Assembly (NCBI GenBank): GCA_001797365.1
Contig: MGPH01000028.1
Coordinates: forward strand, 5,687 to 69,686
Length of the DNA stretch: 64,000 nucleotides
Origin: Deltaproteobacteria bacterium GWA2_45_12
Lineage (GTDB): Bacteria; UBA10199
Direction of reading: 5' to 3'
Made by a program: the position numbers and the translations under genes. The notes beneath the pieces were generated by a model, which worked only from the letters and a program-made list of their open reading frames with translations, was not told the DNA's origin and did no database searches. How positions within the stretch are numbered: position 1 is the first letter of the stretch; each line of letters begins with the position of its first letter. Below, one piece after another: positions 1-64,000 of this stretch.

Positions 1-1
1 T

Positions 2-199
2 GACTTAAGAAAATTGCCATCCCATGTTAGCTATGAAATTGTGGCCAAGGGCCAAATCTTGATGTGCCGTGATGAAAAAGAGCGGATTGAATTTTCTTGT
101 CGCGTGCTTCGGGAGTATTTCGACATGGAATACTATCGCCAGCGTTATTATAAAAAGATGATGGATCGCATTGAAGGAGGACGCTTTGGTCATCTCTAA
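2..199 (+). CDS. partial nucleotidyltransferase, MntA-like antitoxin C-terminal part (5' end outside window)
   Basis: Open frame from position 2 with no upstream stop, so it likely continues off the window. It overlaps the downstream HepT gene by about 29 nt, as is typical for MntA/HepT pairs. No in-window ATG; the ORF tool started at TTG 14. Confidence 0.4.
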   Translation, partial: DLRKLPSHVSYEIVAKGQILMCRDEKERIEFSCRVLREYFDMEYYRQRYYKKMMDRIEGGRFGHL

Positions 200-611
200 G
201 ACAGTCATTTTAGAACGGCTCAAAAAATTGGAGCAATGTTTAAAACGCCTGAAAACAATGGCCCAGATTTCAGAGGCTGATTTTCTTGGATCGTGGCGGG
301 ACCAGGACATTGCTGATAGAAACCTGCAATTGGCGGCAGAAGCTGTTTTTGATATTGCCAACCATATTATTTCAGAAAAAGGCTATGAAATGCCGACGAC
401 ATTGGAAGAAACCTTTCCGGTTCTGCAAAAGAACGGCATTCTCTCAGAGAATTTATATCAGAGATTACAGGGGCTGGGACGTTTTCGAAATCTTATTGTG
501 CATGAATATATGACTATCGATTACCACAAGATTTATTCCTATCTTCAGACTCACCTGGTTGATTTTGAAGCATTTGCCGCCGAAATAGGGCAATTCTTGA
601 AAAAATCCTGA
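171..611 (+). CDS. hepT: HepT-like toxin (DUF86, nucleotidyltransferase substrate-binding)
   Basis: The C-terminal R-x4-H-x-Y motif is present (RFRNLIVHEY). Size about 146 aa, overlapping the upstream NTase-like ORF. Confidence 0.7.
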   Translation: MKEDALVISKTVILERLKKLEQCLKRLKTMAQISEADFLGSWRDQDIADRNLQLAAEAVFDIANHIISEKGYEMPTTLEETFPVLQKNGILSENLYQRLQGLGRFRNLIVHEYMTIDYHKIYSYLQTHLVDFEAFAAEIGQFLKKS

Positions 612-632
612 AAATTTATCCTTCGACAAAAA

Positions 633-650
633 CTCGGCCCCTTGGGGCCG
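633..650 (-). terminator. Rho-independent terminator for the enoyl-CoA hydratase gene
   Basis: On the minus strand the hairpin cggcccc-aagg-ggccg is followed by AGTTTTTG. Confidence 0.6.
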
Positions 651-666
651 AAATAAAATGACGGAT

Positions 667-717
667 AACCCTGAGCGAATCCCGCATTGCGGGATGAGTC
701 GAAGGGTGGCTCAGGAT
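667..717. repeat. Family-2 palindromic repeat (cctgagcga...gtcgaaggg...gctcagg)
   Basis: Sequence aaccctgagcgaatcccgcattgcgggatgagtcgaagggtggctcaggat. Related copies at 5462, 6126, 18815, 24903, 28990 and 58748. Confidence 0.8.
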
Positions 718-745
718 GAAACTCGGGGGCTTGCCCCCGAGTTCT

Positions 746-1531
746 TCATTTCCCCACAAAATTCGGAGTGCGTTTTTGACGGATGGCGGCAATGCCTTCT
801 TTAATGTCTTGAGTGGCAAAGCAGGTGGCTTGGGCGGCGGAATCATAAATGAACATTTGCTCCAGGGTTTTGTGCATGGCCATTTGAATGCCTTTTTTGA
901 TAAGCCTTACCGGCACGGGGCCGTTTTGGGCTATTTTGGTGGCGATACTTTTCACATAGTCCATCAAGCTTTCAGCGGCCACTGCATCGTTAAGCAGGCC
1001 ATAGTCAAGGGCCTGTTCCGCTTCAAAAACATTCCCTGTCAAAAGAATTTCAGAAGCCATGGTGGGCCCCACCAGGCGGGTGATGAGATAAGTGCCCCCC
1101 ATGCCGGGGGCCAGGCCAAGGCGGGCAAAATTAGCCCCCAATTTGGCCGTGGTGGCGGCATAGCGAAGGTCGCAGGCCAACGCCAGGCAAAAGCCGGCTC
1201 CCACTGCGGGGCCGTTAATGGCGGCAATCACGGGGATGGGTAGTTTGCGAATTTCAAGAAATGTTTTATAAAAATTCTGTAATTCTTTCTGGTTGGTGGC
1301 TTTTTTCTTCTTGATTTTGGATTCCAGCATTTCAAGATTGCCACCGCTTGAAAAAGCGCGTCCGGCGCCTGTAATAATGACCACGCGAATTTGGGGATCT
1401 GATTTGATCTGTTTTAAAATGGCCCCAAAAGCCTTGCCCATGGTTTCATCCATGGCATTCAAAGTTTCAGGGCGGTTGAAGGTGAGGGTGGCGATATTTT
1501 TTTCAACTTGAAATAAAATGGGTTCGTTCAT
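746..1531 (-). CDS. enoyl-CoA hydratase/isomerase (crotonase family)
   Basis: Crotonase fold motifs (ITGAGRAFSSGGNL, AAINGPAVGAGFCLALACDLRYA). Probable start is the ATG at 1529-1531 (MNEPILFQVEK...); the ORF tool extends to 1600. Confidence 0.85.
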   Translation of the reverse strand: MNEPILFQVEKNIATLTFNRPETLNAMDETMGKAFGAILKQIKSDPQIRVVIITGAGRAFSSGGNLEMLESKIKKKKATNQKELQNFYKTFLEIRKLPIPVIAAINGPAVGAGFCLALACDLRYAATTAKLGANFARLGLAPGMGGTYLITRLVGPTMASEILLTGNVFEAEQALDYGLLNDAVAAESLMDYVKSIATKIAQNGPVPVRLIKKGIQMAMHKTLEQMFIYDSAAQATCFATQDIKEGIAAIRQKRTPNFVGK

Positions 1532-1575
1532 AGAAGTTGAATCCTCTGAAAGAGTCTCAAATTTTTCCAATTCAT

Positions 1576-1625
1576 GGTTCGACAGGCTCACCATGTCCAA
1601 TGTATAGCTTATCGAAGGGTTTAAC
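1576..1625. repeat. partial copy of the MITE terminal module (ggttcgacaggctcaccatgtcc) plus cgaaggg tail
   Basis: Matches the reverse complement of the 5' TIR of the elements at 38188 and 62119. Confidence 0.6.
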
Positions 1626-1626
1626 T

Positions 1627-2277
1627 ATGTCATCTTTTCAATCCCAATTCTTGGGACGAATTTCTTATGCCGAAGCTCTTGGGTTAATGCAAGAATTTAA
1701 AGCGAAGCGGCAGAATAACGAAATAGGGGACCAGATTCTCTTTTTGGAACACCAAGCTGTCGTCACCATGGGAAGAAAACCTTCCGAAAAAGATTTATAT
1801 CTTAAGAAAGAAGAGCTTCTTAAAAAAAATATCGATTTTGTCAAAACAGATCGGGGTGGCAAGCTTACTTACCATGGGCCTGGGCAGTTGGTGATTTATT
1901 TTGTTTTTGATATTCAAAAACGGGGATATTCCATTGAAGAGTGGGTTTGGAATGTGGAGGAAGGGGTCAGAAAGTTTTTGAGCGAGAAGGGAGTTGAGTG
2001 TGAGCGGGATGAGGATAATCCGGGGTTGTGGGTGAGGGCGGCTCACGAACCGCCCCTACAAAAAATTTGCTCCGTAGGATTTCATGTTTCTAAAGGGGTG
2101 ACAACCCATGGTGTGGCCCTGAATCTTGATTGTGATCTAACCCCTTTTGGTTATTTTTTACCGTGTGGTGTTGAAGGCAGAGGAATAACCAGTGTTTTAA
2201 AAGAGACAGGGAAAAAATTGTTCTTGGAAGAAGCCGCAAAAGAAATTGAAGGTATTTATCGGGGGTTGTTTACGTAG
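1627..2277 (+). CDS. lipB: lipoyl(octanoyl) transferase LipB
   Basis: RGGKLTYHGPGQLVIY motif and the KICSVG catalytic region are present. Contains the in-frame 25 nt palindromic element at 2036-2060. The stop TAG 2275-2277 lies inside a GTAGGGG repeat. Confidence 0.9.
   Translation: MSSFQSQFLGRISYAEALGLMQEFKAKRQNNEIGDQILFLEHQAVVTMGRKPSEKDLYLKKEELLKKNIDFVKTDRGGKLTYHGPGQLVIYFVFDIQKRGYSIEEWVWNVEEGVRKFLSEKGVECERDEDNPGLWVRAAHEPPLQKICSVGFHVSKGVTTHGVALNLDCDLTPFGYFLPCGVEGRGITSVLKETGKKLFLEEAAKEIEGIYRGLFT
2036..2060. repeat. Family-1 palindromic element gggcggctcacgaaccgcccctaca inside the lipB coding frame
   Basis: Near-identical copy at 45352-45377 (gggcggttcacgaaccgcccctaca). Encodes RAAHEPPLQ between the conserved LWV and KICSVG blocks of LipB. 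Confidence 0.8.
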
Positions 2278-2300
2278 GGGCGCCGCTTGCCGCGCCCCCC
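2274..2300. repeat. Family-1 half-site gtaggggcgccgcttgccgcgcccccc
   Basis: Same arm as at 13103-13126. Overlaps the lipB stop codon. Confidence 0.8.
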
Positions 2301-2308
2301 ATGCACCC

Positions 2309-3508
2309 TCACCCCAACCAGATCGATTCCCGTTTTTTAAGGCGTTTGTTGATCATGCTTTGAATGGTCTGTCTTACTTCTTCTGAAAGACGGTTGATAA
2401 GCAAGTCGTCATTTAAACCCTGTTCCCCATATTTTTCGTAGGAAATAGCGGGGGCGTATTGGATGTCCCATTTGGCAGGAAGCGGGATAAGCCCAAAAAG
2501 CCCAAGCCAGGGGAAGGTGGGGGTAAAGGGGATGAAGGGGACCCCAATGGCCTTTGCCAGGGAATTGGATTTGAAAATGACGGGATGAATTTCTTCAGCC
2601 CCGATGACGGCCGTGGGAACGATGGGGCTTTTGGTTTTCATGGCCAGCTTTATGAAGCCACCCCGACCAAAACGCTGAAGTTTATAACGGTTTTTAAAAC
2701 TTTTACCGATTCCCTTGACGCCCTCAGGAAACACAATGACCGCGTGCCCGGCTTTAAGAAGCAATTCGGCATTTTCCGGGCAGGCACGCACCCCACCCAG
2801 CCGATGCATGGCTGTTCCCAGAAAGGGCATGTGATAGGCAAAATCTTCGACCAAAAATCGGGCATCCTCGCGCACGGGGTGGTCATTCATAATGGCTACT
2901 TTAAGCATGGAGCCATCCCAGGGAATGGTTCCTGAATGATTGGCGACAATAAGGGCGGGGCCCTCATCGGGAACATGATGCATATCCCAGGTATTGACCC
3001 GCCAATAGGTTTGATACATGAAATCAAAAAAAGGTTTTACTTTTTCAATCAACCGCCGGTCCATGCCGAAGAGATCCACTTCTTCTTCATATTCCTGGTT
3101 GCCTAAACTCTGGATGACGTTTCGATAAAAATCAAAAGTGAACACCTTCACCAGTTGCGAGGTGAGGTTTTTGACCAATTCAAGACGGTCTTTTTCTTCT
3201 TGTTCCAGTTTTTCTTGAATGGATAGAAAATTGAAGGTTTTCTGAACACGGGCCTCCAATTGTTCGGCAAATTGTTCCAGCTCGCATCGCAATTGCAGTT
3301 CGCCTAGCTTGTGGGAAATTTTTTTGTTGATAAGGGTGCTTAAATCATTGTCTGCCATTTCTATGGATTGGGCTAAACTTTGGGGAAGCGTGTTTAAGCT
3401 TTCATCAAGATTCTTGGCGAGGTTTTCAAAAATGGGTGGAGATTCTTTTCTGTTTTTACCACGATAGAAAGAAAGCACTTTGGGATTTTGTTTTAACGGT
3501 TGTTCCAT
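2309..3508 (-). CDS. lysophospholipid (1-acyl-sn-glycerol-3-phosphate) acyltransferase family protein with N-terminal coiled-coil extension
   Basis: NHSGTIPWD (H-x4-D-like) and VIVFPEG acyltransferase motifs in the C-terminal half. About 190 aa of charged helical N-terminal extension. Confidence 0.7.
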   Translation of the reverse strand: MEQPLKQNPKVLSFYRGKNRKESPPIFENLAKNLDESLNTLPQSLAQSIEMADNDLSTLINKKISHKLGELQLRCELEQFAEQLEARVQKTFNFLSIQEKLEQEEKDRLELVKNLTSQLVKVFTFDFYRNVIQSLGNQEYEEEVDLFGMDRRLIEKVKPFFDFMYQTYWRVNTWDMHHVPDEGPALIVANHSGTIPWDGSMLKVAIMNDHPVREDARFLVEDFAYHMPFLGTAMHRLGGVRACPENAELLLKAGHAVIVFPEGVKGIGKSFKNRYKLQRFGRGGFIKLAMKTKSPIVPTAVIGAEEIHPVIFKSNSLAKAIGVPFIPFTPTFPWLGLFGLIPLPAKWDIQYAPAISYEKYGEQGLNDDLLINRLSEEVRQTIQSMINKRLKKRESIWLG

Positions 3509-3565
3509 ATAATATCCCCCTTTATCCCGCTACGCGGTGATAAAGGGGGATGATACGGGGGAAAC

Positions 3566-4585
3566 CTACGCCTCAATCAACTGAATTTCCCGCAATTTTT
3601 CCGCCCCCACAAAACTGATCAGGGCTTCCTTGGAGGAAAAACCTGGGTTGAATTCCAGAATTTTTTTTGCCTTGGAACCGTCAGCCACATACGTATACCG
3701 CAAAAAATCGACATGCGAGCCGGGGGCCGGGGATAAATCGGCGAGCCAGGCCAATTGCACCAGTGTTTTAAAGCCGAATTGGGGCAGTTGAAAATTGACC
3801 CTTCCGCAAATTTTGATGACCCGCGACAAGGGAAGCACCCCATCCCCCACAATATTAAAAATGCCGGGGCAATTTTTTTGAAGAGCCAGCTTGAAAGCCT
3901 TCATCAGGTCTTCTTCATGTAAAAACTGGACAAGGGGGTCAAACCCCAAAATGGTGGTGACAAACAAATTTCTTAAAAAACGGGTTTTATAACTATTAAC
4001 CGTGGGCCCCAAAATGGTGCATGGGCGCAGAATGGTGGCGGTGCATGAGGGATGTTTTTTTGAAAAATTCAAAACTTGTTTTTCTGCATCGATTTTATCG
4101 GTCAAGAAAGGTCCTTGCTGGAATCCTTTTGGCTCATGAACGTCTTCCTGCAAAAAATTCGGGTTTTTGATGGAAGCCCCATAAACATCAGTCGTAGACG
4201 CTAAAATAATTTTTCTAATGCGAGCTTCGGCGCATGCATTAAGGACATACATCGTTCCCACAGAAACAAGTTCATGGGCATACGAAGGATTTTTTGGGGG
4301 CGTTACCGGTAGGGCGCAGTGTAGCAAGGTATCGCATTGTTCCCTTTTAAGGATGTCCGCCAATCGCGCATCGGCTAAAGTTTCGGTGAGATCAAGGTGA
4401 TAGTATTTCGTTTTTTTGGATTCGTAAGCCGCTTCTTTGGTGTCAAGGGCGATCAATTGTTCCACGGAGGGATCTTTTTCCAGCGTATCAAGCAGGCAAG
4501 ATCCGATAAACCCCGCTGATCCCGTAATGGCCACGCGGGAGGAGGTGGTCTTTATTGCTGACGGGTTTTTCTTTTTATCGGCCAT
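3566..4585 (-). CDS. NAD-dependent epimerase/dehydratase (SDR family)
   Basis: N-terminal ITGSAGFIGSCLL Rossmann motif. Lies upstream of and co-oriented with the acyltransferase. Confidence 0.8.
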   Translation of the reverse strand: MADKKKNPSAIKTTSSRVAITGSAGFIGSCLLDTLEKDPSVEQLIALDTKEAAYESKKTKYYHLDLTETLADARLADILKREQCDTLLHCALPVTPPKNPSYAHELVSVGTMYVLNACAEARIRKIILASTTDVYGASIKNPNFLQEDVHEPKGFQQGPFLTDKIDAEKQVLNFSKKHPSCTATILRPCTILGPTVNSYKTRFLRNLFVTTILGFDPLVQFLHEEDLMKAFKLALQKNCPGIFNIVGDGVLPLSRVIKICGRVNFQLPQFGFKTLVQLAWLADLSPAPGSHVDFLRYTYVADGSKAKKILEFNPGFSSKEALISFVGAEKLREIQLIEA

Positions 4586-4711
4586 GAGGACTAAAACCCT
4601 CTACCCCCTGTTGTCCCCTCCTTCGACAGGCTCAGGACGGCGCTTACAAAGGGGGACAGAAGAATGAGTGAATCCCCTACAAAGAGGGACAGTTTTTAGT
4701 CTCCCCTCCTT

Positions 4712-4770
4712 TATAAGGAGGGGATTACCCATCATTCTCCCCTCCTTGTTAAGGAGGGGATTAAGGGGAG
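4712..4770. repeat. two tandem perfect palindromes TCCCCTCCTT-n3/4-AAGGAGGGGA
   Basis: Copies at 4712-4734 and 4748-4770. The arms resemble the anti-SD and SD sequences. They lie in the 5' leader of the epimerase gene and at the 3' end of the 4787 gene. Confidence 0.75.
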
Positions 4771-4786
4771 GTAGAATTCAAATTTC

Positions 4787-5215
4787 CTAAGTTTCCCATT
4801 TTACTTTTTTATAAAAATAAAAAGTGATCAAAAACATGCTGCCGTCTGAAATAACACCGACAAGATAAGCCAGGGAATAACCCTGCTTGAAGTAAAAAAC
4901 AAAAAAGAAGAAGGTTGAGACGAATTTGGAAATTAAAAAGGGGATGACAAAATCAATATTGCGGCGAATATCTTTTTGGGCCCAATAACAAAGAAAAATA
5001 AGAACCACCATGAGCGACAAGGTTAACGTCAGCCAGAAAAACTCGCTCGGTTCGTTAATCAGGGGAAGTTTGGGAAAAAAACGCGTGGACACTTTATTGA
5101 TGCTTATGAGCAATTGATTCCCAAAGAAAAGAAAAAAGACCCCGGCTGACCCAAGAATAAGCATCCATGTTTGAAGAAGATTTTTAAGGTTTTTTTCGGC
5201 GGGGGTTAATTCCAT
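4787..5215 (-). CDS. hypothetical small integral membrane protein
   Basis: Four hydrophobic helices. No recognisable family. Confidence 0.5.
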   Translation of the reverse strand: MELTPAEKNLKNLLQTWMLILGSAGVFFLFFGNQLLISINKVSTRFFPKLPLINEPSEFFWLTLTLSLMVVLIFLCYWAQKDIRRNIDFVIPFLISKFVSTFFFFVFYFKQGYSLAYLVGVISDGSMFLITFYFYKKVKWET

Positions 5216-5265
5216 TGGAAATACTTATCTCATAAATAACAGAAGGGGGCAATGCTGGAATTATG

Positions 5266-6120
5266 TTAGCCGACAATCTTCCCCATCCCCACAATCCCAT
5301 GGCATTTGGAATGTGTGGCAACAATAAATTTCGTAGGGGCGAGGTTTCCTCGCCCAAAACTCTTTTTCAATTTTCTCCATTCCTCCGCAATATTTTTTAA
5401 GGGGATGTAAGCCACGCCGTAAACCAATGCGGTGCAAAAAAAGGTGTGGATAGTTGTAGTTGGACCCTGAGCGGAGTGGGCCCTGAGCGGAGTCGAAGGG
5501 TTGAAGGGTCGCAGAACTTTCTTAAAATGTTCCCGAAAATCCCAAGTGCGTGGGGCTTGGGTGTGGGGGCAAATAGTGGGCTCGTCACAATCTAAGGGAC
5601 AGATCCAAGTTGCAAAACTTGTCGCTACAATTCCGGAATCGAAATTTTTTTGGTAGGGGGTGTTAAGGGATTGATTGTAAGGAATGATTTCTGTTTTAAA
5701 TCCTTCTTTCTCCAAGAGCTCTAAAAAAACCTTAAAAAAAACATGGGGGGCAGTGTGGTCGGGAATGAGGATGTCATTCTCATCAACGGTATAAACCCAA
5801 GGGCAAGCCTTGGAAGATTCTCCGCCTAAGGTGGAGGGTTTTGACCCGGCAAGGCGCGTCCCCGAAGCCAACGAGCGTAGGGGATCAAAACCCTGATTAA
5901 GAATATCGACGATAAATTGGGAATAAGATTTTTTAATGATTTGATTCGGATGTTTTTTTTCTGCCAGGGAATTTGGTTTGTCATCAACAAAGAACAGGGA
6001 TTTGAAATCGATAAGCCCTTCTTTTTTGGCCCTGATTAATTTTTGCCCGTAATCGAGCGAGAGTTTGTGGGTGCCGAGGATGTAAATAGAGTGAAGGGAG
6101 AACATTAGCCATTTCCTCAA
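5266..6120 (-). CDS. hypothetical Cys-containing protein; C-terminal portion is made of repeat-element sequence
   Basis: ORF of 284 aa. Two repeat elements (5333-5355, 5462-5510) fall in-frame in its C-terminal third. Confidence 0.45.
   Translation of the reverse strand: MRKWLMFSLHSIYILGTHKLSLDYGQKLIRAKKEGLIDFKSLFFVDDKPNSLAEKKHPNQIIKKSYSQFIVDILNQGFDPLRSLASGTRLAGSKPSTLGGESSKACPWVYTVDENDILIPDHTAPHVFFKVFLELLEKEGFKTEIIPYNQSLNTPYQKNFDSGIVATSFATWICPLDCDEPTICPHTQAPRTWDFREHFKKVLRPFNPSTPLRAHSAQGPTTTIHTFFCTALVYGVAYIPLKNIAEEWRKLKKSFGRGNLAPTKFIVATHSKCHGIVGMGKIVG
5333..5355. repeat. Family-1 element gtaggggcgaggtttcctcgccc
   Basis: gtaggggcg core with an internal hairpin. Confidence 0.7.
5462..5510. repeat. 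Family-2 tandem unit (ccctgagcggagtgggccctgagcggagtcgaaggg)
   Basis: Direct duplication of the cctgagcgg motif. Confidence 0.75.
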
Positions 6121-6125
6121 ATGAC

Positions 6126-6195
6126 GGGCCTTCGACTTCGCTCAGGCATCGGTCTCTAAGCAGAGTGGTCCCCGAGCGGAGTCGAGGGGGCGAAG
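6126..6195. repeat. Family-2 repeat pair downstream of gltD
   Basis: Sequence gggccttcgacttcgctcagg ... ggtccccgagcggagtcgagggggcgaag. Confidence 0.75.
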
Positions 6196-6200
6196 TGACA

Positions 6201-7646
6201 TCAACACCCCATCAATAATTCCGTCTCCCCCATTAAATATTTGTCAATCGACTTCGCACATTCCCGCCCTTCGGCGATGGCCCAGACGATGAGGGACTGG
6301 CCGCGCCGGGCGTCTCCTGCGGCAAAGATGCCGGGGACGGAAGACATTTTTGTTTCATCGGTTTTAATGTTGCCACGCGCATCAAGAACTAGGCCTGCTT
6401 CTTCGATGGCGCCTTTTTTTTCAGGCCCGACAAACCCCAAAGCCAAAAGGACAAGATCGGCCTCAAGCGAGAATTCACTTCCGGGGATTTCTTTAAACGA
6501 TGGGCGTTCAGAAGGGGAGGACGGCTTTATCCATTCAAGATGGACGCAATTAATTTTTTTAATGACACCATTTTCTCCTGAAAAGCTTTTGGTCAAAATG
6601 GAATATTCACGAGCCCCCCCTTCGTCGTGGGCCGGTGAAGTTCTGTAAACAAGGGGCCATTGGGGCCAGGGGTTGTCAAAATCACGTTCTTTGGGAGGTT
6701 GGGGCAAAAGTTCAATTTGATGAATCTGTTTGGCCCCTTGACGGTGGGCGGTTCCCAGACAATCAGCTCCTGTATCACCACCCCCAAGGATGATGACGTT
6801 TTTTCCATGGGCGGTAATTTGATTTTCAATTTTTTCTCCGGCATTCACCCGGTTTTGCTGGGTAAGATATTCCATGGCCGGATGAATGCCTTTAAGTTCG
6901 CGTCCGGGAAGGGGCAGATCACGCGCCTGGGTAGAACCCATGCACAGAGCAATGGCATGATAATCTTTTTGAAGAGCTTTAAACGGCATGGTCTTGCCAA
7001 TGGAAACACTTGTTTTGAAAACAACCCCTTCGGCCTCCATTTGCTTGATGCGTTGGTCAATACGCCATTTTTCCATTTTAAAATCGGGGATTCCATAACG
7101 GAGTAAACCCCCAATGCGGTCATCGCGTTCAAAGACAGTCACTTCATGACCCACGCGGGCCAATTGTTGCGCACAGGCAAGGCCGGCCGGGCCTGAGCCC
7201 ACAACAGCTACCTTTTTACTGGTTAATTTTTTTGCAGGCTGGGGTTTGACCCATCCACTTTTAAAAGCATGATCGATAATATTAAACTCGATATATTTAA
7301 TAGTGACGGGCGGTGCGTTAATTCCAAGTACACACGCCCCTTCGCATGGGGCCGGGCACAAGCGGCCGGTGAATTCAGGAAAATTATTGGTGGCATGCAA
7401 ACGGTCGATGGCGTCTTTCCAGCGGTTACGATAAACAAGATCATTCCAATCGGGGATCAAATTACCCAAAGGGCAGCCTTGATGACAAAAGGGGACGCCG
7501 CAGTCCATGCAACGGGCTCCCTGGCGCTTGATGGAGTCTTCCGGGAATTCCTTGTAGATTTCCTTGTAGTCGTGAACCCTTTCCTGAATGGAACGTTCAG
7601 GGGTGCCTTCACGAGGGTATTCCATAAAACCGGTAGGCTTACCCAT
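6201..7646 (-). CDS. gltD: glutamate synthase (NADPH) small subunit GltD
   Basis: N-terminal 4Fe-4S Cys clusters ([16 protein letters not shown]; [11 protein letters not shown]) and FAD/NAD(P) Rossmann motifs ([12 protein letters not shown]). Overlaps gltB by 8 nt. Confidence 0.9.
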
Positions 7647-10600
7647 ACATGGCCTCCCTTTCGGAAATTCCCAATTCCTTCATTTTTTTCCTGATTTCAA
7701 TGAGGGCCGTTTTGTAATCTCTTGGCATTACTTTTACAAATGAAGCCACTTCTTTATTGAAGTTGGCCAAAATTTTCTGAGCAGAAGTACTTTGCGTATA
7801 ATCAAAATGATTTTGAATAAGGTTTTTGAGGGTTAAAATATCATCCTCATCAACAACAGGGTCTAAATCCACCATGTCCGGATTGCAGTTTTGTTTGAAT
7901 GTCTTTTTTGGATCGTAAACATAAGCAACGCCTCCGCTCATGCCCGCAGCAAAATTGCGGCCGGTAGGTCCCAAAACAACCACGCGACCGCCGGTCATGT
8001 ATTCACAGGCATGGTCTCCCACGCCTTCAACCACGGTATGAGCCCCACTGTTACGAACACAAAAACGCTCCCCAGCCACCCCATAAAAATAGGCTTCTCC
8101 TTTGGTCGCTCCATAAAGGACTACATTACCTATGAGGATGTTCTTTTCAGGAACAAAAGGGGATTTTTTGGATGGGTAGATGATGATTTTTCCTCCAGAA
8201 AGCCCTTTACCAACATAATCATTGGCATCGCCTTCCAAGGTAAGAGTGATTCCGGAAGGGAGAAAAGCCCCAAAACTTTGACCAGCCGAACCATTAAACT
8301 TAATAGAGATGGTATCTTCCGGTAACCCATTACTTCCATGAAGACCTGTCAACTCACTTCCTAACATAGTGCCCGTGGTACGGTTGGTATTGTTGATGGG
8401 CATTTCAAAAGCCACTTTCTTCTTGTTTGACAGGGCCGCTCGCGATTTTTCAATTAAAACATTGTCCAAGACTTTGTTCATGCCATGATCTTGCCGGGTA
8501 ACACATCGGATAGCAACTTCAGGTCCAATCTTTTGCTTGTAGAAAATTGATGAAAAATCGAGTCCTTTAGCTTTCCAATGCTCAAGGGCACCATCAACAT
8601 CAAGCAGATCGCTTCTGCCAATCATTTCATTTAAGGTTCTAAACCCAAGTCCGGCCATGATTTCGCGCAATTCCTGGGCGACAAAATAGAAAAAATTCAC
8701 CACGTATTCAGGTTTTCCTGTAAATTTTTTGCGAAGCTCGGGGTTTTGGGTGGCCACACCAACGGGGCAGGTATCCAAGTGACAAACACGCATCATAATG
8801 CACCCCACCGTCACCAGCGGAGCTGTTGCAAATCCAAATTCTTCAGCCCCCAGAAGCGCCCCGATGGCCACATCGCGACCGGTTTTTAATTGGCCATCGA
8901 CTTCCACCCGGATGCGATCACGCAAATTGTTGCGAACTAGGGTTTGCTGGGTCTCAGCCAGGCCCAGTTCCCACGGTGTGCCCGCATGTTTAATGCTTGT
9001 TAAAGGAGAAGCCCCCGTTCCTCCGTCATAACCGGCGATAAGAACAAGGTCGGCGTGCGCTTTGGCCACACCGGCAGCCACCGTGCCCACGCCCACTTCG
9101 GAAACCAGTTTGACACTGACACCGGCCCTTGGATTAGAATTTTTTAAATCAAAAATAAGCTGGGCCAAATCCTCAATGGAATAAATATCGTGATGGGGTG
9201 GGGGAGAAATAAGCCCGACTCCAGGAGTTGAATAACGAACTTTTGCAATCCAAGGCCATACTTTTTTACCCGGAAGCTGACCGCCTTCGCCGGGTTTGGC
9301 TCCCTGGGCAATCTTAATCTGCAGCTCATCGGCATTGACTAGATATTCGCTTGTTACTCCAAAACGTCCAGAAGCCACCTGTTTAATGGCACTGCGCCGG
9401 AGATCACCATTGGCATCGGGTTTAAAGCGAGCAGGGTCCTCACCACCTTCCCCGGTATTTGATTTGCCGCCCATGCGGTTCATGGCGATGGCCAATGTTT
9501 CGTGGGCTTCTTTACTGATGGAACCATAGGACATGGCTCCTGTTTTGAAATGTTTGACGATACTTTCAACCGATTCAACTTGGTCTAAGGCAATGGGATT
9601 GGATTTCTTGAATTTAAAAAGCCCGCGTAAAGTACATAATTTTTTGGCCTGGTTATTAACCAGGGCGGCATATTCCTTGTACACGTCATAGCGGTTGGAC
9701 TTGGCGGCATATTGAAGCTTGGCCACGGTATCCGGATTTAACAAATGGGCTTCCCCGTCACGCCGCCATTGATAGCTTCCCCCCGGTTCAAGCATGGGGT
9801 CCTGTGAAAGGCGTTCGGGGAAGGCGCGACGATGGTTTATAAGCACTTCACGGCCTATTTCTTCCAACCCGATTCCTTCAATGCGGGAAGCTGTGTGGGT
9901 AAAATAGTCATCAATGACTTCCTTGTTTAATCCGATGGCTTCAAATATTTGGGCCCCGCGATAACTTTGAATTGTGGAAATGCCCATTTTGGACATCACC
10001 TTGACCAACCCTTTTTTGACCGCTTTTCGGAAATGGGCCACCGCTTTCTCGTGGGGCATTTCCAATGTTTTTTCACGAATAAGATCATCAAATGTTTCAA
10101 ACGCCAAATAGGGGTTGATCGCTCCGGCCCCGTAACCGACCAACAGACAGAAATGATGGGATTCGCGCGGTTCCCCTGTTTCCAGTACAAGGCCTGTTTT
10201 GGTTCGCTCGCCCTTACGCACAAGAAAATGATGCAATCCGGCTGTAGCCAAAAGGGATGGAATGGGAGCCAAGTCGTGACTCACACCACGGTCGGACAAA
10301 ATGATGATGTTGGCCCCTTGATGAATGGCTTGCAGGGCCTGTTTGAAAATATTCTGAAGACTTTTTTCCAGCCCTTTGACTCCTTCAGAGGCCGTAAACA
10401 GCATGGGAATGGTTTTTGACTTGAACCCCTGATGCTCATTGTCTTCAAGTTGTTTGAGGCGTGCCAGTTCGTCGTTGTCGATGATGGGATTGACCAGTTT
10501 TATTTGATGACAGCTTTGCTCGCCCGGATTGAGCAAATTACCCTCGGCCCCAATGCTTGTGTCCACCGAAGTGACCAATTCTTCACGGATGGCATCAAGG

Positions 10601-12213
10601 GGTGGGTTGGTGACCTGGGCAAAAAGTTGCTTAAAATAAGAAAACAGATTTTGGGGACGTTCGGACAAAACGGCCAAGGGAGCGTCATTCCCCATGGAAC
10701 CAATGGCTTCTTCGGCATTTTGCGCCATGGGCAGCATGAGAAGGCGGACATCTTCTTGGGAATATCCAAAAAGAATTTGGCGTTGGGTGATTCCTTTGTG
10801 GTTGGTTTCGGGCATGGTCTTGGCTTTGGGCAGATTTTCAAGAGGAATCAGATTGTTTTGAAGCCATGTTCCATAAGGGTTTTGGGAAACAAGCTTTGTT
10901 TTTAATTCTTCGTCGTCAATGATGCGGCCGGCTTGGATATCCACAAGAAACATGCGCCCTGGTTGTAAGCGACCTTTCAGGACAATATTTTCAGGGGGAA
11001 TATCAAGAACCCCCACTTCGGAAGCCATGATGACCAAATCATCTTTGGTGACATAATAGCGGGAAGGTCGCAGACCGTTACGATCTAAAATAGCCCCAAT
11101 CATTTTTCCGTCTGTAAAGGCAATCGAGGCAGGACCATCCCAGGGTTCCATCAGGCAGGAATGATATTCATAAAAATCTTTTTTGGCCTGACTCATGGTG
11201 GTATGCCCGCTCCAAGCTTCCGGGATCATCATCATGACAGCATGGGGCAGGCTATAGCCCCCCATCACCAACATCTCGAGGGCATTATCAAAACTAGCTG
11301 AGTCGGAACCGCCTTCCCGGATGACCGGCAACACCTTTTCAATTTCATTTCCAAAAAGGGGCGATTTAAAAAGCGCCTCACGGGCACGCATCCAGTTTAT
11401 GTTTCCGCGCAAAGTGTTGATTTCGCCGTTGTGACAGATGTAGCGAAAAGGGTGGGCCAACTCCCAATTGGGAAATGTATTTGTGCTGAAACGCGAATGA
11501 ACAATGGCCAAGGCCGATTTAAAATGAGGATCGGCAAGATCAGGAAAATAAGGGCCCAATTGGTTTGAAATGAGCATCCCCTTGTAAACAAGGGTGTGGT
11601 TTGAAAGGGAAGGAATATAAAAAGCCTTGGAATTTTTCAGCCCTGATTCTTTGATGGCACTTTCAAAAGTCTTGCGAATGATAAACAGGCGTCGTTCGAA
11701 AGCGACACTTTCTTCACCTGGAAGAAGAGGGCCTTTTTTCCCCATGCCCACAAAAACCTGCTTCATGTGGGGCATGGCTTCCAGGGCGGTTTTCCCAAGC
11801 ATGGTGGGATTTACGGGGACATCCCGCCAGCCAAGAATTTCCTGTTTTTGTTCTTTGATGATTTTTTCCAAAAGCTTCATGCCGGCGCTTTGCTGATGGG
11901 AATCTTGGGGCATGAAAACAAAGCCAACACCATAATGGCCTTCCGAGGGCAAAGAGATTTTAAGGTTTTTGGCCTCACGGTTTAAGAATTCGTGGGGGAG
12001 TTGAATGACAATGCCGGCCCCATCGCCTGTGTTTGTTTCGCAACCACAAGCCCCACGATGCTCAAGATTGCTTAAGGCCTGAAGGGCTTTTTGAATGATA
12101 TCGTGGGATTTTTTTCCCTTCATGTGGACGACAAAGCTCACCCCGCAAGCATCATGCTCAAAGGCAGGGGAATACAATCCCTCGGTGATATTGGGTTTTG
12201 AACTTGTCGCCAT
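7639..12213 (-). CDS. gltB: glutamate synthase large subunit GltB
   Basis: 1524 aa. N-terminal class-II amidotransferase domain (HDACGVSF), FMN and GXGXG domains. Confidence 0.95.
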
Positions 12214-12293
12214 AAGCTAAGAATTAATTAAAAATTCCCTTAAGAACCAAACGTGGCAAAGGGAGCCACTTATTTCTTAAAAAGGGAAGGATT

Positions 12294-13100
12294 TCAAGGC
12301 AATTTTTCAGATTTCTCCGTTTTTTTACGGTGCAATACCCAAAAAAGAGGAAGCGCGATCCAGGCAAGATCGGCCAAGGCCAGGAACCATTGGCGAAGGA
12401 AAAGAGTGATCAGCCAATTGAACGCAAAAATTCCGAAATATAAATAAACACCGTAGGGGCGCTGCTTGCTGCGCCCATCATACGGCAAATTGCGGGCGCA
12501 GCAAGCAGCGCCCCTACACAAAAGAATATTTATTCCCACAATCAAGAACGCCGTTAAAAACCAACCGGCAAAATTGAAGAAGGGGATGCCAAAATAAAAA
12601 CCGGGATGGGGGTAGTGGTAAATCTTTCCCAAAAACCATTGTTCTCCCATGTTGGATAAAGGATCGACAATGATATCGAGAATGGTGGTGAAAAGGGCGG
12701 CGAGGAGGGGAAGACGTAGCTCGTGAGTTCGTAAGCTCGTCGCTCGTCGCTCGTCATTCGGGGTCCCCGTATTACGAGCAACGAGCAACGAGCGACGAGC
12801 AACGAACTCCGCCACACTATACCCCGCAAAACAAAGAAAGACATAAGACATCGAATCCCAAACGGGGACACCCCAATTAAGCCATTCCCCTTGAAGGTTT
12901 TCATAAATATAAAAATACCATCCATAGGGAAAACCGGTTCGAATCGAAAGCCCTTCAGAAATCCATGCGATGAAATAACCGACAATCAAAAACTGAAACG
13001 TAAAACGCCACCCGTGACTGCGTATGGCAATGAAAAGATAAGTGAGTAAAAAAAGAGTGACATACCACCGGTGCGAGAATGTGTAGAAAAGAATATCCAT
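12294..13100 (-). CDS. polytopic membrane protein (DUF422/carotenoid-associated-like?) carrying two in-frame palindromic insertions
   Basis: Multiple TM helices on both sides of the insertions. The insertions encode VAEFVARRSLLVARNTGTPNDERRATSLRTHELR and [25 protein letters not shown]. Confidence 0.55.
   Translation of the reverse strand: MDILFYTFSHRWYVTLFLLTYLFIAIRSHGWRFTFQFLIVGYFIAWISEGLSIRTGFPYGWYFYIYENLQGEWLNWGVPVWDSMSYVFLCFAGYSVAEFVARRSLLVARNTGTPNDERRATSLRTHELRLPLLAALFTTILDIIVDPLSNMGEQWFLGKIYHYPHPGFYFGIPFFNFAGWFLTAFLIVGINILLCRGAACCARNLPYDGRSKQRPYGVYLYFGIFAFNWLITLFLRQWFLALADLAWIALPLFWVLHRKKTEKSEKLP
12453..12517. repeat. Family-1 inverted pair gtaggggcgctgcttgctgcgccc ... gggcgcagcaagcagcgcccctac
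   Basis: 24 bp arms around a 17 nt spacer. Lies inside the 12294..13100 coding frame. Confidence 0.85.
12725..12808. repeat. long imperfect palindrome centred on ggggtcccc with gctcgtc/gacgagc heptad arms
   Basis: Sequence gctcgtcgctcgtcgctcgtcattcggggtccccgtattacgagcaacgagcaacgagcgacgagc. Lies in-frame in the membrane protein. Confidence 0.75.
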
Positions 13101-13102
13101 TT

Positions 13103-13168
13103 TGTAGGGGCGCCGCTTGCCGCGCCCATTATTGGAAAAACATTAGGGCGCGGCAAGCAGCGCCCCTA
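13103..13168. repeat. Family-1 inverted pair gtaggggcgccgcttgccgcgccc ... gggcgcggcaagcagcgcccctac
   Basis: Lies between the membrane protein start and the epimerase 3' end. Supplies the last 8 codons and the stop of the epimerase. Confidence 0.85.
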
Positions 13169-14162
13169 CGGTATATTGTTTCACCTGAATTTTTAGGGCC
13201 TCATCAATGGAATGACAGGAAAACCCCAATTCGTTTTTAGCCTTGGTGGTATCCATATAAAAAGGAATCCTGACAGAACGTATTCCTTCAAGAGTTCCCA
13301 AGGGAGTGTTGCCGGTAAATAAAGCCAGTTTTTCCATAAGTCCACTTGTAAGGCAGGCCAACCCATACGGAATTTTAAAACCCAATCTGGCTTGATGGGA
13401 ATTGGCCGCCACTTTCTTGTAAAAGATTTCAAAGCTTAGATTGGGGCCCCCCAAGATATACCGATGGCCCCTTAACCCGTCTTGCATGGCTTGAAGATGA
13501 CCTTTCACCAAGCTGCGCACATCCACCATGTTAAACCCGGTGGGGTAATAAAAACGCCCCATTTTTTTTTGAAGAATCATCCGGATGAGAAATCCCACAG
13601 GGCTTGGCAAAAAATCTCCGGGGCCCACGGGCATGGTGGGGTTTACAATGACGGCATGACGTTTCTGGGCATATTCCAAAACTATTTTTTCTGCGGCAAT
13701 TTTGCTTCGGGTATAAGGGCCGGGAGCATTGCTTTCTTCCAGAAGATGGTTTTCGGAAGCAGTGGGGTTTTGGTTGGTTCTTTTCAGAACTTCAGAAGAG
13801 CTTGTATGAACCAAGCCTTCAACATGATGTTTTAAGCAGGCATCACAGACATGTTGGGTCCCCTTGATGTTGATTTCTTCATGGTCTTTTCTTCGTTTTG
13901 TCCCCAAATGACTCAAGGCTGCCAAATGAAAAACATGGGAGGCTCCGGAAACAGCCTTGGACACATCGTTTTTGTTTCGAATGTCCCCCAAAAAAATTTC
14001 CAGACGATTACTTGCCAAAATAGGGTTTCCATTTTCAGGGTGGCGTAAAGGATCCGAGGGCAACATAAAAGCCCTAATGCGACTTTGGGTTGATTTGAGA
14101 AGATGAAGAATGAGATTGGAGCCGATAAAACCGCTGGCCCCCGTGACAAGGATGAGTTTCAT
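13143..14162 (-). CDS. NAD-dependent epimerase/dehydratase (3-beta-HSD / HpnA-like sugar epimerase family)
   Basis: MKLILVTGASGFIGSNLILHLL Rossmann start and the YxxxK region. Start ATG 14160-14162 overlaps the upstream stop (ATGA coupling). Confidence 0.8.
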   Translation of the reverse strand: MKLILVTGASGFIGSNLILHLLKSTQSRIRAFMLPSDPLRHPENGNPILASNRLEIFLGDIRNKNDVSKAVSGASHVFHLAALSHLGTKRRKDHEEINIKGTQHVCDACLKHHVEGLVHTSSSEVLKRTNQNPTASENHLLEESNAPGPYTRSKIAAEKIVLEYAQKRHAVIVNPTMPVGPGDFLPSPVGFLIRMILQKKMGRFYYPTGFNMVDVRSLVKGHLQAMQDGLRGHRYILGGPNLSFEIFYKKVAANSHQARLGFKIPYGLACLTSGLMEKLALFTGNTPLGTLEGIRSVRIPFYMDTTKAKNELGFSCHSIDEALKIQVKQYTVGALLAAP

Positions 14163-15187
14163 GATTTTTCTTCTTCGTAGCTGGCACGGATCATCTTGAT
14201 GAAAACCTGAAGAAGGGCCGGGTCCCACTGTCCCGAGCTTAATTCTCTTTCAAAGATGGCGGCTGATTGAATGGGAGAAATGCCCTTGCGATAGGGGCGG
14301 TTGGAGGTCATGGCGTCAAAGGCATCGGTAATGGCACAAATGCGGGCGCCCAGAAAAATCTCTTCGCCTTTTTGGCCGTCAGGGTCTCCCTTGCCATCCC
14401 AACGTTCATGGTGGTTGCGAATGATGGGAAGCAGGGTTTTAAATGATTTGAGATTTTTGCAGATTTCGTAGCCGCGGGTGGGGTGTGTGCGGATATGCGC
14501 AATTTCTTCCTGGGTCAGTTTGGTTTCTTTATTCAGGATGGCTTCCTTGACTCCCACTTTTCCGATATCGTGCAATAAGGCACCGCGTTTTAAGTCTTCC
14601 AACTCTTGTTCGGCCAAGCCCAGTTGTTTCCCCAAGAGGACGGAATATTTTGAAACGCGTTCCGAATGGCCGCGCGTATACACATCTTTGGCTTCCAAAG
14701 CGTCTGCCAATGTAAAAACAACCGACTCGCAACTATCCAGTTCATTATAAAGTTGCTTTACACGAATAAGCGACTTAACCCGGCTGATGAGTTCCAGCTT
14801 GTTATAGGGTTTCATCAAAAAATCATCCGAACCAAGTTCAATGGCCTTGATTTTGTCATCAATTTCCTTGAGGGCTGTCACAATAATGATGGGGATAAAT
14901 TGGGTTTCGGGGTTACTTTTCAGAAGCCGGCATACCTCATAGCCGCTCATGCGCGGCATCATTAAATCCAATAGAATTATGTCGGGAGGATCTTTTTTGA
15001 CACATTCCAAGGCATCTTCCCCGCCATAGCACTTGGTGATGGCATAGTTAAAAGGTTTAAGCTGCACGGAGATAAGTTCAACATTGGTGGGATTATCGTC
15101 CACAACCAGCACTTTGGGCCGATTATCTGTTGATTTATTAAGGAGGGGAACATCGATGCTGGCAGGGTTTTGCATAAGTTCAGGCAT
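14159..15187 (-). CDS. response regulator with HD-GYP-type phosphohydrolase domain
   Basis: N-terminal receiver (VLVVDDNPTNVEL.., DLMMP). C-terminal HD domain (HDIGKVGV; HHERWDGKGDPDG). Confidence 0.85.
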   Translation of the reverse strand: MPELMQNPASIDVPLLNKSTDNRPKVLVVDDNPTNVELISVQLKPFNYAITKCYGGEDALECVKKDPPDIILLDLMMPRMSGYEVCRLLKSNPETQFIPIIIVTALKEIDDKIKAIELGSDDFLMKPYNKLELISRVKSLIRVKQLYNELDSCESVVFTLADALEAKDVYTRGHSERVSKYSVLLGKQLGLAEQELEDLKRGALLHDIGKVGVKEAILNKETKLTQEEIAHIRTHPTRGYEICKNLKSFKTLLPIIRNHHERWDGKGDPDGQKGEEIFLGARICAITDAFDAMTSNRPYRKGISPIQSAAIFERELSSGQWDPALLQVFIKMIRASYEEEKS

Positions 15188-15238
15188 TTTAGAAGATTCA
15201 AGCTTGAACTAAAAGGCTTTTTTTTGTAAGAAGGGGGC

Positions 15239-15571
15239 ATGTTTAAGCTTATCAAGTTTGTTTTTTGGGTTTGTGCTGTCATTATCCTTGCTTACTTCAT
15301 GACGGATATTCGTATTGGAGGTAAAACAATCAAGGAAAATGTGGATGAGTTTTTCAAATCTCCCCAGGGGGAAGGTTTGAGTGAAAAAGCCAAAACCTGG
15401 GTGGAGGAGAAAATAGAATTTGTCTTTGGAAACATGACGAAGGGGAAGGTGATGCAAACCATTGAAGAACACCAAGACATTTTGGATGAACCGAAAAAAA
15501 AATCCCCCGAGGAGATCGAACAAGATGACCGAAGCAAGCTTAAAGATATTTTTCGTGAGAATACCAAATGA
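15239..15571 (+). CDS. hypothetical N-terminally membrane-anchored charged protein
   Basis: One N-terminal TM helix followed by a K/E-rich soluble part. Confidence 0.45.
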   Translation: MFKLIKFVFWVCAVIILAYFMTDIRIGGKTIKENVDEFFKSPQGEGLSEKAKTWVEEKIEFVFGNMTKGKVMQTIEEHQDILDEPKKKSPEEIEQDDRSKLKDIFRENTK

Positions 15572-15576
15572 AGCTT

Positions 15577-15687
15577 CCCGCGGCAAGCTGCGGGGTATCA
15601 AAGCGGAATTGCGCCATAGCCAACCCGCCTTCGCTACAGCTTCGGCGCGGTTCGCATCTTTTGGAAACCCTGCAGCAAGCTGCGGGG
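15577..15687 (+). promoter_or_regulatory. structured leader: two related hairpins (cccgcggcaagctgcgggg; ccctgcagcaagctgcgggg) containing direct repeat gcaagctgcggggtat
   Basis: Lies between the stop at 15571 and the RBS aaaggag at 15709. Confidence 0.4.
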
Positions 15688-15721
15688 TATTGGCGGAGGC
15701 GAATAACAAAGGAGATAAAAA

Positions 15722-15976
15722 ATGACTGAAGTTCAATCATGTAAAGTAGACAAATGCAAACGTACCTACCGTGCCAAGGGTTACTGCGATACACATTTTA
15801 AAAAATGGCGCCGCGGTGAATTAGCTAAGGCTCCCTATAAAACCTGCAATCAGGAAAATTGTCGAAAGAAACAGCATTTAAAAGGTTTGTGCCAAGATCA
15901 TTTTAATGCGGCGTACAAAAAAGAGGTCGGTGCCCCTGCGGTGGCTGAAGCGGCCCCAAGCGCCCCTGCTTCTTAA
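15722..15976 (+). CDS. small tandem zinc-ribbon-like protein (2x C-x4-C-x9-GxC-x2-HF)
   Basis: CKVDKCKRTYRAKGYCDTHF and CNQENCRKKQHLKGLCQDHF repeats. Ala/Pro-rich tail. Confidence 0.5.
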   Translation: MTEVQSCKVDKCKRTYRAKGYCDTHFKKWRRGELAKAPYKTCNQENCRKKQHLKGLCQDHFNAAYKKEVGAPAVAEAAPSAPAS

Positions 15977-15990
15977 ATTTTAAGAAGTGG

Positions 15991-16326
15991 ATGTCTTTTA
16001 AAAAACAGAAAATATTTTTTTTAGTTCTTGTTTTTTTGTCTGTCACTTCCGTGGCCGAAGCTTTTTGTCCAAGGAATACCCCTTCCCGTGTCGCCAATAA
16101 ATTTGAAAGACATTACGATACCGACGGAGATGGTTGCCTTAATTTTGCAGAAAGGGGACGTTACAGAACGCACCAGATTTTAGGTTGGGAATTGGCCGAC
16201 ACCAAAAAGAAAAAGAAGCATGATCTTAACAAAGACATGATGCTTAACCCGTACGAATGGCAAAAATATCAGGAAGACTTAAAGAACGATCCCAAAGTAA
16301 ACCTGCTGCCACTGTTGCTACTTTGA
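15991..16326 (+). CDS. small secreted EF-hand calcium-binding protein
   Basis: Signal peptide followed by the canonical 12-residue EF loop DTDGDGCLNFAE. Confidence 0.55.
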   Translation: MSFKKQKIFFLVLVFLSVTSVAEAFCPRNTPSRVANKFERHYDTDGDGCLNFAERGRYRTHQILGWELADTKKKKKHDLNKDMMLNPYEWQKYQEDLKNDPKVNLLPLLLL

Positions 16327-16363
16327 CTATTAATGACAGATCCGGGAACAAATCCCCCTTAAT

Positions 16364-16425
16364 CCCCCTTTTTTAAAGGGGGAGAAAACATGGGGCCCGT
16401 ATCGTCCCCCTTTAAAAAAGGGGGA
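16364..16425. repeat. pair of C5-T/A-G5 hairpins (ccccctttttt aaaggggg; tcccccttt aaaaaaggggga)
   Basis: Mirror arrangement between the EF-hand gene and tRNA-Pro. Confidence 0.5.
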
Positions 16426-16520
16426 TTCCAGGGGGATTTTACCCGAATCCATACCTTTTGCTTGACGAAAGAGAGCCTCATCCGTTATCTGTTTCCCCCC
16501 TTTGTTTTTGATTTTTTTTG

Positions 16521-16595
16521 CGGGGCGTAGCGCAGCCCGGCTAGCGCACTCCCTTGGGGTGGGAGTGGTCGCAGGTTCAAATCCTGTCGCCCCGA
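16521..16595 (+). tRNA. tRNA-Pro(GGG): tRNA-Pro (anticodon GGG)
   Basis: Acceptor stem CGGGGCG/CGCCCCG, anticodon stem CTCCC/GGGAG with loop TTGGGGT, and a TTCAAAT T-loop. No encoded CCA. Confidence 0.85.
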
Positions 16596-16600
16596 CATTT

Positions 16601-16676
16601 GAGTGGTCGTCCGCCGAAGGCGGATCGCCCCGACATTTGAGTGGTCGTCCGCCGAAGGCGGATCGCCCCGACATTT
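16601..16676 (+). repeat. two tandem 38-nt degenerate copies of the tRNA-Pro 3' half
   Basis: Unit gagtggtcgtccgccgaaggcggatcgccccgacattt. It matches tRNA 16563-16600 except that the T-arm (caggttcaaatcctg) is replaced by the hairpin tccgccgaaggcgga. Confidence 0.85.
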
Positions 16677-16705
16677 TGTAGGGACCCCGTAACGCGGGGT
16701 CCCTA
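16677..16705. repeat. palindrome gtagggaccccgtaacgcggggtccctac
   Basis: Variant of the gtagggg...cccctac family. Directly upstream of recG. Confidence 0.7.
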
Positions 16706-16716
16706 CATTCAATCCC

Positions 16717-18807
16717 ATGTCTGACCCCCTCACAACCCATGTTCAATATGTCAAAGGGGTGGGGCCCTATATCGCTTCGCTTTTGGATAAAAAGGGCATC
16801 CATACCGTTGCCGATCTTTTTTATCATTTTCCAGCCTATTACCTTGATCGTCGTAAACTAGACACCATCCGTAGTTTGCAGCCCGGCAAGGAATCTTGTG
16901 TTATTGCCGAAGTTGTGGGCAGTGCCACACGCATGTTGGGGCGAAGTCGTAAACGTATTTTTGAAATTGTCGTGCAAGACGGCACAGGAATCGCCCTTCT
17001 TGTTTTTTTTAATTTCAGCGAAAAATTCTTAAAGAAAAAATATCCCCAAGGGAAACATATTTTTATTTCCGGCGAATGCCAGATGTTTGGGGCCCAAAAA
17101 CAATTCGTGCATCCGGATATCGAAGATTGGGAAGAAGGAGAAGAGACAGGAGGCGGAATATTGCCGGTGTATCCATTAACAGAGGGGCTTTATCAAAAAT
17201 CCCTGCGCAAAATCATTGCCGGGGCTCTTGAGCATTATTTGGAAGGTTTTGAAGAATCCCCTTATTCTGTGCGGGCTGAGGGTGATTCCAAAGTGAGTTT
17301 AAAAGAGGCTCTTCTTAAGGTGCACAGCCCTCCATCCGATGCCAATATTTGCGATCTCAATGAGATGAAGTCGGTTTGGCATCAACGAGTCATTTATGAC
17401 GAATTGTTTTATCTGCAATTGGGTTTGGGCATCAAAAAAGTCAATTTCAAAAAAGAGGAAGGATATCAATTTCAGAAATCCGAAAAATTATTATCCGGCG
17501 CCTTAAGCCTTCTCCCCTTTGAATTAACGGGGGCCCAAAAACGTGTGTTGTCGGAAATAGAAATTGATTTGCTCAAAAATGAGCCCATGAATCGTATGCT
17601 TCAAGGGGATGTGGGGTGCGGTAAAACGATGATTGCTTTTCTTTCTTCCCTGATAGCCATTGAAAACCAAACGCAGGCCGTCCTGATGGCTCCCACCGAG
17701 GTTTTGGCCCAGCAACATTTTATCAATTTAAAACCACTGGCTGAAAAATTGGGGATCCGTATTGCGCTTCTTACACGCACAACCGAAGGAAAAAATGATG
17801 TCTTAGATGAGTTGGCTCAAGGGAAAATAGATCTTGCCATCGGGACTCATGCCCTTATCCAGGATAATGTCTTGTTTAAAAAATTGGGGCTCATCATCAT
17901 TGATGAACAGCACCGCTTTGGAGTGATGCAAAGGGCACGGCTTAAGAAAAAATCATCGGTGTGTCCGCATATTTTGGTGATGACGGCAACGCCCATCCCG
18001 CGCACTTTGGCAATGAGTGTGTATGGCGACTTGGATGTTTCCATTATTGATGAACTTCCCAAGGGGCGCATCCCCATCAAAACATATGTGTTCAACGAAA
18101 AAATGAGGGCAAGGGCCTATGATCTCATCCGGCGTGAGCTGGAAAAGGGAAGGCAGGCTTATTTTGTTTATCCCTTGATTGAAGAAAGTGAAAAGAGTGA
18201 TTTAAAAGATGCCCAATCGATGGCTTTGGAATTAAGCCAGGTGTTTTCATCTTATAAAGTGGGATTGATGCACGGACGCATGAAGAATGATGAAAAGGAT
18301 GGGATCATGCGTTCTTTCAAAAAAAATGAAATCCAGATTCTAGTTTCAACCACGGTCATTGAAGTGGGTGTGGATGTGCCCAACTCAACGGTTATGGTGG
18401 TGGAGCATGCAGAACGTTTTGGGCTTTCGCAATTGCATCAATTAAGGGGAAGGGTGGGAAGAGGGGCGCATGAATCTTATTGCTTGCTCATGGCCCATTA
18501 TGCGCAGTCCGATGAAACCCGGTTTCGATTACGTGTGATGGAAGAAACAACCGATGGTTTTAAAATTGCTGAAGAAGACCTTCAATTGCGCGGCCCGGGA
18601 GATTTTTTGGGGACACGCCAATCGGGGCTGCCCGCTTTTCGCTTGGCCCATTTGGTGCGCGATTCAAAACTTCTGGCTGCGGCGCGTAAGCGCGCCATGG
18701 AAATTATTGAGGATGATCCGGACTTAAATCATCTCCATCACCATCTGATCAAAAAAATTCTAGTTGAAAGATGGGCTGAAAAATTGGAATTGGCAGAGGT
18801 GTCTTAG
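16717..18807 (+). CDS. recG: ATP-dependent DNA helicase RecG
   Basis: Walker A GDVGCGKT, DEQH box, 696 aa. Confidence 0.95.
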   Translation: MSDPLTTHVQYVKGVGPYIASLLDKKGIHTVADLFYHFPAYYLDRRKLDTIRSLQPGKESCVIAEVVGSATRMLGRSRKRIFEIVVQDGTGIALLVFFNFSEKFLKKKYPQGKHIFISGECQMFGAQKQFVHPDIEDWEEGEETGGGILPVYPLTEGLYQKSLRKIIAGALEHYLEGFEESPYSVRAEGDSKVSLKEALLKVHSPPSDANICDLNEMKSVWHQRVIYDELFYLQLGLGIKKVNFKKEEGYQFQKSEKLLSGALSLLPFELTGAQKRVLSEIEIDLLKNEPMNRMLQGDVGCGKTMIAFLSSLIAIENQTQAVLMAPTEVLAQQHFINLKPLAEKLGIRIALLTRTTEGKNDVLDELAQGKIDLAIGTHALIQDNVLFKKLGLIIIDEQHRFGVMQRARLKKKSSVCPHILVMTATPIPRTLAMSVYGDLDVSIIDELPKGRIPIKTYVFNEKMRARAYDLIRRELEKGRQAYFVYPLIEESEKSDLKDAQSMALELSQVFSSYKVGLMHGRMKNDEKDGIMRSFKKNEIQILVSTTVIEVGVDVPNSTVMVVEHAERFGLSQLHQLRGRVGRGAHESYCLLMAHYAQSDETRFRLRVMEETTDGFKIAEEDLQLRGPGDFLGTRQSGLPAFRLAHLVRDSKLLAAARKRAMEIIEDDPDLNHLHHHLIKKILVERWAEKLELAEVS

Positions 18808-18814
18808 ATATTTT

Positions 18815-18862
18815 GGTCCCTGAGCGAAGTCGAAGGGACGGTGTGCTTCGACTCCGCTCAGC
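18815..18862. repeat. Family-2 repeat immediately 5' of lipA
   Basis: Sequence ggtccctgagcgaagtcgaagggacggtgtgcttcgactccgctcagc. Confidence 0.8.
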
Positions 18863-18875
18863 AACCGAAAGCATT

Positions 18876-19739
18876 ATGCAACCCTTACTCAAACCCCCAT
18901 GGCTTAAAAAACGCCTGGACGTTGCCGCCCTGACAGGCATGCAGGCCAGGTTGCGTGGCCTCACCCTGCATTCAGTATGCGAAGAAGCGCGTTGCCCCAA
19001 TATTTCCGAATGCTTTTCCAAGGGTGTGGCCACCGTCATGATCATGGGCGATACCTGCACGCGCGCTTGCAAGTTTTGTGCAGTGGCCACGGGCCGTCCC
19101 AAACCCCTTGATCCAAATGAACCGGAAAATGTCGCCAAATGGGCGGGGGATGCGGGTTTGAAACACATTGTGATTACGTCGGTGGATCGGGACGATCTGC
19201 CCGACTTGGGGGCCACCCATTTTGGAAAAACCGTTCAAACGATGAAAGAAATCCATCCTTTGATGATTGTGGAAGTGCTTACCCCCGATTTTCAGGGGAA
19301 AGGGGAGCTCATCGACAAAGTTTGCCAGGCAGAACCAAAAATTTACAATCACAACCTGGAAACTGTTCGCCGGCTTACGCCCGGGGTTCGTTCTGCGGCC
19401 AGGTATGATCGTTCCCTTCAGGTGATAAAATGGGTCAAAAAAAATTATCCAAATCAATTGACCAAGTCGGGTCTCATGCTGGGCTTGGGCGAAACCGAGG
19501 AAGAAATTCTGGAATCGATGCAGGATCTTTTAAACCATGGCTGCGACATGCTCACCCTGGGTCAATACCTTCAACCCACCTTGAAACATCTTCCCGTTAA
19601 AGAATACATTCCCCTTGAAAAGTTCGAAGGATACCACAAACGCGGTCTTCAAATGGGCTTCAAAGCCGTTTTTGCCGGCCCCTTTGTACGCTCTTCCTAT
19701 CTGGCCGATGAGCTTTATGAACAAACGTTTTCGGTTTGA
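18876..19739 (+). CDS. lipA: lipoyl synthase LipA
   Basis: CEEARCPNISEC and CTRACKFC clusters. Start at ATG 18876; the ORF tool extension MVPERSRRDGV.. is translated repeat. Confidence 0.95.
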   Translation: MQPLLKPPWLKKRLDVAALTGMQARLRGLTLHSVCEEARCPNISECFSKGVATVMIMGDTCTRACKFCAVATGRPKPLDPNEPENVAKWAGDAGLKHIVITSVDRDDLPDLGATHFGKTVQTMKEIHPLMIVEVLTPDFQGKGELIDKVCQAEPKIYNHNLETVRRLTPGVRSAARYDRSLQVIKWVKKNYPNQLTKSGLMLGLGETEEEILESMQDLLNHGCDMLTLGQYLQPTLKHLPVKEYIPLEKFEGYHKRGLQMGFKAVFAGPFVRSSYLADELYEQTFSV

Positions 19740-19836
19740 TGTTTTTCATCACTTTTGACCTTTGGACAGAATTGGCTTGAGCTTTATTTCCAATGGTTTC
19801 CCGTTATTTTAATTACAATAAAAAAATAAAATCGTC

Positions 19837-19942
19837 ATTCCTGCCACGTGACCCCGCAACGCGGGGTTCTGTTGGCAGGAATCCAATACTGGGCCCCCGC
19901 TCTCAGAAATCCTCGGAGTACCGAGGATTAGCGTGGCGGGGG
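19837..19942 (+). ncRNA. candidate structured element: two nested stem-loops
   Basis: Structure attcctgcca[gaccccgc aa cgcggggt]tggcaggaat, then cccccgc[aatcctcgg agta ccgaggatt]gcggggg. Confidence 0.3.
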
Positions 19943-20038
19943 TGACGTTTATAGAGGTGTCCAAAGATTAGCATCACTTTCATTGACACAAAATTCCAAA
20001 AATGATGAAGTGCGCCATTTACTTTCAGGAGCTTTTTT

Positions 20039-21409
20039 ATGCGTTTTTCCCTGCGTTCTTTTTTGATTTTGTTTTTTCTGCTGGGGCTTACTCATTGCGG
20101 GTTTCATAAACCGCACGTCAGGGTTCTTCCCAAGACGGATACCCTGGATAGAAAAATCCTTTTTATCGGTTTGGATGGCATGGGCTATGCCATGATGAAG
20201 GAACTTAAAGACGAGGGCTATTATCGCGGTTTTTCTGAACCGATTCCGCTGATTGTTCCTTTTCCGTCAGCCACGACCATCGGCTTTACAGGCATTTTTC
20301 AAGCGCTTGATGTAGGCACTGTTCCCGGTTACGAGACCCGTTTTTATTCCTTCAAAGATGACAAGATTATCGGGGGGACGCCTTTTGATGTTTATAAAAT
20401 TCCCATTAATTACAAATATTATTTTGATTCCTTCAGGCATACCATGACGGAAAAGGCCATTATGTACGGATTTCCCGGGGTCGCCGGCATGCAAGACCTC
20501 GAACGTGCAAGAAGATTGGTCATGAATAGCCCTAAAAAAGTGGTCTTTTCGTATTTGGGCGGTACCGACGGAGCCCAGCACTTGTTGGGACGCAACCGCA
20601 CCAAGCGTTTCATGAAATTCATGGATTCCTATTTGGAACGAATAAAGAAAGAATATGAAAACAAATTTCATGCGCCATTGGAAATCGTCCTGTTTTCAGA
20701 TCATGGATTCCATTACGACAAGATGCATTTGATGACGGCTGCGGACATTGAAAAAGTCATCAAAGGCCGGGGTTTCAAGCTTGCCAGCCATTTGCGCAAC
20801 AATCCAAAGAATGTGGTTACGGTTCGGTTTGGGCTTTTGAGCGCCGGAGCCCTGTTTACCCACCCATCTTCTGTCACCGAAGTGGCAAGACTTGTCAATG
20901 GAGTGGAGGGCATTGATCTTGTTTTCTGGCCCGAAAAAAACCGGATTTACGTGCTTAATGGAAAAAACGAAGAGGCTTATTTTGAATATGAATCAAAGCG
21001 CCACTACAAATATGTTTCGATAAAAGGCGATCCCTTGCATTATCTTGGTGGCAAAACCATTTTGAAGCTTTCAGATGACCAATGGTTTAAGAAGACATGG
21101 AACGAACAATACCCCGATGCCGGTTACCGTTTGTATGATGCTTTTCATCATTTGGTTGAAAACAAGGCCGGGATTCTTTTTAGCTTGAAACCAAAGTATC
21201 AATTTGGCAGCATGGCTGCCTTAACCGGTACACAGCTTAAATTTGGACACAAGGGAACTCACGGGGCTCTCTTTCAGGATGTAAGCCAGGGTGTGGTGAT
21301 GACCGATAACCCAAAGATCAAACTTCCCCAAGCCCTGCGTTATGATGATTTTTTTAATGTGTTTATCCCTAAAGTGGTGGATGCGGTGAAAAAATGCGGA
21401 GTCCATTAA
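20039..21409 (+). CDS. lipoprotein, alkaline-phosphatase-like (type I phosphodiesterase/nucleotide pyrophosphatase family)
   Basis: Lipobox LTHC; the ILFIGLDGMGY metal-site motif. Confidence 0.65.
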   Translation: MRFSLRSFLILFFLLGLTHCGFHKPHVRVLPKTDTLDRKILFIGLDGMGYAMMKELKDEGYYRGFSEPIPLIVPFPSATTIGFTGIFQALDVGTVPGYETRFYSFKDDKIIGGTPFDVYKIPINYKYYFDSFRHTMTEKAIMYGFPGVAGMQDLERARRLVMNSPKKVVFSYLGGTDGAQHLLGRNRTKRFMKFMDSYLERIKKEYENKFHAPLEIVLFSDHGFHYDKMHLMTAADIEKVIKGRGFKLASHLRNNPKNVVTVRFGLLSAGALFTHPSSVTEVARLVNGVEGIDLVFWPEKNRIYVLNGKNEEAYFEYESKRHYKYVSIKGDPLHYLGGKTILKLSDDQWFKKTWNEQYPDAGYRLYDAFHHLVENKAGILFSLKPKYQFGSMAALTGTQLKFGHKGTHGALFQDVSQGVVMTDNPKIKLPQALRYDDFFNVFIPKVVDAVKKCGVH

Positions 21410-22104
21410 TGAGCAAAAAAAAATGCGTTGTTTTTGATCTGGATGGTACTTTGGTTGATTCCATGAGTGGGCTGGCCGATATAGCCCAAAAGGTCATCCA
21501 GGAAATTTACGACGTTTCTCCTTTGTGGGCTCGCACCCAATACCAACAAACTTCCGGGCTTCCTTTTCCTTTTCAGTTGGACAAAATTTTTCCACAAGAC
21601 TCTCGTAATAGTGGGGCGGTTACGCTTTTTGATGATCTAAAAGAAAAATATTACGTTCATGCCCCTCTTTTTGAGGATGTAAAAGCGGGTCTTCATCTTT
21701 TAAAGAGTGAAGGCTATCATCTGGCGGTTTCCTCCAACAACGATCAGGCTTTGGTGAGCCAAAAAATAGAGCAATTTGATTTACATTTTGACATGGTCAT
21801 GGGGTTTAGACCCAATTTTTTAAAAGGGGCCGATCATTTCCGTTGGCTTTTTCATTGCCTTGGTCTTTTGCCTTCAGACACCTTCATGGTGGGAGATTCC
21901 CTTCATGACGGAAGGTTGGCCCGTCAGTCCGGTGTTTCTTTTGTGGCCCGTTTGGGTACTTTTTCAAAAACGGATTTTGAAAAAGAATTTCCATCACTTT
22001 GTTCCGTTTCTTCCTTTGAAGAACTTCCACTTCTCTTGGCCAAGCAAGATTCTTCAGAAGATTTTGTTTTAAAACGTTCGGCACGACCGTTGATCTCATT
22101 ATAA
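21409..22104 (+). CDS. HAD-superfamily hydrolase (phosphatase)
   Basis: VVFDLDGTLVDS motif I. Coupled to the upstream gene through a TAATG overlap. Confidence 0.8.
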   Translation: MSKKKCVVFDLDGTLVDSMSGLADIAQKVIQEIYDVSPLWARTQYQQTSGLPFPFQLDKIFPQDSRNSGAVTLFDDLKEKYYVHAPLFEDVKAGLHLLKSEGYHLAVSSNNDQALVSQKIEQFDLHFDMVMGFRPNFLKGADHFRWLFHCLGLLPSDTFMVGDSLHDGRLARQSGVSFVARLGTFSKTDFEKEFPSLCSVSSFEELPLLLAKQDSSEDFVLKRSARPLISL

Positions 22105-22823
22105 TGAATATCCTTATTTTAGCTGCAGGGATGGGCGTTCGCCTGGGAAATATTGATCAACCCAAATCCCTTGTTTCCCTCAAGGGCAAATCCCTTTTGG
22201 TTCATCTTTTAGATGGGTTGAGATCTTTTTTTGATGGCACCATTTATGTCGTGGGCGGTTATTGCATTGACCAGCTGGCTCTTGTGACCCAAAAAGATTC
22301 TTCCATCAAACTTCTTAGTAACACCCATTATTCCCGCGGAAGCATCCTTTCTCTTTTGGCAGCCAAGGAATTTTTAAATGATTCGTTTTTTCTCATGAAT
22401 GCGGATCATCTTTATTCACCACGCATTTTAGGGAAAATTTTTTCATTACAAAAAAATCCGGAAAACATCCGCATCCTATGTGACCACGATCGCGCCTTGA
22501 CCCAGGATGACATGAAGGTGAAATTAAATGCCAAGGGAAATGTCCAGGCAATTTCAAAAACACTTTCCGATTTTGATCTTGGGTACATTGGCTGTAGTTT
22601 CATTCCCAAAGATCGTCTTTCTTTATACTGGGAAACGGCCATGGAGGTTTTAAAAACGAAGGGGGACAAAGTGGCTGTTGAAAGTGTTATCCAGGCTCTT
22701 TCAGACAGGGGAGAAGACGTTTGCCCCTTGGATGTGAGTGGTTCTTATTGGATTGAAGTGGATACTCCGGAAGATAGGGCCAAAGCAGAACAAACGCTTT
22801 CCATGGTTCTAAACGATTTTTAG
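22104..22823 (+). CDS. LicC-like sugar/alcohol-phosphate nucleotidyltransferase
   Basis: ILILAAGMGVRLG N-terminal nucleotide-binding motif, 239 aa. Confidence 0.7.
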   Translation: MNILILAAGMGVRLGNIDQPKSLVSLKGKSLLVHLLDGLRSFFDGTIYVVGGYCIDQLALVTQKDSSIKLLSNTHYSRGSILSLLAAKEFLNDSFFLMNADHLYSPRILGKIFSLQKNPENIRILCDHDRALTQDDMKVKLNAKGNVQAISKTLSDFDLGYIGCSFIPKDRLSLYWETAMEVLKTKGDKVAVESVIQALSDRGEDVCPLDVSGSYWIEVDTPEDRAKAEQTLSMVLNDF

Positions 22824-23044
22824 CTTGATCTTTGTTTTCGGATATTTAATATCCCCCTCGTTTTTCTCCCTTGGCTCTCTTTGACGCAAGAATGTTGACT
22901 TGAATGTTTAATTTTAACTCCAAACAAAAGGGTTGGAGAGTTGACAATCAGCCGCACGGCGGCGGTGAGGGGGAGGCTCCAGCGGCTTTGCCGATGGAGG
23001 GGGCGACGCGAGCCCCTATAATCGAATTTTAAAAAGGAAGATTT

Positions 23045-23383
23045 ATGAGCTATGACGATTTAACCGGTGAAGAATTCATTGATGTCATTAAAGATGCCAT
23101 GAAGGAAGATGGGCGTGTGCGTGTTGATTTTGTCGAATTTGAAATGAACAAGGGACGCCCTGTTTTGGCAGGAAGAGTGGCCAGCGATGAAGATTTACTT
23201 ATTGTCGATGAAATCATGACGGATACTCTTGAAATTGACGACTATGACAACAATATCTGGGTTGATGATAGCCTTTCCTTTGAAGCCAGAGATGATGACG
23301 AAGAGGAAACAGAAGACCTCAATTTTGATGAAGCAAGCGATATGGATGAAGAAAGTTTTGATGAAGACGAGGAAGAAAAGTAA
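23045..23383 (+). CDS. hyperacidic small protein
   Basis: 112 aa with a C-terminal D/E run (DDDEEETEDLNFDEASDMDEESFDEDEEEK). Confidence 0.5.
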   Translation: MSYDDLTGEEFIDVIKDAMKEDGRVRVDFVEFEMNKGRPVLAGRVASDEDLLIVDEIMTDTLEIDDYDNNIWVDDSLSFEARDDDEEETEDLNFDEASDMDEESFDEDEEEK

Positions 23384-23456
23384 GCCTTTGGCGCGCCATG
23401 TCCCATCCCCTTGAATTTAAACAATAGTTCAGGATTAAATCCTTGACAAAATGGCT

Positions 23457-23474
23457 TGATTCATGAATGAATCA
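23457..23474. promoter_or_regulatory. putative TetR operator TGATTCA-n4-TGAATCA, overlapping the ttgaca -35 at 23444
   Basis: Perfect 7 bp inverted repeat 27 nt upstream of the TetR start. Confidence 0.5.
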
Positions 23475-23500
23475 CCATTCATTTTTGTGATATTTTCTGT

Positions 23501-24112
23501 ATGGTAAACTCTCCAGCCAAAAAGAGTTCGGTTGATAAACGGCAAAAAATCATGGACGCGGCAGTCCATGTTTTTGCCAAACAAGGCTTTTACAACAGTA
23601 CGGTCGCCGATGTTGCGCGTATGGCGGACGTGGCCGATGGGACCATTTACCTTTATTTCAAGAACAAGGACGATCTGCTCATTTCCATTTTCGAGCATAG
23701 CATCCAGTTTTTTATAGGATCGGCTTACGAAGAGCTTAAAGGAGCCAAAAACGCTGTCGACAAACTTAAAAAGTTTGTTTATCTCCATTTAAAACTGGTT
23801 CAAAACAATCCCCATTTGGCTCATGTTATCCAGGTAGAACTTCGTCAGAGTGCCAAATTTGTAAAGGAATACGCCAACGAGAAATTTTTTGAGTATTTAA
23901 ATATTGTTCGATCCGTCATTGAAGAGGGTCAGCAACAAGGCTTGTTCAAGAAAAGTTTAAATCCCACCTTGGTTAAAAGAGCCATTTTTGGAGCCATTGA
24001 TGAAATGGCCTTGGAATGGGTTTTGATGAACAAGAAGCGATATTCCATTGAAGAAGCCGCCAAGGAATTATGCCTTCTCTTTATTGAAGGAATGATGGAA
24101 AGAAAGGAATAA
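23501..24112 (+). CDS. TetR-family transcriptional regulator (FadR-like, upstream of etfBA)
   Basis: HTH segment VHVFAKQGFYNSTVADVARMADVADGTIYLYF. Confidence 0.85.
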   Translation: MVNSPAKKSSVDKRQKIMDAAVHVFAKQGFYNSTVADVARMADVADGTIYLYFKNKDDLLISIFEHSIQFFIGSAYEELKGAKNAVDKLKKFVYLHLKLVQNNPHLAHVIQVELRQSAKFVKEYANEKFFEYLNIVRSVIEEGQQQGLFKKSLNPTLVKRAIFGAIDEMALEWVLMNKKRYSIEEAAKELCLLFIEGMMERKE

Positions 24113-24118
24113 AAAAAT

Positions 24119-24892
24119 ATGAAAATAGCCGCTCTTTTGAAACAAGTTCCCGACACCGAAACAAAAATTCGTATCAAGGCCGATGCCAGTGGTATCGAAG
24201 AATCGGATATCAAATACATTGTAAATCCTTATTGTGAATTTGCTGTGGAAGAGGCCATTAAAACCAGGGAAAAAAATCCTGGCAGTGAGGCCGTCGCCAT
24301 CTCTTTGGGGCCCGACCGTGCTGTTGAAGCCATTAGAACAGCCCTGGCCATGGGCATGGATAAAGGGATTCATATTCAACATACGGGAGGATGGTTGGAT
24401 AGTTTTAGTGTGGCCACAGTTTTGGCTAAAGTGATTGGGCAAAATAATTTTGATGTCATTTTTTGCGGCAAACAGGCCATCGATGAAGATGCCGGCCAGA
24501 CGGCCCAAATGATTGCCGAAATTTTAAACATTCCCCAAGTCATGGTCATCGAAAAATTTGAGCTAAAGGATGCCAAAACAGCTGTTGTTACTCGCCGTGT
24601 CAGTGGAGGGGCCAAGGAAATTTATGAAACCCCACTCCCCATTCTTGTGGGTTGTGAAAAGGGGCTTAATACCCCTCGTTACGCTTCTTTACCCGGCATC
24701 ATGAAGGCAAAAACCAAGCCCGTTCAAAAACTGCTTTCAACCGATTTGTTGGCGGGAAGTCAGTCGCTGGTTCAATTTGTAAACTACCAACTGCCCCCTG
24801 AACGTAAAGCCGGCAAGAAACTGGATGGAGAGCCAGCCCAACAGGCCAAAGAATTGGCCCGTTTGCTCAGGGAAGAAGCAAAAGTGATATAG
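24119..24892 (+). CDS. etfB: electron transfer flavoprotein beta subunit
   Basis: MKIAALLKQVPDTE.. typical EtfB N-terminus. Confidence 0.9.
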   Translation: MKIAALLKQVPDTETKIRIKADASGIEESDIKYIVNPYCEFAVEEAIKTREKNPGSEAVAISLGPDRAVEAIRTALAMGMDKGIHIQHTGGWLDSFSVATVLAKVIGQNNFDVIFCGKQAIDEDAGQTAQMIAEILNIPQVMVIEKFELKDAKTAVVTRRVSGGAKEIYETPLPILVGCEKGLNTPRYASLPGIMKAKTKPVQKLLSTDLLAGSQSLVQFVNYQLPPERKAGKKLDGEPAQQAKELARLLREEAKVI

Positions 24893-24902
24893 TACTGGGC
24901 AT

Positions 24903-24968
24903 GGTCCCTGAGCGAAGTGGTCCCCGAGCGGAGTCGAGGGGTCGAAGGGACACCTCGACTCCGCTCGG
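24903..24968. repeat. Family-2 repeat between etfB and etfA
   Basis: Sequence ggtccctgagcgaagtggtccccgagcggagtcgaggggtcgaagggacacctcgactccgctcgg. Confidence 0.8.
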
Positions 24969-24994
24969 TGACCACCCCTAAAGAGGAGAAAATC

Positions 24995-25975
24995 ATGACC
25001 GACATTCTTGTATTAGGCGAACATGCAGACGGTAAAGTGAAAAAAACAACCTTTGAACTTGTTTCCAAGGCCAGCCAGTTGGCAGGCGAATCTGGGGGAA
25101 AAGTTTTTTGTTTGTTTATTGGAAATAAGGTGGGTGATTTGCCGGGCCAAGTGGCTTGTTTTGGCGCCAAGGCCGCCATTGTGGTCGAAGATGAAAAACT
25201 GGCCAACTACAATACTATTGCCTTCAAAGAAATTCTGGTTCAGGTGATCAACCAGTTCAAACCAAGCATTGTTTTGGGAACGGCATCTCCCACAGGAAAA
25301 GATGTTTTTCCCCGTTTGGCAGTCAGTGTGAAGGCGGGTCTTGCCACCGATGCCATCGAACTTCGTCTGGATAACGGAAAACTTGTTGCCAAACGTCCTG
25401 TTTTTTCGGGAAAAACCCTGGTTGAAGTTTCGTATAAAACACCCGTTCAGTTGGCGACATGCCGTCCCAATTCTTTCCCAACCAATGAGGCATCCACAGG
25501 AGCTGCCCCCGAGATTATCAAGCTTTCACCCCAAATTTCTGAACTGCGTTGTGTGATGAAGGAAAAGGTGCAAGGAGTTGTTGGCAAGCAAGATTTGACC
25601 GAAGCTGAAATCATTGTCTCCGGAGGGCGTGCGATGGCCAATGCGGATAATTTCAAGATTTTAAACGCCATGGCCGATGTGATAGGGGCCACTGTAGGAG
25701 CTAGCCGTGCCGCCGTTGATTCAGGATATGCCCCCCATGACATGCAAGTGGGGCAAACCGGAAAAGTGGTCAATCCAAAACTTTACATGGCCTGTGGTAT
25801 TTCCGGGGCCATTCAGCATTTGGCGGGGATGCGTACTTCCAAGGTGATTGTCGCCATTAACAAAGACCCCGAAGCTCCCATTTTTTCAAAAGCGGACTAT
25901 GGCATTGTAGGAGATTTATTTACCGTAATCCCTCTTTTGACGGACGAACTTAAAAAAGTGGTTGCTGAAAGTTAA
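24995..25975 (+). CDS. etfA: electron transfer flavoprotein alpha subunit
   Basis: ATG 24995 follows the RBS aagaggag. FAD-binding C-terminal domain. Confidence 0.9.
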   Translation: MTDILVLGEHADGKVKKTTFELVSKASQLAGESGGKVFCLFIGNKVGDLPGQVACFGAKAAIVVEDEKLANYNTIAFKEILVQVINQFKPSIVLGTASPTGKDVFPRLAVSVKAGLATDAIELRLDNGKLVAKRPVFSGKTLVEVSYKTPVQLATCRPNSFPTNEASTGAAPEIIKLSPQISELRCVMKEKVQGVVGKQDLTEAEIIVSGGRAMANADNFKILNAMADVIGATVGASRAAVDSGYAPHDMQVGQTGKVVNPKLYMACGISGAIQHLAGMRTSKVIVAINKDPEAPIFSKADYGIVGDLFTVIPLLTDELKKVVAES

Positions 25976-25983
25976 AGCCAAAC

Positions 25984-26901
25984 ATGAATGATCCAAGTTT
26001 TGAGGTTTTTAGGGAGGCTCTCTTGCACGAAAAGCAAGCTTCCCCCCATACGGTTAAAAACTACCTCCATGATCTCAAAGAGTTTTGGGGATACCTGCAT
26101 CAATTCAGTCCAGAATGTATAAATAATAAAAAACTTGAACTAAATAAAGTTAACCCATTAATACTAAGGGGGTTTTTATCTTTTATATTTCAAGGGAAAA
26201 GTCCTGCTACTGTAGCGCGAAAACTTTCGACTTTGCGAACTTTCTTTCATTTTTGGGTTAAAAGAGGTGTTTTAAGCCAGAACCCGGCCAAGGCGATTTC
26301 ATCCCCAAAAATTCCCAAAAAATTGCCCCGTTTTTTAAATGTGGATGAAATTTTTGCCCTTTTAGATATTGCGGTAACCGACGATTTTCAGGGAAGACGG
26401 GATTGTGCCATCTTGGAATTACTTTATTCATCGGGCTTACGCGTTAGTGAACTGGTGGGGCTGGATGAAACCTGTGTTGATTTGGAAAACAGGTTGGTTA
26501 AAGTCTTGGGAAAGGGACGCAAAGAGCGTATTGTGCCCGTGGGGAAAAAAGCCATTGAAAAACTGAAAATCTACTTGGAAAAACGGGATAAAGTATTGGC
26601 CCAATTAAAAACGACAAACAAAACATCGTCTGTTTTTTTAAATCGTAGGGGCGAGCGTCTGAATGTAAGGAGTGTTCAACGTTTGGTGAGGCAGGCTTTA
26701 GTCAGATCGGGGTTGGGTAAAGAAATATCGCCCCATGGCTTACGGCACACTTTTGCCACCCATTTATTGAATGCCGGGGCCGATTTGCGGTCCATTCAAG
26801 AACTCTTGGGGCATGCAAATTTGTCAACCACCCAAAAATATACCCATGTCAATGTGGAACAATTGATGAAGGTGTATGATTCGGCGCATCCAAAGGCATG
26901 A
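25984..26901 (+). CDS. xerC: tyrosine recombinase XerC
   Basis: HGLRHTFATHLL..LGHANLSTTQKYTHV catalytic box. Classical xerC-hslV-hslU synteny. Confidence 0.9.
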   Translation: MNDPSFEVFREALLHEKQASPHTVKNYLHDLKEFWGYLHQFSPECINNKKLELNKVNPLILRGFLSFIFQGKSPATVARKLSTLRTFFHFWVKRGVLSQNPAKAISSPKIPKKLPRFLNVDEIFALLDIAVTDDFQGRRDCAILELLYSSGLRVSELVGLDETCVDLENRLVKVLGKGRKERIVPVGKKAIEKLKIYLEKRDKVLAQLKTTNKTSSVFLNRRGERLNVRSVQRLVRQALVRSGLGKEISPHGLRHTFATHLLNAGADLRSIQELLGHANLSTTQKYTHVNVEQLMKVYDSAHPKA

Positions 26902-26925
26902 GGGATATAACGAATTGACAAAAAC

Positions 26926-27000
26926 GTAGGGGCGAACCTTGCCTGCCCGCCTCAGGAGGGTATTCGCCCTGAAATGGGCGATCACAAGGATCGCCCCTAC
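26926..27000. repeat. Family-1 MITE-like element with 10 bp TIR (gtaggggcga / tcgcccctac)
   Basis: Lies between xerC and hslV. Confidence 0.75.
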
Positions 27001-27013
27001 ATAGGAGAATTAA

Positions 27014-27553
27014 ATGCAAGAAAAAATAAAAAGCACAACAATCCTGGCCGTTTTGCGTGACGGCAACCTGGCCCTGGCGGGTGATGGGCAGGTGACCTTC
27101 AATCAAACGGTCCTTAAATCAAATACAAAAAAAATCCGGACCCTTCATGATGGAAAAGTATTGGCCGGCTTTGCCGGATCAACAGCAGATGCTTTTACTT
27201 TATTTGAGAAGTTTGAGGTAAAGCTTAACGAATATAATGGCCAGCTTGTGCGCGCGGCTGTTGAAATGGCCAAGGAATGGCGCATGGATAAAATGCTGCG
27301 TCGCCTGGAAGCCATGCTTTTGGTGGCGGACAAATCAAATATTCTGGTTTTATCAGGTAATGGGGACGTCATTGATAATGAAGATGGCATTGCAGCCATT
27401 GGGTCCGGTGGCCCCTTTGCACTGGCCGCGGCACGTTCTTTGGCCAGGCACACAAAACTTCCGGCCAAGGATATTGTCATGGAGGCCATGAAGGTGGCTT
27501 CTGAAATCTGTATTTACACCAATAACCAAATTGTTTTAGAAGAGATTTCTTAA
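27014..27553 (+). CDS. hslV: ATP-dependent protease subunit HslV
   Basis: [11 protein letters not shown]-terminal Thr protease motif. Confidence 0.95.
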
Positions 27554-27555
27554 TT

Positions 27556-28983
27556 ATGTCCAACGACTTAAAAAACTTTATCCCGCGCGAAATTGTGTCC
27601 GAGCTTGATCGGTTCATCATCGGCCAGCACGAAGCCAAAAGGGCCGTGGCCATTGCCATGCGCAATCGTTGGCGAAGGCAACAAGTGAGTGCCGACCTTA
27701 AGGATGAAATCACCCCCAAGAACATCATTATGATTGGCCCCACCGGTGTGGGAAAAACGGAGATTGCCCGGCGCCTTTCAAAACTGGCCAATGCCCCCTT
27801 CATCAAGGTGGAAGCCTCCAAATTTACGGAAGTGGGTTATGTGGGGAAGGATGTCGAATCGATGATTCGTGAGCTTTTGGACACGGCCATCAATATGGTT
27901 CGCTCCGAAGAAGAAGAAAAAGTCAAAGTAAAGGCCGAGGAGTTGGCGGAAGAACGATTGCTTGATTTGCTTCTTCCCAAAAAATCGCAACGCCCAAAGC
28001 AGGCGGCCCCTCTTTCACAGGAGGGAGGAATGGTTTTTGATGTACCGATCCAGGAACCACCGCCTTCTTTGGTAGAAGAAGAAAAAGACGATACTCGTGA
28101 AAAAATGAAGCTGATGCTCCGAACGGGGAAACTAGATAACCGCAGTGTTGAATTGCAGCCCGATGCCGGTCCACGTTCCGGTGGAATGCCCATGATCGAA
28201 GTGGTGACAGCCGGTGGCAGCCTGGAAGATATCGGAAAAAATTTGCGAGAAATGTTTTCAGGCATGATGCCCGCGGGGCGTAAACGAAAAAAGGTGAAAG
28301 TGCCAGAGGCGCTTAAAATTCTTACAACCGAGGAAGCCGCCAAATTAATAGAAATGGATGAGGTAGTTAAAAAAGCCATTGTTCGTGTCGAGCAAAATGG
28401 AATCGTGTTTATCGATGAAATTGACAAAATCGCTTCGCGTGAAGGCTCTGGCCGCGGGCCCGATGTTTCACGCGAGGGGGTGCAACGCGATATTTTACCC
28501 ATTGTTGAAGGGAGCACTGTCAGTACGCGTTATGGAATGGTAAAGACCGATCATATCTTGTTTGTGGCGGCGGGGGCGTTTCATGTTTCAAAGCCCTCCG
28601 ATCTTATTCCTGAATTACAGGGGCGTTTTCCCATTCGTGTGGAATTGCAATCGCTTAAAGAAGAAGATTTTATCCGTATTTTAACAGAACCCCAAAACTC
28701 ACTGTCAAAACAGTACAAGGCGCTTTTGGCCACCGAAGGGGTTGAACTTGATCTTACTGAAGAGGGTTTAAGGGAAGTAGCGAAGTTGGCCGCATTGGCC
28801 AATGAACAAATGGAAAATATCGGAGCTCGCAGGCTTTACACCATTATGGAACGTGTTTTGGATGAAATATCCTTTGATGCCAGCGAAAAATCGGGACAAA
28901 AGTTTGTTGTAGATGCCAAGTATGTAAGACAATGCTTGGCCACGGTGATGAAAAACCAGGATTTGAGTCGTTATATTTTGTAA
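27556..28983 (+). CDS. hslU: ATP-dependent protease ATPase subunit HslU
   Basis: [16 protein letters not shown] Walker A, 475 aa. Confidence 0.95.
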
Positions 28984-28989
28984 ATGTTT

Positions 28990-29050
28990 GGTCCCCAAGC
29001 GAAGTGGTCCCCGAGCGGAGTCGAGGGGTCGAAGGGCCATCTCGACTCCG
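28990..29050. repeat. Family-2 repeat immediately 5' of argB
   Basis: Near-identical to 24903-24968. Confidence 0.8.
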
Positions 29051-29089
29051 TTTGGTACCCGTTCATCGATTAGATTTACGGAGAAAATA

Positions 29090-29971
29090 ATGGAAGAACT
29101 GATCGAAAAAGCAAAAATCTTGATGGAAGCCCTTCCCTATATTCAAAGATTCAAGGGAAAGCGCCTGGTTGTTAAATATGGCGGACATGCCATGGAAGAT
29201 GAAGGGCTCAAGAAAAGTTTTGCGCGGGATGTCATCATGATGAAGCTGATCGGGCTACATCCGGTGATTGTGCACGGGGGCGGGCCACAAATAGAAAAAG
29301 TGTTGAAGCAAATGGGTATTGAACCCAAGTTTCATAACGGAGTTCGTATTACCGATTCGGACACCATGGATGTGGTTGAAATGGTGTTGGTTGGGAAAGT
29401 GAACAAGGAAATAGTCGGGCTCATCAATTTAAACGGTGGTTCTGCCCTTGGTTTTTCCGGCAAAGATGGCCAGCTTATCCAGGCCTCCAGAATGGATCCG
29501 CAGAAAGTAAAAAAGACAAAAAAAACCTCCGAGCTCATCGATATGGGCTTGGTGGGGGTTGTTGATAAAATCAATACGGATGTGATCACAAAGATGGAAG
29601 ACTCGCTTTTTATTCCCGTCATTGCCCCTGTGGGGGTTTCCGAGACGGGCGAGTCGCTTAATATTAATGCCGATTTCGTGGCGGCCAATGTGGCAGGGGC
29701 TTTAAAGGCCGAAAAATTATTGCTGATGACGGATATTAACGGAGTTAAAAACAAGGAAGAAAGTCTTATCCCCACACTCACCCTGGCTGAAAGCAAAAAA
29801 TTGATTGATACAGGTGTGGCGACAGGGGGGATGATTCCAAAACTTAAATGTGCGATGGAGGCTTTGGAAAAAGGGGTACAGTCGGTCCATATTATTGATG
29901 GCCGGGTTCAACATGCCCTTCTTCTTGAAATTTTCACTGATAAAGGGGTTGGAACCCTTATCACCCATTAA
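29090..29971 (+). CDS. argB: acetylglutamate kinase
   Basis: VVKYGGHAM .. HGGGPQI motifs. ATG 29090 follows gagaaaataa. Confidence 0.9.
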
Positions 29972-29986
29972 TATTTTTCAACGATC

Positions 29987-31207
29987 ATGTCTCCCAAAAA
30001 ACCCCCAATTTTGCCGACCCATGATTTATTCCAAAAATATGTTTTGCCCACCTATGCCCGCATTCCTCTTTCTTTTGTCAAGGGGAGGGGAGCCACTCTT
30101 TGGGATGAATCAGGAAAAAAATATCTCGATTTTGTCGCGGGTGTGGCTGTAAACAATTTGGGTTATGCTCATCCGGCCATGGTCAAGGCCATTAAAGCCC
30201 AGGCAGTGCGGCTTATTCACTTGTCTAATTTGTATGAAATAAGGGAGCAGGGGTTGCTGGCTTCCGAATTAATAAAATATTCCGGCCTGGATAAGGCTTT
30301 TTTTTGCAATTCAGGAGCTGAAGCTGTTGAAGCCTGTATCAAACTGGCCAGGTATTACAGCATCAAGAATTATTCTTCAGACAGGTATGAAATTATTGTT
30401 TGTGAAAACTCGTTTCATGGAAGAACCTTGGGCGCTTTATCGGCCACGGCACAAAAGAAATACCGGGAAGGTTTTGGCCCTCTGGTGGAAGGATTTAAAA
30501 TTGTCCCTTATGACGATATTGAAAAAATTTCCGGGGCCATTACAGAAAAAACGTGCGCTGTGTTGGTAGAGCCCGTTCAGGGCGAAGGCGGAGTCAATAT
30601 CCCTGATGCTTCCTATTTGTCCCGTTTAAGAGAACTGTGTTCCCAAAAAAATATTTTGCTTATCTTAGACGAGGTGCAGGTGGGGATGGGGAGGCTTGGT
30701 TCTTTGTTTGCTTATCAGCAAACCGGCATTACTCCCGACATGGTGGCCTTGGCTAAGGGCTTGGGCTGTGGCTTTCCTGTGGGCGCTGTTTTGGCTTCCG
30801 ATAAAATCGCATCGGTGGCCAGACCCGGCATTCATGCTTCCACCTTTGGAGGAAATCCCCTGGCGTGTGCTGTAGGGTTGGCTATTTTATCGGTTATTTC
30901 AAAAAAATCTTTTTTGGAAAAGATTCTGGAAAAAGGATCGTATTTCCTGCAAATTCTCCATAAGCTTAAAGAAAAACATCCTGTGATTGAAAACGTACGT
31001 GGACGTGGTTTGATGCTGGCCTGTGATTTAAAAGACGATTTGGCATCACAGGTTGTAGCCAAAGCCAGGGACAAAGGAATGCTCTTTAATTGTATCCAAA
31101 ATAAAACTCTGCGTTTCGTTCCCCCTTTGGTTGTTACAAAGGCAGAAATTAAAAAAGCGGCCCTTATCCTCGACCAAATCCTGGGCGAGCTAAATATGAC
31201 ATCTTAA
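29987..31207 (+). CDS. argD: acetylornithine aminotransferase
   Basis: Class-III PLP aminotransferase motifs (LILDEVQVGMGRLG). Confidence 0.9.
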   Translation: MSPKKPPILPTHDLFQKYVLPTYARIPLSFVKGRGATLWDESGKKYLDFVAGVAVNNLGYAHPAMVKAIKAQAVRLIHLSNLYEIREQGLLASELIKYSGLDKAFFCNSGAEAVEACIKLARYYSIKNYSSDRYEIIVCENSFHGRTLGALSATAQKKYREGFGPLVEGFKIVPYDDIEKISGAITEKTCAVLVEPVQGEGGVNIPDASYLSRLRELCSQKNILLILDEVQVGMGRLGSLFAYQQTGITPDMVALAKGLGCGFPVGAVLASDKIASVARPGIHASTFGGNPLACAVGLAILSVISKKSFLEKILEKGSYFLQILHKLKEKHPVIENVRGRGLMLACDLKDDLASQVVAKARDKGMLFNCIQNKTLRFVPPLVVTKAEIKKAALILDQILGELNMTS

Positions 31208-31228
31208 ATGATTGTGTATGTTCTCATA

Positions 31229-31308
31229 TCGTCATTCCCGAGTGCTTTTATCGGGAATCTACATTGCTCAAATAGTGGATCCCCGACAAAATCATTCGGG
31301 GATGACAG
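31229..31308. repeat. two inverted copies of a ~28 nt hairpin element (gtcattcccgagtgcttttatcgggaat / atccccgacaaaatcattcggggatgac)
   Basis: Convergent hairpins in the argD-argF spacer. Confidence 0.6.
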
Positions 31309-31344
31309 AAATGCGCAGTTATTTATGACGCTAAAATATAATAA

Positions 31345-32235
31345 ATGAAACATTGTCTTACATTAAAAAATTTGGGGGCCGAAACCATTTTATCCATTTT
31401 GGATAGAGCCCTTTATTTCAAAAAAAATCGTCAGCCACTGACTCTTTTAAATGGGAAGGTGTTGGGACTTATCTTTGAAAAAGAATCAACGCGTACGCGT
31501 ATTTCATTTGAGGTAGCCATGGGAAGGCTGGGGGGCACCAGTATTTATCTCAGCCAGTCTTCAAGCCAGATTTCCCGTGGGGAAACCTATGCGGATACCG
31601 CCCGGGTTTTATCGCGTTATCTGGATGCCCTTGTTTTGCGTGCTTATTCCCAGGCCGATCTGGAAGAATTGGCAAGCCATGCTTCCATTCCTGTGATTAA
31701 TGGATTAACCGATGACGCCCATCCTTGTCAGGTGCTTGCCGATCTTATGACCATCCTGGAGAAAAAAGGGAAATGGGATGATTTGAAAATCGCCTACATT
31801 GGTGATGGCAACAATATGACAAACACCTGGATTGAAGCGGCCCTGTTATTGAATTTTAATCTTCACGTGGCCTGTCCCAAGGGATATGGGCCTTCCAAAG
31901 AACTTGTTTCTAGTGTTAAAGGAATTGAGTCCATTGGATTAACATCTAAACCGCTTGAGGCGGTGGCTCATGCCGATGTAATCAATACGGACACTTGGTT
32001 TTCAATGGGGCAAAAGGTTTCCCAGGCAAAAAGAAAAAAATTCAAGGGGTTTCAGATCAACCGGGCCCTGCTTCAAAAAGCGAGTCCCGATGTCATTGTG
32101 CTTCACTGCCTGCCGGCCCATCGCGGAGAAGAAATAACTGATGAGGTTTTAGATGGCCCCCATTCTGTGGTTTTTGATGAGGCGGAAAACAGGCTGTATG
32201 TGCAAATGGCTTTGTTGGAATATTTGTTAACGTAG
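31345..32235 (+). CDS. argF: ornithine carbamoyltransferase
   Basis: STRTRISFE and HCLP motifs. The stop TAG is again inside a gTAGggg repeat. Confidence 0.9.
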
Positions 32236-32255
32236 GGGCGCTGCTTGCTGCGCCC
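32233..32255. repeat. Family-1 half-site gtaggggcgctgcttgctgcgccc
   Basis: Identical to the arm at 12453-12476. Confidence 0.8.
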
Positions 32256-32275
32256 ATGATAGGGAGAGCGATTTC

Positions 32276-33481
32276 ATGACAAAAAAAATCAAAAAAGTAG
32301 TTCTCGCTTACTCTGGTGGTTTGGATACTTCCGTCATTTTAAGATGGCTTATCGAGACATATCAGTGCGAGGTTGTCTGTTTTGCGGCTGATTTGGGGCA
32401 GGGAGAAGAGTTGGACCATCTGGATGAAAAAGCCAAAAAGACGGGTGCTTCCAAAATTTATATTGATGATCTTCGGGAAGAGTTTGTGCGGGACTTTGTT
32501 TTTCCTATGTTGCGTGCGAATACGGTTTATGAAGGCAGTTATTTGTTGGGAACTTCCATTGCCCGTCCTTTAATTGCCAAACGTCAGATTGAAATTGCCC
32601 TAAAAGAAGGTTGTGATGCCGTTTCCCACGGGGCCACAGGCAAGGGCAATGATCAGGTGCGTTTTGAACTTACTTACTACGCCTTAAAGCCGGACATTCA
32701 TGTGATTGCCCCCTGGCGCGAGTGGTCCCTTGATTCACGTCAGTCCCTCCTTGATTATGCGGCCAAGCACGGCATCCCTGTGCCCGTCACACCCAAAAAA
32801 CCTTACAGCTCTGACCGTAATTTGTTGCACATCAGTTTTGAAGGAGGAATTTTGGAAGACCCCTGGAAGGCGCCCCCTGATGATATGTTCCTCCTTTCGG
32901 TTTCTCCTGAAGACGCCCCTGACAAGCCCGAGATTATTGAAATCGACTATGAAAAAGGAAACCCTGTTGCGGTCAATGGTGAAAAATTGAGCCCGGCTAT
33001 GTTGCTTGCCAAATTAAACATGCTTGGTGGCAAACATGGAATAGGCCGTGTGGATCTTGTTGAAAACCGTTTTGTGGGCATGAAAAGCCGTGGCGTTTAT
33101 GAAACTCCGGGCGGTTCCATTTTACATGTGGCTCACCGCGCTGTTGAGTCGCTGACCATGGACCGCGAAGTCTTGCATTTAAGGGATGGTCTCATCCCTA
33201 AATATTCCGAGCTTGTTTATTACGGCTTTTGGTATGCCCCCGAACGCGAACTTCTCCAAAACCTGATTGATGACTCACAATCAAACGTCACAGGCACGGC
33301 GCGTTTGAAACTTTATAAGGGTAATATCACTGTGTTGGGCCGAAAGGCAAAGGCCAGTCTTTTTAACCAGGAAATTGCCACTTTTGAAAAAGACACCGTC
33401 TACAACCAAAAAGATGCCGAGGGCTTCATCAAATTGAATGCCCTTCGCTTGCGTATTCGTAAAATGGTTGGGATTTCATAA
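32276..33481 (+). CDS. argG: argininosuccinate synthase
   Basis: [13 protein letters not shown]-loop. Confidence 0.95.
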
Positions 33482-33491
33482 AAAATGTTAT

Positions 33492-33552
33492 GGTTCGACG
33501 GAGCTCACCATGTCCGATATAAGGACACCCTGAGCTTGTCGAAGGGTTGATC
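33492..33552. repeat. short MITE derivative (both terminal modules back to back)
   Basis: Sequence ggttcgacggagctcaccatgtcc ... ggacaccctgagcttgtcgaaggg. Confidence 0.6.
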
Positions 33553-33586
33553 TGAAGACTTCTTTTAAAAAAAAATTATTTTTGAC

Positions 33587-34933
33587 ATGAAAAGCTCAGT
33601 TAGAAAATTTACTTTTCTTTTTGTTATTCTTTTTCCAGCTCTGGCCAGCGCTCAAGGGAGTGGTGTCCTACGACTCAACTTTAATCAATGTGTCACCATG
33701 GCCCTTCGTGAAAATGGCCAGATTTTAGCCTCTGTTCAGGATATTGAGGTTTCCAAGGCCAAACGGATTGAAGCTCATCCCAACTTCATTCCTGTCATAA
33801 AATATCAGCATCGCATAGCCCCCGTGCCCGAAGACACAGACAATGCTTCCGGCAGTTTTTTTGACGGGGATATCAGTGTATTTAACAATTTCAAGGTGGA
33901 AGTGGGAAGTGCCGTGAGCACTTTTGGAAAAATCAAGACGGCCCAAGAATTGGCAGAGCTGGGGATTGATGCGGCCGAACTTAAAAGTCAAAGATCAGCC
34001 GATGAAACTATCCTGAAAATTTATCAGGTCTATCAGGGAATTTTGTTGGCACGTGACCTGAAGGCTTTAGGCAAACAGGCCCATGATGCCCTTCAGGGAA
34101 AAATTAACGAGCTTGAAAAAGATTCAGTCCACGACCAGCTTCAAATCTTGCGGCTTAAGGTGGCTATCTATGAAGTTGAACGCAAACTGGAAGAAGCCAA
34201 CAAAAAAGAAGAGCTTGCTCTCAGTGGTTTAAAATTGCTTATTGGTGTTGACCATGATGCCCCTGTTGATTTGATGGATGTGGATTTAAAGCAGGTTTCC
34301 TATAAAGTTTTGTCCTTGAATGCTTATGTTGATAAGGCCCATCAGTATTTGCCCGAATATAAACTTTTAGCCACGGGCATAGAGGCTCTTGAGAAAAAAC
34401 TGAAACTGGAAAAACTTAATTATGCGCCCAACCTGGGGATGGGTGGTTTTTTTGATATCGGACGGGCCCCCAACATAAGGGGAAGCAGCAGTGATGAGGA
34501 TAGTTTTAATAATCCTTTTAACTTTACCAAGGCAGGGATTGGTTTTGAGCTGAAAGGGGAGCTCGATTTTGTCAAAACGCGCGCCAAGGTAAAACAAGCC
34601 CAGGCGGAGCTCAATAAAAGTTTGCTTGAAAAGAAAACAGCTTTTCAGGCTTTGGATCTGGATATTGAAAAATCCTATCTTGACCTTAGAGAAGCGGAAA
34701 CTCTTTTGACCCAGGCCATCGAAGCAAAAAAAGCGGCCCGCCAAATGGTTTTTTTAACCAAGAGTAATATGGATATTGGCATTGGTGAAAAAAAGGATTA
34801 TTTGGAGGCCATTCAGTCCTATCTTATTTTTCAGGGTAGGGAATTGGAGGCTATTTTTAACTACAATCTGGCGGTTTATTCGTTAAAGAGAAAAATCGGT
34901 GAGCTTATCCCAAAAAATACGATGAAATCTTAA
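33587..34933 (+). CDS. TolC-like outer membrane efflux protein
   Basis: Signal peptide. Two-repeat OEP helical architecture. Confidence 0.75.
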   Translation: MKSSVRKFTFLFVILFPALASAQGSGVLRLNFNQCVTMALRENGQILASVQDIEVSKAKRIEAHPNFIPVIKYQHRIAPVPEDTDNASGSFFDGDISVFNNFKVEVGSAVSTFGKIKTAQELAELGIDAAELKSQRSADETILKIYQVYQGILLARDLKALGKQAHDALQGKINELEKDSVHDQLQILRLKVAIYEVERKLEEANKKEELALSGLKLLIGVDHDAPVDLMDVDLKQVSYKVLSLNAYVDKAHQYLPEYKLLATGIEALEKKLKLEKLNYAPNLGMGGFFDIGRAPNIRGSSSDEDSFNNPFNFTKAGIGFELKGELDFVKTRAKVKQAQAELNKSLLEKKTAFQALDLDIEKSYLDLREAETLLTQAIEAKKAARQMVFLTKSNMDIGIGEKKDYLEAIQSYLIFQGRELEAIFNYNLAVYSLKRKIGELIPKNTMKS

Positions 34934-34942
34934 GGAGATGAC

Positions 34943-35656
34943 ATGAAACTTTATTCTCTGGTTCTTGGTTTATTTTTATTGGCTCTTTTATCCGGGTGTG
35001 GAAAGGGGTGTAGCTCCCAGCAATCACAGGAAGCCATTATTCCTTCATCGGATCCACTGGCTCAACAGGAAGAAACCTTGACTCCCTTGCCCCCGGACAA
35101 GTTTCCCACACCCACCCAGGCCATTCAGGATTTGGACAAGAAAGTTGAATCTTACAAAACAGGTCCTGGTTTAACTTCTGAAGACGTGCAGGACAATCTG
35201 AAGCTTAAAGCAAAAATTATCCGTGGCACCTTTGATTTGTATGAATTGTGCCGCTTGGCTCTGGATAAACACTGGGAGCCTTTATCCGAAAAAGACCGGC
35301 ATTATTTTAGCGATTTGATGACCCGCCTTTTGGAACGAAAAGCCATTTTTTCAAAGGAACAAGTCAAAGACCAATCAAAACCGTACAAGATCCAATACAA
35401 GAGTGAAAGCTATCTTGATGCCGAAAAAACCATGGCCAAGGTTTCAAGTATTCTTTTTGTGCCCTCCGAAAAGATTGATTTAAACATCCATTATCTTCTG
35501 AAAAAAACACCGTATGGATGGAGAATATACGATGTCATCGTCGATGACGCTTCCCTGGTTGAAAACTATAAATTTCAATTCAACACCATTATTACAAAAA
35601 ATGGTTATCCCAATCTTATTGAACGCATGGAAAACAAACTGAAGGAAATGCAATGA
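34943..35656 (+). CDS. mlaC: MlaC/Ttg2D-family phospholipid-binding lipoprotein
   Basis: Lipobox LLSGC. The WRIYDVIVDDASLVENYKFQFNTII block is typical of MlaC. Confidence 0.75.
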   Translation: MKLYSLVLGLFLLALLSGCGKGCSSQQSQEAIIPSSDPLAQQEETLTPLPPDKFPTPTQAIQDLDKKVESYKTGPGLTSEDVQDNLKLKAKIIRGTFDLYELCRLALDKHWEPLSEKDRHYFSDLMTRLLERKAIFSKEQVKDQSKPYKIQYKSESYLDAEKTMAKVSSILFVPSEKIDLNIHYLLKKTPYGWRIYDVIVDDASLVENYKFQFNTIITKNGYPNLIERMENKLKEMQ

Positions 35657-37032
35657 AACGTTGCATTCTTTTTTTGGCCGATGGAGCCAGGCCCGATGTT
35701 TTGCAAGATGAGTTAAAGAAGGGGCATCTTCCAAACCTGGCCCGTTATTTTGCCGAAAAGGGCGTTTCTACTTCCATGGTCACGGCTTTTCCTTCCACTA
35801 CGGGGCCGGCCTATCTTCCTTATTTAACGGGTCTTCATCCGGGGCCTTGCAATGTGCCGGGCATTCGCTGGTTTGATAAAGACCATTATGCCAAGCACGG
35901 TTGGGGTTTTAAAAGTTTCCGCAGTTATGTCGGGCTTGAAACCATGTTATTGCCTTCCGATTTGGATCCGAAGGTACGGACTATCTTTGAACTTTCAAAA
36001 AATCCGGTGAGCATCCTCAATAATATTCGACGCAAGTTCGGAAAGGGGGTTGATAAAACGAGCGGGATGAGAATCTGGTATGTTTATTACGCCCATTTGA
36101 CCGACCATTGGTCATTTGTGGATACGGCCATGACCAACAAGGCACTAGCCGCCATCGATGACGATTTTGACTTCATGTTTGTGGTATTCCCGGGCATCGA
36201 TGAATATTCCCATCGCTCCAGCCCGTTTCATTCCAGGGCAAGACAGGCCTATAAAGAGTTGGACGCTAATGTAGGAAAGATCATTGAAAAACTTCAATCA
36301 AAAAACATGTATGAAGATACTCTCTTGGCCATTGTCGCTGACCATGGGCTTTCGGAAACACATACGCATTTTGACATTGGTCCCTTTCTGGATTCAAAAG
36401 GAATCAAAACCTTTTACTACACCAATATTTTTAAATTCAATTTTGAAGCGGCTTCCATGGTTTCAGGCAATGGGATGACCCACCTTTATTTCAAGGGAAA
36501 AAAAGGTTGGGAAGGGCGCCTCTTTTTTGAAGACTTGCAAGAGCAGGGGCTACTCTTAGATGAGTTGCGATTAAGGCCCGAGGTGGATATCTTGGCCTGT
36601 CAAGGGCAGGATGGCAGTATTCATTTGCTTACCGAGCGGGGACATGGGGCGTATAAGGTGAATGAAGGAAACCTGGTTTATCGATGGACGCATGGAGAGC
36701 CCTTGGGCATTTGGGCGAATAGCCAGAAGGAAGTAGCTCTTGACCTGGATGCTTCCATCGATGCCACTTTTGATTCCCATTATCCTGATATCTTCATGCA
36801 ATTATATCTTTTGTTTCAGTCCCCCCGATGTGGGGATGTGATTGTTTCAGCCAAGCCCGGCTTTGATTTGCGTGAAAAGTACGAACACCCCGAACACAAA
36901 GCATCGCATGGTTCGCTTTGCCCTGAGCATATGTTGGTTCCTTTGCTTTTAAATAAGAAACTTTCCTTCCCCCCAAATAGAAAACACATCCGTTCGATGG
37001 ATGTGTTTTCGATGATAAGAGATTTTATATGA
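35653..37032 (+). CDS. alkaline-phosphatase-like (type I phosphodiesterase/nucleotide pyrophosphatase family) protein
   Basis: ILFLADGARPDVL metal-site motif, 459 aa. Confidence 0.7.
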   Translation: MKRCILFLADGARPDVLQDELKKGHLPNLARYFAEKGVSTSMVTAFPSTTGPAYLPYLTGLHPGPCNVPGIRWFDKDHYAKHGWGFKSFRSYVGLETMLLPSDLDPKVRTIFELSKNPVSILNNIRRKFGKGVDKTSGMRIWYVYYAHLTDHWSFVDTAMTNKALAAIDDDFDFMFVVFPGIDEYSHRSSPFHSRARQAYKELDANVGKIIEKLQSKNMYEDTLLAIVADHGLSETHTHFDIGPFLDSKGIKTFYYTNIFKFNFEAASMVSGNGMTHLYFKGKKGWEGRLFFEDLQEQGLLLDELRLRPEVDILACQGQDGSIHLLTERGHGAYKVNEGNLVYRWTHGEPLGIWANSQKEVALDLDASIDATFDSHYPDIFMQLYLLFQSPRCGDVIVSAKPGFDLREKYEHPEHKASHGSLCPEHMLVPLLLNKKLSFPPNRKHIRSMDVFSMIRDFI

Positions 37033-37044
37033 ATTCTATTGGTT

Positions 37045-38004
37045 TTACTGACGTCGCAAGTTCTGCAATCTTCGTATGTTTTCCACGATACCCTGTGGAT
37101 TGAAGTCCCCTTGGCATACTTTGTTTGCACCTCTTTGCATGGTCTTACATATTTGGCCATTTTGGCAATCATTATTGGTTTGACAAGAGAGAAAAGAATA
37201 TCCGGGAATTGAGATCACCTTCCGTCTATTGCAAATATAGTTTACTTCGTAAGGTTTGCTTTCATGATTTTGGTTTTTCCCGTATTTTAAAGTGAGGCTT
37301 AAAGTGGTTGTGCCTGACTTACCGCAGCTGGCCTGGGGCATGCGTAAAAGAGGAACTGTGACGTGTTCTTTATCAAAAGTTTTTTCGGCCTTGGTTTTTT
37401 CTTTTTTTGTTTTCTTTGTTATTTTTGCAAAATCACATTTATCAATATCTTTTGCTGACCGGACGGCATCCTCATCAATTTTGGAACAAATGTTTTCATT
37501 ACATTCATCAACGCATGCGTCATAATCTTCATCGATAGAAGCATCTTCACATGCATCCATGCACCAGCCGTCACAATTCTCCCAATCACATTTTACCAAA
37601 TCATCATCTTCGTCATTGGCACCCACCAGCATGGCCGAATCGTATTTGAGGGCTTTGGCAAACACAGTTTTTTTGGACTTTTTGAGATCTTTACCTGCTT
37701 TGACATCTTTTACTTCATCAAGACTTAAATCCACACTTTCATCTATTTCAGCTTCATCACCATCAATATGAACGGTGCATCCATCTTCTATTTTACAATC
37801 ATCAGTGGTGACAACCGTTAAGCTGTCTCCTTCACGGACTTCCTCAACCATGCCTCCATTGCCATCCATGAGGCCTAAAATTTCAGGGCCACCACCGCCG
37901 TCGCCATGATTGTCATCGCTACAGGCCCCTAAGAAAACAAACGAGGTTATAATGATAAAACTTAAAAATGATTTTTTCATAGTCTTGACTCCTTTTTTAT
38001 CCAC
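37045..38004 (-). CDS. acidic Cys/Asp-rich lipoprotein
   Basis: Lipobox LGAC. Cys clusters DDC..CDWENCDGWCMDACED..CVDEC and a C-terminal CQTNNDCQNGQIC. Confidence 0.5.
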   Translation of the reverse strand: MDKKGVKTMKKSFLSFIIITSFVFLGACSDDNHGDGGGGPEILGLMDGNGGMVEEVREGDSLTVVTTDDCKIEDGCTVHIDGDEAEIDESVDLSLDEVKDVKAGKDLKKSKKTVFAKALKYDSAMLVGANDEDDDLVKCDWENCDGWCMDACEDASIDEDYDACVDECNENICSKIDEDAVRSAKDIDKCDFAKITKKTKKEKTKAEKTFDKEHVTVPLLRMPQASCGKSGTTTLSLTLKYGKNQNHESKPYEVNYICNRRKVISIPGYSFLSCQTNNDCQNGQICKTMQRGANKVCQGDFNPQGIVENIRRLQNLRRQ

Positions 38005-38187
38005 CGAGAATTAGTATAAGCAAAAAGGTTGCCAAGAAAGAATTTATTTAACCAATTGAAATTATTTAATATTATTGGTTCTAACGGAATAAGTATGCGG
38101 GAAACCTTCCCTCAAAGACTTGTTTTTAAAATGAGAATGGGGAGGGGAGACCTCGTAGGATTGCATAAATGACTGGATATAATTCCG

Positions 38188-38288
38188 GGACATGGTGAGC
38201 CCCGTCGAACCATGATTCGGCCCCACGCGGGTGATGGTTCGACCACCGCGTAGCGGGGTCCCGTGTGCGGGACAAGCTCACCATGTCC
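38188..38288. mobile_element. 101 bp MITE-like element with perfect 13 bp terminal inverted repeats (ggacatggtgagc / gctcaccatgtcc)
   Basis: Second copy at 62119-62237. Located downstream of dnaK. Confidence 0.7.
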
Positions 38289-38316
38289 TTTTTCTTTTCT
38301 CATACGAGGCAAGACA

Positions 38317-40230
38317 TTATTTACTTTCTTCAAACTCGGCATCGACGACATTGTCGTCTTTTTTGGGTTCTTCTTTTTTAGGCTCACCGGACCCTTCAGC
38401 ACCGGGAGCGGCTCCTTGGGCATTGGTTGTTTTGTACATGGCTTCCCCAATTTTAAAGGAGGCCTGTTGCAGTTCTTCCATGCTGCTCTTGATTTTGTCC
38501 GTATCGTTATCGCTGATGGCTTTTTTTACTTTTTCCAAAGCGTCTTCAATGGTTTTGACATCGGCGGCTGCCAGCTTGTCCTTGTGTTCTTTCAAGTTTT
38601 TTTCAACTTCAAACACAAGCCCGTCGGCACGGTTTTTGGTTTCAATTTCTTCACGTTTCTTTTTGTCGTCCGCTTCGTGTTCCTTGCCTTCCTTGACCAT
38701 CTTGTCAATTTCCTGTTCCGACAAACCGGAAGAAGCCGTGATGGTGATTTTTTGTTCCTTACCCGTGGCTTTGTCCTTTGCGGAAACATGGGCAATGCCG
38801 TTGGCATCAATATCAAAAGTGACTTCTACCTGGGGCATGCCACGAGGGGCCGGAAGAATACCATCCAAATGAAAGCGCCCAAGAGTACGATTATCGCGGG
38901 CCATTTCACGCTCCCCTTGCAACACATGAATCTCGACACTGGTTTGATTGTCTGCCGCTGTTGAAAATGTTTGTGACTTGCGTGTGGGAATGGTCGTATT
39001 CCGTTCGATGAGTTTTGTCATGACGCCTCCCAGTGTTTCAATACCCAGCGAGAGGGGGGTGACATCCAAAAGAAGCAGATCTTTCACTTCACCGGTAAGC
39101 ACACCTCCTTGAACGGCGGCCCCGGCAGCGACCACTTCATCGGGGTTAACCCCCATGTGAGGTTCCTTGCCGAAGAATTTTTTCACTTCGTCGCGAATGC
39201 GCGGCATGCGTGTTTGCCCGCCCACCATGACAATTTCAACAATATCCGAAGCTTTTTTGTTGGAATCGGCCAGACATTTTTTTACAGGTTCGAATGATTT
39301 TAAGATGAGCTCTTCGCACAGCGATTCAAGTTTGGCGCGGGTAAGCTTGATGTTTAAATGTTTAGGCCCACTGGCATCGGCAGTAAGAAAGGGCAGATTG
39401 ATTTCAGTTTCCAAGGCACTTGAAAGCTCAATTTTTGCTTTTTCAGCCGCCTCTTTCAAACGTTGAAGCACCATTTTGTCTTTGGAAACGTCCAGGCCCT
39501 GGTCCTTCTTGAATTCAGCAATAAGATAATCAATGATTTTTTGGTCGATATTATCCCCGCCCAAATGAGTGTCCCCATTGGTAGCGACCACTTCAACGAC
39601 GTTTTCCCCTACTTCAAGAATGGAAATATCAAAGGTACCGCCTCCAAAGTCATAGACAGCGATCAGTTCGTCTTTTTTCTTGTCCAACCCATAAGCAAGG
39701 GAAGCCGCGGTTGGTTCGTTGACAATGCGCAAAACATTCAGGCCGGCGATTTTTCCTGCATCTTTGGTGGCCTGGCGTTGGGCATCGTTAAAATAAGCGG
39801 GCACTGTAATGACGGCGTCATTGACCTTTTCGCCCAGATAATCTTCGGCGGCACTTTTCAGTTTTTGTAGAATTTTTGCGGAAATTTCAGGAGGAGAATA
39901 GCTTTTGCCACTAATATCGACCGAGACATCTCCATTGTCACGTTTGAGTACTTTGTAAGGAACAAGGGTAATTTCTCCGGGGACTTCCTCAAATTTTCGT
40001 CCCATAAATCGTTTGATGGAATAAACAGTATTTTCAGGATTTGTAATCGCTTGGCGTTTGGCTACCTGACCCACCAAAACTTCCCCATCTTTGGTAAAGG
40101 CCACAACAGAGGGTGTTGTACGGGCCCCTTCCTGATTGGGAATGATTTTTGGCTCACTGCCTTCCATCACTGCGACGCATGAGTTAGTGGTTCCAAGGTC
40201 AATTCCGATTACTTTTGCTTTCTTAGCCAT
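38317..40230 (-). CDS. dnaK: chaperone DnaK (Hsp70)
   Basis: [14 protein letters not shown] and DLGGGTFD signatures. Confidence 0.97.
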
Positions 40231-40422
40231 TGTTTTCTCCTGTTTGATGTTAAATTTGTGAATAATTCACAATATTTGATAAAGCTTCCATGCCCTCACA
40301 AACAAGCCCCATAGATAGGTAAAAACTTTCATCTGTCAACCCTTGGGATTAAAAAAACTTCAAGTTTTCAGGGAATTTACCTTGCATCCCGATTTTAGTC
40401 GTCCTAAGTAAGCCAACTCTTT

Positions 40423-42252
40423 ATGAAACAGATAAACGACAAAATTAGAAACATCGCCATTATTGCCCACGTTGACCATGGGAAAACGACTCTGGTGGAT
40501 CATCTTTTCCGTCAGGGAGGGCTTTATCGTGACAACCAAGCCGTTTCGGACCGTGTGATGGATAACCTTGATTTGGAACGCGAGCGGGGTATTACGATTG
40601 CCGCTAAAAATTGTTCGGTCAGTTACAATGGAATCAAGATAAATATTGTGGATACCCCGGGGCATGCTGACTTTGGAGGTGAGGTTGAACGCGCCCTGAT
40701 GATGGTCGATGGAGTCATTTTACTTGTCGATTCTGCCGAAGGTCCGCTTCCCCAAACCCGTTTTGTTCTTCAAAAAGCATTGAAGCTTAAATTAAAAACC
40801 ATGGTTGTGGTCAATAAAATTGACCGCAAGGATTCACGCCCCAAGGAAGTTTTGGATGAAATTTATCAACTCTATATTGATTTGGGTGCCACCGATGAAC
40901 AAATCGATTTTCCTTTTTTCTATGCCATTGGTCGCGACGGCATTGCCAAAAAAGCATTGGATGGAACCGAGACCGATCTGAAAGTTTTATTTGAAGCCAT
41001 TATCAATAAATTACCCCCTCCCAGTTATGACGATACAGAACCGTTTCAAATGTTGGTGTGTAATCTGGGATATTCAGACTATCTGGGGCGTTTGGCCATT
41101 GGCAAGGTTTTCCACGGCAAGGCCAAAAAGAACGACGCCCTTTTGTGTGTGGATGCAAACAATAAAATCAAACCACTTAAAGTTTCAAAACTTCAGCTTT
41201 ACCAGGGAATTCAATTTCAGGAAGTTGATAGGGTGGAAGCCGGCGACATTGTTATTTTGTCGGGTATTGATGAAGTGAAAATCGGGGACACCATTTGTAC
41301 CGTAGAGGCTCCCAAGGCATTGCCCCGTATTTTGGTGGATGAGCCCACCGTGGCCATGCGTTTTATGCCGAACACTTCACCCTTTTCCGGAAAAGAGGGC
41401 AAGTATGTCCAGTCGGCGCGTATTTGGGACCGCTTGAAAAAAGAAATTCTCTACAATGTGGCCATTCAGATTGAAATGGATGCAAACGGCGAAACCATGA
41501 TCGTCAAGGGTCGGGGCGAACTTCAATTGGCCGTGATTATTGAAACCATGCGCCGTGAAGGTTTTGAATTGTGCGTGGGGAAACCCCAGATCTTGTTCAA
41601 GGAAATCAATGGACAAAAATGCGAACCTATTGAAAATCTGGTCATCGATTGCGGCGATAGTTTTACGGGCATTGTCATTGAAAAGCTTGCTTTGCGCAAA
41701 GGGGTCATGAAAAATATGCAGCCTTTTGGGGAAGGGCGTGTGCGTCTTGAATTTTCAATCCCGTCGCGAGGGCTTATAGGCTATCGCGGCGAATTTTTAA
41801 CGGACACCAAAGGCACCGGCCTCATGAATGCTTATCTGGAAGGATATGAACCCCATCGTGGAGACATTGTTCACCGTATCAGTGGTTCGCTTATTTCAGA
41901 CAGGATGGGGGAAGCCATTCCCTATGGGCTTTTTCATTTGGAAGATCGCGGACGTTTTTTTATTACACCGGGGACGGCCGTTTATGAAGGCATGATTGTG
42001 GGTGAACATAATCGCGATAATGACCTGGAAATTAACGTCACTCGCACCAAAAAACTGACCAACATGCGTGCCGCCGGTAAGGACGAAAACGTTATTTTAA
42101 CCCCCGTTCTTCCGCCCACGCTGGAACAGGCCATCGAGTTTATCAAGGATGATGAGTGGGTTGAGGTAACTCCCCTTAATGTACGTTTGCGTAAAGCCAT
42201 TCTTAATAGTTCGGAACGAAAGATTGCTTCAAAGAAGATTGATTCATTGTAG
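40423..42252 (+). CDS. typA: translational GTPase TypA/BipA
   Basis: [13 protein letters not shown] and DTPGHADF G-domain motifs. Confidence 0.95.
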
Positions 42253-42333
42253 GAGGCGTGAAGTATCCTTACGATACAAAAATCACTCAAACAATTGACA
42301 AAGATTCATAGAGCATTATTCTAGAAAAATTTT

Positions 42334-43446
42334 ATGAAACGCGATTACTACGAAGTCTTGCAGGTAAGTAAAACGACCACCGAAGCCGACATCAAAAAGG
42401 CCTACCGTAAACTGGCTTTTCAATATCATCCCGACAAAAATTCTGGCGACAAAAAAGCTGAAGAACTTTTCAAGGAAGCCTCCGAAGCTTATGAAGTGCT
42501 TTCCGATGCGAACAAAAGGAAGCTCTACGACCAGTTTGGGCACCGTGGGCTCCAAGGAAGCGGTTTTCATGGCTTCTCGGGTGTTGATGAGGTTTTTGAT
42601 TCCTTTGGTGATATTTTTGAGGATTTTTTTGGTTTTTCAGGAGGGCGCGGTCGTTCGCGCACCCGGGCCAGGCAAGGTTCAGATTTAAGTTATGAGCTCG
42701 AAATCGATTTCATGGAAGCCTGTAAAGGGGTTAAAAAAATCATTCAAGTTCATAAAAGTATCCCTTGTCCCGAATGTGAAGGATCAGGGGCTAAAAAGGG
42801 GAGTCAGCCCCATATCTGCCCCCAATGCCAGGGGCATGGTCAGGTCCGGCATAATCAGGGCTTTTTCACTATTAGTACAACATGCCCGGCTTGTCATGGG
42901 GTTGGTCACAAAATAAAGGAATTTTGTGATGAATGCCGGGGGCAGGGGGCCGTACGTACTTCCAAAAAAATTGATGTTTCCATTCCTGCAGGTGTTGAAA
43001 ACGGGATTCGTTTGATGATTCATGGCGAGGGGGAAGCCGGCCTGCATGGGGGCCCGGCGGGGGATTTGTATGTTCATCTTTTAGTGAAAGAACATGAGAA
43101 TTTTAAAAGGGAAGGGGAACATATTGTTACAGAGCTGGCCGTGAATATGGCTTTGGCGGCTTTAGGGGGAAAAATAAAGGTTCCTACCATCGATGGAGAA
43201 GAGGAAATTTCCATTCCCGAAGGAATTCAAAATGGGGAAACCATTGTTCTTAAAGGCAGGGGTGTCCCGCATCTTCGTTCCAAACATCACGGAGACCAAA
43301 TTATTGTTGTACACGTTGAAACTCCAAGAAATTTAAGCAAGGATCAAAAAGAATTACTTCAACGCTTGGAAGAAAGTTTTGATAAAAATGCCCCTATTCA
43401 TCACAACAATAAAAGAAGTTCCAAAAAGAAGAGTTTTTTTGGATAA
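42334..43446 (+). CDS. dnaJ: chaperone DnaJ
   Basis: J domain (HPD), G/F region, four CxxCxGxG repeats. Confidence 0.95.
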
Positions 43447-43470
43447 TGCAGCTCTTCAAAGGGAGGTTGC

Positions 43471-44451
43471 ATGAATTTAGATGAATTGTCGGTAGAAGTT
43501 AGGTCTTTCCATTCGCTTGTTTCCCAAGCTTTTAACGAAATCGAAAAAACCATTGTCGGCCAAAAAGATCTGGTGAGTAAACTTCTTTTGGGTTTATTGA
43601 CCGATGGGCATATTCTGGTTGAGGGGGTGCCGGGACTAGCCAAGACAACCACGGTCAAAACAATGGCCCGGGTTATTTCCGCTTCCTTTCAGCGCATTCA
43701 ATTTACTCCCGATCTATTGCCCGCCGATATTCTAGGAACCCAAATTTACAATCCAAAAACCCAGGAGTTTTATGTAAAGCGCGGCCCCTTGTTTCACAAT
43801 ATTATTCTTGCTGATGAAATCAATCGCGCCCCGGCCAAGGTGCAAAGCGCTCTTTTGGAGGCCATGCAAGAAAAACAGATCACCATTGGGGAGCAAACTT
43901 TTAAGTTGGAAGAGCCCTTTATTGTGCTGGCCACACAAAATCCCATTGAACAGGAAGGCACCTATCCCTTGCCTGAAGCCCAGGTGGACCGCTTCATGCT
44001 GAAGTTGAATGTAAGTTACCCTTCAAAAGCGGAAGAGTTTCAAATCATGGAACGTGTGGCCAATAAAATGAGTGCTGAACCCAGGGCTGTTTTAAGTACG
44101 CAAAAAATTCTGGAGATGCGCGAGGTCATTCGCAAAATTTATATCGATCCCAAGCTTAACGATTACATCATCCGCCTTGTTTTTGCCACGCGCCAACCCG
44201 AAGAGTACGGACTAAAGCTTGGCCCCTACATCCGTTATGGGGCTTCCCCGCGAGCCTCCATTAATCTGCACATGGCGGCCAAGGGTTTGGCTTTCCTTAA
44301 AGGGAGGGCTTACGTCATTCCCGAAGATGTAAAGACAATCGCCCACGATGTGATGCGCCATCGTATTTTACTCACCTTTGAGGCTGAAGCCGAAGGCCTT
44401 ACCAGTGACTCTTTATTGCAACAGATTTTGGACGGCGTTGAGGTGCCTTGA
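43471..44451 (+). CDS. MoxR-family AAA+ ATPase
   Basis: Walker A GVPGLAKT; Walker B ILADEINRA. Confidence 0.9.
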   Translation: MNLDELSVEVRSFHSLVSQAFNEIEKTIVGQKDLVSKLLLGLLTDGHILVEGVPGLAKTTTVKTMARVISASFQRIQFTPDLLPADILGTQIYNPKTQEFYVKRGPLFHNIILADEINRAPAKVQSALLEAMQEKQITIGEQTFKLEEPFIVLATQNPIEQEGTYPLPEAQVDRFMLKLNVSYPSKAEEFQIMERVANKMSAEPRAVLSTQKILEMREVIRKIYIDPKLNDYIIRLVFATRQPEEYGLKLGPYIRYGASPRASINLHMAAKGLAFLKGRAYVIPEDVKTIAHDVMRHRILLTFEAEAEGLTSDSLLQQILDGVEVP

Positions 44452-45329
44452 TGCTCTCACCAGAACTTCTCAAAAAAATCGAGAACATTGTGATTAAAAG
44501 CCGTTATTTGGCCAACGAAATGTTTTCGGGCGAATATAAAACGGCTTTCCGCGGCCGGGGCATGGAATTCGAAGAGGTCAGGGAATACATTCCCGGAGAT
44601 GATGTGCGCTTGATTGACTGGAATGTTTCAGCCCGCATGGATAAGCCCTTTATTAAAGTCCATCGGGAAGAAAGAGAGCAGGCTGTCATGTTGGTAGTTG
44701 ATTTATCACAAAGCCTTTATTTCGGATCAAAAAAAAGATTGAAAAGAGAAGCGGTTGCCGAATTAGCGGCTGTTCTTGCCCGTGCCGCCACCAACAGCAA
44801 TGACAAAGTGGGCCTCATTTTATTTTCCGACCGGGTTGAATATTATCTGCCCCCCCGCAAAGGAAAAAGCCATGTCTGGCAAGTAGTCAAGAGCATTCTG
44901 ACCCATAAACCCATCGGGCAAAAAACAAATCTTGAAGGCGCACTTCATTTTTTAAGCAGGGTGGTCCATCGGCGCTGTGTTTGTTTTGTTATTTCTGATT
45001 TTTTGACGGAAGGCTTTGAAAGCGTGCTTAAAGCGGTTTCGCGCAGATACGATGTTGTTAATTTCATCATGCGTGACCCTTTGGAATTAAATTGGCCCGG
45101 GAAATCATTTGTGAACCTGAAAAGTGCCGAAGAAGAGGGGGTTTCCTTGGGCCAAAACATGGGAGGCAAAAACATAAGGAAATTTAATGAGTATCAAAAA
45201 TTGAGTATCCAAAATCTTACAGCACAATTCCAGGGCATGAATATGGATGCCCTTTTTCTAAAAACAAATGAAGATTACATCGATACCCTGATACGATTTT
45301 TTCGTTTTAGAGATAAAAGGAGAAATTAA
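44448..45329 (+). CDS. DUF58 (vWA-like) protein, MoxR partner
   Basis: 4 nt overlap with MoxR; DUF58 architecture. Confidence 0.8.
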   Translation: MMLSPELLKKIENIVIKSRYLANEMFSGEYKTAFRGRGMEFEEVREYIPGDDVRLIDWNVSARMDKPFIKVHREEREQAVMLVVDLSQSLYFGSKKRLKREAVAELAAVLARAATNSNDKVGLILFSDRVEYYLPPRKGKSHVWQVVKSILTHKPIGQKTNLEGALHFLSRVVHRRCVCFVISDFLTEGFESVLKAVSRRYDVVNFIMRDPLELNWPGKSFVNLKSAEEEGVSLGQNMGGKNIRKFNEYQKLSIQNLTAQFQGMNMDALFLKTNEDYIDTLIRFFRFRDKRRN

Positions 45330-45351
45330 GCATACCTCGTGTACCCGTGTA

Positions 45352-45377
45352 AGGGCGGTTCACGAACCGCCCCTACA
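45352..45377. repeat. Family-1 element gggcggttcacgaaccgcccctaca
   Basis: Same element as inside lipB. Its 3' end abuts the ATG at 45377. Confidence 0.8.
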
Positions 45378-45991
45378 TGGGGCACTCGCCATTTATTATG
45401 GAAGACATCCCCCAATCATCTGAGAGCATGAAAGATATTCTGGATATCGAGAATATTGTCCTGTTTTTATGGCCAAAAGTGCTGCTCTTTGTATTTGGAA
45501 TTCTGGCTCTGCTTCTTTCTATTTTTTTAATCATAAAGATTTTTCAATTTTTAAAAAACCGCAAAAAAAAAATCCTCTCCCTTTCACCCTTGGAACAATC
45601 TTTAAAAAGACTTTCCAAAATTGGCATTAATTTGCTGATTAACTCCCCCCAACCCCCTCTTAAGCTAAGAGGGGGCAAGGGGGAGTTATGTCACTCTGTA
45701 TATTTTGAGCTGTCTGAAATTTTACGAGAATACCTTGATCGGGCTTATTCATTTCCTGCCATGGAAAAATCAACGAGCGAAATCAAAGAATTGTTTATAA
45801 CAAACAAGCCCATCGCGCTATCAAATGAAATCATTGGTGAGCTCGTTTCATTTTTCGAAAAGGCAGACCAAATAAAATTTGCAGGCCAACCCAGTGACAA
45901 TGAAGGTATTAAGGTGGATATGGAAAAAATTAAAAATATAATCATTTGTCTGGATGGCTTATTAAAAAAAGACATTTCCAAACATTCATGA
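45377..45991 (+). CDS. DUF4381-like membrane protein of the Bat operon (true start possibly 45398)
   Basis: N-terminal TM helix. Occupies the position between DUF58 and BatA. Contains an in-frame repeat at 45650-45683. Confidence 0.5.
   Translation: MGHSPFIMEDIPQSSESMKDILDIENIVLFLWPKVLLFVFGILALLLSIFLIIKIFQFLKNRKKKILSLSPLEQSLKRLSKIGINLLINSPQPPLKLRGGKGELCHSVYFELSEILREYLDRAYSFPAMEKSTSEIKELFITNKPIALSNEIIGELVSFFEKADQIKFAGQPSDNEGIKVDMEKIKNIIICLDGLLKKDISKHS
45650..45683. repeat. hairpin element aaccccctcttaagctaagagggggcaaggggg (inside coding frame)
   Basis: Intergenic copy at 54724-54757. Confidence 0.75.
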
Positions 45992-46992
45992 CCACATCTT
46001 TTTTTCAATTTGGCAGTCCCTATTTTTTATTCCTTCTTCTTTTATTGCCCCTTGTGTGGTGGTGGCAGGGTAAAAAAAAAGGTGTTTCCATTCGTTATTC
46101 CTCATTGAAACTTTTTTCTCCTATTACAGGCAAAGATTCGATTCGATTTCATTTTCCACGTTTTTTTTTCATGGTCGGGTTAGCCCTTTTGATTATTGCT
46201 TTGTCGCGACCCCAAGCCGGGTTTAAATCGACGGAAATAACAGCCGAAGGTATTGATATCATGCTCACCCTGGACACTTCCGGAAGCATGAAGGCCCTCG
46301 ATTTTGAAATAGAGGGCCAAAGAACAAACCGGATGGAGGTGATTAAGAAAGTCGTTGATGATTTCATTGCCCACCGAGTCAGCGATCGCATCGGGCTTGT
46401 CATTTTTGGGGATACTGCTTTTACACAATGCCCACTCACCCTTGATTATGACATCCTCCGTTCTTTTCTAAAATTTGTGCGTATAGGAATGGCAGGCGAG
46501 TCAACGGCCATTGGCAATGCCCTGGCCACAAGTGTTAAACGTTTAAAAGACAAACCGACAAAATCAAAAATCATTATTCTTCTTACTGATGGAAGCAGTA
46601 ATGCCGGAGAAGTGGCTCCCATCACAGCGGCCCAGATTGCCAAAGATTATGGAATCAAGGTTTACACAATTGGGGTGGGAAGTAATCTTGAAGTTCCCTT
46701 TCCCCAGGAAACGCCTTTTGGCACACGAATTATCCGTGCGCGCCTGGATATGGATGAGGCCAGCCTTAAAGAAATAGCAAACATTACCGGAGGGCGTTAT
46801 TTTAAGGCGACCGACACGTCCGAACTTCAAAAAATTTATGCCACAATCGACCAGTTGGAAAAGACGGAAGTAAATATGAAACAATTCAAAGAGGTCAACG
46901 AACTCTATTTCTGGTTTGTGGGCGCTGCTTTGTTATTGATGATGAGTGGTTTGCTTTTGGAAAACACCTTATTGATGAGGTTGCCCCTATGA
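45946..46992 (+). CDS. BatA-like vWA-domain membrane protein
   Basis: Two N-terminal TM helices. MIDAS motif LTLDTSGSM. Confidence 0.8.
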   Translation: MSGWLIKKRHFQTFMTTSFFQFGSPYFLFLLLLLPLVWWWQGKKKGVSIRYSSLKLFSPITGKDSIRFHFPRFFFMVGLALLIIALSRPQAGFKSTEITAEGIDIMLTLDTSGSMKALDFEIEGQRTNRMEVIKKVVDDFIAHRVSDRIGLVIFGDTAFTQCPLTLDYDILRSFLKFVRIGMAGESTAIGNALATSVKRLKDKPTKSKIIILLTDGSSNAGEVAPITAAQIAKDYGIKVYTIGVGSNLEVPFPQETPFGTRIIRARLDMDEASLKEIANITGGRYFKATDTSELQKIYATIDQLEKTEVNMKQFKEVNELYFWFVGAALLLMMSGLLLENTLLMRLPL

Positions 46993-48851
46993 TGTGGGCC
47001 CATTTTAAATGGTGGCCGATTTTGTTTTTGGTGCCCGGGCTCGCCCTTTTTTTAAGAAGCACTTACCAGTGGAGAAAAAAACGTCTTCAAAGCTTGATAG
47101 ATGCTCCCTTATGGCCTGAAGTTTTGCCAGGATGGGAACATCATCGTCTTCTTCCCAAGGGAATTCTTTGGGTTCTTGCTTTTACTTTTGTTTTGGTCGC
47201 CCTTTTACGCCCACAATGGGGATATGAGCTTAAAGAGGTACACCGAAAAGGGGTGGATATTTTTGTTTTGGTGGATGTTTCAAATTCAATGTTGGTTGAA
47301 GACATCAAACCAAACAGACTGGAACGTGCCAAGCGCGAACTTAAGGACCTTCTTGATTATCTTCATGGGGATCGCATTGGGCTTATTCCTTTTGCTGGCA
47401 AGGCCTATGTTGCTTGCCCCCTGACCAGTGATCATGAAGTTTTTTCCTTGTTCACAGATGAGCTTGATACAGAGCTTATTCCCACTCAAGGGACTAATAT
47501 GGAAGAAGCCTTCCAAAAAGCTCTGGAGGGTTTTGGGTCCAGCCCTTCGGGTTCAAGAACCATTATTTTGATGACCGATGGCGAATCGACAAGTGGAGCT
47601 TGGAATCAGGTGGTGGAGCGAGTTCAAAAAGAAGAGGTGAAGGTTTTTGTCATGGGTTTTGGCACGGAGGCCGGCGGCCCCATTCCCGAATCGAGTGGGG
47701 GAGGTTTTAAGAAGGATGAAAATGGGGGACTCGTCATTTCCAGACTGGATGAGGATTTTCTTGAAAATTTGGCCAAACAAACAGGGGGAACCTATGTTCA
47801 ATCGACAACCGATGATCGTGACATCGACTTGATTTATAAACAGGGGATAAAAAAAGTAACAGAAGAACAAGAATTCAAATCCGATCAAAAGCGCATTCCC
47901 CTCGAGCGTTTTCAGATTCCCCTGGGTCTTGGGTTTATTTTATTTTTAATCATTTTTCTTTTGCCCGATGTTTCAAGAATGGGAAAAATGTTTTTGGCTG
48001 TTTTTATTCTGGGGTCCTTGTTTTCAACTTCAAGCCATGCCTTTGCCCCCTGGGAAGCCCAAAAGGGAAACCGGTATTATCTGCAAAACAAATACGACAA
48101 GGCGGAAGAAGAATATTTAAAGGCCCTTTCAACAAACCAATCCCCCCGGTTTTATTATAATTTGGGAAACAGCTATTATCGTGAGGGCAAGTTTTTAGAG
48201 GCCGAAGGGGCTTACCTTAAATCGCTTGATTCGCCGGATGCCTCCTTGCGTGAAAAGGCCCTCTATAATCTGGGAAACACGCATTATAGGCAGGAGCATT
48301 TGAAGGAGGCCCTCGATTTTTATGAAAAAGCCCTTAAAAGCAATCCGAAGAACACGCAAGCCAAACTTAACCATGATTTTGTAAAAAAATTGTTGGAAGA
48401 GCAGAAAAATCAGGAAAATAAAGAAGAGGAAAAAAACGACCAGGAACAAAAAGACAATAAGGATTCATCATCAAATAATCAGGAAGAAAAAGAAGACCAA
48501 AAAAAATCAGGTGATTCTTCACAACCGGAAAATAAAAACTCTTCGGAGAACCAGAAAAAAGAAGAAGCTGAGCAGAAAAAGGAGAATGAGACAAAGCAGA
48601 ATGAAGGTGAAGAAAAAAAGGATGAACAAAAGCAAAACATGGATCATAATCCCCCCTCACAAACAGAGGGAGGGCAGGGGGAACAAAATGATGGCGCCAT
48701 GGGCAAATCCGGAAGCGGTTCGCAAGGAGTGAGTCAAAAAGAAGCCCAGCGACGGCTTGATTCGTTGGAAGATACGCCAGGAAAATCATTGCGTGAAATG
48801 ATCCAAAAAGATTTGGGAAGGCATCCTCGCCAACCCGAAAAGGATTGGTAG
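46989..48851 (+). CDS. BatB-like vWA + TPR protein with K/E/Q-rich C-terminal tail
   Basis: VLVDVSNSM MIDAS motif. TPR repeats (YYNLGNSYYREGKF..). Low-complexity tail. Confidence 0.8.
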   Translation: MMWAHFKWWPILFLVPGLALFLRSTYQWRKKRLQSLIDAPLWPEVLPGWEHHRLLPKGILWVLAFTFVLVALLRPQWGYELKEVHRKGVDIFVLVDVSNSMLVEDIKPNRLERAKRELKDLLDYLHGDRIGLIPFAGKAYVACPLTSDHEVFSLFTDELDTELIPTQGTNMEEAFQKALEGFGSSPSGSRTIILMTDGESTSGAWNQVVERVQKEEVKVFVMGFGTEAGGPIPESSGGGFKKDENGGLVISRLDEDFLENLAKQTGGTYVQSTTDDRDIDLIYKQGIKKVTEEQEFKSDQKRIPLERFQIPLGLGFILFLIIFLLPDVSRMGKMFLAVFILGSLFSTSSHAFAPWEAQKGNRYYLQNKYDKAEEEYLKALSTNQSPRFYYNLGNSYYREGKFLEAEGAYLKSLDSPDASLREKALYNLGNTHYRQEHLKEALDFYEKALKSNPKNTQAKLNHDFVKKLLEEQKNQENKEEEKNDQEQKDNKDSSSNNQEEKEDQKKSGDSSQPENKNSSENQKKEEAEQKKENETKQNEGEEKKDEQKQNMDHNPPSQTEGGQGEQNDGAMGKSGSGSQGVSQKEAQRRLDSLEDTPGKSLREMIQKDLGRHPRQPEKDW

Positions 48852-50674
48852 TTTTTGTTATGAAAAAATATTTTTTATTTTTTATTTTTATTTCCCAGAT
48901 ATTTTTTCATGCGCCTGAAAGCCGGGCTGATGTTTCTGTTCAAGCTGCGATCGATCCATCCCGGGCGAGCCTTGAAGATGAGCTCACTCTTACCGTGACG
49001 GTTTCAGGGAGTATGCAGGCCACTGAACCCAGCCTTCCTTCCATGGCCGCTTTCAAGGTTATTCCATCGGGGACTTCCACCAGCTTTCAAATCATCAATG
49101 GGCAAGTGGGTAGCCAGAAAGCCTATAGTTACATCCTTATTCCCACACAGGAAGGTCATTTTAATATGGGAGGAGTTAGTGTCTTTCTTAACGGAAAAGA
49201 ATACACTTCCAATCCTCTTGAAGTGACCATTAGTAAATCCCCCCATGTTCCCTCTGGAAAACCCGCACAACAACCGGATCAAGTGCCTACTGATGAAGAT
49301 GCCCAAACCTATCTTGATCGCACACAAAGAAATATGGCTGATTTGAAGCCCTATTGGATCGAAGCTGGGCTCACCAATAAAAATCCCTTTGTCAATGAGC
49401 AGATCCTTTACACTTTCAAGTTTTATACTTTGGTAAATGTGGGGCAGGCCCAATTAAGTTTGCCCGAGTTCAAGGATTTTTGGTCGGAAGAGGTTGTCCC
49501 CGAAAAAAAATATTACACCACCCTCTCCGGGCAAAAATATGTTGTGAGCGAAAAAATAATCGCTCTTTTACCCTTGCGTTCAGGGGATCTTTCCATTCCT
49601 GAGACAAGTCTAAGGGTAGAGGTGCCTGACCAAAGGGCGGATTCATTTTTTAATGACCCTTTTTTCCGTATGGGCAGGCTCAATATGCGCCCCAAAAATT
49701 TGGTGGCTCCCGCCCTTGATCTTAAAATAAAACCATGGCCTGAACCCCAACCCCCTGATTTTTCAAATCTCGTAGGTGAATTCTCCTTAAAAACCTCCCT
49801 TTCATCCGAAAATATTTCAATGGATGATTCGGCGACCCTCACCCTTGAAGTGACGGGCAAGGGAAATATTAAGGACGCCAAGCTTGTTTTGCCCGAAACT
49901 CTGGATGATTTTAAAATATATGATGACAAACCAGCCCTGGATGTCACTCATGCCGAGGATGGCTTGCAGGGTAAAAAAGTATTCAAGGTAGCCCTTGTTC
50001 CCCAAAGAGAGGGAGTCTTTCAAATTCCTCCTTTTTCATTAAGTGTGCTCGATCCTAAAACAGGAAATTATGTCCCCTTAACCGGTTCTCCCTTCACTCT
50101 TCATGTCAAAGGAGGATCGGCCTCTTCTGTTTTGCCCATCCAGAGACCGGGTTCAGACCGGTCCATCCTTGTTTCCAATGAAGATTTAGCTCCCATTCAT
50201 GATGAATGGGGAAGAGCCAAGGCAAAAGAATTGAGTCGGCAATTTTTGCTGTTTTTATTTTTCATTCCCGCTTTTCTTGTTTTATTTGTTTATGTTTTTC
50301 AGAAAAGAAAAAAGTATCTGGAGGCCCATGAAAATGAATATAGGACAAGAAAAGCACTGGCGGTTTTTAAAAAATCAATGCGCAAGGCGGCTTCCTTAAG
50401 TGATCTTAGGGAAAGACAGGCTTGTCATCTGGAGGCTGTTCGCACTTATGTGCGCAATCGCATGGGGCTTGAACAAATAGGGTTGACACTTCAGGAAATG
50501 ATGCGTTTTCTGGAAACCAAAAGTATCAGGCAGGATAAAAAGGCAGAATTTGAAAAAATACTGCTTGGTTTTGAGAAAACTTGCTATGGCGGGCATGTTC
50601 CCCAAAAGACAGAATTGGATCAATGGGCCCCACGTTTAACCAAACTTATAGAACAGATTGACAAGAAACTATAA
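48845..50674 (+). CDS. BatD-like (oxygen tolerance) protein
   Basis: Signal peptide, large extracytoplasmic region, and a C-terminal TM helix. Confidence 0.7.
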   Translation: MVVFVMKKYFLFFIFISQIFFHAPESRADVSVQAAIDPSRASLEDELTLTVTVSGSMQATEPSLPSMAAFKVIPSGTSTSFQIINGQVGSQKAYSYILIPTQEGHFNMGGVSVFLNGKEYTSNPLEVTISKSPHVPSGKPAQQPDQVPTDEDAQTYLDRTQRNMADLKPYWIEAGLTNKNPFVNEQILYTFKFYTLVNVGQAQLSLPEFKDFWSEEVVPEKKYYTTLSGQKYVVSEKIIALLPLRSGDLSIPETSLRVEVPDQRADSFFNDPFFRMGRLNMRPKNLVAPALDLKIKPWPEPQPPDFSNLVGEFSLKTSLSSENISMDDSATLTLEVTGKGNIKDAKLVLPETLDDFKIYDDKPALDVTHAEDGLQGKKVFKVALVPQREGVFQIPPFSLSVLDPKTGNYVPLTGSPFTLHVKGGSASSVLPIQRPGSDRSILVSNEDLAPIHDEWGRAKAKELSRQFLLFLFFIPAFLVLFVYVFQKRKKYLEAHENEYRTRKALAVFKKSMRKAASLSDLRERQACHLEAVRTYVRNRMGLEQIGLTLQEMMRFLETKSIRQDKKAEFEKILLGFEKTCYGGHVPQKTELDQWAPRLTKLIEQIDKKL

Positions 50675-51439
50675 ATGAAACCCTATTATTTGATATTTTT
50701 ATTGATTCTTTTTTCAGGCTCCCTTTTTGCCGATACGCCCGATCCTCTGTTTATCCAAGCCAACAAGGCCTATATCTCCAAAAATTATGAGGAGGCTTTC
50801 CAGGCTTATGAAACTTTGATCAAGAAAGGGGAGGCGGGGGCCTTTGTCTACGGGAATGCAGCCAATTCGGCCTATTATCTTGACCGCATGGGTCTGGCCC
50901 TGCTTTATTCCAAAAAAGCCCTCATGCGTGCTCCCAGAGATGCCGATTTAAGGGCCAATCATTATTTCATTCTGCAGCATACACATGCGACAAACAATAC
51001 GTCTTTGAATATAGAATCCGTGATCGAAAAAACTTTTTTCTGGAGCAGTTACTTGACTGGTCATGAACTTTGGCTGGTCACTTTAAGTGCTTATTTTCTT
51101 CTGTGTTTGTTTGTTATTCTATTTTTGGTTTTTAGAAAGAACATCCTTAAAAAAGGATTTTTTTTCTCATTTATCTTGTTTCTCTTGTGCCTTTCTGGAT
51201 TATTGACGAATTTGCTTTTTTTATATAACCCCCAGGATCACTACATTGTAGAAAAACAAGTTCCTGTTTATCCCTCTTTTGTATCTTCTGAACCATCCGA
51301 TGTTTTAGCTGACGGGACCAAGGTAAGGGTGAAGGTTAAACATGGTATGGGAGAAGGGGACCAGTGGCTTTTTATTCATTATGGAAATGGTAAAAAGGGA
51401 TGGCTTAGATCCGTGCAGGCACTTCCGATAAATTTATGA
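50675..51439 (+). CDS. BatE-like TPR / SH3b membrane protein
   Basis: TPR N-terminus, TM segments, and a C-terminal SH3-like GWLRSVQ region. Confidence 0.6.
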   Translation: MKPYYLIFLLILFSGSLFADTPDPLFIQANKAYISKNYEEAFQAYETLIKKGEAGAFVYGNAANSAYYLDRMGLALLYSKKALMRAPRDADLRANHYFILQHTHATNNTSLNIESVIEKTFFWSSYLTGHELWLVTLSAYFLLCLFVILFLVFRKNILKKGFFFSFILFLLCLSGLLTNLLFLYNPQDHYIVEKQVPVYPSFVSSEPSDVLADGTKVRVKVKHGMGEGDQWLFIHYGNGKKGWLRSVQALPINL

Positions 51440-52269
51440 GCAAACCCACCCAGTCCTATTTTAAATCACACGATCATCATCGCTTATACTATGAAACCTG
51501 GGGCCACGATAAACCCAGGGGGACGCTTATCTTTGTTCATGGCCTTAACGAACATTCAGGGCGATATGCCCATGTGGCCGATTATTTTCAGAAAAGAGAT
51601 TACAATGTCTATCTCTTTGATCACCGCGGACACGGAAAATCCGATGGTTTGCGCAGTTTTGCGGATGATTTTTCCCATTACCTCAAAGATGTGGATGAAT
51701 TTGTTCATTTGGTCTTTAAAACGGAACGGGATCACAAGGTTTTTCTTGTGGGTCACAGTATGGGAGGGCAGATCGTTTTAAATTACCTGGCCAAATATCG
51801 TTCACGTCTGTCCGGTTTTGTCACGTTTTCCCCCAATATACTTACTGTTCTCAAAATTCCTTTTCTTAAAAAGTGGATCGGATTGAAACTGGCTTGTTTC
51901 ATGCCCAAATTTTCGGTCGTCAACGAAATTGATTGCCGCTTCATTTCTCACGATCCCAAAGTGGTTGAAGCTTATGAAAATGACCCGCTTGTTTCAAAAA
52001 AAATAACCCTGGGCCTGGCCAAAGAGCTTTATGAAAACCAGAAGGATATCTTGAAGCTGGCCTATCGCATTCACATTCCGGCCCTCATGATGCATGGAAG
52101 CGGGGATCAAATCTGCCATGTGGATGGCAGCAAGAAATTTTTTAGAAGACTTGCTTCGGAAGATAAAACGCTCAAGATTTTTGAGGGCTTTTATCATGAA
52201 TTGTTTAATGAGCCCGAGAAAAATCAGGTGTTAAAATTCATGGAAGATTGGCTTGCCAAAAGAACTTAG
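51436..52269 (+). CDS. alpha/beta hydrolase (lysophospholipase / monoacylglycerol lipase-like)
   Basis: HGLNEHSGRY ... GHSMGG nucleophile elbow. Confidence 0.8.
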   Translation: MSKPTQSYFKSHDHHRLYYETWGHDKPRGTLIFVHGLNEHSGRYAHVADYFQKRDYNVYLFDHRGHGKSDGLRSFADDFSHYLKDVDEFVHLVFKTERDHKVFLVGHSMGGQIVLNYLAKYRSRLSGFVTFSPNILTVLKIPFLKKWIGLKLACFMPKFSVVNEIDCRFISHDPKVVEAYENDPLVSKKITLGLAKELYENQKDILKLAYRIHIPALMMHGSGDQICHVDGSKKFFRRLASEDKTLKIFEGFYHELFNEPEKNQVLKFMEDWLAKRT

Positions 52270-52478
52270 TCCTTTGACAAATTGATATAGATCCAATCTT
52301 CAAAAGCGTCAAAAAAATATCAGAACGGCAGTTTTTTCATGTCCATTCTTTGGTCTTAAATAGACATCCCTCTGTAAGTTCTTCATTTCTCCCACATTTT
52401 ATTTTTCATTTTATGGCAAATATTTTGCTTCACTGGGAAGCTGTGTCATGGGGGGGGAATCCTTTATAAGGGGGCATC

Positions 52479-54707
52479 ATGAAAAATTTTTTTTCTTTTT
52501 TCCAAAATAAATTTTGGGTTATTCCACTCATCATGATCATGGCCACGGCCAATTGCAGTAGCAGCAGTGATGGCAGTAGCAGCGGCTCCAGCGATGGTTT
52601 ATCAGTTGAAGCCAGCGTCTCGCAACCTTCGACCAATGTTTCTGCGCTCAAATTACCTTCGGGAGTGAGGGGCCTCATGATGCAGGCGGCCGTGACAGAA
52701 GCCTCTGCTGAAGGAATTGTAGTCCATGCCGAAGACACGGCGGGAACCGAGATAGGAACTCCTTGTACAACGGATTCCACTGGAACATGCGATGTCACAG
52801 GGCTCACCAGCGCCCAACTTGAGGCGGGCATCGTTTTAGTGGCGGAAGACGCCGAGGGCGTCCCCATCCATGCCTACCAGGAATATGAAGCCGCGGATGT
52901 CACCGCCGCTGAAGCCAGCGGTGACGCCCTAGCCGCCCCTGTCAATACCGAAACCGACGCGGCTTACGGGGTGCTTGAATATTTTTGCAACGATGATTTG
53001 GCCAATTGCACGGGCTCGGAGGATAGCTTGACGGTGAACCGCGATTGCATTGTGCAGGCCACATCCGCCCTCATGGGGGATGATGACCCTTCGACGGATG
53101 ATCTGGGTGGTTATGCCGAAGCTCTGTATGAAGCGCATGCCAATGCCATCGCCGGTGCTACGGCCGGTGCCAACCCGGCCGATCTCATGAGGGAGGCCTT
53201 GGGTGGGGATCCGACGGGATTCACAGGCACAGCCGGCACAACCGTGGGGGATGATGACATTCCCGTGGAGGATTCCATTGAGAACTTTGTGATCATGATG
53301 GATACAATCCGGGATAGTTTTTGCGCCGCAGCCGCAGGTGCGGAAACGACTTATGAAACGACCCACACAGAAGCCGGCACTGAGTTTGACCCTGCCGCCA
53401 TGGTGGGCATGTTCCGATATTTCACACCGGATGAAATCGGGGAATATGAAGTGGAGGATTTCCGTGGTTTTGCCGGGGCCCTTCCCGCGTTGGATGGGGG
53501 CTTTAGGATCTTTGATCACCCCGAAGCCAGGAGGACCGCAGTCAACATGTTTAGAAACGGCGGCTTTGCGGATCCCACCAAAGCCGGGGCAGCCCTTGGC
53601 TTTATGGGCGCCACCTTTCCACCGCCGGCAATCGCAGGGGATTGGGAAAACATCCCCTGGGGCGGCACCTTTGATTACGAGGCCAGCGCCCGGGCAGCCG
53701 CTCTGGGTTGGCTAGAGATGGGCGATGATGCAGCCACGTTTGACCCTTCCACCATCCGGGATAAGTTTAACACCACATTCTCGGATGCCGGCCATAGGCA
53801 GGCCATTCTTGTGGGCGGTTCTTCGGCCATCGGAGACTTTATCGGCGGCTTCGTCAACGACCCGAATAATTTCGTGCCGGCCAACCACTTGGGGGAAATC
53901 AAAGCCCCTCCGGGAGGAGCTTGCGAGGACGATGATGATTGCCTCCCCTGTGATAATTGCTCCAATGATGTGTGCACCTCCCTTTCAACCACCATGGGTT
54001 CCTCCTGCACCGATGATGATAATTGCGACAGTGTCACCACCTGCGTCGGGGGTTTTATTAGCTCCTTTGGTGGGCATTGCATGTGCACCGCGGGCGTCCC
54101 GACAGGCGCTCCCGTGGGTGGAGGCGCAGGGTTCTTCGGTGTTACGGATGGCTTTGGACCACCCGCTGACGGCGGAGAGGGTGCTCCTTGCGGCACGGAT
54201 TTGCCGGCCTGCAATGGCGGGCGGCAGTGCAGTGGGCAAGACCATGGCGTTTGCATCGGGGGCACCTTCAAAAAAGGACCCTTTGCCCCGTGCACAGCGG
54301 ATGCCGAATGTTTCTCCGATGATTGTAGCGACTCAGGCATTTGTACAGCCGATGGGGACATCGCTGGGACAAAAGCCGTGGGCCAAGGTTGCTCCGGGCC
54401 AGCGGAATGCTCCACTTTCTTTTGCCAAGCTGGCCTCTGTGCCATTCCTGATCATATCAATGATGATCATGCCCTAGGCACCAATGACAAAAAGGCTGAT
54501 GGCGAGAGCTGCATCACACCCTTTGAATGCGCTTCCTTCGTCTGCGCAGGTAGCCCTTTAACCTGTCAACCGGGTGGCGGCGGTCAGGGCCAACCTCCGG
54601 TGCCTCCTTCAAACTTGCCCACGGGAGCCTTCTGCATCGATGATGATGAATGCTTGTCGGGCAATTGTGGGTTTAACCCGAATACACATCAGAATAGTTG
54701 CGAATAA
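52479..54707 (+). CDS. large secreted/lipoprotein acidic Gly/Ala/Thr-rich protein with C-terminal Cys-rich repeats; compositionally GC-rich
   Basis: Signal peptide plus CSSSS linker. About 16 repeats of C-x3-5-[DE]C-x-S-x2-3-C-x1-3-G-x-C. GC is about 58-65% against about 43% background. Confidence 0.6.
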   Translation: MKNFFSFFQNKFWVIPLIMIMATANCSSSSDGSSSGSSDGLSVEASVSQPSTNVSALKLPSGVRGLMMQAAVTEASAEGIVVHAEDTAGTEIGTPCTTDSTGTCDVTGLTSAQLEAGIVLVAEDAEGVPIHAYQEYEAADVTAAEASGDALAAPVNTETDAAYGVLEYFCNDDLANCTGSEDSLTVNRDCIVQATSALMGDDDPSTDDLGGYAEALYEAHANAIAGATAGANPADLMREALGGDPTGFTGTAGTTVGDDDIPVEDSIENFVIMMDTIRDSFCAAAAGAETTYETTHTEAGTEFDPAAMVGMFRYFTPDEIGEYEVEDFRGFAGALPALDGGFRIFDHPEARRTAVNMFRNGGFADPTKAGAALGFMGATFPPPAIAGDWENIPWGGTFDYEASARAAALGWLEMGDDAATFDPSTIRDKFNTTFSDAGHRQAILVGGSSAIGDFIGGFVNDPNNFVPANHLGEIKAPPGGACEDDDDCLPCDNCSNDVCTSLSTTMGSSCTDDDNCDSVTTCVGGFISSFGGHCMCTAGVPTGAPVGGGAGFFGVTDGFGPPADGGEGAPCGTDLPACNGGRQCSGQDHGVCIGGTFKKGPFAPCTADAECFSDDCSDSGICTADGDIAGTKAVGQGCSGPAECSTFFCQAGLCAIPDHINDDHALGTNDKKADGESCITPFECASFVCAGSPLTCQPGGGGQGQPPVPPSNLPTGAFCIDDDECLSGNCGFNPNTHQNSCE

Positions 54708-54723
54708 ATAGAATAAGTCCCCC

Positions 54724-54757
54724 TAACCCCCTCTTACAGCTAAGAGGGGGCGACGGG
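54724..54757. repeat. hairpin element taaccccctcttacagctaagagggggcgacggg (terminator-like, no T-run)
   Basis: Copy of the 45650-45683 element. Located 3' of the 52479 gene. Confidence 0.7.
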
Positions 54758-54879
54758 TTCATCTCTAACCCGCATTTCTCACCGTAACGATTTTTCTGAA
54801 AAACTGGTTTGAAAATCAGCGGTGATGACTCATATTCCCTCTCCAAACCACCGTAATATTAACCCTGAAAAAAACTCAG

Positions 54880-56118
54880 TCATTTCACCAATTCCAGTTC
54901 ACGGGCACTGGCCAAGGCGGCCAGGCGGCACAAAAAGCGGGACACGTTGACGACATGTTCCTTTTCCTGACAATCCAAAAAATACGATTCATGGGGTTCG
55001 TCGAGTTTGTGGAGGCAGAGGCATGAAAAACTCATACCGGGAGCGTTCAAGCTTTCAAATTCATTTTTGGATTCATGGACCCTGAAAAAACCACCCACAT
55101 CATGGGCCCCCACAGCATAAATGACGGGCTCCACCGGGAATCCACTGTATTTGTCAATGGTGGGGATCCCTTCCTGTAATAAATAATTGGAAGCCGTCAT
55201 CCCCCCTTTGGCAGACATGAGTTTGTTTTTCTTTTTTCGATTAAACAAAAGAATGTCTTCTCCTGAAAAAACGGCAGCCAATCCCATGCCATAAGTTCCC
55301 GTGTTGTTTTTAATGTAAACATAGGGAACTTCTTTTATTTGATATTGATTATATTTGTCACCGATCTTGCTGATAAGAGCATCTACCTGAGTGGCCAGCT
55401 TGTTTATCGAGTTGGCATCATTAAAATCAAGTGGGGCACTTACATCAAAGAAGGCATTGATCATCCATGGATCCAAGTTAAATTCCTTGCAAAAGGAGTC
55501 TGTGATTTCTTTTAGCAAAGAAAAGTGTCTGCTTTTTCTTCTTTGATGCCACCCTAAGGCGGGGTGGGGAATGATGGATTGGTCTAGCCCTTTGAGGATT
55601 TCCGGGATTCCTGTGGAGAAATCGTTGTTCGAAAGAATGAGATCGGGAACAAAATTTCCCGCCCGTACTAGATTCTTCTCACGAGACAATTTAAAGAGGG
55701 TCAGTTTTCCTTCATCCACTGAAACTTCAAGGGTGTTGTTTCCAATGTCGTTGCCTATGATGGCAAATTCAATTTCATGGATATCGCTAGAGAGAAGTTT
55801 TTTTAAGTGGAGAAGGTTTAAAAGATAAAACTTGTTTCGTGTGTGATCCTCGGCCAGTAAAACTATTTTTTTTACGTGGGGAAAATAATCTTCCAGATAA
55901 CACTTGAAGGCAAGGGCCGTCTGCCTGGAAAAGGCCGTGCATAAATTGTTGAACCCGGCCGGGAAGAGATTGGAGTCAACCACCCCTATTTTAAAACCGG
56001 AATGACGAATATCGCATGAAAGATAAATATTGGGCCTTAAGTTTTTCCATTGAGCTTCAAACCAGTTGGCCACATCCTTTTGTTTTATCCCCAGTATGTT
56101 TTGAATGATATCCAGCAT
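54880..56118 (-). CDS. hypothetical protein, possible carboxylate-amine ligase (GshA-like?)
   Basis: 412 aa with no motif I can name with confidence. Co-oriented with and 2 nt downstream of glnE. Confidence 0.4.
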   Translation of the reverse strand: MLDIIQNILGIKQKDVANWFEAQWKNLRPNIYLSCDIRHSGFKIGVVDSNLFPAGFNNLCTAFSRQTALAFKCYLEDYFPHVKKIVLLAEDHTRNKFYLLNLLHLKKLLSSDIHEIEFAIIGNDIGNNTLEVSVDEGKLTLFKLSREKNLVRAGNFVPDLILSNNDFSTGIPEILKGLDQSIIPHPALGWHQRRKSRHFSLLKEITDSFCKEFNLDPWMINAFFDVSAPLDFNDANSINKLATQVDALISKIGDKYNQYQIKEVPYVYIKNNTGTYGMGLAAVFSGEDILLFNRKKKNKLMSAKGGMTASNYLLQEGIPTIDKYSGFPVEPVIYAVGAHDVGGFFRVHESKNEFESLNAPGMSFSCLCLHKLDEPHESYFLDCQEKEHVVNVSRFLCRLAALASARELELVK

Positions 56119-56119
56119 T

Positions 56120-58675
56120 TTACGTCAAGATTTTGTTGTAGGTAGATCTAACCTGATCCCTGTAGAGTTGCAAGGCCTGCCAGCAGTCATGGGCGTTTTT
56201 AAATCCCATGTTAAGGGCAATCTCTTCCATGTCCGGATCGTTGATTTTTAAACGATGAACAGACAATTCTTTTTTTAGAAAGACCTTGGCTTCAAAACTT
56301 CTGTAAAAAGTGTAGGCCTCTTTAAGGAGAAGGGCCTCGGTCTGGTTTTTGAGCAGGTTGAGTTCAAGGAGCCTGTCTAATCCTTCAAAAGTATTCTGGG
56401 TTCTTAGCGCGGCATATTCATGCCCGCAGATGAGTTGAAGGTATTGAAGCAGGAATTCAATATCCATGATGCCACCGCATCCCAATTTGAAGTCGATTTC
56501 ATTTTTGGATTCATGGGCCAGTTCTTTTTCAACACGCATGCGAAGACGGTTCATTTCATCTTTGATGCTTTCGGGGTATTTTTGATTGAACAAAAGAACC
56601 TTGATATTTTCCATGACAAAACGGTTGAAAGCGGCAGGGCCTATCATGGGATGGGCTCGCAGAAGGGCTTGTCGCTCCCAGATTTGGGAGGCGTTTTTCT
56701 GGTATTCCATGAACTGATGAAACGAAGTGACAAGCAGGCCCTGTTTTCCTGAAGGCCGCAATTCGGTGTCAACTTTATAGGCAAAGCCTTGGCGGGTCGT
56801 GACTGAAAGGACAAAAATAAATTTTTGGGCAAGCCGTGCAAAAAACTCCTGGTTGGAGATTATTTTTGGCCCTGTGGTTTCCCCTTCTTCGGAATAGATA
56901 AAGATAAGATCGAGGTCGGATCCATACCCCAATTCAAAGCCCCCAAATTTCCCCATGCCCATGGCGACTAATTCGGAAGGTTTGGGCGAGACATTGTTCT
57001 GTAAATATTGGGGAACCCCATAAATGGGTTTTAGCAGCTCAAATGAAAGTTCAAGACCTTTTTGGGCGATGGCTTCTGCCAGAAGCGAAAGCTTGAATGC
57101 CATTGTTTTTCTGGAAATACCCTTGAATCTTTCCAGTTTTATTATTTCAGCGATATGGTTTTTCTTGAATATTCTTAAAGCATCGAGATTTTCTTCCAAA
57201 TTCTTGGGAGCAAAAGAGAGCTCATTCATGGAATCGCGATAATGGTACAAGGGAATATCGATGGGGCGTTTTGTAAAGCGGGCTGGGACGGTTGTTGGGG
57301 CGTCATCTGCAAAGAGGCGGTTATAAATTTCATGATTTCTTTGAGTGGCTTTTTGGAGGTCTTGTTGAAAGTGAAAACTGGCTTCTTCCAACGAGTCATG
57401 CATATAGCCCATGCTTCGTGCGGCCTCACCAAGGCTTTGAGGTGAAAGATGGAGATCATGGGTTTGTGCCTCGTCCACCATTTGCAGGCGATGCTCCAGT
57501 TTTCTTAAGAAGAGATACGATTCCCTTAAATGTTTGGCATCCTCATTTCCGAGGAGTTTACTTTCTACAAGGGAAGCCAGAGCCTTTAAACTGTTACGAT
57601 GTCTTAATGATGGGATTCTTCCTCCATAAATAAGCAAAAAGGCCTGGATGAAAAACTCGATTTCACGAATGCCCCCCAGGCCTAGTTTCACATTATAAAT
57701 CTTTCCGGTTGATTTGGTGGCGGTGTTTATTTTTTGCTTGATGGATTGCACTTCTTGAATGCTGACCCAGTCCAAATGTTTGCGGTAAACGAAAGCGGTC
57801 ATGGTTTCCAAAAAATCTTCCCCCAGTTTTTGGTCCCCCAGACAAGGGGCTGCTTTAATATAAGCCTGTCTTTCCCAATTGGCTCCCACTGTCTCATAAT
57901 AGGTTTCCATGGAAAGTTTTGTCTGAATAAGGGCTCCGTCCCGTCCTTGGGGCCGCAAGTCCCAATCAACCCGATAAAAAAATCCGTTTTCGGTTCGGGT
58001 TTGAAGGGTATGTGTCAAATTTTGAAAATGACGACTAAAGAATTCCTTGGTGGAATATTTCCCCCCATAATCGAATTCGTTTTCGATGAAAGCAATAAGG
58101 TCAACGTCAGAACTATAATTGATTTCCATTCCTCCTAACTTCCCCATGGCCAGGGCATGGTAAGCACATTCATGGCCGTACTCATTGGTGGGCTTTCCCC
58201 ATTTTGCAACCGATTCTTCATAGGTTAGATGATTTATGGTTTGAAGAAGTAGATAACAAAGTGCTGATAATTCAGATAAAATCTCTTCCTGCGAAGTTCC
58301 ATTTAAATCTTTGAGAGTGAGGCGTAAGTATTCACGATATTTGTAGGTGCATAAAGCTTCCAAGCTGGAAGGAGATTTCTGGAGGAGGTTTTTGATTTCT
58401 TTTTTGATAACGGAAGCATCTTTAGGTTTACTTAAATAAGGGGAAGAAAAAAAAGTGTCAGCTTCGGCAGGGTTTTTTATGAGCCAAGCACTTAAAAAAT
58501 GGGAAGTCCCAAATATTTGTAACAGTTTGATATTATTTGATTTATTAGAATTGAAAGATTTTTTAACGTCACTTTTATAGCATTCTTGGAATTTCTCCCA
58601 ATCAAGAAAGGCCTCATGGGGGCGGGGGGATTTCTTAAAAACACTGTCGATATCATGATCTAAAACTTTTTTCAT
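56120..58675 (-). CDS. glnE: bifunctional glutamine synthetase adenylyltransferase / adenylyl-removing enzyme GlnE
   Basis: Two nucleotidyltransferase cores (GKLGGMEINYSSDVDLIAF; GKFGGFELGYGSDLDLIF). Start ATG 58673-58675; the ORF tool extension covers a repeat. Confidence 0.9.
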   Translation of the reverse strand: MKKVLDHDIDSVFKKSPRPHEAFLDWEKFQECYKSDVKKSFNSNKSNNIKLLQIFGTSHFLSAWLIKNPAEADTFFSSPYLSKPKDASVIKKEIKNLLQKSPSSLEALCTYKYREYLRLTLKDLNGTSQEEILSELSALCYLLLQTINHLTYEESVAKWGKPTNEYGHECAYHALAMGKLGGMEINYSSDVDLIAFIENEFDYGGKYSTKEFFSRHFQNLTHTLQTRTENGFFYRVDWDLRPQGRDGALIQTKLSMETYYETVGANWERQAYIKAAPCLGDQKLGEDFLETMTAFVYRKHLDWVSIQEVQSIKQKINTATKSTGKIYNVKLGLGGIREIEFFIQAFLLIYGGRIPSLRHRNSLKALASLVESKLLGNEDAKHLRESYLFLRKLEHRLQMVDEAQTHDLHLSPQSLGEAARSMGYMHDSLEEASFHFQQDLQKATQRNHEIYNRLFADDAPTTVPARFTKRPIDIPLYHYRDSMNELSFAPKNLEENLDALRIFKKNHIAEIIKLERFKGISRKTMAFKLSLLAEAIAQKGLELSFELLKPIYGVPQYLQNNVSPKPSELVAMGMGKFGGFELGYGSDLDLIFIYSEEGETTGPKIISNQEFFARLAQKFIFVLSVTTRQGFAYKVDTELRPSGKQGLLVTSFHQFMEYQKNASQIWERQALLRAHPMIGPAAFNRFVMENIKVLLFNQKYPESIKDEMNRLRMRVEKELAHESKNEIDFKLGCGGIMDIEFLLQYLQLICGHEYAALRTQNTFEGLDRLLELNLLKNQTEALLLKEAYTFYRSFEAKVFLKKELSVHRLKINDPDMEEIALNMGFKNAHDCWQALQLYRDQVRSTYNKILT

Positions 58676-58747
58676 TTTAATCAACAAGAACAAAAACTTG
58701 ATCCGTTTTTTATTTTTGCCCCTGGGGGCAGAAATAAAAAACGGATC

Positions 58748-58792
58748 AACCCTGAGCGATCCGCTGCGGAGAGTCGAAGGGTCGCTCAGGAT
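58748..58792. repeat. Family-2 repeat aaccctgagcgatccgctgcggagagtcgaagggtcgctcaggat
   Basis: Lies upstream of the glnE start. Confidence 0.8.
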
Positions 58793-58956
58793 TAAAAAAT
58801 ATTTTGTGAATATGTCACAATAAGTCAAAAAAGAGTCTATCACAACTATCTGACATAGTTCGAGAATTTTATACTTTAATGCACTGCGATAGAAGAGAAT
58901 AGAATTGTTGATAATTTGTCAGTGACAATAAATCGTCAAAAATTGTACACTTAGCC

Positions 58957-60237
58957 TTGTTGTGGGGGGAGGGGGAGAGGTTAGTGAATAAGGGGGAATT
59001 CCATTCTATTGTTGAAGGGGTTGGTGTTTTTGGTGAGCCCGAGTTTGCGGCTTACTTTCAACGACTCTTTGAAAACGAACCCATTTCATTTGATTCTTTT
59101 ACTAGTCTTCCTGATTTTTTTTCATTTATTACAAACCAGCATCCCCGGTTGATTATCATCAATGGGTCTCATTTTTCCCAGTTAGAAAATTTTGAAAACT
59201 TTTCGCAATTAAAAGCTTATCTAGATCAGATGAAGATTGTAAGTCTTGTGATCACAAAAACAGTGAAAGAAATTAATCAATGGCGTAGTTTGAATTGGCC
59301 AAATATCCGTTTTTATAACGGTTCGATTATTTCCCAAAATTTGAAACAAAAAGTAAAAAATATGATGCAGGAAAGACTATTTTTGGAAAAGCCTTCTTTG
59401 GCCATCATCAGCAAACAGGCCTATTTGAGCACCCAAGTGGAACTTATTTTAAAGAACTATGGTTTCAGGATTCATTCAACCATGCCCCCTTCCTCCAAAG
59501 AGAAAATAATGGCCATGACCAGTGAGGGATTGGATGGCATTTTATGGGATGTTCAGGCCTGGAACGAGAATAGCCAGGGGATTGTTTCACAAATGAATGA
59601 ACAAATGCCCCATCAAAAGATTCCCATTATTTTTGTTTCGGAGGCTCCCGTTTTTAACAAGGACAAACTGAAAAATGATGCGGTTTGCATTCGTCATGAA
59701 AAAGAACTGATAAGTCGTATTTATCAAGATTTAACCGTTTCAGAAACCCCGGAAGTCGTTAGGTTGCGCGATGAACAAACAGGTCTCTACTTGCCTGCCA
59801 TTTTCTTTGGACTGGCAGAGCGTGAAATGAGGATGGCGGCCAAGCATCGTGAAGAAATGGCGATCATTAAATTGACCATTGATAATTTAGGAGCCTTGGC
59901 CGATGAGTACGGGCCCATTTTTACGGCAAGTCTTGTCAATAACTTGGGGTTGTTTATCAAGAACAGGGTTCGTCATACCGACTTGGTGGCCAAAGGAGAA
60001 ACAGGGCATGCCCTCCTTATGCTTAATCGTGTGACACCTGATCTGGCCAATTTGGTTGCCGAAAAATTGCGTAATCAATTTAAAAGCATTGCCTCCTTTG
60101 ATGGGAAGGTCAGTTTTTGTCCGGAACTTCGTTACGAAGTGATTTGTTTCCCACGTGATTTTGCGTCCATTGAAGAAGCCAAACAACTTTTCCAAACAGC
60201 TTTTCCCGGTATTTTATGCCAGCCAGCCCTGGCTTGA
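58957..60237 (+). CDS. degenerate GGDEF-domain protein with two N-terminal receiver-like domains (start uncertain, GTG 58984 possible)
   Basis: GGDEF fold (TGLYLPAIFF.. IDNLGAL..) with the active-site GG[DE]EF replaced by GETGH. Confidence 0.6.
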   Translation: MLWGEGERLVNKGEFHSIVEGVGVFGEPEFAAYFQRLFENEPISFDSFTSLPDFFSFITNQHPRLIIINGSHFSQLENFENFSQLKAYLDQMKIVSLVITKTVKEINQWRSLNWPNIRFYNGSIISQNLKQKVKNMMQERLFLEKPSLAIISKQAYLSTQVELILKNYGFRIHSTMPPSSKEKIMAMTSEGLDGILWDVQAWNENSQGIVSQMNEQMPHQKIPIIFVSEAPVFNKDKLKNDAVCIRHEKELISRIYQDLTVSETPEVVRLRDEQTGLYLPAIFFGLAEREMRMAAKHREEMAIIKLTIDNLGALADEYGPIFTASLVNNLGLFIKNRVRHTDLVAKGETGHALLMLNRVTPDLANLVAEKLRNQFKSIASFDGKVSFCPELRYEVICFPRDFASIEEAKQLFQTAFPGILCQPALA

Positions 60238-60333
60238 CAGCCGTTGTTCTTCCTGACTATAAAGCTCTTCGTGAGATTACCCTTTTTAAAAGATTTTATT
60301 GGTCGTTTTCAAAAGACGGATCATCATTTAACC

Positions 60334-61002
60334 ATGGAAACAAACAGTCAAACCGAAGATGTGTGTGTATTTCCGCTCCCCAATGTTGTTTTATTACCGG
60401 GGGTCGTGTTGCCGTTGCATATTTTTGAGGACCGCTACAAGCAAATGACTGATGAGGCGATTACCACGAGCACTCCAGTAGCGCTTAGCTTAAGCCGGGC
60501 TCTCCCTAACGGAGAAAAACAGAACAGCACCATATGTGGCGCCGGGAAAATAAATATCATTCAATACTATCCCGATGGCCGCAAAGATGTCTGTGTGGAA
60601 GGGGTGAAGCGGTTAAAAATTGTGGAGTACATCCAAAAAGAACCTTATTTAAAGGCCAAGGCCTGCCAGCTTACCGATATTCCTTTTGCCAACCAGATCC
60701 TTGAAAATCAGTATAAAAGAGAGCTTTCCCTTTTGGCTAAACGCTGGGTCTTTTTAAATCCCGATTTGCAAGATCATCTTATGGACTATGTAAACATCTT
60801 TAAAACGCCGCATCATTTGGCTGATTTTATCGCTTTTTATTTTTTACCTTCGCCCAAAGAAAAACAAAATCTGCTCGAAATGCTGGATTGTACCCGGCGT
60901 GTTGAAAAAATGATGGGGTTTCTTGAAGGCCAGATCAGGAAATTTGAGCAGCAGGATCACACCAACATCAATCATGGGGCCCCGGTTAAAATTTTGCACT
61001 AG
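60334..61002 (+). CDS. stand-alone Lon N-terminal (LON substrate-binding) domain protein
   Basis: FPLPNVVLLPGVVLPLHIFEDRY Lon-N signature. No AAA or protease domain. Confidence 0.7.
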   Translation: METNSQTEDVCVFPLPNVVLLPGVVLPLHIFEDRYKQMTDEAITTSTPVALSLSRALPNGEKQNSTICGAGKINIIQYYPDGRKDVCVEGVKRLKIVEYIQKEPYLKAKACQLTDIPFANQILENQYKRELSLLAKRWVFLNPDLQDHLMDYVNIFKTPHHLADFIAFYFLPSPKEKQNLLEMLDCTRRVEKMMGFLEGQIRKFEQQDHTNINHGAPVKILH

Positions 61003-61007
61003 TCCTC

Positions 61008-62084
61008 ATGAGTTCAATTATTTCACAAGTTAAAAAAAATATTCTGGAAGGGAAGCGCCTTACCGAAGCAGAAGCCCTATCCCTTTATTCTGTTGATAAT
61101 ATCTTTGAACTGGGCAGGTTAGCCAACGTGGTTCGGGAAAATATTCATCAAGACAAGACTTATTACATTGTGAATCGCCATATTGATTATTCCAATGTGT
61201 GCGCGATTAAGTGTAAATTTTGTGCTTTTGCCAAGAAAAAGGGTGAGGAAGGCAGCTTTGAATTTTCCATTGATGAAATTGTTCGCCGTGCCAAGGAAGG
61301 CTTGGTACGCGGCATTACCGAGGTTCATATTGTGGGTGGTTTTCATCCAACCCATCCCTGGGAATTTTATACGGGTCTGATGCGGGCTTTAAAAAAAGAG
61401 ACACCCTCCATTCATGTAAAGGCTTTTACAGCAGCAGAGATTCGTTATTTTTCCAAAAAATTTCGAAAAACGGAACGGCAGGTTTTTGAAGAATTGTTGC
61501 GGGCGGGGCTTGATTCCATGCCTGGTGGGGGGGCTGAAATTTTTGACGAGGAAGTGCGTAAGGAAATTTGCGGCCCAAAAGGGTCTGCCGAACACTGGAT
61601 TACAACCCACAAATTAGCCCATAGCCTGGGCTTAAAAACCAATGCGACCATGCTTTATGGACATGTAGAACAATTAAAGCACCGCATTGACCATATGAGA
61701 CGCATTCGCCAGCTTCAGGATGAAACAGAAGGTTTTTTGTCCTTTATTCCTTTGGCGTTTAACCCCAAAGATACCGAATACGAAGCCAAGGGCTATACAA
61801 GCGCCATTGACGACTTAAAAACCCTGGCCATTGCCCGTTTGTATATGGATAATGTTCGCCATATCAAAGCGTATTGGGTGATGTCGGGGGTGGACACAGC
61901 CCAAATGGCGCAGTCTTTTGGTGCCGATGATTTTCATGGCACCGTCATTGATGAAAACATCACACACATGGCGGGAGCCACCAGTCCGGAAGATTTACCC
62001 GAAGCAAATATTATCAAACTCATCCGCGAAGCAGGCCGCAGACCGGTTCAGCGCGATTCTTTATATCGCGAAATTATAATCTGA
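61008..62084 (+). CDS. radical SAM enzyme of the MqnC/MqnE/CofH family (futalosine-pathway menaquinone biosynthesis)
   Basis: CAIKCKFCAF (CxxxCxxC followed by AF) cluster; 358 aa. Confidence 0.8.
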   Translation: MSSIISQVKKNILEGKRLTEAEALSLYSVDNIFELGRLANVVRENIHQDKTYYIVNRHIDYSNVCAIKCKFCAFAKKKGEEGSFEFSIDEIVRRAKEGLVRGITEVHIVGGFHPTHPWEFYTGLMRALKKETPSIHVKAFTAAEIRYFSKKFRKTERQVFEELLRAGLDSMPGGGAEIFDEEVRKEICGPKGSAEHWITTHKLAHSLGLKTNATMLYGHVEQLKHRIDHMRRIRQLQDETEGFLSFIPLAFNPKDTEYEAKGYTSAIDDLKTLAIARLYMDNVRHIKAYWVMSGVDTAQMAQSFGADDFHGTVIDENITHMAGATSPEDLPEANIIKLIREAGRRPVQRDSLYREIII

Positions 62085-62118
62085 TTCAGCGCGATTCTTT
62101 CTCGCATTGTAACTGGTT

Positions 62119-62237
62119 GGACATGGTGAGCCCCGTCGAACCATGATTCTTGATATAAATGAGCCAATATTATCCCAGAATGACCCTTCGATCACCGCGT
62201 AGCGGGACCCCGTATGCGGGGCAAGCTCAGGGTGTCC
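62119..62237. mobile_element. second copy of the MITE-like element (variant internal segment)
   Basis: 5' 29 nt identical to the 38188 copy. 3' end is gctcagggtgtcc. Confidence 0.7.
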
Positions 62238-62269
62238 TTGTTAGAAAGTGCTGACTGGTTATCTCGCAT

Positions 62270-62322
62270 TATATTATGTAAACTTAGGCCTGTCTTAAAA
62301 CAGCCTAAGTTTACATAATATA
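62270..62322 (+). promoter_or_regulatory. perfect 20 bp stem hairpin (attatattatgtaaacttaggc ... gcctaagtttacataatat) upstream of shc
   Basis: Lies between the radical SAM gene and the shc start at 62355. Confidence 0.5.
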
Positions 62323-62354
62323 TATTATACGACATAACATTTGTCGGAATTTAT

Positions 62355-64000
62355 ATGAGCCATTTTCAAAGCCCGCTCACTCTTTACAAAGCTTCTCCGG
62401 AAATATTTCAAAATTTAAATGAAGCGATTGATAAAGCTTCTTCTTTGATGCTTTCCCACCAAAGTGCCGATGGTTATTGGTGGTATACCCTTGAAGCCAA
62501 TGAATCGATTAACGCGGCCAGTATTTTTCTGATGCATTATTTAAATGCGGTTGATTTGGGGTTTCAAGACCAGCTGGCAAATCGTATAAAAGCTTCCCAG
62601 ACCTTAGATGGTTCCTGGCCCACCTATTTTGAAGGCCCGGGCGATCTAAGTAATACGATGGAATGCTATTTTGCCCTCAAATTATCAGGCCTATCGCCCC
62701 AAGACCCGGTTATGGTGAAAGCCCAGGAGTTTGTCCGAAATCATGGAGGGCTTTCACAGTGCCGTATTTTTACCCGTATTACATTGGCCCAGTTTGGAAT
62801 TATTCCCTGGAATGCATGCCCAGCCATGCCCGTATGGTTTATCATGGCGCCCAATAAATTTTCGGTTAATATCTATGAATTTTCCAGTTGGGCCAGGGCC
62901 ACCATTGTTCCTTTGCTGATCATTCTGGATCAAAAACGGATTCACAAATTACCGGATGGATTTCTTGATGAACTTGTTTGTGAAGAGCAAATTTCGTGGG
63001 CTTTTAAAGGTTCTTCAAGCCCTTCCTTACTTGAAAAGGCACTCTTATTTAACGACAAAATACTTAAGTATTTCAATAATTTAAATATAATTCCTTTAAG
63101 AAAAAGATCATTGTTGAGGTGTGAAACTTGGATCCGTAAGCATGTTGACCGAACTGAAGACATTTTTCCGGCTTTAGCCAATGCAGCCATGGCTCTTTTT
63201 AGTTTGGGATACCCCCTTTCAGACCCAGGCATTCAAAAATGTCTCCATGCCTTAAAAAAATTTCGCATAGCCCTTCCTCATGCCGCCCTCATTGGTGAAC
63301 TTCCCGAAAAAATCAACATCCCCCAACATGGGAGCTATCAGCAATGCTGTGTTTCCCCTGTTTGGGACACTCCTTGGATGGGAATGGCGCTTTTAGAGGC
63401 AGGTTTGGGGGAGAAAAATCCCTCTTTAATAAAAGCAGCTCGCTGGCTTATTTCAAAACAAATTCTCAATGTGTATGGGGACTGGGCTGTTAAAAATAAA
63501 AACGCATTGGCAGGAGGATGGTCTTTTGAATTTGAAAACGATTATTTTCCTGATGTGGATGACACCATTGAAGTACTTCTTTTTTTGCAAAAGATGGGAC
63601 TTAACCCCGATGAATTAAAAACTCCTCTTAGCCGGGGTTTAAGTTGGGTCCTTTCCATGCAATCCAAAAACGGAGGTTGGGCCGCTTTTGATAAGGACAA
63701 TACCAAAGAAATTTTAAACCAAATCCCCTTTTCTGATTACAAAGCCTGTCTGGATCAACCTTCTGCCGATATCACCGCACGCATGCTTGAACTTTTATCG
63801 CAAAATGGTTTTACAAAAAATTCTTCCGTGGTCTCCAAGGCCATTGCCTTTTTGGAAAAGGAGCAGCATTCCAGTGGTGCTTGGTTGGGTCGTTGGGGAG
63901 TCAATTATATTTATGGTACCTGGTGTGTGTTGCAGGGTTTAAGGGCCATTGGCTATGATATGCAATCTGAAAGGATTCAAAAAGCCGTTTTATGGCTTAA
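62355..64000 (+). CDS. shc: squalene-hopene cyclase, 5' part (continues beyond window)
   Basis: QW motifs (QSADGYWW, QTLDGSW). NIYEFSSWARATIVPL, ISPVWDT, GDWAVK, DVDDT catalytic motif, MQSKNGGWAAFD, GRWGVNYIYGT. Frame is open to the window end. Confidence 0.9.
   Translation, partial: MSHFQSPLTLYKASPEIFQNLNEAIDKASSLMLSHQSADGYWWYTLEANESINAASIFLMHYLNAVDLGFQDQLANRIKASQTLDGSWPTYFEGPGDLSNTMECYFALKLSGLSPQDPVMVKAQEFVRNHGGLSQCRIFTRITLAQFGIIPWNACPAMPVWFIMAPNKFSVNIYEFSSWARATIVPLLIILDQKRIHKLPDGFLDELVCEEQISWAFKGSSSPSLLEKALLFNDKILKYFNNLNIIPLRKRSLLRCETWIRKHVDRTEDIFPALANAAMALFSLGYPLSDPGIQKCLHALKKFRIALPHAALIGELPEKINIPQHGSYQQCCVSPVWDTPWMGMALLEAGLGEKNPSLIKAARWLISKQILNVYGDWAVKNKNALAGGWSFEFENDYFPDVDDTIEVLLFLQKMGLNPDELKTPLSRGLSWVLSMQSKNGGWAAFDKDNTKEILNQIPFSDYKACLDQPSADITARMLELLSQNGFTKNSSVVSKAIAFLEKEQHSSGAWLGRWGVNYIYGTWCVLQGLRAIGYDMQSERIQKAVLWL

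Follow-up and report, generated by a model that had tools for sequence, protein, structure and literature searches.

The 64 kb window analysed here (the whole stretch of DNA, at its full length) carries the gene lipB, in which a short palindromic element is embedded, together with a family of related elements and the gene of the LipB pathway partner LipA. The features to which the text refers are the following (a dot stands where no strand is assigned; REP, repetitive extragenic palindrome):

1627..2277, + strand, lipB (octanoyl/lipoyl transferase), 216 aa, carrier of the insert, Pfam LplA-B_cat
2032..2059, strand ".", intragenic A-type REP, GTGA-GGGCGGCT-CACG-AACCGCCC-CTAC
2274..2297, + strand, B-type REP GTAGGGGCGCCGCTTGCCGCGCCC, between the convergent lipB and acyltransferase genes
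5333..5356, + strand, REP unit GTAGGGGCGAGGTTTCCTCGCCC, in frame near the C-terminus of ORF 5266-6105 (-)
12453..12517, strand ".", inverted B-type REP doublet, REPIN-like, in frame in a Caroten_synth-family gene
13104..13169, strand ".", inverted B-type REP doublet, second arm 13146-13169
18876..19739, + strand, lipA (lipoyl synthase), pathway partner of LipB, LIAS_N and Radical_SAM domains
26926..27000, strand ".", intergenic inverted REP doublet, between xerC/D-like and hslV-like genes
32232..32255, + strand, B-type REP, its head overlapping the end of the ornithine carbamoyltransferase gene
45349..45376, strand ".", intergenic A-type REP, near-perfect 28-nt palindrome GTAAGGGCGGTTCACGAACCGCCCCTAC

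The lipB ORF starts with an ATG at 1627 and ends with a stop codon at 2275-2277. Its product matched Pfam LplA-B_cat (PF21948) with E = 7.8e-37 and was 100% identical to the annotated LipB of 'Deltaproteobacteria bacterium GWA2_45_12', a groundwater MAG. A preliminary description of this DNA had reported a 25 nt element, GGGCGGCTCACGAACCGCCCCTACA, at 2036-2060 (+) within lipB, and both the coordinates and the letters proved exact. The same description had stated that the element does not break the LipB reading frame and this was borne out, the ORF 1627-2277 being intact and the frame remaining open across the element (TGG GTG AGG GCG GCT CAC GAA CCG CCC CTA CAA AAA ATT), which is translated as W V R A A H E P P L Q K I in the context ...GLWV RAAHEPPLQ KICSVG... 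(peptide across the insert, ...WVRAAHEPPLQK...).

The segment 2036-2060 constitutes the core of a REP that spans 2032..2059 and encodes the residues V-RAAHEPPL. The minus strand of this REP reads GTAGGGGCGGTTCGTGAGCCGCCC, that is, GTAG-GGGCGGTT-CGTG-AGCCGCCC, with a stem of 8 positions and a loop of 4 nt. The GTAG tag thus sits at one end of the palindrome (minus strand, GTAG followed by GGGCGGTTCGTGAGCCGCCC), next to a 20 nt core with the stem GGGCGG../..CCGCCC. A search of the window for the 25-mer, allowing up to 3 mismatches, returned a sole other copy, at 45353-45377, which differs at a single position (T for C at the 7th base), and no match arose in 100 dinucleotide-preserving shuffles. 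This second copy lies between a DUF58 gene (end at 45329) and an ORF with an abutting ATG at 45377. The near-identical intergenic copy announced in the preliminary description was therefore real, with its start at 45353 instead of 45352. The intergenic A-type REP 45349..45376 folds at -25.2 kcal/mol (z = -5.3) and the lipB REP at -14.7 kcal/mol with a 6-bp stem, the hairpin of the latter being weakened by one C.A stem mismatch and by the degeneration of one of its two heads (GTGA). The mismatch corresponds to GCT (Ala) in lipB versus GTT (Val) in the 45353 copy. Given the weaker hairpin, the C.A mismatch and the GTGA head, the lipB copy is consistent with a REP now evolving as coding sequence.

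The window contains 12 occurrences of the head GTAGGGGCG, where 0.15 would be expected, and 10 hairpin units with GGGCG...CGCCC stems were found, all 10 of them with GTAG/CTAC. Two types could be told apart by their interior: the A type (GGTTCGTGARCC) comprises the lipB copy and the 45353 copy, and the B type (GCYGCTTGCYGC) comprises 2274, 12453/12517, 13104/13169 and 32232, while the units at 5333 and in the hairpin unit of the 26926/27000 doublet have other stems. Three pairs form inverted doublets (12453-12517, 13104-13169 and 26926-27000), with arm complementarity of up to 100%. One further occurrence of GTAGGGGCG, at 26645, was rejected as a REP and taken as a chance 9-mer, as it lies in the xerC/D-like gene, forms no hairpin and is normal integrase coding sequence. 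An Rfam search found no family for the hairpins, its sole match being a tRNA at 16521-16595.

Half of the hairpin units in the window (5/10) overlap coding sequence, and they do so in several ways. The stop codon of lipB itself (2275-2277) is the TAG of the GTAG head of the REP 2274..2297, which starts one base earlier, and the TAG stop (32233-32235) of the ornithine carbamoyltransferase gene argF (31345-32235) likewise comes from the GTAG head of the REP 32232..32255. The REP 13146-13169 forms the C-terminal tail VGALLAAP* of the NAD-epimerase gene (stop at 13143). The doublet 12453-12517, whose arms are 100% complementary and which folds at -58.5 kcal/mol, is translated as CRGAACCAR...GRSKQRPY by the gene of a Caroten_synth-family membrane protein (12294-13100, -), and the REP 5333-5356 is translated as FGRGNLAPT in a linker of ORF 5266-6105. 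Neither of the last two cases could be accepted as a discrete insertion: the loop that contains the Caroten_synth doublet is hypervariable across the family and shows no clean gap, and the linker that matches FGRGNLAPT differs in length by up to 7 residues among homologues. The suggestion in the preliminary description of a genome-wide phenomenon of in-frame repeats holds insofar as other repeats are also translated in frame, over the scope of the 64 kb window.

Several other palindromic repeats share the window with the REPs. A structured repeat of ~110 nt at 5782-5889 in ORF 5266-6105 (minus strand) folds at -45 kcal/mol and adds ~30 aa, LRSLASGTRLAGSKPSTLGGESSKACPWVYTV, in frame to the protein; most homologues lack this insert. 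An inverted copy, 88% identical, lies outside the window, in the intergenic spacer immediately upstream (L121, 5229-5339), and in size the repeat is nearer to an RPE (Rickettsia palindromic element) or a MITE than the lipB element is. A GCTCGT-rich palindrome at 12734-12808, with the arms GCTCGTCGCTCGTCGCTCGT / ACGAGCAACGAGCGACGAGC, belongs to a repeat family separate from the REPs and is read in frame in the Caroten_synth-family protein as EFVARRSLLVAR...RATSL; the loop that contains it is hypervariable across the family, and no discrete gap was callable there. A C/G-run palindrome at 45640-45688 (TAACTCCCCCCAACCCCCTCTTA / TAAGAGGGGGCAAGGGGGAGTTA) is located in ORF 45377-45991, in a BatA/BatD-type operon, where it is translated as ...PPLKLRGGKGEL..., and similar palindromes are present at 4702-4760 and 16339-16449. 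Palindromes of the 'GAGCGGAGTCGAGGG / CTTCGACTCCGCTC' type occur at 18811-18870 in the recG-lipA spacer, at 24917-24975 and, after argG, at 33487-33545; that at 24917-24975 coincides with the annotated ETF-alpha start, a GTG at 24917 that has probably been placed too far upstream.

The LipB protein was aligned with 38 homologues of 36-57% identity (n=39). The stretch from GLWV to K-I-x-S-x-G measured 9 residues in this LipB and 3 in 38/38 homologues, with a net gain of +6 aa, or +18 nt. These results bear out the statement in the preliminary description that other LipB proteins have few residues at this site, and the gap expected there at the element was present in all 38 homologues, at a net 18 nt. 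The 8-9 added residues (RAAHEPPLQ) of that description need to be reduced: 9 residues are present, compared with 3 in the homologues, and the net addition is 6. The insert is located in a beta-hairpin turn and ends one residue before the invariant K146. All 21 invariant columns of the 39-protein alignment are retained in this LipB, including K146 (K-I-x-S-x-G) and C180 (P-C-G), which align with the corresponding motifs of the solved structures 1w66 and 2qht and which, from established LipB biochemistry, we take to be the catalytic residues of the active site. The solved LipB proteins show a gap of 6 aa (T. thermophilus, 2qht) or 3 aa (M. tuberculosis, 1w66) at the insert site. Among the best 120 LipB hits, the loop had 3 residues in 100 and 7-9 residues in 12 more distant ones, so that a turn of 9 residues falls within the natural range.

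The lipB site was also compared as DNA in four relatives (L126, L127, L128 and L129), at least two of them clearly syntenic. L126 and L127 have the full flanking order found here, namely ECH (enoyl-CoA hydratase)(-), lipB(+), acyltransferase(-) and epimerase(-), and L128 and L129 share the ECH(-)/lipB(+) part of it with the window. The site was uninterrupted in 4/4 of these relatives (for example, TGG ATT GGT CTT CAA AAA). L129 does contain GTAG REPs with the same head, including a unit identical to the window 27000(-) unit, GTAGGGGCGATCCTTGTGATCGCCC, and its lipB site is empty. The closest LipB relative in the databases searched has ~57% identity, and because none exceeds that value, neither the sequence of the site before the insertion nor the precise limits of the insert can be reconstructed. 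An identical LipB protein was encoded on 4 contigs; two of these, from independent ENA assemblies, carried 1-3 SNPs relative to the window, all of them outside lipB. As the same allele recurs in independent assemblies with SNPs elsewhere, the insert allele is not an assembly artefact. Flank-anchored patterns for the empty and the filled lipB alleles gave 0 matches in JGI metagenome contigs, the filled allele included, and hence say nothing about strain polymorphism, and a 98-nt absence in the assembly DNQF01000128 at window positions 33397-33494 proved to be merely an 'NN' scaffold gap.

Two observations had been named in the preliminary description as incompatible with an insertion: the same extra residues in relatives, and an element unique to lipB. 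The extra residues were missing from the 38 aligned homologues and from the 4 orthologue DNAs, and the element has its copy at 45353 as well as the 10 hairpin units in the window. With neither observation made, the insertion reading stands, and the central claim of an in-frame insertion of a dispersed palindromic repeat into a conserved gene is upheld by syntenic orthologues without the extra residues.

As to the identity of the element, its sequence features make it a GTAG-tagged REP and not a Rickettsia RPE. RPE-1 elements are roughly 100-150 bp long. The lipB element, by contrast, has 24-28 nt, is GTAG-tagged and is common to many non-rickettsial phyla. The likeness to RPEs drawn in the preliminary description is sound as regards behaviour, namely in-frame insertion into a conserved gene (here with a net +6 aa and with the frame and the invariant residues kept), and has to be dropped as regards the element. 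RPEs are described as palindromic repeats lying in frame in protein-coding genes that are probably still functional, and the short ones among them, RPE-4 and RPE-6, are classed with the CGTC-tagged REPs and not with the GTAG superfamily (PMC3733652). GTAG REPs were catalogued by Di Nocera, De Gregorio & Rocco (2013, BMC Genomics 14:522; PMC3733652), who found them to be commonest in Opitutus terrae. According to that work they are palindromes of 20-40 bp, occurring as single units or inverted dimers, mostly downstream of ORFs or between convergent ORFs; GTAG and CGTC REPs also lie wholly within ORFs of known function, where dimers encode 20-30 residues, the TAG of the GTAG tag serves as a stop codon, and intragenic inserts are argued to occupy tolerant loops (PMC3733652). 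All these traits (short palindrome, GTAG tag, dimers, location, units in ORFs and TAG stops) were matched here. The present case differs from the published ones in its host, an uncultivated 'Deltaproteobacteria' MAG, in its target, lipB, in that the insert abuts a catalytic residue, and in the 5/10 window units that overlap coding sequence. Neither the REP sequence of the lipB element nor lipB was found in the text supplementary files of PMC3733652. The lipB case is therefore a new example of an event already published for intragenic GTAG REPs, and what is notable in it is mainly the clean orthologue evidence and the position beside a catalytic residue. The elements also resemble those of the REP/REPIN-RAYT systems of Escherichia, Pseudomonas and Stenotrophomonas, in which a GTAG head likewise lies 5' of a G+C-rich hairpin and inverted doublets are formed; they differ in that no RAYT was located here in the window or in the part of the contig that adjoins it.

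Taken as a whole, we regard it as likely that a REP copy became embedded in frame in lipB with a net +18 nt, turning a 3-residue turn into a 9-residue loop, that the insert is tolerated, and that it arrived by a RAYT-type route. The GTAG-tagged REP is embedded in an orientation and a frame that contain no stop codon, is read as protein, and makes a 9-residue loop of the 3-residue beta-turn before K146. The insert would have survived since the turn tolerates added length and LipB presumably still works, and the copy would since have been decaying as a REP, as its GTGA head and C.A mismatch suggest. For the arrival itself, the literature points to a RAYT/TnpA-REP HUH tyrosine transposase that would cut and join single-stranded hairpins; alternatively, the copy may have come by recombination with another REP copy. 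Elsewhere in the window, other genes owe stop codons, C-terminal tails and stretches of loop to the same repeat family. Stop-free reading is offered by 3/6 of the orientation and frame combinations of the A unit, and hence an open, frame-preserving insertion would not be rare once selection had removed the others. In vitro, cleavage by TnpA-REP (RAYT) requires the GTAG motif (PMC8266576). Neither the Pfam lists of called genes nor tblastn with an E. coli RAYT query revealed a RAYT gene in the window or in the contig stretch next to it, and RAYT mobilisation is for this reason drawn from the literature. Across all the loci fetched, the same tblastn search matched only L018 and a fragment in L078, and no transposases were present among the REP-flanked ORFs in other loci. 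The L018 match (7440-7993; Thermodesulfobacteriota MAG) is a RAYT-like gene (7601-7993; E = 1e-28 with the E. coli query) that has a pair of different REPs (TAGGGCGGCCCGTGGCCGCC type) just upstream and a B-type unit 4.8 kb away.

Transposition of the hairpin is not the sole way in which the palindrome could have come to lie in lipB. It might have grown in place, or arisen by microhomology, template switching or gene conversion, from native codons that looked like a REP head, the seed being W-V-G-A encoded as TGG GTA GGG GCN, which contains GTAGGGGC. One orthologue, that of L127 (10415-10432), has just such a stretch, TGG GTA GGG GCT CAA AAA, with 8/9 bases of the head GTAGGGGCG; these native codons spelling GTAGGGGC may be a landing-pad mimic or a coincidence. 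The look-alike, however, is present in 1/4 of the orthologue DNAs, and two particular synonymous codons suffice to create it. A net 18 nt falls short of a whole unit, which would be expected had native bases provided one end; since no simple unit (20, 24 or 28 nt) has this length, the insertion must have replaced native bases or used some of them again. Nor is a target-site duplication visible at the lipB insert, as in-place growth would have it, but HUH-type transposition of the IS200/IS605 type leaves no target-site duplication either, and the missing duplication thus does not discriminate. Against growth in place stands also the stem-loop interior, (near-)identical to that of the 45353 copy and of units in other phyla, which argues for a pre-existing REP source and not for de novo origin. 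We consider this origin unlikely. Far less probable, to the point of being nearly negligible, is that the extra residues are an ordinary lineage-specific LipB loop with a chance likeness to a repeat, or else an assembly chimera. Loop length in the LipB family does vary from 3 to 9 residues, but the ~35 closest homologues are all short-looped, the element matches a second locus at 24/25 nt with 0/100 shuffles doing so, it has the GTAG head and stem of the family, and independent assemblies share the allele although SNPs separate them elsewhere. On these grounds this explanation was set aside as effectively refuted.

With the transposed REP as the preferred reading, the question is whether the modified LipB is functional. 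The AF2 model of this LipB was predicted with high confidence (pLDDT 95.7, pTM 0.92) and superimposed on the T. thermophilus LipB 2qhs with a TM of 0.90 and an rmsd of 1.5 A, and on 1w66 with a TM of 0.89. Residues 137-144 (local pLDDT ~89) were modelled as a loop that joins the strands 131-136 and 145-155. The presence of lipA in the window suggests that the LipB-LipA route is in use. The insert might nonetheless have inactivated LipB, leaving an intact-looking, recently disabled pseudogene, with lipoylation ensured by another route such as an LplA-type ligase. Its end lies one residue from the invariant K146, and the sampled strains are nearly identical, perhaps leaving too little time for further decay. 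Against this, the ORF is intact with every invariant residue kept, the predicted fold is confident and places the insert in an exposed hairpin turn, natural LipB proteins have loops of 7-9 residues at the same position, lipA is retained, and the REP copy has already diverged (degenerate head, stem mismatch), which suggests that the insertion is not brand-new. Inactivation thus appears improbable, slightly more so than growth in place. Considering the invariant residues kept, the confident LipB model, the natural loops of 7-9 aa, the presence of lipA and the same allele in independent assemblies, the insert is probably tolerated and the modelled LipB probably still works.

The A and B consensus sequences were also scanned against one genome per GTDB species, and at least 120 loci were obtained, where ~1 match of the A/B pattern would be expected by chance in this collection, as estimated from information content. 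Among the matches listed, the hosts represented ~20 major lineages by MAG label, including Acidobacteriota, Chloroflexota, Armatimonadota, several proteobacterial orders, Planctomycetota, Patescibacteria and Omnitrophota, with host G+C ranging from 37 to 74%. Also among the matches listed, identical 24-mers recurred at least 60 times for GTAGGGGCGCTGCTTGCTGCGCCC and at least 14 times for GTAGGGGCGGTTCGTGAACCGCCC, and conservation was confined to the unit, stopping at its edges, with unrelated flanks (L001-L120). Units were carried as well by IMG/VR viral contigs (70 stretches, L130-L199), and lay in frame in Pfam-verified genes of several phyla, namely those of a radical-SAM protein, Wzy_C, a peptidase M16 and an NRPS. 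In a Chloroflexi MAG (JAKAMA010000243.1; L057, 2300-2610), seven tandem 54-nt units each contain a B-type REP; with 5 exact matches at the 54-nt period, inside long ORFs of a contig of 74% G+C, this array may represent a tandem repeat that derives from a REP and is coding. REPINs have been described as vertically inherited (10.1101/2021.07.10.451892) and lineage-specific (10.1101/2024.10.14.618302, which also reports vertical inheritance), and the spread of the 24-mers across phyla and viruses is accordingly unexpected; the window's 24-mers differ from REPINs precisely in being identical across many phyla and in viral contigs. It is conceivable, though we put it forward as a tentative and rather doubtful proposal, that the units GTAGGGGCGGTTCGTGAACCGCCC and GTAGGGGCGCTGCTTGCTGCGCCC constitute a cosmopolitan element which passes from phylum to phylum, perhaps with phages, instead of descending only vertically, and which repeatedly writes loops of 6-10 residues into conserved proteins, maybe targeting GTAGGGGC-like codons.

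The lipB insert represents selfish hairpin DNA turned into protein sequence beside the catalytic lysine of a small, well-understood enzyme, accommodated in the predicted fold without visible harm, and it can serve as a natural experiment on how loops tolerate added length and on repeat-made variation of protein length. It also brings a caveat for annotation in this lineage, where repeats have in part written the ends of genes (as two stop codons) and the C-terminal tails and some loops of proteins. As the phenomenon has already been published for GTAG REPs, lipB provides one more example of it and no new principle. The 24-mers shared across phyla and with viruses may be worth more, for they bear on the strict vertical inheritance of REP/RAYT systems.

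What the first reader, a model, noticed from the sequence alone, without database searches (positions are those of the whole stretch)
2274..45377. GTAGGGGCG...CGCCCCTAC repeat family provides stop and start codons of neighbouring genes
- At least ten copies share the termini gtagggg / cccctac: 2036, 2274, 5333, 12453, 13103, 16677, 26926, 32233, 45352.
- They occur as single arms, as 24 bp inverted pairs, or as 75 bp MITE-like units.
- The TAG stop of lipB (2275-2277) and of argF (32233-32235) both lie inside the GTAGGGG of an element.
- The last 8 codons plus the stop of the epimerase (13143) are encoded by an element arm.
- The ATG at 45377 directly abuts cccctacATG.
- This suggests either a target preference for gene termini or that the elements have replaced native gene ends.
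Basis: seen in the sequence. Interest (0 to 1): 0.6.

Follow-up and report, generated by a model that had tools for sequence, protein, structure and literature searches.

The report
GTAG-headed REP hairpins at gene ends
The repeats are an ordinary family of bacterial REP hairpin elements whose conserved GTAG head contains an amber codon; it is already published that such elements sit against gene ends, often supply the stop codon, and sometimes lie in frame inside genes.

Summary
GTAGGGGCG occurs 12 times in the window against 0.15 expected. Eleven arms are GTAG followed by a short G+C hairpin whose stem co-varies.

They occur as:
- single arms;
- 28-nt "double-foot" palindromes (GTAG…CTAC);
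- inverted dimers that fold at about -58 kcal/mol.

This is the anatomy of GTAG-tagged REP/REPIN elements, not of a classical MITE: there are no target-site duplications.

The same 24-nt sequence occurs in many phyla. In 8 fetched loci it flanks, or sits in frame inside, RayT-type tyrosine transposase genes. That matches the published TnpA_REP subclass 2.4.

In 77 kb of the source genome (Deltaproteobacteria bacterium GWA2_45_12, 93% coding):
- 7 of 11 elements lie within 30 nt of a gene's 3' end (random expectation 0.9);
- three genes (lipB, argF, an aminotransferase) stop on the TAG of GTAG;
- the epimerase gains an 8-residue REP-encoded tail;
- three elements lie in frame inside genes (lipB, a carotenoid-synthesis protein, an AF_1314_C protein).

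Native protein ends are essentially intact.

Di Nocera et al. [quoted passage not shown] This is therefore a new member of a known kind, of low interest. Whether insertion targets stop codons or selection filters random insertions remains unresolved.

The parts
2032..2059 (-). 28-nt double-foot REP (GTAGGGGCGGTTCGTGAGCCGCCCTCAC on the - strand). It lies in frame inside lipB and encodes VRAAHEPPLQ just before the invariant Lys.
   Evidence: It is 93% identical to 45349-45377 (D4). Codon view. In the alignment with 19 LipB homologues it is a 6-residue longer loop found only in this genome.
2274..2297 (+). Single REP arm (GTAG + GGGCGC cgcttgcc GCGCCC). Its TAG (2275-2277) is the lipB stop. It fills the 31-nt gap to the convergent acyltransferase gene (2309-3508, -).
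   Evidence: RNA hairpin -15.7 kcal/mol. LipB C-terminus ends where homologues end.
5333..5355 (+). Single REP arm (GTAG GGGCGAGG ttt CCTCGCCC). It lies antisense inside the called CDS 5266-6105(-) (AF_1314_C family) and encodes GRGNLAPT.
   Evidence: Gene call and Pfam family. The coding status of the last 67 nt was not checked against homologues.
12453..12517 (.). Inverted REP dimer (REPIN, GTAG ends outward; 24-nt arms 100% complementary, 17-nt spacer). It lies in frame inside the carotenoid-biosynthesis gene 12294-13100(-) and encodes the 22-residue loop [22 protein letters not shown].
   Evidence: I16. Folds at -58.5 kcal/mol, z -8.6. It occupies a variable-length loop in homologues. The identical 268-aa product is called in 7 contigs from several samples.
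13104..13169 (.). Inverted REP dimer that fills the spacer between the epimerase gene (13143-14162, -) and the carotenoid gene start (13100). The epimerase reads 8 codons of the arm (VGALLAAP) and stops at TAA 13145-13143. The carotenoid ATG lies 3 nt past the other arm.
   Evidence: I20. Folds at -58.1 kcal/mol. Homologue C-termini are variable and the REP tail lies beyond the conserved region.
16678..16706 (.). 29-nt double-foot palindrome of a second GTAG family (GTAGGGACCCCG taacg CGGGGTCCCTAC), 10 nt upstream of the recG start (16717).
   Evidence: A second copy lies at 65172-65200, just right of the window and 4 nt from the glpX 3' end (3 nt between them).
26926..27000 (.). 75-nt composite dimer: a long-loop arm (GTAG GGGCGAA...TTCGCCC) plus the short arm GGGCGATCACAAGGATCGCCCCTAC. 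It lies between the xerC-like stop (26901) and the hslV start (27014).
   Evidence: Folds at -47.1 kcal/mol, z -6.9. The long-loop arm recurs at 68718-68763(-) at 91% identity.
32232..32255 (+). Single REP arm. Its TAG (32233-32235) is the argF stop. It lies 20 nt upstream of the argG start (32276).
   Evidence: Deleting the 24 nt gives ...TTA ACA TGA TAG, which encodes the same protein, so a native-looking stop remains in frame directly downstream.
45349..45376 (-). 28-nt double-foot REP (GTAGGGGCGGTTCGTGAACCGCCCTTAC on the - strand). It lies between the DUF58 gene stop (45329) and the called ATG at 45377.
   Evidence: (D4). Hairpin -23.9 kcal/mol. Gene calls.
26645..26653 (+). Not an element: a chance GTAGGGGCG inside xerC-type codons (AAT CGT AGG GGC GAG CGT = NRRGER), with no hairpin.

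Best explanation
**What they are.** These are GTAG-tagged REP elements. Each unit is the tetranucleotide GTAG followed by a short G+C hairpin whose base is three G-C pairs. Units occur as single arms, as "double-foot" palindromes, and as inverted dimers (REPINs/BIMEs). They belong to the type that co-occurs with RayT (TnpA_REP) tyrosine transposases of the subclass 2.4 kind.

**Spread (inferred by analogy).** A RayT acts on the folded single strand, with GTAG serving as its recognition or guide motif. No RayT was found in the 78 kb examined.

**Why gene ends (shown as a pattern, cause inferred).** The genome is 93% coding. Copies persist almost only in the short spacers downstream of genes. 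GTAG carries TAG in one frame, and the other five reading frames of the element are open. A copy that lands on the last codon or codons is therefore harmless:
- it ends the protein at once (lipB, argF, an aminotransferase);
- or it adds a short tail (epimerase);
- or, in a surface loop, it is read through (lipB interior, carotenoid protein).

**Likely effect (inferred from E. coli REP work).** As RNA, the hairpins sit 0-25 nt behind stop codons. There they probably protect the upstream mRNA from 3' exonucleases, slow terminating ribosomes, and mask the start region of the next gene so that its translation is coupled to the gene upstream.
For: **Anatomy.**
- 12 copies of the 9-mer against 0.15 expected.
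- 11 arms are GTAG plus a hairpin, against 0-6 GTAG-hairpins in shuffles.
- The sixth stem pair is C-G in 6 arms, G-C in 2 and A-T in 4, and further pairs co-vary.
- Dimers fold at -47 to -58 kcal/mol with z from -6.9 to -9.2.
- No target-site duplications.

**Link to RayT.**
- The same 24-mer is found in at least 120 genome loci from many phyla and 119 metagenome loci.
- RayT-like genes lie directly beside or around it in L095, L013, L096, L243, L187, L163, L214, L191 and L171.
- NF047646 REP_Tyr_transpos matches at E = 1.6e-18, and PF01797 scores above its cut-off for L095.
- 6154 homologues were found, several named "REP element-mobilizing transposase RayT" by JGI.
- 82 of 88 carry a REP-encoded peptide after the HuH motif.
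- Quentin et al. 2018 describe exactly these traits for TnpA_REP subclass 2.4: three G-C pairs at the stem base, double-foot REPs, and in-frame REPs inside tnpA_REP.

**Position.**
- 8 of 11 elements lie mostly outside CDS (expected 0.74) and 7 of 11 within 30 nt of a 3' end (expected 0.91), both p <= 2e-4.
- None lies between divergent genes.
- The TAG of GTAG is the stop for 3 genes in the source genome and for 15 of 59 validated head-facing genes elsewhere, with 1 read-in.

**Protein ends intact:**

**Literature.**
[quoted passage not shown] It also reports REPs <20 bp from ORF 3' ends and intragenic REP dimers encoding 20-30 aa.
- Corneloup 2021 treats GTAG as a guide-like motif, with cleavage at CT/CA.
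- Liang et al. 2015, as summarised in PMC12306157, found that REPs <16 nt from a stop stall ribosomes.
Against: - No RayT gene was found in the window or its 14-kb extensions. The rest of the source genome could not be searched.
- The genome-wide copy number is only extrapolated (about one element per 7 kb).
- No presence/absence polymorphism was found among the available strains, which are 100% identical. Mobility in this genome is therefore not shown.
- All functional effects (mRNA protection, ribosome stalling, coupling) are inferred from E. coli work on a different REP family. Only one arm resembles an intrinsic terminator.
- The carotenoid loop and the lipB loop look replaced rather than simply inserted, because excision would leave loops shorter than in any homologue. 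A single clean insertion does not explain that.
Confidence: 0.88

Rival explanations
1. Targeted integration. The elements are REPs, but they sit on stop codons because integration is aimed at them. One version is that the hairpin inserts immediately 3' of a pre-existing (G)TAG, so amber stops are natural targets and the GTAG head is partly target-derived. Selection among random insertions would then not be the cause.
For: - Frame use is very skewed. 15 head-facing genes stop on the TAG and 1 reads in, whereas random insertion into gene ends predicts 1:2.
- Heads face upstream genes more often than tails do (59 against 25).
- LipB and ArgF termini are unchanged.
- In 5 of 13 cases no in-frame stop lies within 30 codons after excising the element, as if the TAG were the native stop.
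Against: - In IS200/IS605 relatives the guide tetranucleotide belongs to the element, and GTAG is bound by RayT.
- For argF and L022, excising 24 nt including GTAG restores an immediate in-frame stop, which favours GTAG arriving with the element.
- Both ends of dimers and double-foot forms carry GTAG/CTAC.
- Most heads (43 of 59) lie downstream of a separate native stop.
- Selection against peptide tails could produce the same skew.
Confidence: 0.12
2. Classical MITEs: internally deleted DDE-type insertion sequences with terminal inverted repeats, moved in trans by a full-length IS.
For: The 65-75-nt units have inverted termini (GTAGGGG...CCCCTAC) and are dispersed.
Against: - No target-site duplications flank any unit.
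- Single 24-nt arms and 28-nt palindromes are as common as dimers.
- Each arm is itself a hairpin with the REP-defining GTAG head.
- The associated genes elsewhere are HuH/Y1 RayT, not DDE transposases.
Confidence: 0.03
3. Host-evolved regulatory hairpins (intrinsic terminators, attenuators or protein-binding operators) that arose in place behind each gene rather than by spread of a mobile sequence.
For: All lie in transcribed positions behind genes. One arm (13166-13145, -) is followed by a T-rich tail and is picked up by the terminator scan.
Against: - Terminator-like sites are no more frequent than in shuffles (33 against 32.8), and the other arms lack T tails.
- Near-identical 24-mers behind unrelated genes, inside coding sequences, and in many phyla next to RayT genes cannot be explained by independent origin.
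- No Rfam family matches.
Confidence: 0.03

Closest known systems
GTAG-tagged REP superfamily (Di Nocera, De Gregorio & Rocco 2013, BMC Genomics 14:522)
   Same: - A GTAG head plus a 6-9-bp G+C stem.
- Single arms and head-to-head dimers with GTAG outward.
- Several families co-exist in one genome.
- Location between unidirectional or convergent ORFs, close to 3' ends.
- The TAG of the head serves as the stop codon.
- In-frame intragenic arms and dimers encode about 8-30 residues.
   Different: - This host (an uncultured groundwater deltaproteobacterial MAG) was not in that survey.
- Which of their 24 families the GGGCG-core sequence matches could not be checked. The figure is not held, and no match was found in the text or supplements.
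- The share of intragenic copies is higher here: 3 of 11 elements, against about 3% of arms in other genomes. The sample is small.
REPs cognate to TnpA_REP subclass 2.4 / RAYT group 4 (Quentin et al. 2018; Bertels et al. 2017)
   Same: - A 5' GT[AG]G head.
- Three consecutive G-C pairs at the stem base.
- "Double-foot" forms with CTAC at the 3' end.
- Patchy distribution over many phyla.
- REPs inserted in frame inside the transposase gene between the HuH and Tyr motifs. This was seen here in 8 loci and in 82 of 88 homologues.
   Different: - The subclass assignment rests on shared features, not on the authors' profiles.
- The RayT of the source genome itself was not found in the DNA available.
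REPINs of Pseudomonas (Bertels & Rainey 2011)
   Same: Two inverted REPs separated by a short spacer form one long hairpin, which is thought to be the mobile unit.
   Different: The sequence differs, and so probably does the RayT group (group 3 in Pseudomonas). Single arms and double-foot forms are as frequent as dimers here.
Rickettsia palindromic elements (RPE; Ogata et al. 2000, as cited in PMC3733652)
   Same: Palindromic repeats tolerated in frame inside genes that appear functional, encoding surface loops.
   Different: RPE-1 is longer (cited as the 'longer palindromic insertions' in Di Nocera 2013; about 100-150 nt by my recollection, not checked here). The short RPE-4/6 belong to the CGTC-tagged superfamily, not the GTAG one. 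No RayT link is reported for them.
E. coli REPs close to stop codons (Liang, Rudd & Deutscher 2015)
   Same: The hairpin starts within 15 nt of the stop codon, the position in which REPs stall terminating ribosomes and lower expression.
   Different: E. coli REPs are longer, bulged stems of another family. No experiment exists for this family.

Membership tests
REP (repetitive extragenic palindrome), GTAG superfamily | A short (20-50 nt) palindrome immediately preceded by a conserved GTAG | tested here: met
   11 arms are GTAG plus a perfect stem of 6-9 bp starting 0-1 nt after GTAG.
REP (repetitive extragenic palindrome), GTAG superfamily | The stem is maintained by compensatory changes among copies | tested here: met
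   Sixth pair is C-G in 6 arms, G-C in 2 and A-T in 4. Pairs 7 and 8 also co-vary.
REP (repetitive extragenic palindrome), GTAG superfamily | High copy number, dispersed over the genome | tested here: inconclusive
   11 elements (about 15 arms) in 77 kb, with further copies in both directions outside the finding's range.
REP (repetitive extragenic palindrome), GTAG superfamily | Mostly extragenic, between unidirectional or convergent genes, near 3' ends | tested here: met
   8 of 11 mostly outside CDS and 7 of 11 within 30 nt of a 3' end, both p <= 2e-4. None lies between divergent genes.
REP-RAYT system (REPtron) | A RayT/TnpA_REP gene in the same genome, flanked by the cognate REPs | not testable with these tools
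   No Y1 transposase in the window plus 14 kb of flanks. The rest of the MAG could not be scanned. No GWA2_45_12 protein appears among the best 120 RayT homologues.
REP-RAYT system (REPtron) | The same REP sequence flanks RayT genes elsewhere | tested here: met
   - L095: RayT-like ORF 7000-7602 lies between 28-nt palindromes at 6971-6998 and 7611-7638.
- L214, L187, L163, L191, L171 and L243: REP arms lie within 0-130 nt of, and inside, the RayT-like ORF.
- Family assignment.
REPs of TnpA_REP subclass 2.4 (Quentin 2018) | Three G-C pairs at the stem base, double-foot variants, and in-frame REPs inside tnpA_REP between HuH and Tyr | tested here: met
   - Every stem begins GGG/CCC.
- Double-foot copies are at 2032-2059 and 45349-45376, and 34 of 155 arms in other genomes are double-foot.
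- 82 of 88 homologues have a REP-type peptide after HuH.
- Published description read.
REPIN | Two REPs in inverted orientation with a short spacer, folding as one long hairpin | tested here: met
   12453-12517 (arms 100% complementary), 13104-13169 (96%) and 26926-27000. Folding energies are -58.5, -58.1 and -47.1 kcal/mol.
MITE (DDE-type) | Target-site duplications flanking terminal inverted repeats | tested here: not met
   The 12-nt flanks of all 11 elements show no direct repeats.
Intrinsic (Rho-independent) terminator | A G+C hairpin followed directly by a run of U | tested here: not met
   Only the 13166-13145(-) arm qualifies. The scan total equals the shuffle expectation (33 against 32.8), and the other arms have 1-3 T in the next 10 nt.
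Known structured RNA family (Rfam) | A match to a curated covariance model | tested here: not met
   The only match in the window is tRNA-Pro.

The most novel reading that the evidence does not exclude
The amber codon in the GTAG head may reflect a mechanism rather than tolerance. Under this reading, REPs of this family integrate preferentially at or onto stop codons, for example 3' of an existing (G)TAG or at sites exposed where translation ends. The resulting stop-plus-hairpin module would then be retained as a device that sets termination efficiency and couples translation of the next gene, as at epimerase|carotenoid and argF|argG. The 15:1 excess of TAG-frame stops over read-ins and the 59:25 head-to-gene orientation bias are compatible with this reading but do not prove it.
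Probability: 0.12. Interest if true: 0.55.

Novelty: new member of a known kind. Interest (0 to 1): 0.2.

Why it matters
The main value is for annotation.
- In this MAG and its relatives, short G+C hairpin repeats define or alter the ends of genes and add loop residues to real enzymes. One such insertion in LipB sits directly before the invariant Lys that aligns with the catalytic lysine of LipB.
- Gene callers and homology tools should expect REP-derived peptides such as [16 protein letters not shown] and CRGAAC...RPY.
- The case also illustrates how compact genomes accommodate REP spread: the element carries its own stop codon in one frame and is open in the other five.
- It does not open a new question. 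The stop-codon overlap, the intragenic copies and the RayT link are all published.

Tried and rejected
- **Literature search for the motif.** Searching papers for the literal sequences found only unrelated primers and promoters.
- **Genome-collection scan.** A metagenome scan restricted to A+T-rich flanks also missed the source organism.
- **Strain comparison.** Nine contigs from NCBI, ENA, JGI and Logan are 100% identical at every element, so no empty sites are available. The one 98-nt difference at the argG end is an NN scaffold gap.
- **Excision test.** I asked whether removing the element uncovers the native stop. It does for argF and L022, but overall 8 of 13 cases within 16 codons is about what chance gives.
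- **L043.** It holds a RayT 45% identical to my recalled E. coli RayT sequence, but that gene is flanked by a different REP and carries an in-frame stop. It is not evidence for this family.
- **26645.** Rejected as an element.
- **Exact look-ups that found nothing.** The 361-aa epimerase ORF and ORF 716-1243 are not on record.
- **PDB search.** The AF_1314_C protein has no match, so the coding status of the region around 5333 could not be checked against a structure.
- **Di Nocera supplements.** They do not contain the motif as text.

Full report
**1.

GTAGGGGCG occurs 12 times on both strands of the window, against 0.15 expected from dinucleotide-preserving shuffles. The 7-mer GTAGGGG occurs 17 times against 3.95 expected. 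Reading the sites shows that eleven of them share one design. Each is the tetranucleotide GTAG, usually preceded by a pyrimidine (all 16 heads in the source genome). It is followed at once by a perfect hairpin whose stem starts GGGCG and ends CGCCC.

Beyond those five pairs the stem differs between copies but stays paired:
- the sixth pair is C-G in six arms, G-C in two and A-T in four;
- pairs seven and eight also co-vary.

A scan for "GTAG followed by a hairpin" finds 16 sites in the window against 0-6 in Markov shuffles.

The units come in three forms:
- single arms at 2274-2297, 5333-5355 and 32232-32255;
- 28-nt palindromes carrying GTAG on both strands at 2032-2059 and 45349-45376;
- inverted dimers with the GTAG ends outward at 12453-12517, 13104-13169 and 26926-27000.

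The dimers fold as single long hairpins of -58.5, -58.1 and -47.1 kcal/mol, with z-scores of -8.6, -9.2 and -6.9.

Two sites need correction:
- 16678-16706 (GTAGGGACCCCG...CGGGGTCCCTAC) is a GTAG-tagged palindrome of a second family.
- The match at 26645 is chance. It is ordinary XerC-type coding sequence (NRRGERL) with no hairpin.

**2. Relation to genes**

The window comes from "Deltaproteobacteria bacterium GWA2_45_12", a groundwater MAG. The same sequence is present at 100% identity in NCBI, ENA, JGI and Logan assemblies. Gene calls from those records were combined with 5.7 kb of extra sequence on the left and 8 kb on the right. This gives 77 kb that is 93% coding.

Eleven GTAG elements lie in that stretch:
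- eight lie mostly outside called CDS (random placement gives 0.74);
- seven lie within 30 nt of a CDS 3' end (random placement gives 0.91);
- both results have p <= 2e-4 in 5000 permutations;
- none lies between divergent genes.

The stop-codon claims check out as follows.
- The TAG of the head is the stop codon of lipB (2275-2277) and of argF (32233-32235).
- Just outside the window, it is also the stop of an aminotransferase (68762-68760 on the - strand).
- The epimerase enters the 13169(-) arm in the frame GTA GGG GCG. It gains VGALLAAP and stops at a TAA at the edge of the dimer's spacer.

- A double-foot unit in lipB encodes VRAAHEPPLQ.
- The whole 12453-12517 dimer in a carotenoid-biosynthesis membrane protein encodes [22 protein letters not shown].
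- The 5333 arm in an AF_1314_C-family gene encodes GRGNLAPT.

**3. Were native gene ends replaced?**

Hardly at all.
- **LipB.** Aligned with 19 homologues, it ends at the usual position (…IYRGLFT against …IFK, …GLL, …KIF). Its internal REP is a loop six residues longer than in any homologue and sits directly before an invariant Lys. From what is known of LipB, that residue corresponds to the catalytic lysine of the Cys/Lys dyad. This is my inference and was not tested here.
- **ArgF.** It matches the OTCase domain to profile position 156 of 157. Removing the 24-nt element yields ...TTA ACA TGA TAG. The protein is the same, and a stop sits exactly where the element was.
- **Epimerase.** Its conserved part ends at …KQYT. 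Homologues carry 0-20 variable residues there, and the REP supplies eight.
- **Carotenoid protein.** The dimer occupies a loop that varies from about 13 to 45 residues in homologues. Excising it would leave almost no loop, so it appears to have taken the place of the native loop rather than simply being added.
- **ATG at 45377.** It does abut CCCCTAC and is used by gene callers. There is no Shine-Dalgarno sequence, and the upstream 28 nt are locked in a -24 kcal/mol hairpin. In-frame ATGs lie further downstream, so I cannot tell whether 45377 is the real start.

**4. What the elements are**

The anatomy is that of REPs, not of classical MITEs: no unit is flanked by a target-site duplication.

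These came from Chloroflexota, Acidobacteriota, Gemmatimonadota, Planctomycetota, Armatimonadota, Cyanobacteria, Zixibacteria, Geobacter, Serratia, Erwinia and others. Two loop variants dominate:
- AGCATGCT in 52 of 155 arms;
- TGCTTGCT/C in 42 of 155 arms, which is the variant found in the window.

Thirty-four of the 155 arms are 28-nt double-foot palindromes.

Searching these loci with my recalled E. coli RayT sequence, and then with the hits themselves, found RayT-like genes beside the repeat.
- In L095 a 200-aa ORF with HuH (PDHVHGIL) and Tyr (RYIRDNPV) motifs lies between two copies of the palindrome.
- In L013 and L096 the repeat lies in frame inside the gene.
- NCBIfam's REP_Tyr_transpos is the best match (E = 1.6e-18, below its strict cut-off). 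Pfam Y1_Tnp is passed by L095.

A second, independent scan of metagenome contigs gave 119 loci (600 kb). Six more RayT-like genes were directly adjacent to, and interrupted in frame by, the repeat. They include loci of 41% and 47% G+C, close to the 45% of the source.

The family has 6154 detectable homologues, several named "REP element-mobilizing transposase RayT" by JGI. In 82 of 88 homologues the linker after the HuH motif is a REP-encoded peptide such as VGAGLALP…GAASSAPT or VGAGFKPAPT.

All of this is described for TnpA_REP subclass 2.4 (RAYT group 4) by Quentin et al. 2018:
- REPs with 5' GT[AG]G and three G-C pairs at the stem base;
- "double-foot" REPs;
- a patchy distribution across phyla;
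- REPs inserted in frame within tnpA_REP between HuH and Tyr.

No RayT gene lies in the 78 kb of the source genome that I could read. Whether this genome holds the enzyme is therefore untested.

**5. The stop-codon overlap is general and already published**

In the loci from other genomes I validated incoming ORFs by their GC3 > GC1 > GC2 pattern. Of 42 such ORFs ending within -45 to +75 nt of a head, 11 stop exactly on the TAG of GTAG. No other single position has more than two, and only one ORF reads into the element.

I repeated the count on single arms only and added the metagenome set.
- 15 of 59 head-facing genes stop on the TAG, and 1 reads in.
- Genes face the head more often than the tail (59 against 25).
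- About 3% of arms elsewhere are intragenic.

[quoted passage not shown] They report that REPs lie <20 bp from ORF 3' ends and mainly between unidirectional and convergent ORFs. They also report that intragenic REPs and dimers encoding 20-30 residues occur in several species.

**6. How it most likely works**

*Shown here:* the structure, the co-variation, the positional bias, the use of TAG as a stop, the intact protein ends, and the association of the same sequence with RayT genes in other organisms.

*Taken from published work:*
- GTAG is the motif recognised by TnpA_REP on folded single-stranded DNA and acts like the guide sequence of IS200/IS605. Cleavage is at CT or CA beside the REP, and how REPs are disseminated is still unknown (Corneloup et al. 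2021).
- E. coli REPs stabilise upstream mRNA. When they lie <16 nt from a stop codon, they stall ribosomes and lower expression (Liang et al. 2015 and earlier work, as summarised).

*My inferences:*
- In a genome with 7% non-coding DNA, the surviving copies are those in the short spacers behind genes.
- The element is well tolerated at and inside gene ends because one of its six reading frames gives an immediate stop and the other five are open.
- The hairpins that start 3 nt after the stops of lipB, argF and the aminotransferase lie inside the footprint of a terminating ribosome.
- In the epimerase/carotenoid pair, the upstream ribosome must melt the 5' arm of a -58 kcal/mol hairpin whose 3' arm ends 3 nt before the next ATG, which has no Shine-Dalgarno sequence. 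Translation of the second gene is therefore probably coupled to the first.

**7. What remains open**

The 15:1 preference for the TAG frame over read-in frames departs far from the 1:2 expected for frame-blind insertion into gene ends. Two explanations remain.
- Selection against peptide tails could explain it.
- So could integration directly behind existing amber codons, or onto stop codons.

The excision test does not decide between them. argF and L022 uncover an immediate in-frame stop, which favours GTAG arriving with the element. In 5 of 13 cases, however, no stop follows within 30 codons. The available strains of the source organism are identical at every element, so no empty site could be examined.

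**8. Verdict**

This is a GTAG-type REP/REPIN family in a host where it had not been described. It is a new member of a known kind, and its most striking property is already in the literature. Interest is low.

Noticed in passing
window 5461-5528, 6150-6217, 18814-18837, 24902-24975, 28989-29056: A second dispersed repeat family (TGGTCCCCGAGCGGAGTCGAGGGGTCGAAGGG), partly self-palindromic at 24917-24975. One copy is translated inside the called CDS 5266-6105(-) as RPFNPSTPLRAHSAQGP.
   Followed up: partly
window 33475-33515, 38188-38293, 62119-62242: A third repeat family (ATGGTTCGACGGAGCTCACCATGTCC and its inverse). It lies behind argG and near two other genes (D8, I4, I10).
   Followed up: no
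window 16339-16449: A 45-nt inverted pair rich in CCCCC/GGGGG (AATCCCCCTTAATCCCCC...AAAGGGGGA) lies upstream of tRNA-Pro (I2). A related peptide, SPQPPLKLRGGKGE, appears inside ORF 45377-45991. This suggests another repeat that is read in frame.
   Followed up: no
window 16587-16662 (tRNA-Pro is at 16521-16596): A perfect 38-nt tandem duplication starts inside the 3' end of tRNA-Pro(GGG). There are two copies in the window and three in ENA contig k141_642540. It may be a remnant of an integration site.
   Followed up: no
Source genome right of the window: 65172-65200 and about 68683-68763 (L130/L131): More GTAG-tagged units:
- a second GTAGGGACCCCG palindrome 4 nt from the glpX 3' end (3 nt between them);
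- a long-loop arm like 26926 whose TAG is the stop of an aminotransferase;
- paired with it, a third family, GTAGTGACAGGTCGCGACCTGTCACTAC.
   Followed up: yes
L013 3543-4370; L096 2062-2643; L163, L187, L191, L214, L243, L171: RayT-like genes carry their own REP or REP dimer in frame just after the HuH motif, and 82 of 88 database homologues do too. This is a published trait of TnpA_REP subclass 2.4.
   Followed up: yes
L017 7051-7078 (Phormidesmidales cyanobacterium MAG): The 28-nt palindrome GTAGGGGCGCAGCATGCTGCGCCCCTAC lies in frame inside a long ORF that is the gltB homologue. That ORF matches window gltB at 68-69% DNA identity.
   Followed up: partly
L111 (Chloroflexi MAG), about 1900-2250: A tandem array of 54-nt units, each containing one GTAGGGGCGCTGCTTGCCGCGCCC arm. 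It resembles the clustered GTAG-23 blocks reported for Thermomicrobium roseum.
   Followed up: no
window 13156-13128 (- strand): A weak sigma-70-like match (TTGCCG, 17 nt, AATAAT; 9 of 12) is formed by the REP dimer arm and spacer just upstream of the carotenoid gene. Promoter-like sites overall are fewer than in shuffles.
   Followed up: no
window 33397-33494 against L121 (DNQF01000128.1): The NCBI MAG appears to lack 98 nt at the argG 3' end, which would change the ArgG C-terminus. The junction is an NN scaffold gap, so this is an assembly artefact and not a polymorphism.
   Followed up: yes

Follow-up and report, generated by a model that had tools for sequence, protein, structure and literature searches.

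How can a single gene for a polytopic membrane protein contain two different long palindromes and yet remain open? This question is posed by an 807-nt reading frame in the window, which is the whole 64,000-nucleotide stretch of DNA that we analyzed (Table 1). The original prediction described the frame as one gene carrying two stem-loop insertions, and the 268-aa ORF indeed runs uninterrupted through both palindromes. The reading that we favor, and consider likely, is that the gene is intact and that two permissive loops of its product have each been colonized by a different family of hairpin repeats, both of which are translated.

Table 1. Position of the host gene, its upstream neighbor and the repeat elements in the window.
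Feature	Position	Strand	Description
CruF-like polytopic membrane protein gene (host gene)	12294..13100	-	ORF with ATG start, 268 aa, 807 nt
HpnA-like NAD-dependent epimerase gene, upstream of host gene	13143..14228	-	TIGR03466 (HpnA) 237 bits, cut-off of 368 missed
Intragenic REP doublet, REPIN-like (element 1)	12453..12517		Two inverted 24-nt units (12453-12476 and 12494-12517), 17-nt spacer
Second REP doublet	13104..13169		Opposite orientation; aligned to the intragenic copy, flanks ACC...AAAA in common
Single REP unit	2274..2297	+	Its GTAG head provides the TAG stop of the lipoyl ligase-like ORF 1537..2277
Single REP unit	32232..32255	+	Its GTAG head provides the TAG stop of the ornithine carbamoyltransferase ORF 31345..32235
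Intragenic heptad-armed hairpin (element 2)	12725..12809		85 nt, arms of tandem GCTCGTY heptads: 12735-12754/12781-12800 (20 nt, 95%) or 12734-12754/12788-12808 (21 nt, 90%)

The host protein belongs to the PF04240 family (Caroten_synth, CruF family). It passes the Pfam gathering score with a single co-linear match over residues 13-248 (E 3.6e-23; 83 bits, cut-off 25) and contains both invariant family motifs, GFPYGxY...GVPxxDS and WFLG...YPxPGxYF..NFxGW. Its scores against the NCBIfam CruF models are weak (~50 bits versus equivalog cut-offs of 155-400), far below what would mark it as an equivalog of the carotenoid 1',2'-hydratase, and we therefore call it CruF-like rather than CruF. In a 34-sequence alignment that includes the host protein, all 44 invariant columns carry the family residue, and the nearly invariant residues are likewise kept. 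Together with the co-linear match and a confident structure model (mean pLDDT 91), this settles in favor of one gene, as had been predicted, over three separate ones. On alignment and model the gene is thus predicted to encode an intact CruF-like membrane protein, and we infer that this protein is made and functional.

The exact protein is found in public records (OGP09399.1 / HBF12927.1, both ‘Deltaproteobacteria bacterium GWA2_45_12’), the source being an uncultured groundwater bacterium whose MAG is labeled ‘Deltaproteobacteria’. It occurs on 7 contigs, and a 6.8-kb stretch of the locus is identical to the window in ENA ERZ28564302, ENA ERZ27254745 and NCBI GCA_003501025.1, assemblies that may share reads. 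Because the locus is identical in these three public assemblies, we see no sign of an assembly error. The neighboring genes encode the HpnA-like epimerase and gltBD, with a squalene-hopene cyclase nearby and no carotenoid genes in this context. The same Caroten_synth-gltB synteny is seen in the homologue P0003, whose loop peptides are repeat-like.

The first palindrome (element 1) had been described as an inverted pair with 24-bp arms, and its arms proved to be 100% complementary, one reading GTAGGGGCGCTGCTTGCTGCGCCC and the other its reverse complement, so that each unit has the form GTAG-GGGCGCTGCTTGCTGCGCCC. Six such units occur at four loci of the 64-kb window, while dinucleotide shuffles gave no match; the REP unit of this genome has the sequence form GTAGGGGCGCYGCTTGCYGCGCCC. 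An unpaired GTAG head stands at one end of all six units (C-G-T-A-G is invariant in a five-sequence alignment), and it is followed by a short imperfect palindrome, GGGCGC-TGCTTGCT-GCGCCC, which forms a perfect 6-bp stem or, if a single mismatch is allowed, a 9-bp stem with a TT loop. Since every unit combines the GTAG head with the GGGCGC..GCGCCC palindrome, the family carries the signature of GTAG-tagged REPs. Three of the four loci lie at gene ends or between genes, and two are inverted doublets that form long hairpins (24-nt arms, 100% and 96% complementary). Judged by these features, element 1 is best classed as a GTAG-type REP doublet of the REPIN-like kind.

The other copies of the family show how closely these units are associated with gene ends. 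Both singletons supply the stop codon of a gene with their own tag, and the one at 32232 matches the intragenic arm at 24/24 positions. The second doublet occupies the entire gap from the HpnA-like gene to the host ATG: it provides the final codons and the stop (13143-13145) of the epimerase ORF, whose 3' end runs into it on the same strand as the host gene, and it stops 3 nt short of the host ATG at 13100. Shine-Dalgarno sequence is absent before this ATG. As RNA, the second doublet folds with -58.1 kcal/mol (z -9.9) and the intragenic doublet, as coding-strand RNA, with -58.5 kcal/mol (z -8.5). The intragenic doublet encodes aa ~195-216 of the host protein (22 aa, read as RGAACCA...GRSKQRPY), which form part of a loop, hereafter loop B, between the helices H174-197 and H216-234.

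According to the reading that we favor, element 1 would stem from a REP family that otherwise resides between genes in this genome, and it would be mobilized by a RAYT encoded elsewhere in the genome. RAYTs are usually single-copy genes, and no match to PF01797 (Y1 transposase / RAYT) was found in the 30 window ORFs scanned. The only Rfam matches were sub-threshold microRNA-precursor look-alikes on the intergenic REP hairpin (31 bits, gathering score 111), which we regard as generic hairpin matches. Matches to GTAGGGGCGC in L031 and L042 were rejected as REPs and attributed to chance in GC-rich coding sequence; the one in L031 encodes the family's own ‘RPYVF’ motif. A related GTAGGGGCGA family is present at 26926-27000 of the window.

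The second palindrome (element 2) is of a different kind. As predicted, it is built of gctcgtc heptads, which form arrays on both arms: GCTCGTC x3 on the plus strand and ACGAGCR x4.6, around ...GGGGTCCCC..., with the central sequence ATTCGGGGTCCCCGTATT. On the coding strand the whole element reads GAGTTCGT-(TGCTCGY)n - AAUACGGGGACCCCGAAUG - (ACGAGCG)n-TT-ACGAACTC; it encodes aa ~98-126 (EFVARRSLLVARNTGTPNDERRATSLRTH) in a second loop, loop A, and its coding-strand RNA folds with -63.7 kcal/mol (z -9.6). No match to the heptad arm pattern was seen in dinucleotide shuffles. As 7 is not divisible by 3, the heptads translate into 7-residue repeats, which read ARRS(S/L)LV for one arm and DERRATS for the second. 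The GCTCGTY heptad is free of stop codons in all six frames, and so for this family only the total length modulo 3 matters; several of the other heptad units met in homologues do contain a stop, in one strand or in both. We describe element 2 as a REP-like hairpin with tandem GCTCGTY heptad arms. The heptad unit does contain CGTC, but identity with CGTC-tagged REPs was rejected, the stem consisting of ~30 bp of tandem heptads around a centre of ~19 nt.

Both segments had been described as palindromic repeats, and each belongs to a repeat family with counterparts elsewhere: for element 1 the REPs listed in Table 1, and for element 2 two hairpins on a metagenome contig (L049). The 64-kb window plus 8 kb past its right end, 72 kb of this genome, held no second heptad hairpin, and no further copy of either the REP or the heptad element was found in those 8 kb. 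A scan of metagenome contigs with the pattern GCTCGTYGCTCGTY-N5-35-ACGAGCRACGAGCR yielded 13 contigs with opposed-heptad architecture (GC 0.45 to 0.69), L049 having a GC of 0.46. Its two hairpins are 75-81% identical to the window element, and the identity takes in non-heptad parts, namely GCTCGYGRGTTCGTAAGCTCGTC and the centre CGGGGWCCCCG; the two lie in intergenic DNA on either side of one gene. These similar copies indicate that the heptad hairpin is dispersed as a family, in related low-GC genomes at least. The centres of the remaining matches are unrelated to that of the window element, and these hairpins may have arisen independently. Three of them lie in frame inside bona fide genes, for Mfd/TRCF (L056), a zinc-ribbon adenylate cyclase (L057) and QueC (L051).

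To place the two inserts in the protein, we built an AlphaFold model with the 34-sequence alignment (mean pLDDT 91, pTM 0.89), which shows seven long helices. In the model the heptad insert lengthens the antiparallel helices H80-110 and H117-150 (pLDDT 82-88), and its NTGTPN turn falls at the centre of the palindrome; the REP insert appears as a loop of low confidence (pLDDT ~55, block 201-210). The two insert peptides are the two deepest hydropathy minima of the protein. The original prediction had singled out both palindromes as the segments without membrane-protein character; they are indeed the most hydrophilic stretches, but not the only non-hydrophobic ones, since loops 56-79 and 151-173, both conserved, are of this kind too. 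From the helix count, both inserts share a face with loop 27-33 and the C-terminus. On this face K+R number 2 in loop 27-33, 6 and 5 in the inserts and 5 in the C-terminus, as against 0 and 1 in the motif loops 56-79 and 151-173 on the opposite face. Given a K+R-rich face and the positive-inside rule, both inserts are probably on an arginine-rich, cytoplasmic face, opposite the likely active one. No solved structure was found in the PF04240 family. In mechanistic terms, both elements would have landed, or survived, in a phase and at a length that preserve the frame, and they would be translated into Arg-rich peptides, one a floppy loop and the other an extension of a helical hairpin. The enzyme core and the membrane topology would remain undisturbed because the inserts lie on the face opposite the conserved motifs.

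We next compared the protein with its homologues, which were searched for in a set of 5.8 billion proteins (best whole-protein identity 50-57%; closest genome match L030, with 64% identity in one segment). As had been anticipated for orthologues, both insert segments are absent from every homologue compared, in the 34-sequence alignment and among the homologue genes, and they fall in the only two length-variable regions of that alignment. None of these sequences came from a close relative with an empty site, and no target-site duplication was demonstrable; the insertion of both elements is accordingly something that we infer rather than observe. Between conserved anchors in 89 homologues, loop A has a median of 39 residues (minimum 29, maximum 85) compared to 52 in this protein, and loop B a median of 35 (minimum 26, maximum 107) compared to 39. 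Total length is 268 aa here, with a homologue median of 252 and a maximum of 301; the shortest homologues have 228 aa, 40 fewer, so the predicted shortfall of about 55 residues was too high. Without the 22 REP-encoded residues, loop B would retain 17 residues, whereas the homologue minimum is 26. This lies below the range of all homologues and is at odds with a simple insertion; it must be assumed that the REP replaced native loop B sequence or that a deletion followed.

Furthermore, the same two loops hold other, unrelated repeats in other lineages. At the DNA level the two loop regions fold with z -6.8 and -10.0 here, and mostly with |z|<2 in 38 homologue genes. In those genes, the loops account for 29% of the surveyed bases and contain 6 of 8 long inverted repeats (binomial p ~0.01). 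In loop A we found heptad hairpins of other sequence in L012 (GAGACAC.../GTCTCGN) and L017 ((GGGATCA)4...(TGTTCCC)4), a composite loop of 78 aa in L059, and in L060 a CCCCC/GGGGG palindrome like that at 16339-16449 of the window (z -6.0). One-sided heptad arrays occupy loop B of L019, L033 and L060, and L030 has heptad arrays in both loops. Other REP-like hairpins were seen in loop A of L016 and L061 and in loop B of L027 and L061. A protein-level screen for 7-residue periodicity in the loops was too insensitive, with only P0010 scoring among 120 homologues. From these comparisons, loops A and B emerge as hypervariable tolerance hot spots, filled by unrelated repeats in other lineages.

One alternative is that the heptad hairpin was born in place: a native GAGTTCGTT, encoding E-F-V, would have seeded 7-nt slippage, and a template switch during replication would then have copied the array backwards. 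The GAGTTCGT at the 5' base of the stem encodes E-F-V, part of the ‘AEFV’ that homologues conserve, and it pairs with ACGAACTC at the 3' end; because the stem base encodes family-conserved residues, the boundary of element 2 is ambiguous. This pairing could reflect either a microhomology used for insertion or a palindrome that grew in place by template switching. An origin in place would also accommodate the heptad arrays that lack an inverted partner in the same loops of L019, L033, L030 and L060, and most of the 13 metagenome hairpins, with their unrelated loops and wide range of GC, need not share ancestry. However, the two intergenic L049 copies share GCTCGYGRGTTCGTAAGCTCGTC and the palindromic centre with the window element, which points to a dispersed family, and the elements of L050 and L055 terminate with a similar (G)AGTTCGTC, a motif that may belong to the heptad element itself. 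We thus regard an origin in place as unlikely, and colonization by a mobile or dispersed hairpin remains our preferred account of element 2.

The hairpins might also be functional, controlling mRNA stability or translation or, in the case of the heptads, acting as an on/off switch by slippage; this would be compatible with colonization of an intact gene. Their RNA folds are very stable, and the second REP doublet covers the translation start region. In L030, the closest relative, the gene is broken into two frames exactly within the (ACCATCC)n tract of loop A, and one more unit would restore the frame, which suggests that one-unit slippage in a heptad tract can switch a gene off. Yet L030 may have a true pseudogene here, or its assembly may be wrong, and heptad number did not vary across the three assemblies over 6.8 kb. 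In addition, the elements differ wholly between lineages, which speaks against a conserved regulatory role. A function is therefore improbable in our estimation, and the gene probably just tolerates the cost of its strong mRNA hairpins (-58 and -64 kcal/mol).

That the host gene is a decaying pseudogene which by chance is still open seems highly unlikely. Two insertions within 807 nt, an ATG without an upstream Shine-Dalgarno sequence and the frameshift in the relative L030 would be in keeping with decay; the retained invariant and nearly invariant family residues, the full-length co-linear PF04240 match, the confident model and the confinement of the inserts to the only two hypervariable loops are not. 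Repeats can cause mis-joins in short-read metagenome assemblies, but a repeat-induced chimera is hardly credible here, given three assemblies with the same 6.8-kb locus (which may share reads), 7 contigs with the exact protein and a conserved protein that resumes in frame on both sides of each insert.

The intact, doubly colonized gene that we favor has several implications. It provides a doubly hit example, outside Rickettsia, of repeats turned into protein sequence, and loops that absorb unrelated repeats offer a natural map of permissive sites in a fold. For annotation it carries two warnings: loop sequence in such MAG proteins can be translated selfish DNA, and REP units can give genes stop codons or false C-termini. 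Heptad-armed hairpins appear to be under-described, and as a class we found no description of them in the literature searched; being widespread and able to shift frames, they merit a systematic census. We hold it as a speculative and rather doubtful proposal that they constitute an undescribed, cross-phylum class of REP-like elements, of which the GCTCGTY ones repeatedly survive inside genes. If so, genic heptad hairpins would add helical-hairpin or loop modules, and loops A and B of CruF-like proteins would be a natural ‘landing pad’ that records repeat traffic across lineages labeled Deltaproteobacteria, Nitrospirales/Nitrospirota, Myxococcales and Bdellovibrio.

It has been previously reported that GTAG REPs, of which 24 families are described, occur as singletons and inverted doublets, mostly just 3' of genes (PMC3733652), with stems of 5-13 bp and loops of 2-20 nt in Table 1 of that study, and that inverted doublets folding into a long hairpin are REPINs (Bertels & Rainey 2011, PMC3116915; PMC3733652). 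Intragenic GTAG/CGTC REPs are mostly dimers that encode 20-30 aa, sometimes two per ORF (Di Nocera et al. 2013, PMC3733652). The window REPs resemble these elements in their GTAG head, short imperfect palindrome, occurrence as singletons and inverted doublets, position at gene 3' ends and in-frame doublet. They are placed in the GTAG super-family by tag, palindrome and doublets. Unlike the known intragenic GTAG REPs, the host here is a membrane protein and not a DNA-repair gene, in an uncultured groundwater MAG. CGTC-tagged REPs have an 8-9 bp stem, a 4-5 nt loop, a terminal CGTC and a 3-nt tail (PMC3733652).

The locus had also been likened to in-frame colonization by RPEs, elements of ~100-150 bp reported from Rickettsia only and either CGTC-tagged (RPE-4/6) or of unrelated sequence (Ogata et al. 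2000, via PMC10969869, PMC3733652); in-frame RPE fusions in Rickettsia have been reviewed (PMC10969869). The likeness holds as an analogy of behavior, not of membership. In both cases palindromic repeats sit in frame in functional genes and are translated with the fold undisturbed, and here as there the site is structurally permissive and the gene that took up the element in frame is otherwise intact. We do not class the elements themselves as RPEs: they differ by description, in that they measure 65 and 85 bp, the tag of the first (a GTAG-type REP doublet) is GTAG and not CGTC, and the host is another. Heptamer repeats are over-represented in bacteria (PMC4692102), and the known dispersed ones share with element 2 tandem 7-nt units found both between and inside genes, three units making 21 nt and therefore keeping the frame. 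Most of those arrays are one-sided and have been discussed as motifs for regulation or G-quadruplex formation, whereas here two opposed arrays form a hairpin of 30+ bp with a conserved centre and a unit that is open in six frames. The host protein, for its part, is like the CruF/PF04240 family in its Pfam match and two conserved motif loops. In-frame colonization by repeats is thus no new phenomenon, being known from Rickettsia and other bacteria, and the present case is a clear further example. What it adds is a membrane protein as host, two unrelated elements in one 807-nt gene, and several bacterial lineages in which the same two loops take up repeats.

The closest homologue of the CruF-like gene in the genome collection lies in a groundwater MAG (L030, JACQOY010000222.1), and there we found the gene broken into two frames exactly within the loop A heptad tract, (ACCATCC)n (L030 3237-3330). 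Loop A is one of the two hypervariable loops of this family; one additional ACCATCC unit would repair the reading frame. Loop B contains the same heptad again, and directly upstream of the start codon lies an array of another heptad, (GTCACTG)4.

Hairpins of GCTCGTY heptads, as in loop A of the window protein, also occur in frame inside other genes (see table), whose hosts are unrelated high-GC metagenome organisms and whose added peptides are of the type ...SLVARR...RATSDER.... The only evidence for dispersal of the window's own heptad-hairpin family is a pair of intergenic copies on a 95.7-kb metagenome contig (L049) with a GC of 0.46.

We observed that REP, the GTAG-headed 24-nt unit, also coincides with gene boundaries: single units sit exactly at gene ends, where the TAG of the head is the stop codon. 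Furthermore, the intergenic doublet of inverted units at window 13104-13169 supplies the end of the upstream HpnA-like ORF, both its final residues (...TVGALLAAP) and its stop codon, and the ATG of the CruF-like gene, for which no Shine-Dalgarno sequence is visible, follows 3 nt past the end of this doublet. Because the HpnA-like stop falls within the hairpin spacer, translational coupling between the two ORFs may open the CruF-like start site.

Repeats in the window and in metagenome contigs (L-numbers)
Feature	Position	Remarks
Single REP unit	2274-2297	TAG is stop of ORF 1537..2277 (lipoyl ligase-like)
Single REP unit	32232-32255	TAG is stop of ORF 31345..32235 (ornithine carbamoyltransferase)
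Palindromic family	16339-16449	CCCCC..GGGGG
Palindromic family	24917-24975, 29011-29055, 5461-5493	
Palindromic family	45640-45688, 54720-54757	
Palindromic repeat	4702-4760	
Palindromic repeat	26926-27000	
Palindromic repeat	45344-45381	
Palindromic repeat	58698-58749	
Tandem repeat, 3 x 38 nt	16563-16676	GAGTGGTCGCACGCCAAAGCCGGATCGCCCCGACATTT; just upstream of recG
Perfect 20-nt inverted repeat	62270-62322	Between radical-SAM (CofH_C-type) and squalene-hopene cyclase genes
GCTCGTY hairpin, in frame	L051 442-502	Inside QueC
GCTCGTY hairpin, in frame	L056 8443-8499	Inside Mfd/TRCF
GCTCGTY hairpin, in frame	L057 1137-1196	Inside zinc-ribbon adenylate cyclase
Heptad hairpins, window family	L049 52-141, 1092-1221	Both intergenic, one gene between

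The window has six or more other families of palindromic repeats. The repeats compared with flanking domain matches were either intergenic or, as with ETF-alpha at 24917 and the amino-acid kinase at 28988, within ORFs falsely extended at the N-terminus. The CCCCC..GGGGG family resembles the loop A palindrome of another CruF-like homologue (L060). A CRISPR-like identity for the 38-nt tandem repeat was rejected, since its units have no spacers between them.

Synteny around the Caroten_synth gene is conserved in part: gltB follows it in the contig of the protein homologue P0003, as in the window. Ahead of it, L060, L030 and the window share a response-regulator/HD-GYP gene, which in the window is separated from it by an HpnA-like epimerase gene. 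In addition, a squalene-hopene cyclase gene begins near the end of the window (see also L065/L066 11348-13327). This cyclase, taken together with the adjoining HpnA-like epimerase, hints that the CruF-like gene has a hopanoid rather than a carotenoid context.

What the first reader, a model, noticed from the sequence alone, without database searches (positions are those of the whole stretch)
18815..29050. Family-2 repeats placed immediately 5' of lipA, etfA and argB in identical orientation
- Three nearly identical 48-66 nt elements (ggtcc-ctgagcgaagt-...-gtcgaaggg...ctcgactccg) end 8-40 nt before the start codons of three unrelated genes on the plus strand.
- The genes are lipA (18876), etfA (24995) and argB (29090).
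- Translated in frame, they give the spurious N-terminal extensions MVPERSRR / MVPERSRG / MVPKRSGP in the ORF track.
- Other copies sit at 3' ends (667, 6126, 58748).
- The etfB-etfA copy is inside an operon.
- REP-like elements in such positions can stabilise upstream mRNA or modulate translation of the downstream gene.
Basis: partly seen in the sequence, partly recalled or inferred. Interest (0 to 1): 0.55.

Follow-up and report, generated by a model that had tools for sequence, protein, structure and literature searches.

The report
Nuclease-linked hairpin repeats between genes
The three elements are real copies of a small palindromic repeat that has lodged in the gaps between neighbouring genes; it is built from a 23-base hairpin module found across many bacterial phyla, where it flanks genes for a tiny GIY-YIG nuclease, so it is most likely selfish or domesticated DNA rather than a switch placed in front of lipA, etfA and argB.

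Summary
Related palindromic elements lie at 18815-18866, 24903-24973 and 28990-29059, far above chance, and they create false N-terminal extensions.

The "5' placement in identical orientation" reading is weak:
- Each element starts 6-10 nt after the upstream stop codon, but ends 9-33 nt before the next start.
- A fourth intercistronic copy (6128-6197, minus-strand genes) has the opposite arrangement.
- One copy sits in-frame inside a conserved gene.

Each element is an inverted doublet of a 23-nt module: a GGT tag, a 4-bp covarying stem and an invariant loop GAGCGNAGYCGA. In elements 2 and 3 one module is nested inside another.

The module occurs in more than 12 phyla and shows no strand bias relative to transcription. 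Orthologous loci show gain or loss of single 24-nt modules at hairpin apexes.

In other genomes the module flanks ~100-aa GIY-YIG nuclease genes (5 loci found from the repeat side, 6 of 6 from the protein side). This parallels the Ssn/SRM ssDNA-nuclease system published in 2025, although the published SRM consensus does not match.

No such gene lies in the ~83 kb of this genome I could reach.

RNA-level effects are plausible by-products only; lipA's ribosome-binding region is occluded, argB's is open.

The parts
18815..18837 (+). Element 1, left module: GGT tag (18815-17), stem CCCT (18818-21), loop GAGCGAAGTCGA (18822-33), stem AGGG (18834-37).
18844..18866 (-). Element 1, right module on the minus strand: GGT-TGCT-GAGCGGAGTCGA-AGCA. 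Together with the left module it forms a tags-outward inverted doublet. The RNA hairpin spans 18811-18870 (-33 kcal/mol) and ends 5 nt before the lipA ATG.
24903..24918 (+). Element 2, 5' part of the split outer module (GGT-CCCT-GAGCGAAGT).
24919..24941 (+). Element 2, complete inner module nested at the apex of the outer one: GGT-CCCC-GAGCGGAGTCGA-GGGG.
24942..24949 (+). Element 2, 3' part of the split outer module (TCGA-AGGG).
24951..24973 (-). Element 2, right module on the minus strand: GGT-CACC-GAGCGGAGTCGA-GGTG. It pairs with the inner module in a hairpin of about 27 bp (24917-24975).
   Evidence: (I14)
28990..29036 (+). Element 3, nested composite. Outer 5' part GGT-CCCC-AAGCGAAGT (28990-29005), inner module GGT-CCCC-GAGCGGAGTCGA-GGGG (29006-29028), outer 3' part TCGA-AGGG (29029-29036).
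29038..29059 (-). Element 3, decayed right module (plus strand reads CATC-TCGACTCCGTTT-GGTA-CC). It carries several substitutions, mostly transitions, relative to element 2.
6128..6197 (.). Fourth intercistronic copy, between the gltD stop (6201-6203, minus strand) and the PF27252 gene start. It has a minus-strand module GAT-GCCT-GAGCGAAGTCGA-AGGC (6128-6150) followed by the plus-strand nested composite (6151-6197). This is a tags-inward arrangement, the opposite of elements 1-3.
5462..5508 (+). Nested composite without a right arm, lying inside the minus-strand gene 5266-6120 (PF27252 family). It encodes an in-frame insertion of about 14 aa (RPFNPSTPLRAHSAQGPTT) that is absent from 9 homologues.
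669..715 (+). Variant module CCCT-GAGCGA-[ATCCCGCATTGCGGGAT]-GAGTCGA-AGGG followed by TGGCTCAGG. It lies between convergent genes (HepT-like and enoyl-CoA hydratase).
58750..58790 (+). Variant module CCCT-GAGCGA-[TCCGCTGCGGA]-GAGTCGA-AGGG followed by TCGCTCAGG. It sits next to a 25-bp hairpin (58698-58749) in the region between glnE and the GGDEF gene.

Best explanation
The three elements are dispersed, non-coding copies of a REP-like repeat family.

**Building block.** The unit is a 23-nt tagged hairpin. It has an unpaired GGT, a 4-bp stem of free but complementary sequence, and an invariant 12-nt loop GAGCGNAGYCGA. The loop can close as tandem G.A pairs, a G-C pair, a bulged pyrimidine, and a C-G pair closing a GNA triloop.

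**Arrangement in this genome.** The modules occur as inverted doublets, and as a composite in which one module is nested at the apex of another. They have inserted into permissive gaps just downstream of stop codons, and once in-frame into a gene.

**Link to a nuclease.** In other genomes the same module is the flanking repeat of genes for a GIY-YIG nuclease of about 100 aa. The most likely mechanism (inferred) is that of the Ssn/SRM system. The hairpin would be recognised as single-stranded DNA by a cognate small GIY-YIG nuclease that cuts just 5' of it. That activity, or host repair following it, would account for the repeats' spread, turnover and nesting at hairpin apexes.

**Consequences for expression.** Position relative to lipA, etfA and argB is incidental. 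Because the elements are transcribed inside operons, they probably act secondarily as stable intercistronic RNA hairpins. These would protect the upstream cistron's 3' end. At recG-lipA the hairpin would impede termination at the recG stop and mask the lipA ribosome-binding region.

**Shown versus inferred.**
- Shown: the anatomy, the covariation, the distribution, the insertion polymorphisms and the GIY-YIG association in other genomes.
- Inferred: nuclease recognition, mobility in this genome, and any RNA effect.
For: **Module structure**
- In unbiased instances the stem positions are paired 97, 93, 92 and 83% of the time, against shuffled maxima of 81, 82, 59 and 62%.
- There are 28 distinct fully complementary stems. 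Positions 5 and beyond pair at chance level. GGT is the tag in 72 of 143 instances.
- The loop triplet is GNA in 97% of cases. Among exact 23-mer hits the closing pair is T-A 122 times, C-G 27 times and mismatched once.

**Distribution**
- The exact 23-mer occurs in at least 120 genome loci from more than 12 phyla and in 14 viral contigs.
- It is absent from 741 kb of control loci. The window has 8 loops in 64 kb.

**Gene context**
- Instances are mostly intergenic and closer to gene 3' ends.
- Convergent and co-directional gene pairs far outnumber divergent ones.
- Sense 31 against antisense 25.

**Gain and loss of single modules**
- L216 has an extra complete 24-nt module inside the triloop of a module it shares with its orthologue L208.
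- L210 and L214 carry different modules, in opposite orientations, in the loop of the same orthologous hairpin.
- Nested composites occur in four taxa.
- There is an in-frame insertion in a conserved gene.

**GIY-YIG association**
- Five repeat-selected loci have a GIY-YIG gene embedded in module arrays.

**Published precedent**
- PMC11893778 describes small GIY-YIG nucleases that bind their flanking hairpin repeats as ssDNA only and cut upstream of the hairpin. The three nucleotides 5' of the palindrome are important for cleavage.

**Local anatomy**
-.
Against: - No GIY-YIG gene lies in the window or in about 19 kb of extra flanks from the same genome. The rest of the genome could not be reached.
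- The published SRM consensus matches neither the module nor the flanks of these GIY-YIG genes.
- I could not show that these proteins belong to the Ssn clade (cd10448). Their nearest solved structures are UPF0213 proteins.
- The association is correlative. No cleavage or mobility was tested.
- No empty-site comparison exists for the three focal sites, because the nearest relatives are only about 65-68% identical in EtfA.
- All four nested composites in the window lie on the plus strand. This hints at an orientation rule I could not explain. The GC-skew test across taxa was weak and pointed the other way.
Confidence: 0.62

Rival explanations
1. One reading: these are dedicated 5' leader elements. 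They would be placed in a fixed orientation in front of lipA, etfA and argB to modulate translation or transcript processing of the downstream gene.
For: - All three lie on the sense strand within 9-33 nt of a start codon.
- At lipA the hairpin base ends 5 nt before the ATG and buries positions -12 to -6.
- Elements 2 and 3 are 91% identical.
Against: - Distances to the start codon vary, while distances to the upstream stop are constant.
- The argB Shine-Dalgarno sequence is unpaired. The etfA Shine-Dalgarno lies outside the main hairpin.
- The three downstream genes are functionally unrelated.
- The same family occurs between convergent genes, inside a gene, and in the opposite arrangement in the gltD-PF27252 gap.
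- There is no sense bias across taxa.
- Relatives carry unrelated palindromes in the etfB-etfA gap.
- The conserved loop with a free stem, and the GIY-YIG linkage, point to recognition as DNA.
Confidence: 0.1
2. The elements are kept mainly for an RNA-level REP-like role on the upstream gene. One version is an intercistronic hairpin that blocks 3'-to-5' exonucleases and sets differential stability within operons (for example etfB against etfA). Another is a stop-proximal hairpin that stalls terminating ribosomes and lowers upstream protein output.
For: - The hairpins are strong and lack a T-tract.
- They start 3-10 nt after stop codons. Published work reports that E. coli REPs fewer than 16 nt from a stop codon down-regulate translation (cited in PMC12306157).
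- REPs between co-directional genes typically hug the upstream ORF (PMC3733652).
- Four lineages independently carry some hairpin in the etfB-etfA gap.
Against: - The main stems of elements 2 and 3 begin 24-27 nt after the stop.
- An RNA role predicts a strand preference relative to transcription. None is seen (31 against 25).
- An RNA stabiliser needs only a stem. Here the loop is invariant across phyla while the stem is free.
- Ssn-type nucleases do not bind RNA (PMC11893778).
- This role is best seen as a by-product that may be co-opted locally.
Confidence: 0.2
3. They are classical REP/REPIN elements mobilised by a REP-associated tyrosine transposase (RAYT, an IS200-like Y1 enzyme).
For: - They show an inverted-doublet (REPIN-like) organisation and an unpaired tag next to a hairpin.
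- A true GTAG-tagged REP family co-occurs in the same window.
Against: - The tag is GGT, not GTAG or CGTC.
- A motif (regex) screen for HUH and Y-x-x-x-NP signatures found no RAYT-like ORF in the window or in about 1.6 Mb of loci.
- The three Y1_Tnp ORFs found among the loci lie 3-6 kb from any module.
- GIY-YIG genes, not Y1 genes, are the ones embedded in module arrays.
Confidence: 0.05
4. They are transcription terminators or attenuators that separate recG from lipA, etfB from etfA, and hslU from argB.
For: - They are very stable GC-rich hairpins directly after stop codons.
- In some other genomes the module sits in the loop of terminator-like hairpins followed by T-runs (L004, L052).
Against: - None of the three hairpins is followed by a T-tract, and the consensus terminator scan does not flag them.
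- etfB and etfA encode the two subunits of one heterodimer and must be co-expressed.
Confidence: 0.03

Closest known systems
Ssn nucleases and their Ssn-related motifs (NTS/SRM), Chenal et al. 2025, Nat Commun (PMC11893778)
   Same: - Genome-wide hairpin repeats of 20-50 nt, with a short conserved 5' flank that gives them an orientation.
- The repeats flank, on both sides, the gene for a single-domain GIY-YIG nuclease of about 94-100 aa.
- Wide phylogenetic spread, mostly intergenic location.
- The gene-plus-repeat layout resembles an insertion sequence.
   Different: - The published SRM consensus (HGTCWY...) does not match this module.
- The tag here is GGT rather than CGTC.
- Here the loop is invariant and the stem is free. 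In NTS the stem sequence itself is required.
- The associated proteins are closest to UPF0213 structures, and their membership of cd10448 is unverified.
- No cognate gene has been seen in this genome so far.
REP/BIME elements and the GTAG- and CGTC-tagged REP superfamilies (Di Nocera et al. 2013, PMC3733652); REPIN-RAYT systems
   Same: - Short GC-rich palindromes carrying an unpaired tag.
- Inverted doublets.
- Located between co-directional or convergent genes, close to the upstream ORF's 3' end.
- Occasional in-frame intragenic copies.
- Spurious N-terminal extensions of annotated ORFs.
   Different: - No GTAG or CGTC tag.
- No RAYT association.
- Stems vary freely while the loop is conserved across phyla. 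Classical REP families are lineage-specific with conserved stems.
Small dispersed repeats (SDR) of Nostocaceae, the "very small mobile repeated elements" of Elhai et al. 2008. This comparison rests on my memory and on citing papers, because the paper itself is not held.
   Same: - Unit size of about 21-27 nt.
- Tandem and nested copies.
- Precise insertion into palindromic targets.
- No coding capacity.
   Different: - SDRs were reported only in Nostocaceae.
- Sequence relatedness could not be checked.
- No nuclease association was described for them.
Rickettsia palindromic elements (RPE) and intragenic REPs
   Same: In-frame insertion into a conserved protein-coding gene (5462-5508 in the PF27252 gene).
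   Different: RPEs are longer (about 100-150 bp) and lineage-restricted.
d(GCGNAGC) DNA mini-hairpins (review PMC13037366)
   Same: A GNA triloop closed by a C-G pair lies at the apex of the module, and 97% of loop triplets are GNA.
   Different: The module has an extra bulged pyrimidine (GCGNAG-Y-C). Its stability was not measured.

Membership tests
Classical REP / GTAG- or CGTC-tagged REP | Short GC-rich imperfect palindrome, many copies, mostly intergenic. | tested here: met
   - 12 motif hits against 0.07 expected.
- Hairpin z-scores of -4.8 to -5.8.
- 7 loci in 64 kb.
Classical REP / GTAG- or CGTC-tagged REP | Unpaired GTAG or CGTC tetranucleotide at one end. | tested here: not met
   The tag is GGT in 72 of 143 unbiased instances. 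No GTAG or CGTC tag is present.
Classical REP / GTAG- or CGTC-tagged REP | Preference for co-directional or convergent gaps, close to the upstream ORF's 3' end. | tested here: met
   - Window copies start 3-10 nt after stop codons.
- Across taxa: 56 co-directional, 24 convergent and 7 divergent gaps, with copies nearer gene 3' ends (crude ORF calls).
REPIN-RAYT system | A Y1 (IS200-like) transposase gene flanked by the repeats. | tested here: not met
   - A motif (regex) screen found no RAYT-like ORF.
- The Y1_Tnp ORFs in L054, L057 and L119 lie 3-6 kb from any module.
- Only about 83 kb of the source genome could be examined.
Ssn / SRM system | Hairpin repeats of 20-50 nt with a conserved 5' flank that gives them an orientation. 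| tested here: met
   GGT tag plus a 20-nt hairpin.
Ssn / SRM system | The repeats flank a small single-domain GIY-YIG gene. | tested here: met
   - Met in other genomes: 5 repeat-selected loci and 6 of 6 protein-selected loci.
- For the source genome it is unresolved. No GIY-YIG gene lies in about 83 kb.
Ssn / SRM system | The repeat matches the published SRM degenerate sequence HGTCWYN(0-2)YYVSBRHN(0-5)WNVSBRGN(0-2)RNCYNB. | tested here: not met
   There are no matches in the window, in the module consensus, or in nine GIY-YIG loci. The positive-control NTS sequence does match.
Ssn / SRM system | The protein belongs to the cd10448 clade or is a homologue of N. meningitidis SsnA. | not testable with these tools
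   - No CDD library or SsnA sequence is available here.
- Pfam gives PF01541 only.
- The nearest PDB entries are UPF0213 proteins 1ZG2 and 1YWL.
Ssn / SRM system | ssDNA-only binding of the hairpin and cleavage a few nucleotides upstream. | not testable with these tools
   This is a biochemical property. Nothing here tests it.
Very small mobile repeats (SDR) | A unit of about 21-27 nt that is gained or lost as a whole, and is found nested and inside palindromes. | tested here: met
   - 24-nt presence/absence between L208 and L216.
- Module swap between L210 and L214.
- Nested composites.
- Modules embedded in hairpins of at least 6 bp: 5.5% against 1.0% in the control.
Very small mobile repeats (SDR) | Sequence identity to SDR1-8 of Nostoc. 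| not tested
MITE | Terminal inverted repeats with a target-site duplication, typically 100-400 bp. | tested here: not met
   The window elements are 52-71 nt with no evident duplication of flanking bases. In one Bacteroidales MAG the module is part of a longer inverted structure (L032, L047, L096, L109).
Intrinsic terminator | A GC-rich hairpin followed by a T/U tract. | tested here: not met
   There is no T-run after any of the three hairpins, and the terminator scan does not flag them.
Any Rfam RNA family | A covariance-model match at the family's gathering score. | tested here: not met
   Only the tRNA-Pro reaches gathering score in the window. Sub-threshold hits are generic miRNA-hairpin matches.

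The most novel reading that the evidence does not exclude
The 23-24-nt tagged hairpin is itself the mobile unit, which would make it one of the smallest mobile DNAs known. It would be spread across more than 12 bacterial phyla and some phages. A distinct clade of small GIY-YIG (Ssn-like or UPF0213-like) ssDNA nucleases would propagate it. These enzymes would read an invariant structured loop rather than the stem, and would direct insertion into the apex of other DNA hairpins, including terminators and other modules. This would be a second repeat-nuclease partnership, parallel to NTS-SsnA and REP-RAYT but with its own consensus, and it would come with ready-made variation in stem sequence.
Probability: 0.35. 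Interest if true: 0.75.

Novelty: new variant of a known kind. Interest (0 to 1): 0.45.

Why it matters
**For this window**
- The result removes a tempting regulatory story.
- It flags three mis-annotated start codons. The public EtfA entry carries 26 residues that derive from the repeat and spacer rather than from the protein.

**More broadly**
- It ties a very common metagenomic "junk peptide" motif (PERSRR, LRLRSA and similar) to a defined hairpin module.
- The module has strong structural covariation and a candidate partner enzyme.
- If the GIY-YIG proteins embedded in these arrays cut ssDNA next to a loop-defined hairpin, they would add new specificities to the ssDNA-nuclease toolbox opened by Ssn.
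- They could also help explain how ultra-short repeats move and nest without a transposase.

Tried and rejected
- **Rfam.** Gathering and permissive scans gave only tRNA-Pro and generic miRNA-like hairpin hits.
- **Literature string search.** No paper holds the motif.
- **Ribozyme or k-turn readings of the loop.** I checked by eye against the hammerhead core (CUGANGA...GAAA) and it does not fit, so I dropped this.
- **RAYT search.** The motif screen for RAYT-like ORFs was negative. The few Y1_Tnp ORFs are not adjacent to modules.
- **Replication-strand bias.**
  - All nested composites in the window lie on the G-rich strand.
  - Across loci, orientation against local GC skew was weak and opposite (43 against 66, p=0.035). 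This is inconclusive.
- **Empty-site comparison for the three focal gaps.**
  - Other assemblies of the same population are 99.98-100% identical.
  - The nearest relatives are only about 65-68% identical in EtfA.
- **Apparent absence of the 654-729 element in NCBI contig DNQF01000093.1.** This is an "NN" assembly gap, not a polymorphism.
- **Plasmid and phage BLAST with element 2.** No match.
- **Promoter and terminator consensus scan.** Nothing specific at the elements. One weak promoter-like site at 28948-28977 is no better than chance.
- **Elhai 2008 SDR paper.** It could not be read.
- **Ssn paper supplements.** They are not held.

Full report
**1. Checking the observation**

The three elements exist at the stated places.
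- Element 1 spans 18815-18866, between the recG stop (18805-18807) and the lipA ATG (18876).
- Element 2 spans 24903-24973, between the etfB stop (24890-24892) and the etfA ATG (24995).
- Element 3 spans 28990-29059, between the hslU stop (28981-28983) and the argB ATG (29090).

A degenerate 18-mer of the shared left arm gives 12 hits in the window, against 0.07 expected from dinucleotide shuffles. Pfam confirms LipA, EtfA and ArgB.

The ORF list shows the in-frame MVPERSRR, MVPERSRG and MVPKRSGP extensions. The public protein for this EtfA is indeed called with the extension (352 aa). Homologues start at M-x-DILV, so the extension is not conserved.

Elements 2 and 3 are 91% identical over 68 nt. 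Element 1 is simpler.

**2. Anatomy**

Every copy is built from one module: GGT, a 4-bp stem, the 12-nt loop GAGCGNAGYCGA, and the complementary 4 bases.
- Element 1 is an inverted pair of two different modules with their tags pointing outward. These are GGT-CCCT...AGGG on the plus strand and GGT-TGCT...AGCA on the minus strand.
- Elements 2 and 3 carry a complete C-G-type module (GGT-CCCC...GGGG) nested at the apex of a split T-A-type module. A minus-strand module follows (GGT-CACC...GGTG), which has decayed in element 3.

The same nested composite recurs at 5462-5508 and 6151-6197. Because each doublet holds one module on each strand, "orientation" refers only to a left/right asymmetry.

As RNA the doublets fold into hairpins of -33 to about -57 kcal/mol, with z-scores of -4.8 to -5.8. 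None is followed by a T-tract, and the consensus scans flag no terminator or convincing promoter at them.

**3. Is the placement special?**

The elements sit 6-10 nt after the upstream stop codons. The hairpin base of element 1 begins only 3 nt after the recG stop. Their distance to the next start codon varies: 9, 21 and about 30 nt.

The region where a Shine-Dalgarno sequence would lie is buried only at lipA, where unpaired probability is 0.00-0.07 at positions -12 to -6. The argB GGAG is open (0.68-0.97). The etfA AGGAG lies outside the main stem.

A fourth intercistronic copy (6128-6197) lies 3 nt after the gltD stop and about 7 nt before the next minus-strand gene. Its arrangement is the opposite of elements 1-3.

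Other copies occupy different contexts:
- one lies between convergent genes (669-715);
- one lies in the glnE/GGDEF intergenic region (58750-90);
- one lies inside a real gene.

The ORF 5266-6120 has 19 homologues of 216-445 aa (most about 230-250 aa), all carrying PF27252. The alignment shows that the repeat encodes an in-frame insertion of about 14 residues, absent from all nine homologues compared.

At least 13 of about 30 intergenic gaps in the window carry one of three palindromic repeat families. Three family-2 copies among about 17 co-directional gaps is therefore unremarkable.

In 52 other etfBA loci the etfB-etfA spacer has a median of about 32 nt. The window's 102 nt equals the element plus about 27 nt.

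The nearest relatives are 65-68% identical in EtfA. They carry unrelated palindromes in the same gap: a GTAG REP in L203 and other families in L204/205 and L206.

**4. The module is a structured, pan-phylum unit**

The taxa include:
- Bacteroidota
- Cyanobacteria
- Gammaproteobacteria
- Geobacterales and Desulfobulbaceae
- Spirochaetota
- Fibrobacterota
- Patescibacteria
- Calditrichia
- Chlorobiota
- Holophagales
- Margulisbacteria
- Rifleibacteriota

It also hit 14 IMG/VR contigs.

I then collected instances anchored only on the loop, excluding those that matched the search pattern. In these, the four flanking positions pair 97, 93, 92 and 83% of the time, against shuffled maxima of 81, 82, 59 and 62%. 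There are 28 different fully complementary stems. Pairing drops to chance from position 5 outward. The 5' tag is GGT in half of the instances, and nothing is conserved on the 3' side.

The loop triplet is GNA in 97% of cases. This fits a compact fold of tandem G.A pairs, a G-C pair, a bulged pyrimidine, and a C-G pair closing a GNA triloop. That apex resembles the d(GCGNAGC) mini-hairpin (PMC13037366).

The loop is absent from 741 kb of control loci, including the relatives. No paper in the library contains the sequence, and no Rfam family matches it.

**5. Behaviour across genomes**

With crude ORF calls, the module is mostly intergenic (87 against 28). It lies nearer gene 3' ends and is rare between divergent genes (7). 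Among co-directional genes it shows no preference for the sense strand (31 against 25). This argues against a strand-specific RNA role.

Two pairs of orthologous viral contigs show turnover of single modules.
- L216 has one complete extra 24-nt module inside the triloop of a module it shares with L208. The neighbouring module has a different stem in each contig.
- L210 and L214 carry different modules, in opposite orientations, in the loop of the same orthologous GC hairpin.

Nested composites occur in Cyclobacterium, Prolixibacteraceae, Weeksella and the window. Modules embedded in a flanking hairpin of at least 6 bp are about five-fold enriched over a shuffled control (5.5% against 1.0%).

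**6. Partner gene**

I clustered all ORFs from the repeat-selected loci. This turned up a small GIY-YIG protein (PF01541) in four loci. A profile search raised this to six loci.

In five of these loci essentially all modules lie within 400 nt of the gene, and in three of them on both sides. The five taxa are Bacteroidia, Marinamargulisbacteria, Weeksella, Flavobacteriales and Gammaproteobacteria.

I then ran the reciprocal test. I searched with the L120 protein and found 2582 proteins at E<=1e-10. Many are 110-175 aa long, which is consistent with read-through into the repeats. All six loci have 4-15 modules next to the gene and almost none elsewhere in about 5 kb. In L234, besides the two modules at the gene's 3' end, one lies about 230 nt upstream and a doublet about 1.4 kb downstream.

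Y1 transposase ORFs present in three loci are 3-6 kb from any module. A RAYT-motif screen was negative.

**7. Comparison with what is known**

Chenal et al. 2025 (PMC11893778) described the Ssn family. These are GIY-YIG nucleases of about 94 aa whose genes are flanked by hairpin repeats (NTS/SRM).
- They bind the hairpin only as ssDNA, not as dsDNA or RNA.
- They cut a few nucleotides upstream of it.
- The three bases 5' of the palindrome are important for cleavage.
- The gene-plus-repeat layout resembles REP-RAYT.

The present module behaves the same way in its layout and its tag. It differs in three respects:
- it fails the published SRM consensus;
- its tag is GGT rather than CGTC;
- it conserves the loop rather than the stem.

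The associated proteins are nearest to the UPF0213 structures 1ZG2 and 1YWL. I could not test whether they fall in cd10448.

The unit size, nesting and insertion into palindromes also recall Elhai's small dispersed repeats. I could only cite these indirectly.

The gene-context pattern and the spurious N-terminal extensions match what Di Nocera et al. reported for REPs.

**8. What it most likely does here**

*Shown:* the three elements are insertions of a dispersed hairpin repeat into ordinary intercistronic gaps.

*Inferred:* the conserved features are maintained by recognition as single-stranded DNA by a small GIY-YIG nuclease encoded elsewhere in the genome. I found none in the window or in about 19 kb of additional flanks.

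*Any effect on expression is secondary and local.* The possibilities are:
- protection of the upstream cistron's 3' end;
- interference with termination at the recG stop, given published reports that REPs fewer than 16 nt from a stop lower translation;
- masking of the lipA ribosome-binding region.

**9. Verdict**

The regulatory interpretation is only partly supported. The repeat is a new variant of a recently described kind of nuclease-associated hairpin repeat.

Noticed in passing
window 2273-2306, 5325-5347, 12452-12518, 13103-13170, 26985-27010, 32231-32264, 45349-45377, 2032-2060: A second repeat family with the classical GTAG tag (GTAGGGGCGCnGCTTGCnGCGCCC). It often occurs as inverted doublets (12453-12476 with 12494-12517; 13104-13127 with 13146-13169). 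One copy lies inside the PF27252 gene. The same GTAG-type REPs co-occur with the GGT-tagged module in cyanobacterial loci (L052, L083, L086, L118).
   Followed up: partly
window 33490-33515, 38188-38213, 62119-62159; 38238-38293 and 62187-62242: A third palindromic family (GGACATGGTGAGC...GTCGAACCAT) and a 56-nt repeat pair (84% identical). These lie in other intergenic gaps and produce MVS(L/P) peptide artefacts, for example at the start of the enoyl-CoA hydratase ORF.
   Followed up: no
window 16521-16662: A perfect 38-nt tandem duplication (16587-16624 and 16625-16662) begins inside the 3' end of tRNA-Pro(GGG) (16521-16596). A 45-nt inverted repeat lies just upstream (16339-16449). This could be an old integration scar. 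The two NCBI contigs that make up the window meet in this region (about 15.6-16.6 kb).
   Followed up: no
window 5266-6120 (minus strand): The PF27252-family gene is about 40 aa longer than most of its homologues. Besides the family-2 insert it has a second, larger lineage-specific insert (residues about 78-113, DNA about 5790-5890). One homologue (P0130) has a different insert at the same position. This suggests a loop that tolerates repeated insertions.
   Followed up: partly
L203 7945-8000; L204 7902-8000; L206 3293-3386: In three relatives (65-68% EtfA identity) the etfB-etfA gap holds unrelated GC-rich palindromes: a GTAG REP, a multi-hairpin block, and a GTGCTGAG-repeat palindrome. Either this gap is unusually permissive, or a hairpin between the two ETF cistrons is repeatedly favoured.
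   Followed up: partly
L233 2501-2818; L234 2501-2950: Two of the module-flanked GIY-YIG genes sit inside type I restriction-modification operons. One lies between hsdM and hsdS, overlapping both. The other lies after hsdR and before a patatin gene and hsdS.
   Followed up: no
L232 (NCBI DNQF01000093.1), corresponding to window 654-729: The public contig has "NN" exactly where the window carries the 76-nt stretch that contains the variant module. The repeat evidently broke or confused that assembly.
   Followed up: yes
L032, L047, L096, L109 (Bacteroidales MAG MFD05684 and a Prolixibacteraceae MAG): The 23-mer occurs as the inner part of conserved inverted arms of about 90 nt, some 130-175 nt apart. 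The whole resembles a longer MITE-like element that incorporates the module.
   Followed up: no
window 28948-28977: A weak sigma-70-like match (ATGAAA-18-TATATT) lies at the very end of hslU. If it were functional, the argB transcript would start with element 3. The scan found fewer such sites than in shuffles, so this carries no weight.
   Followed up: no
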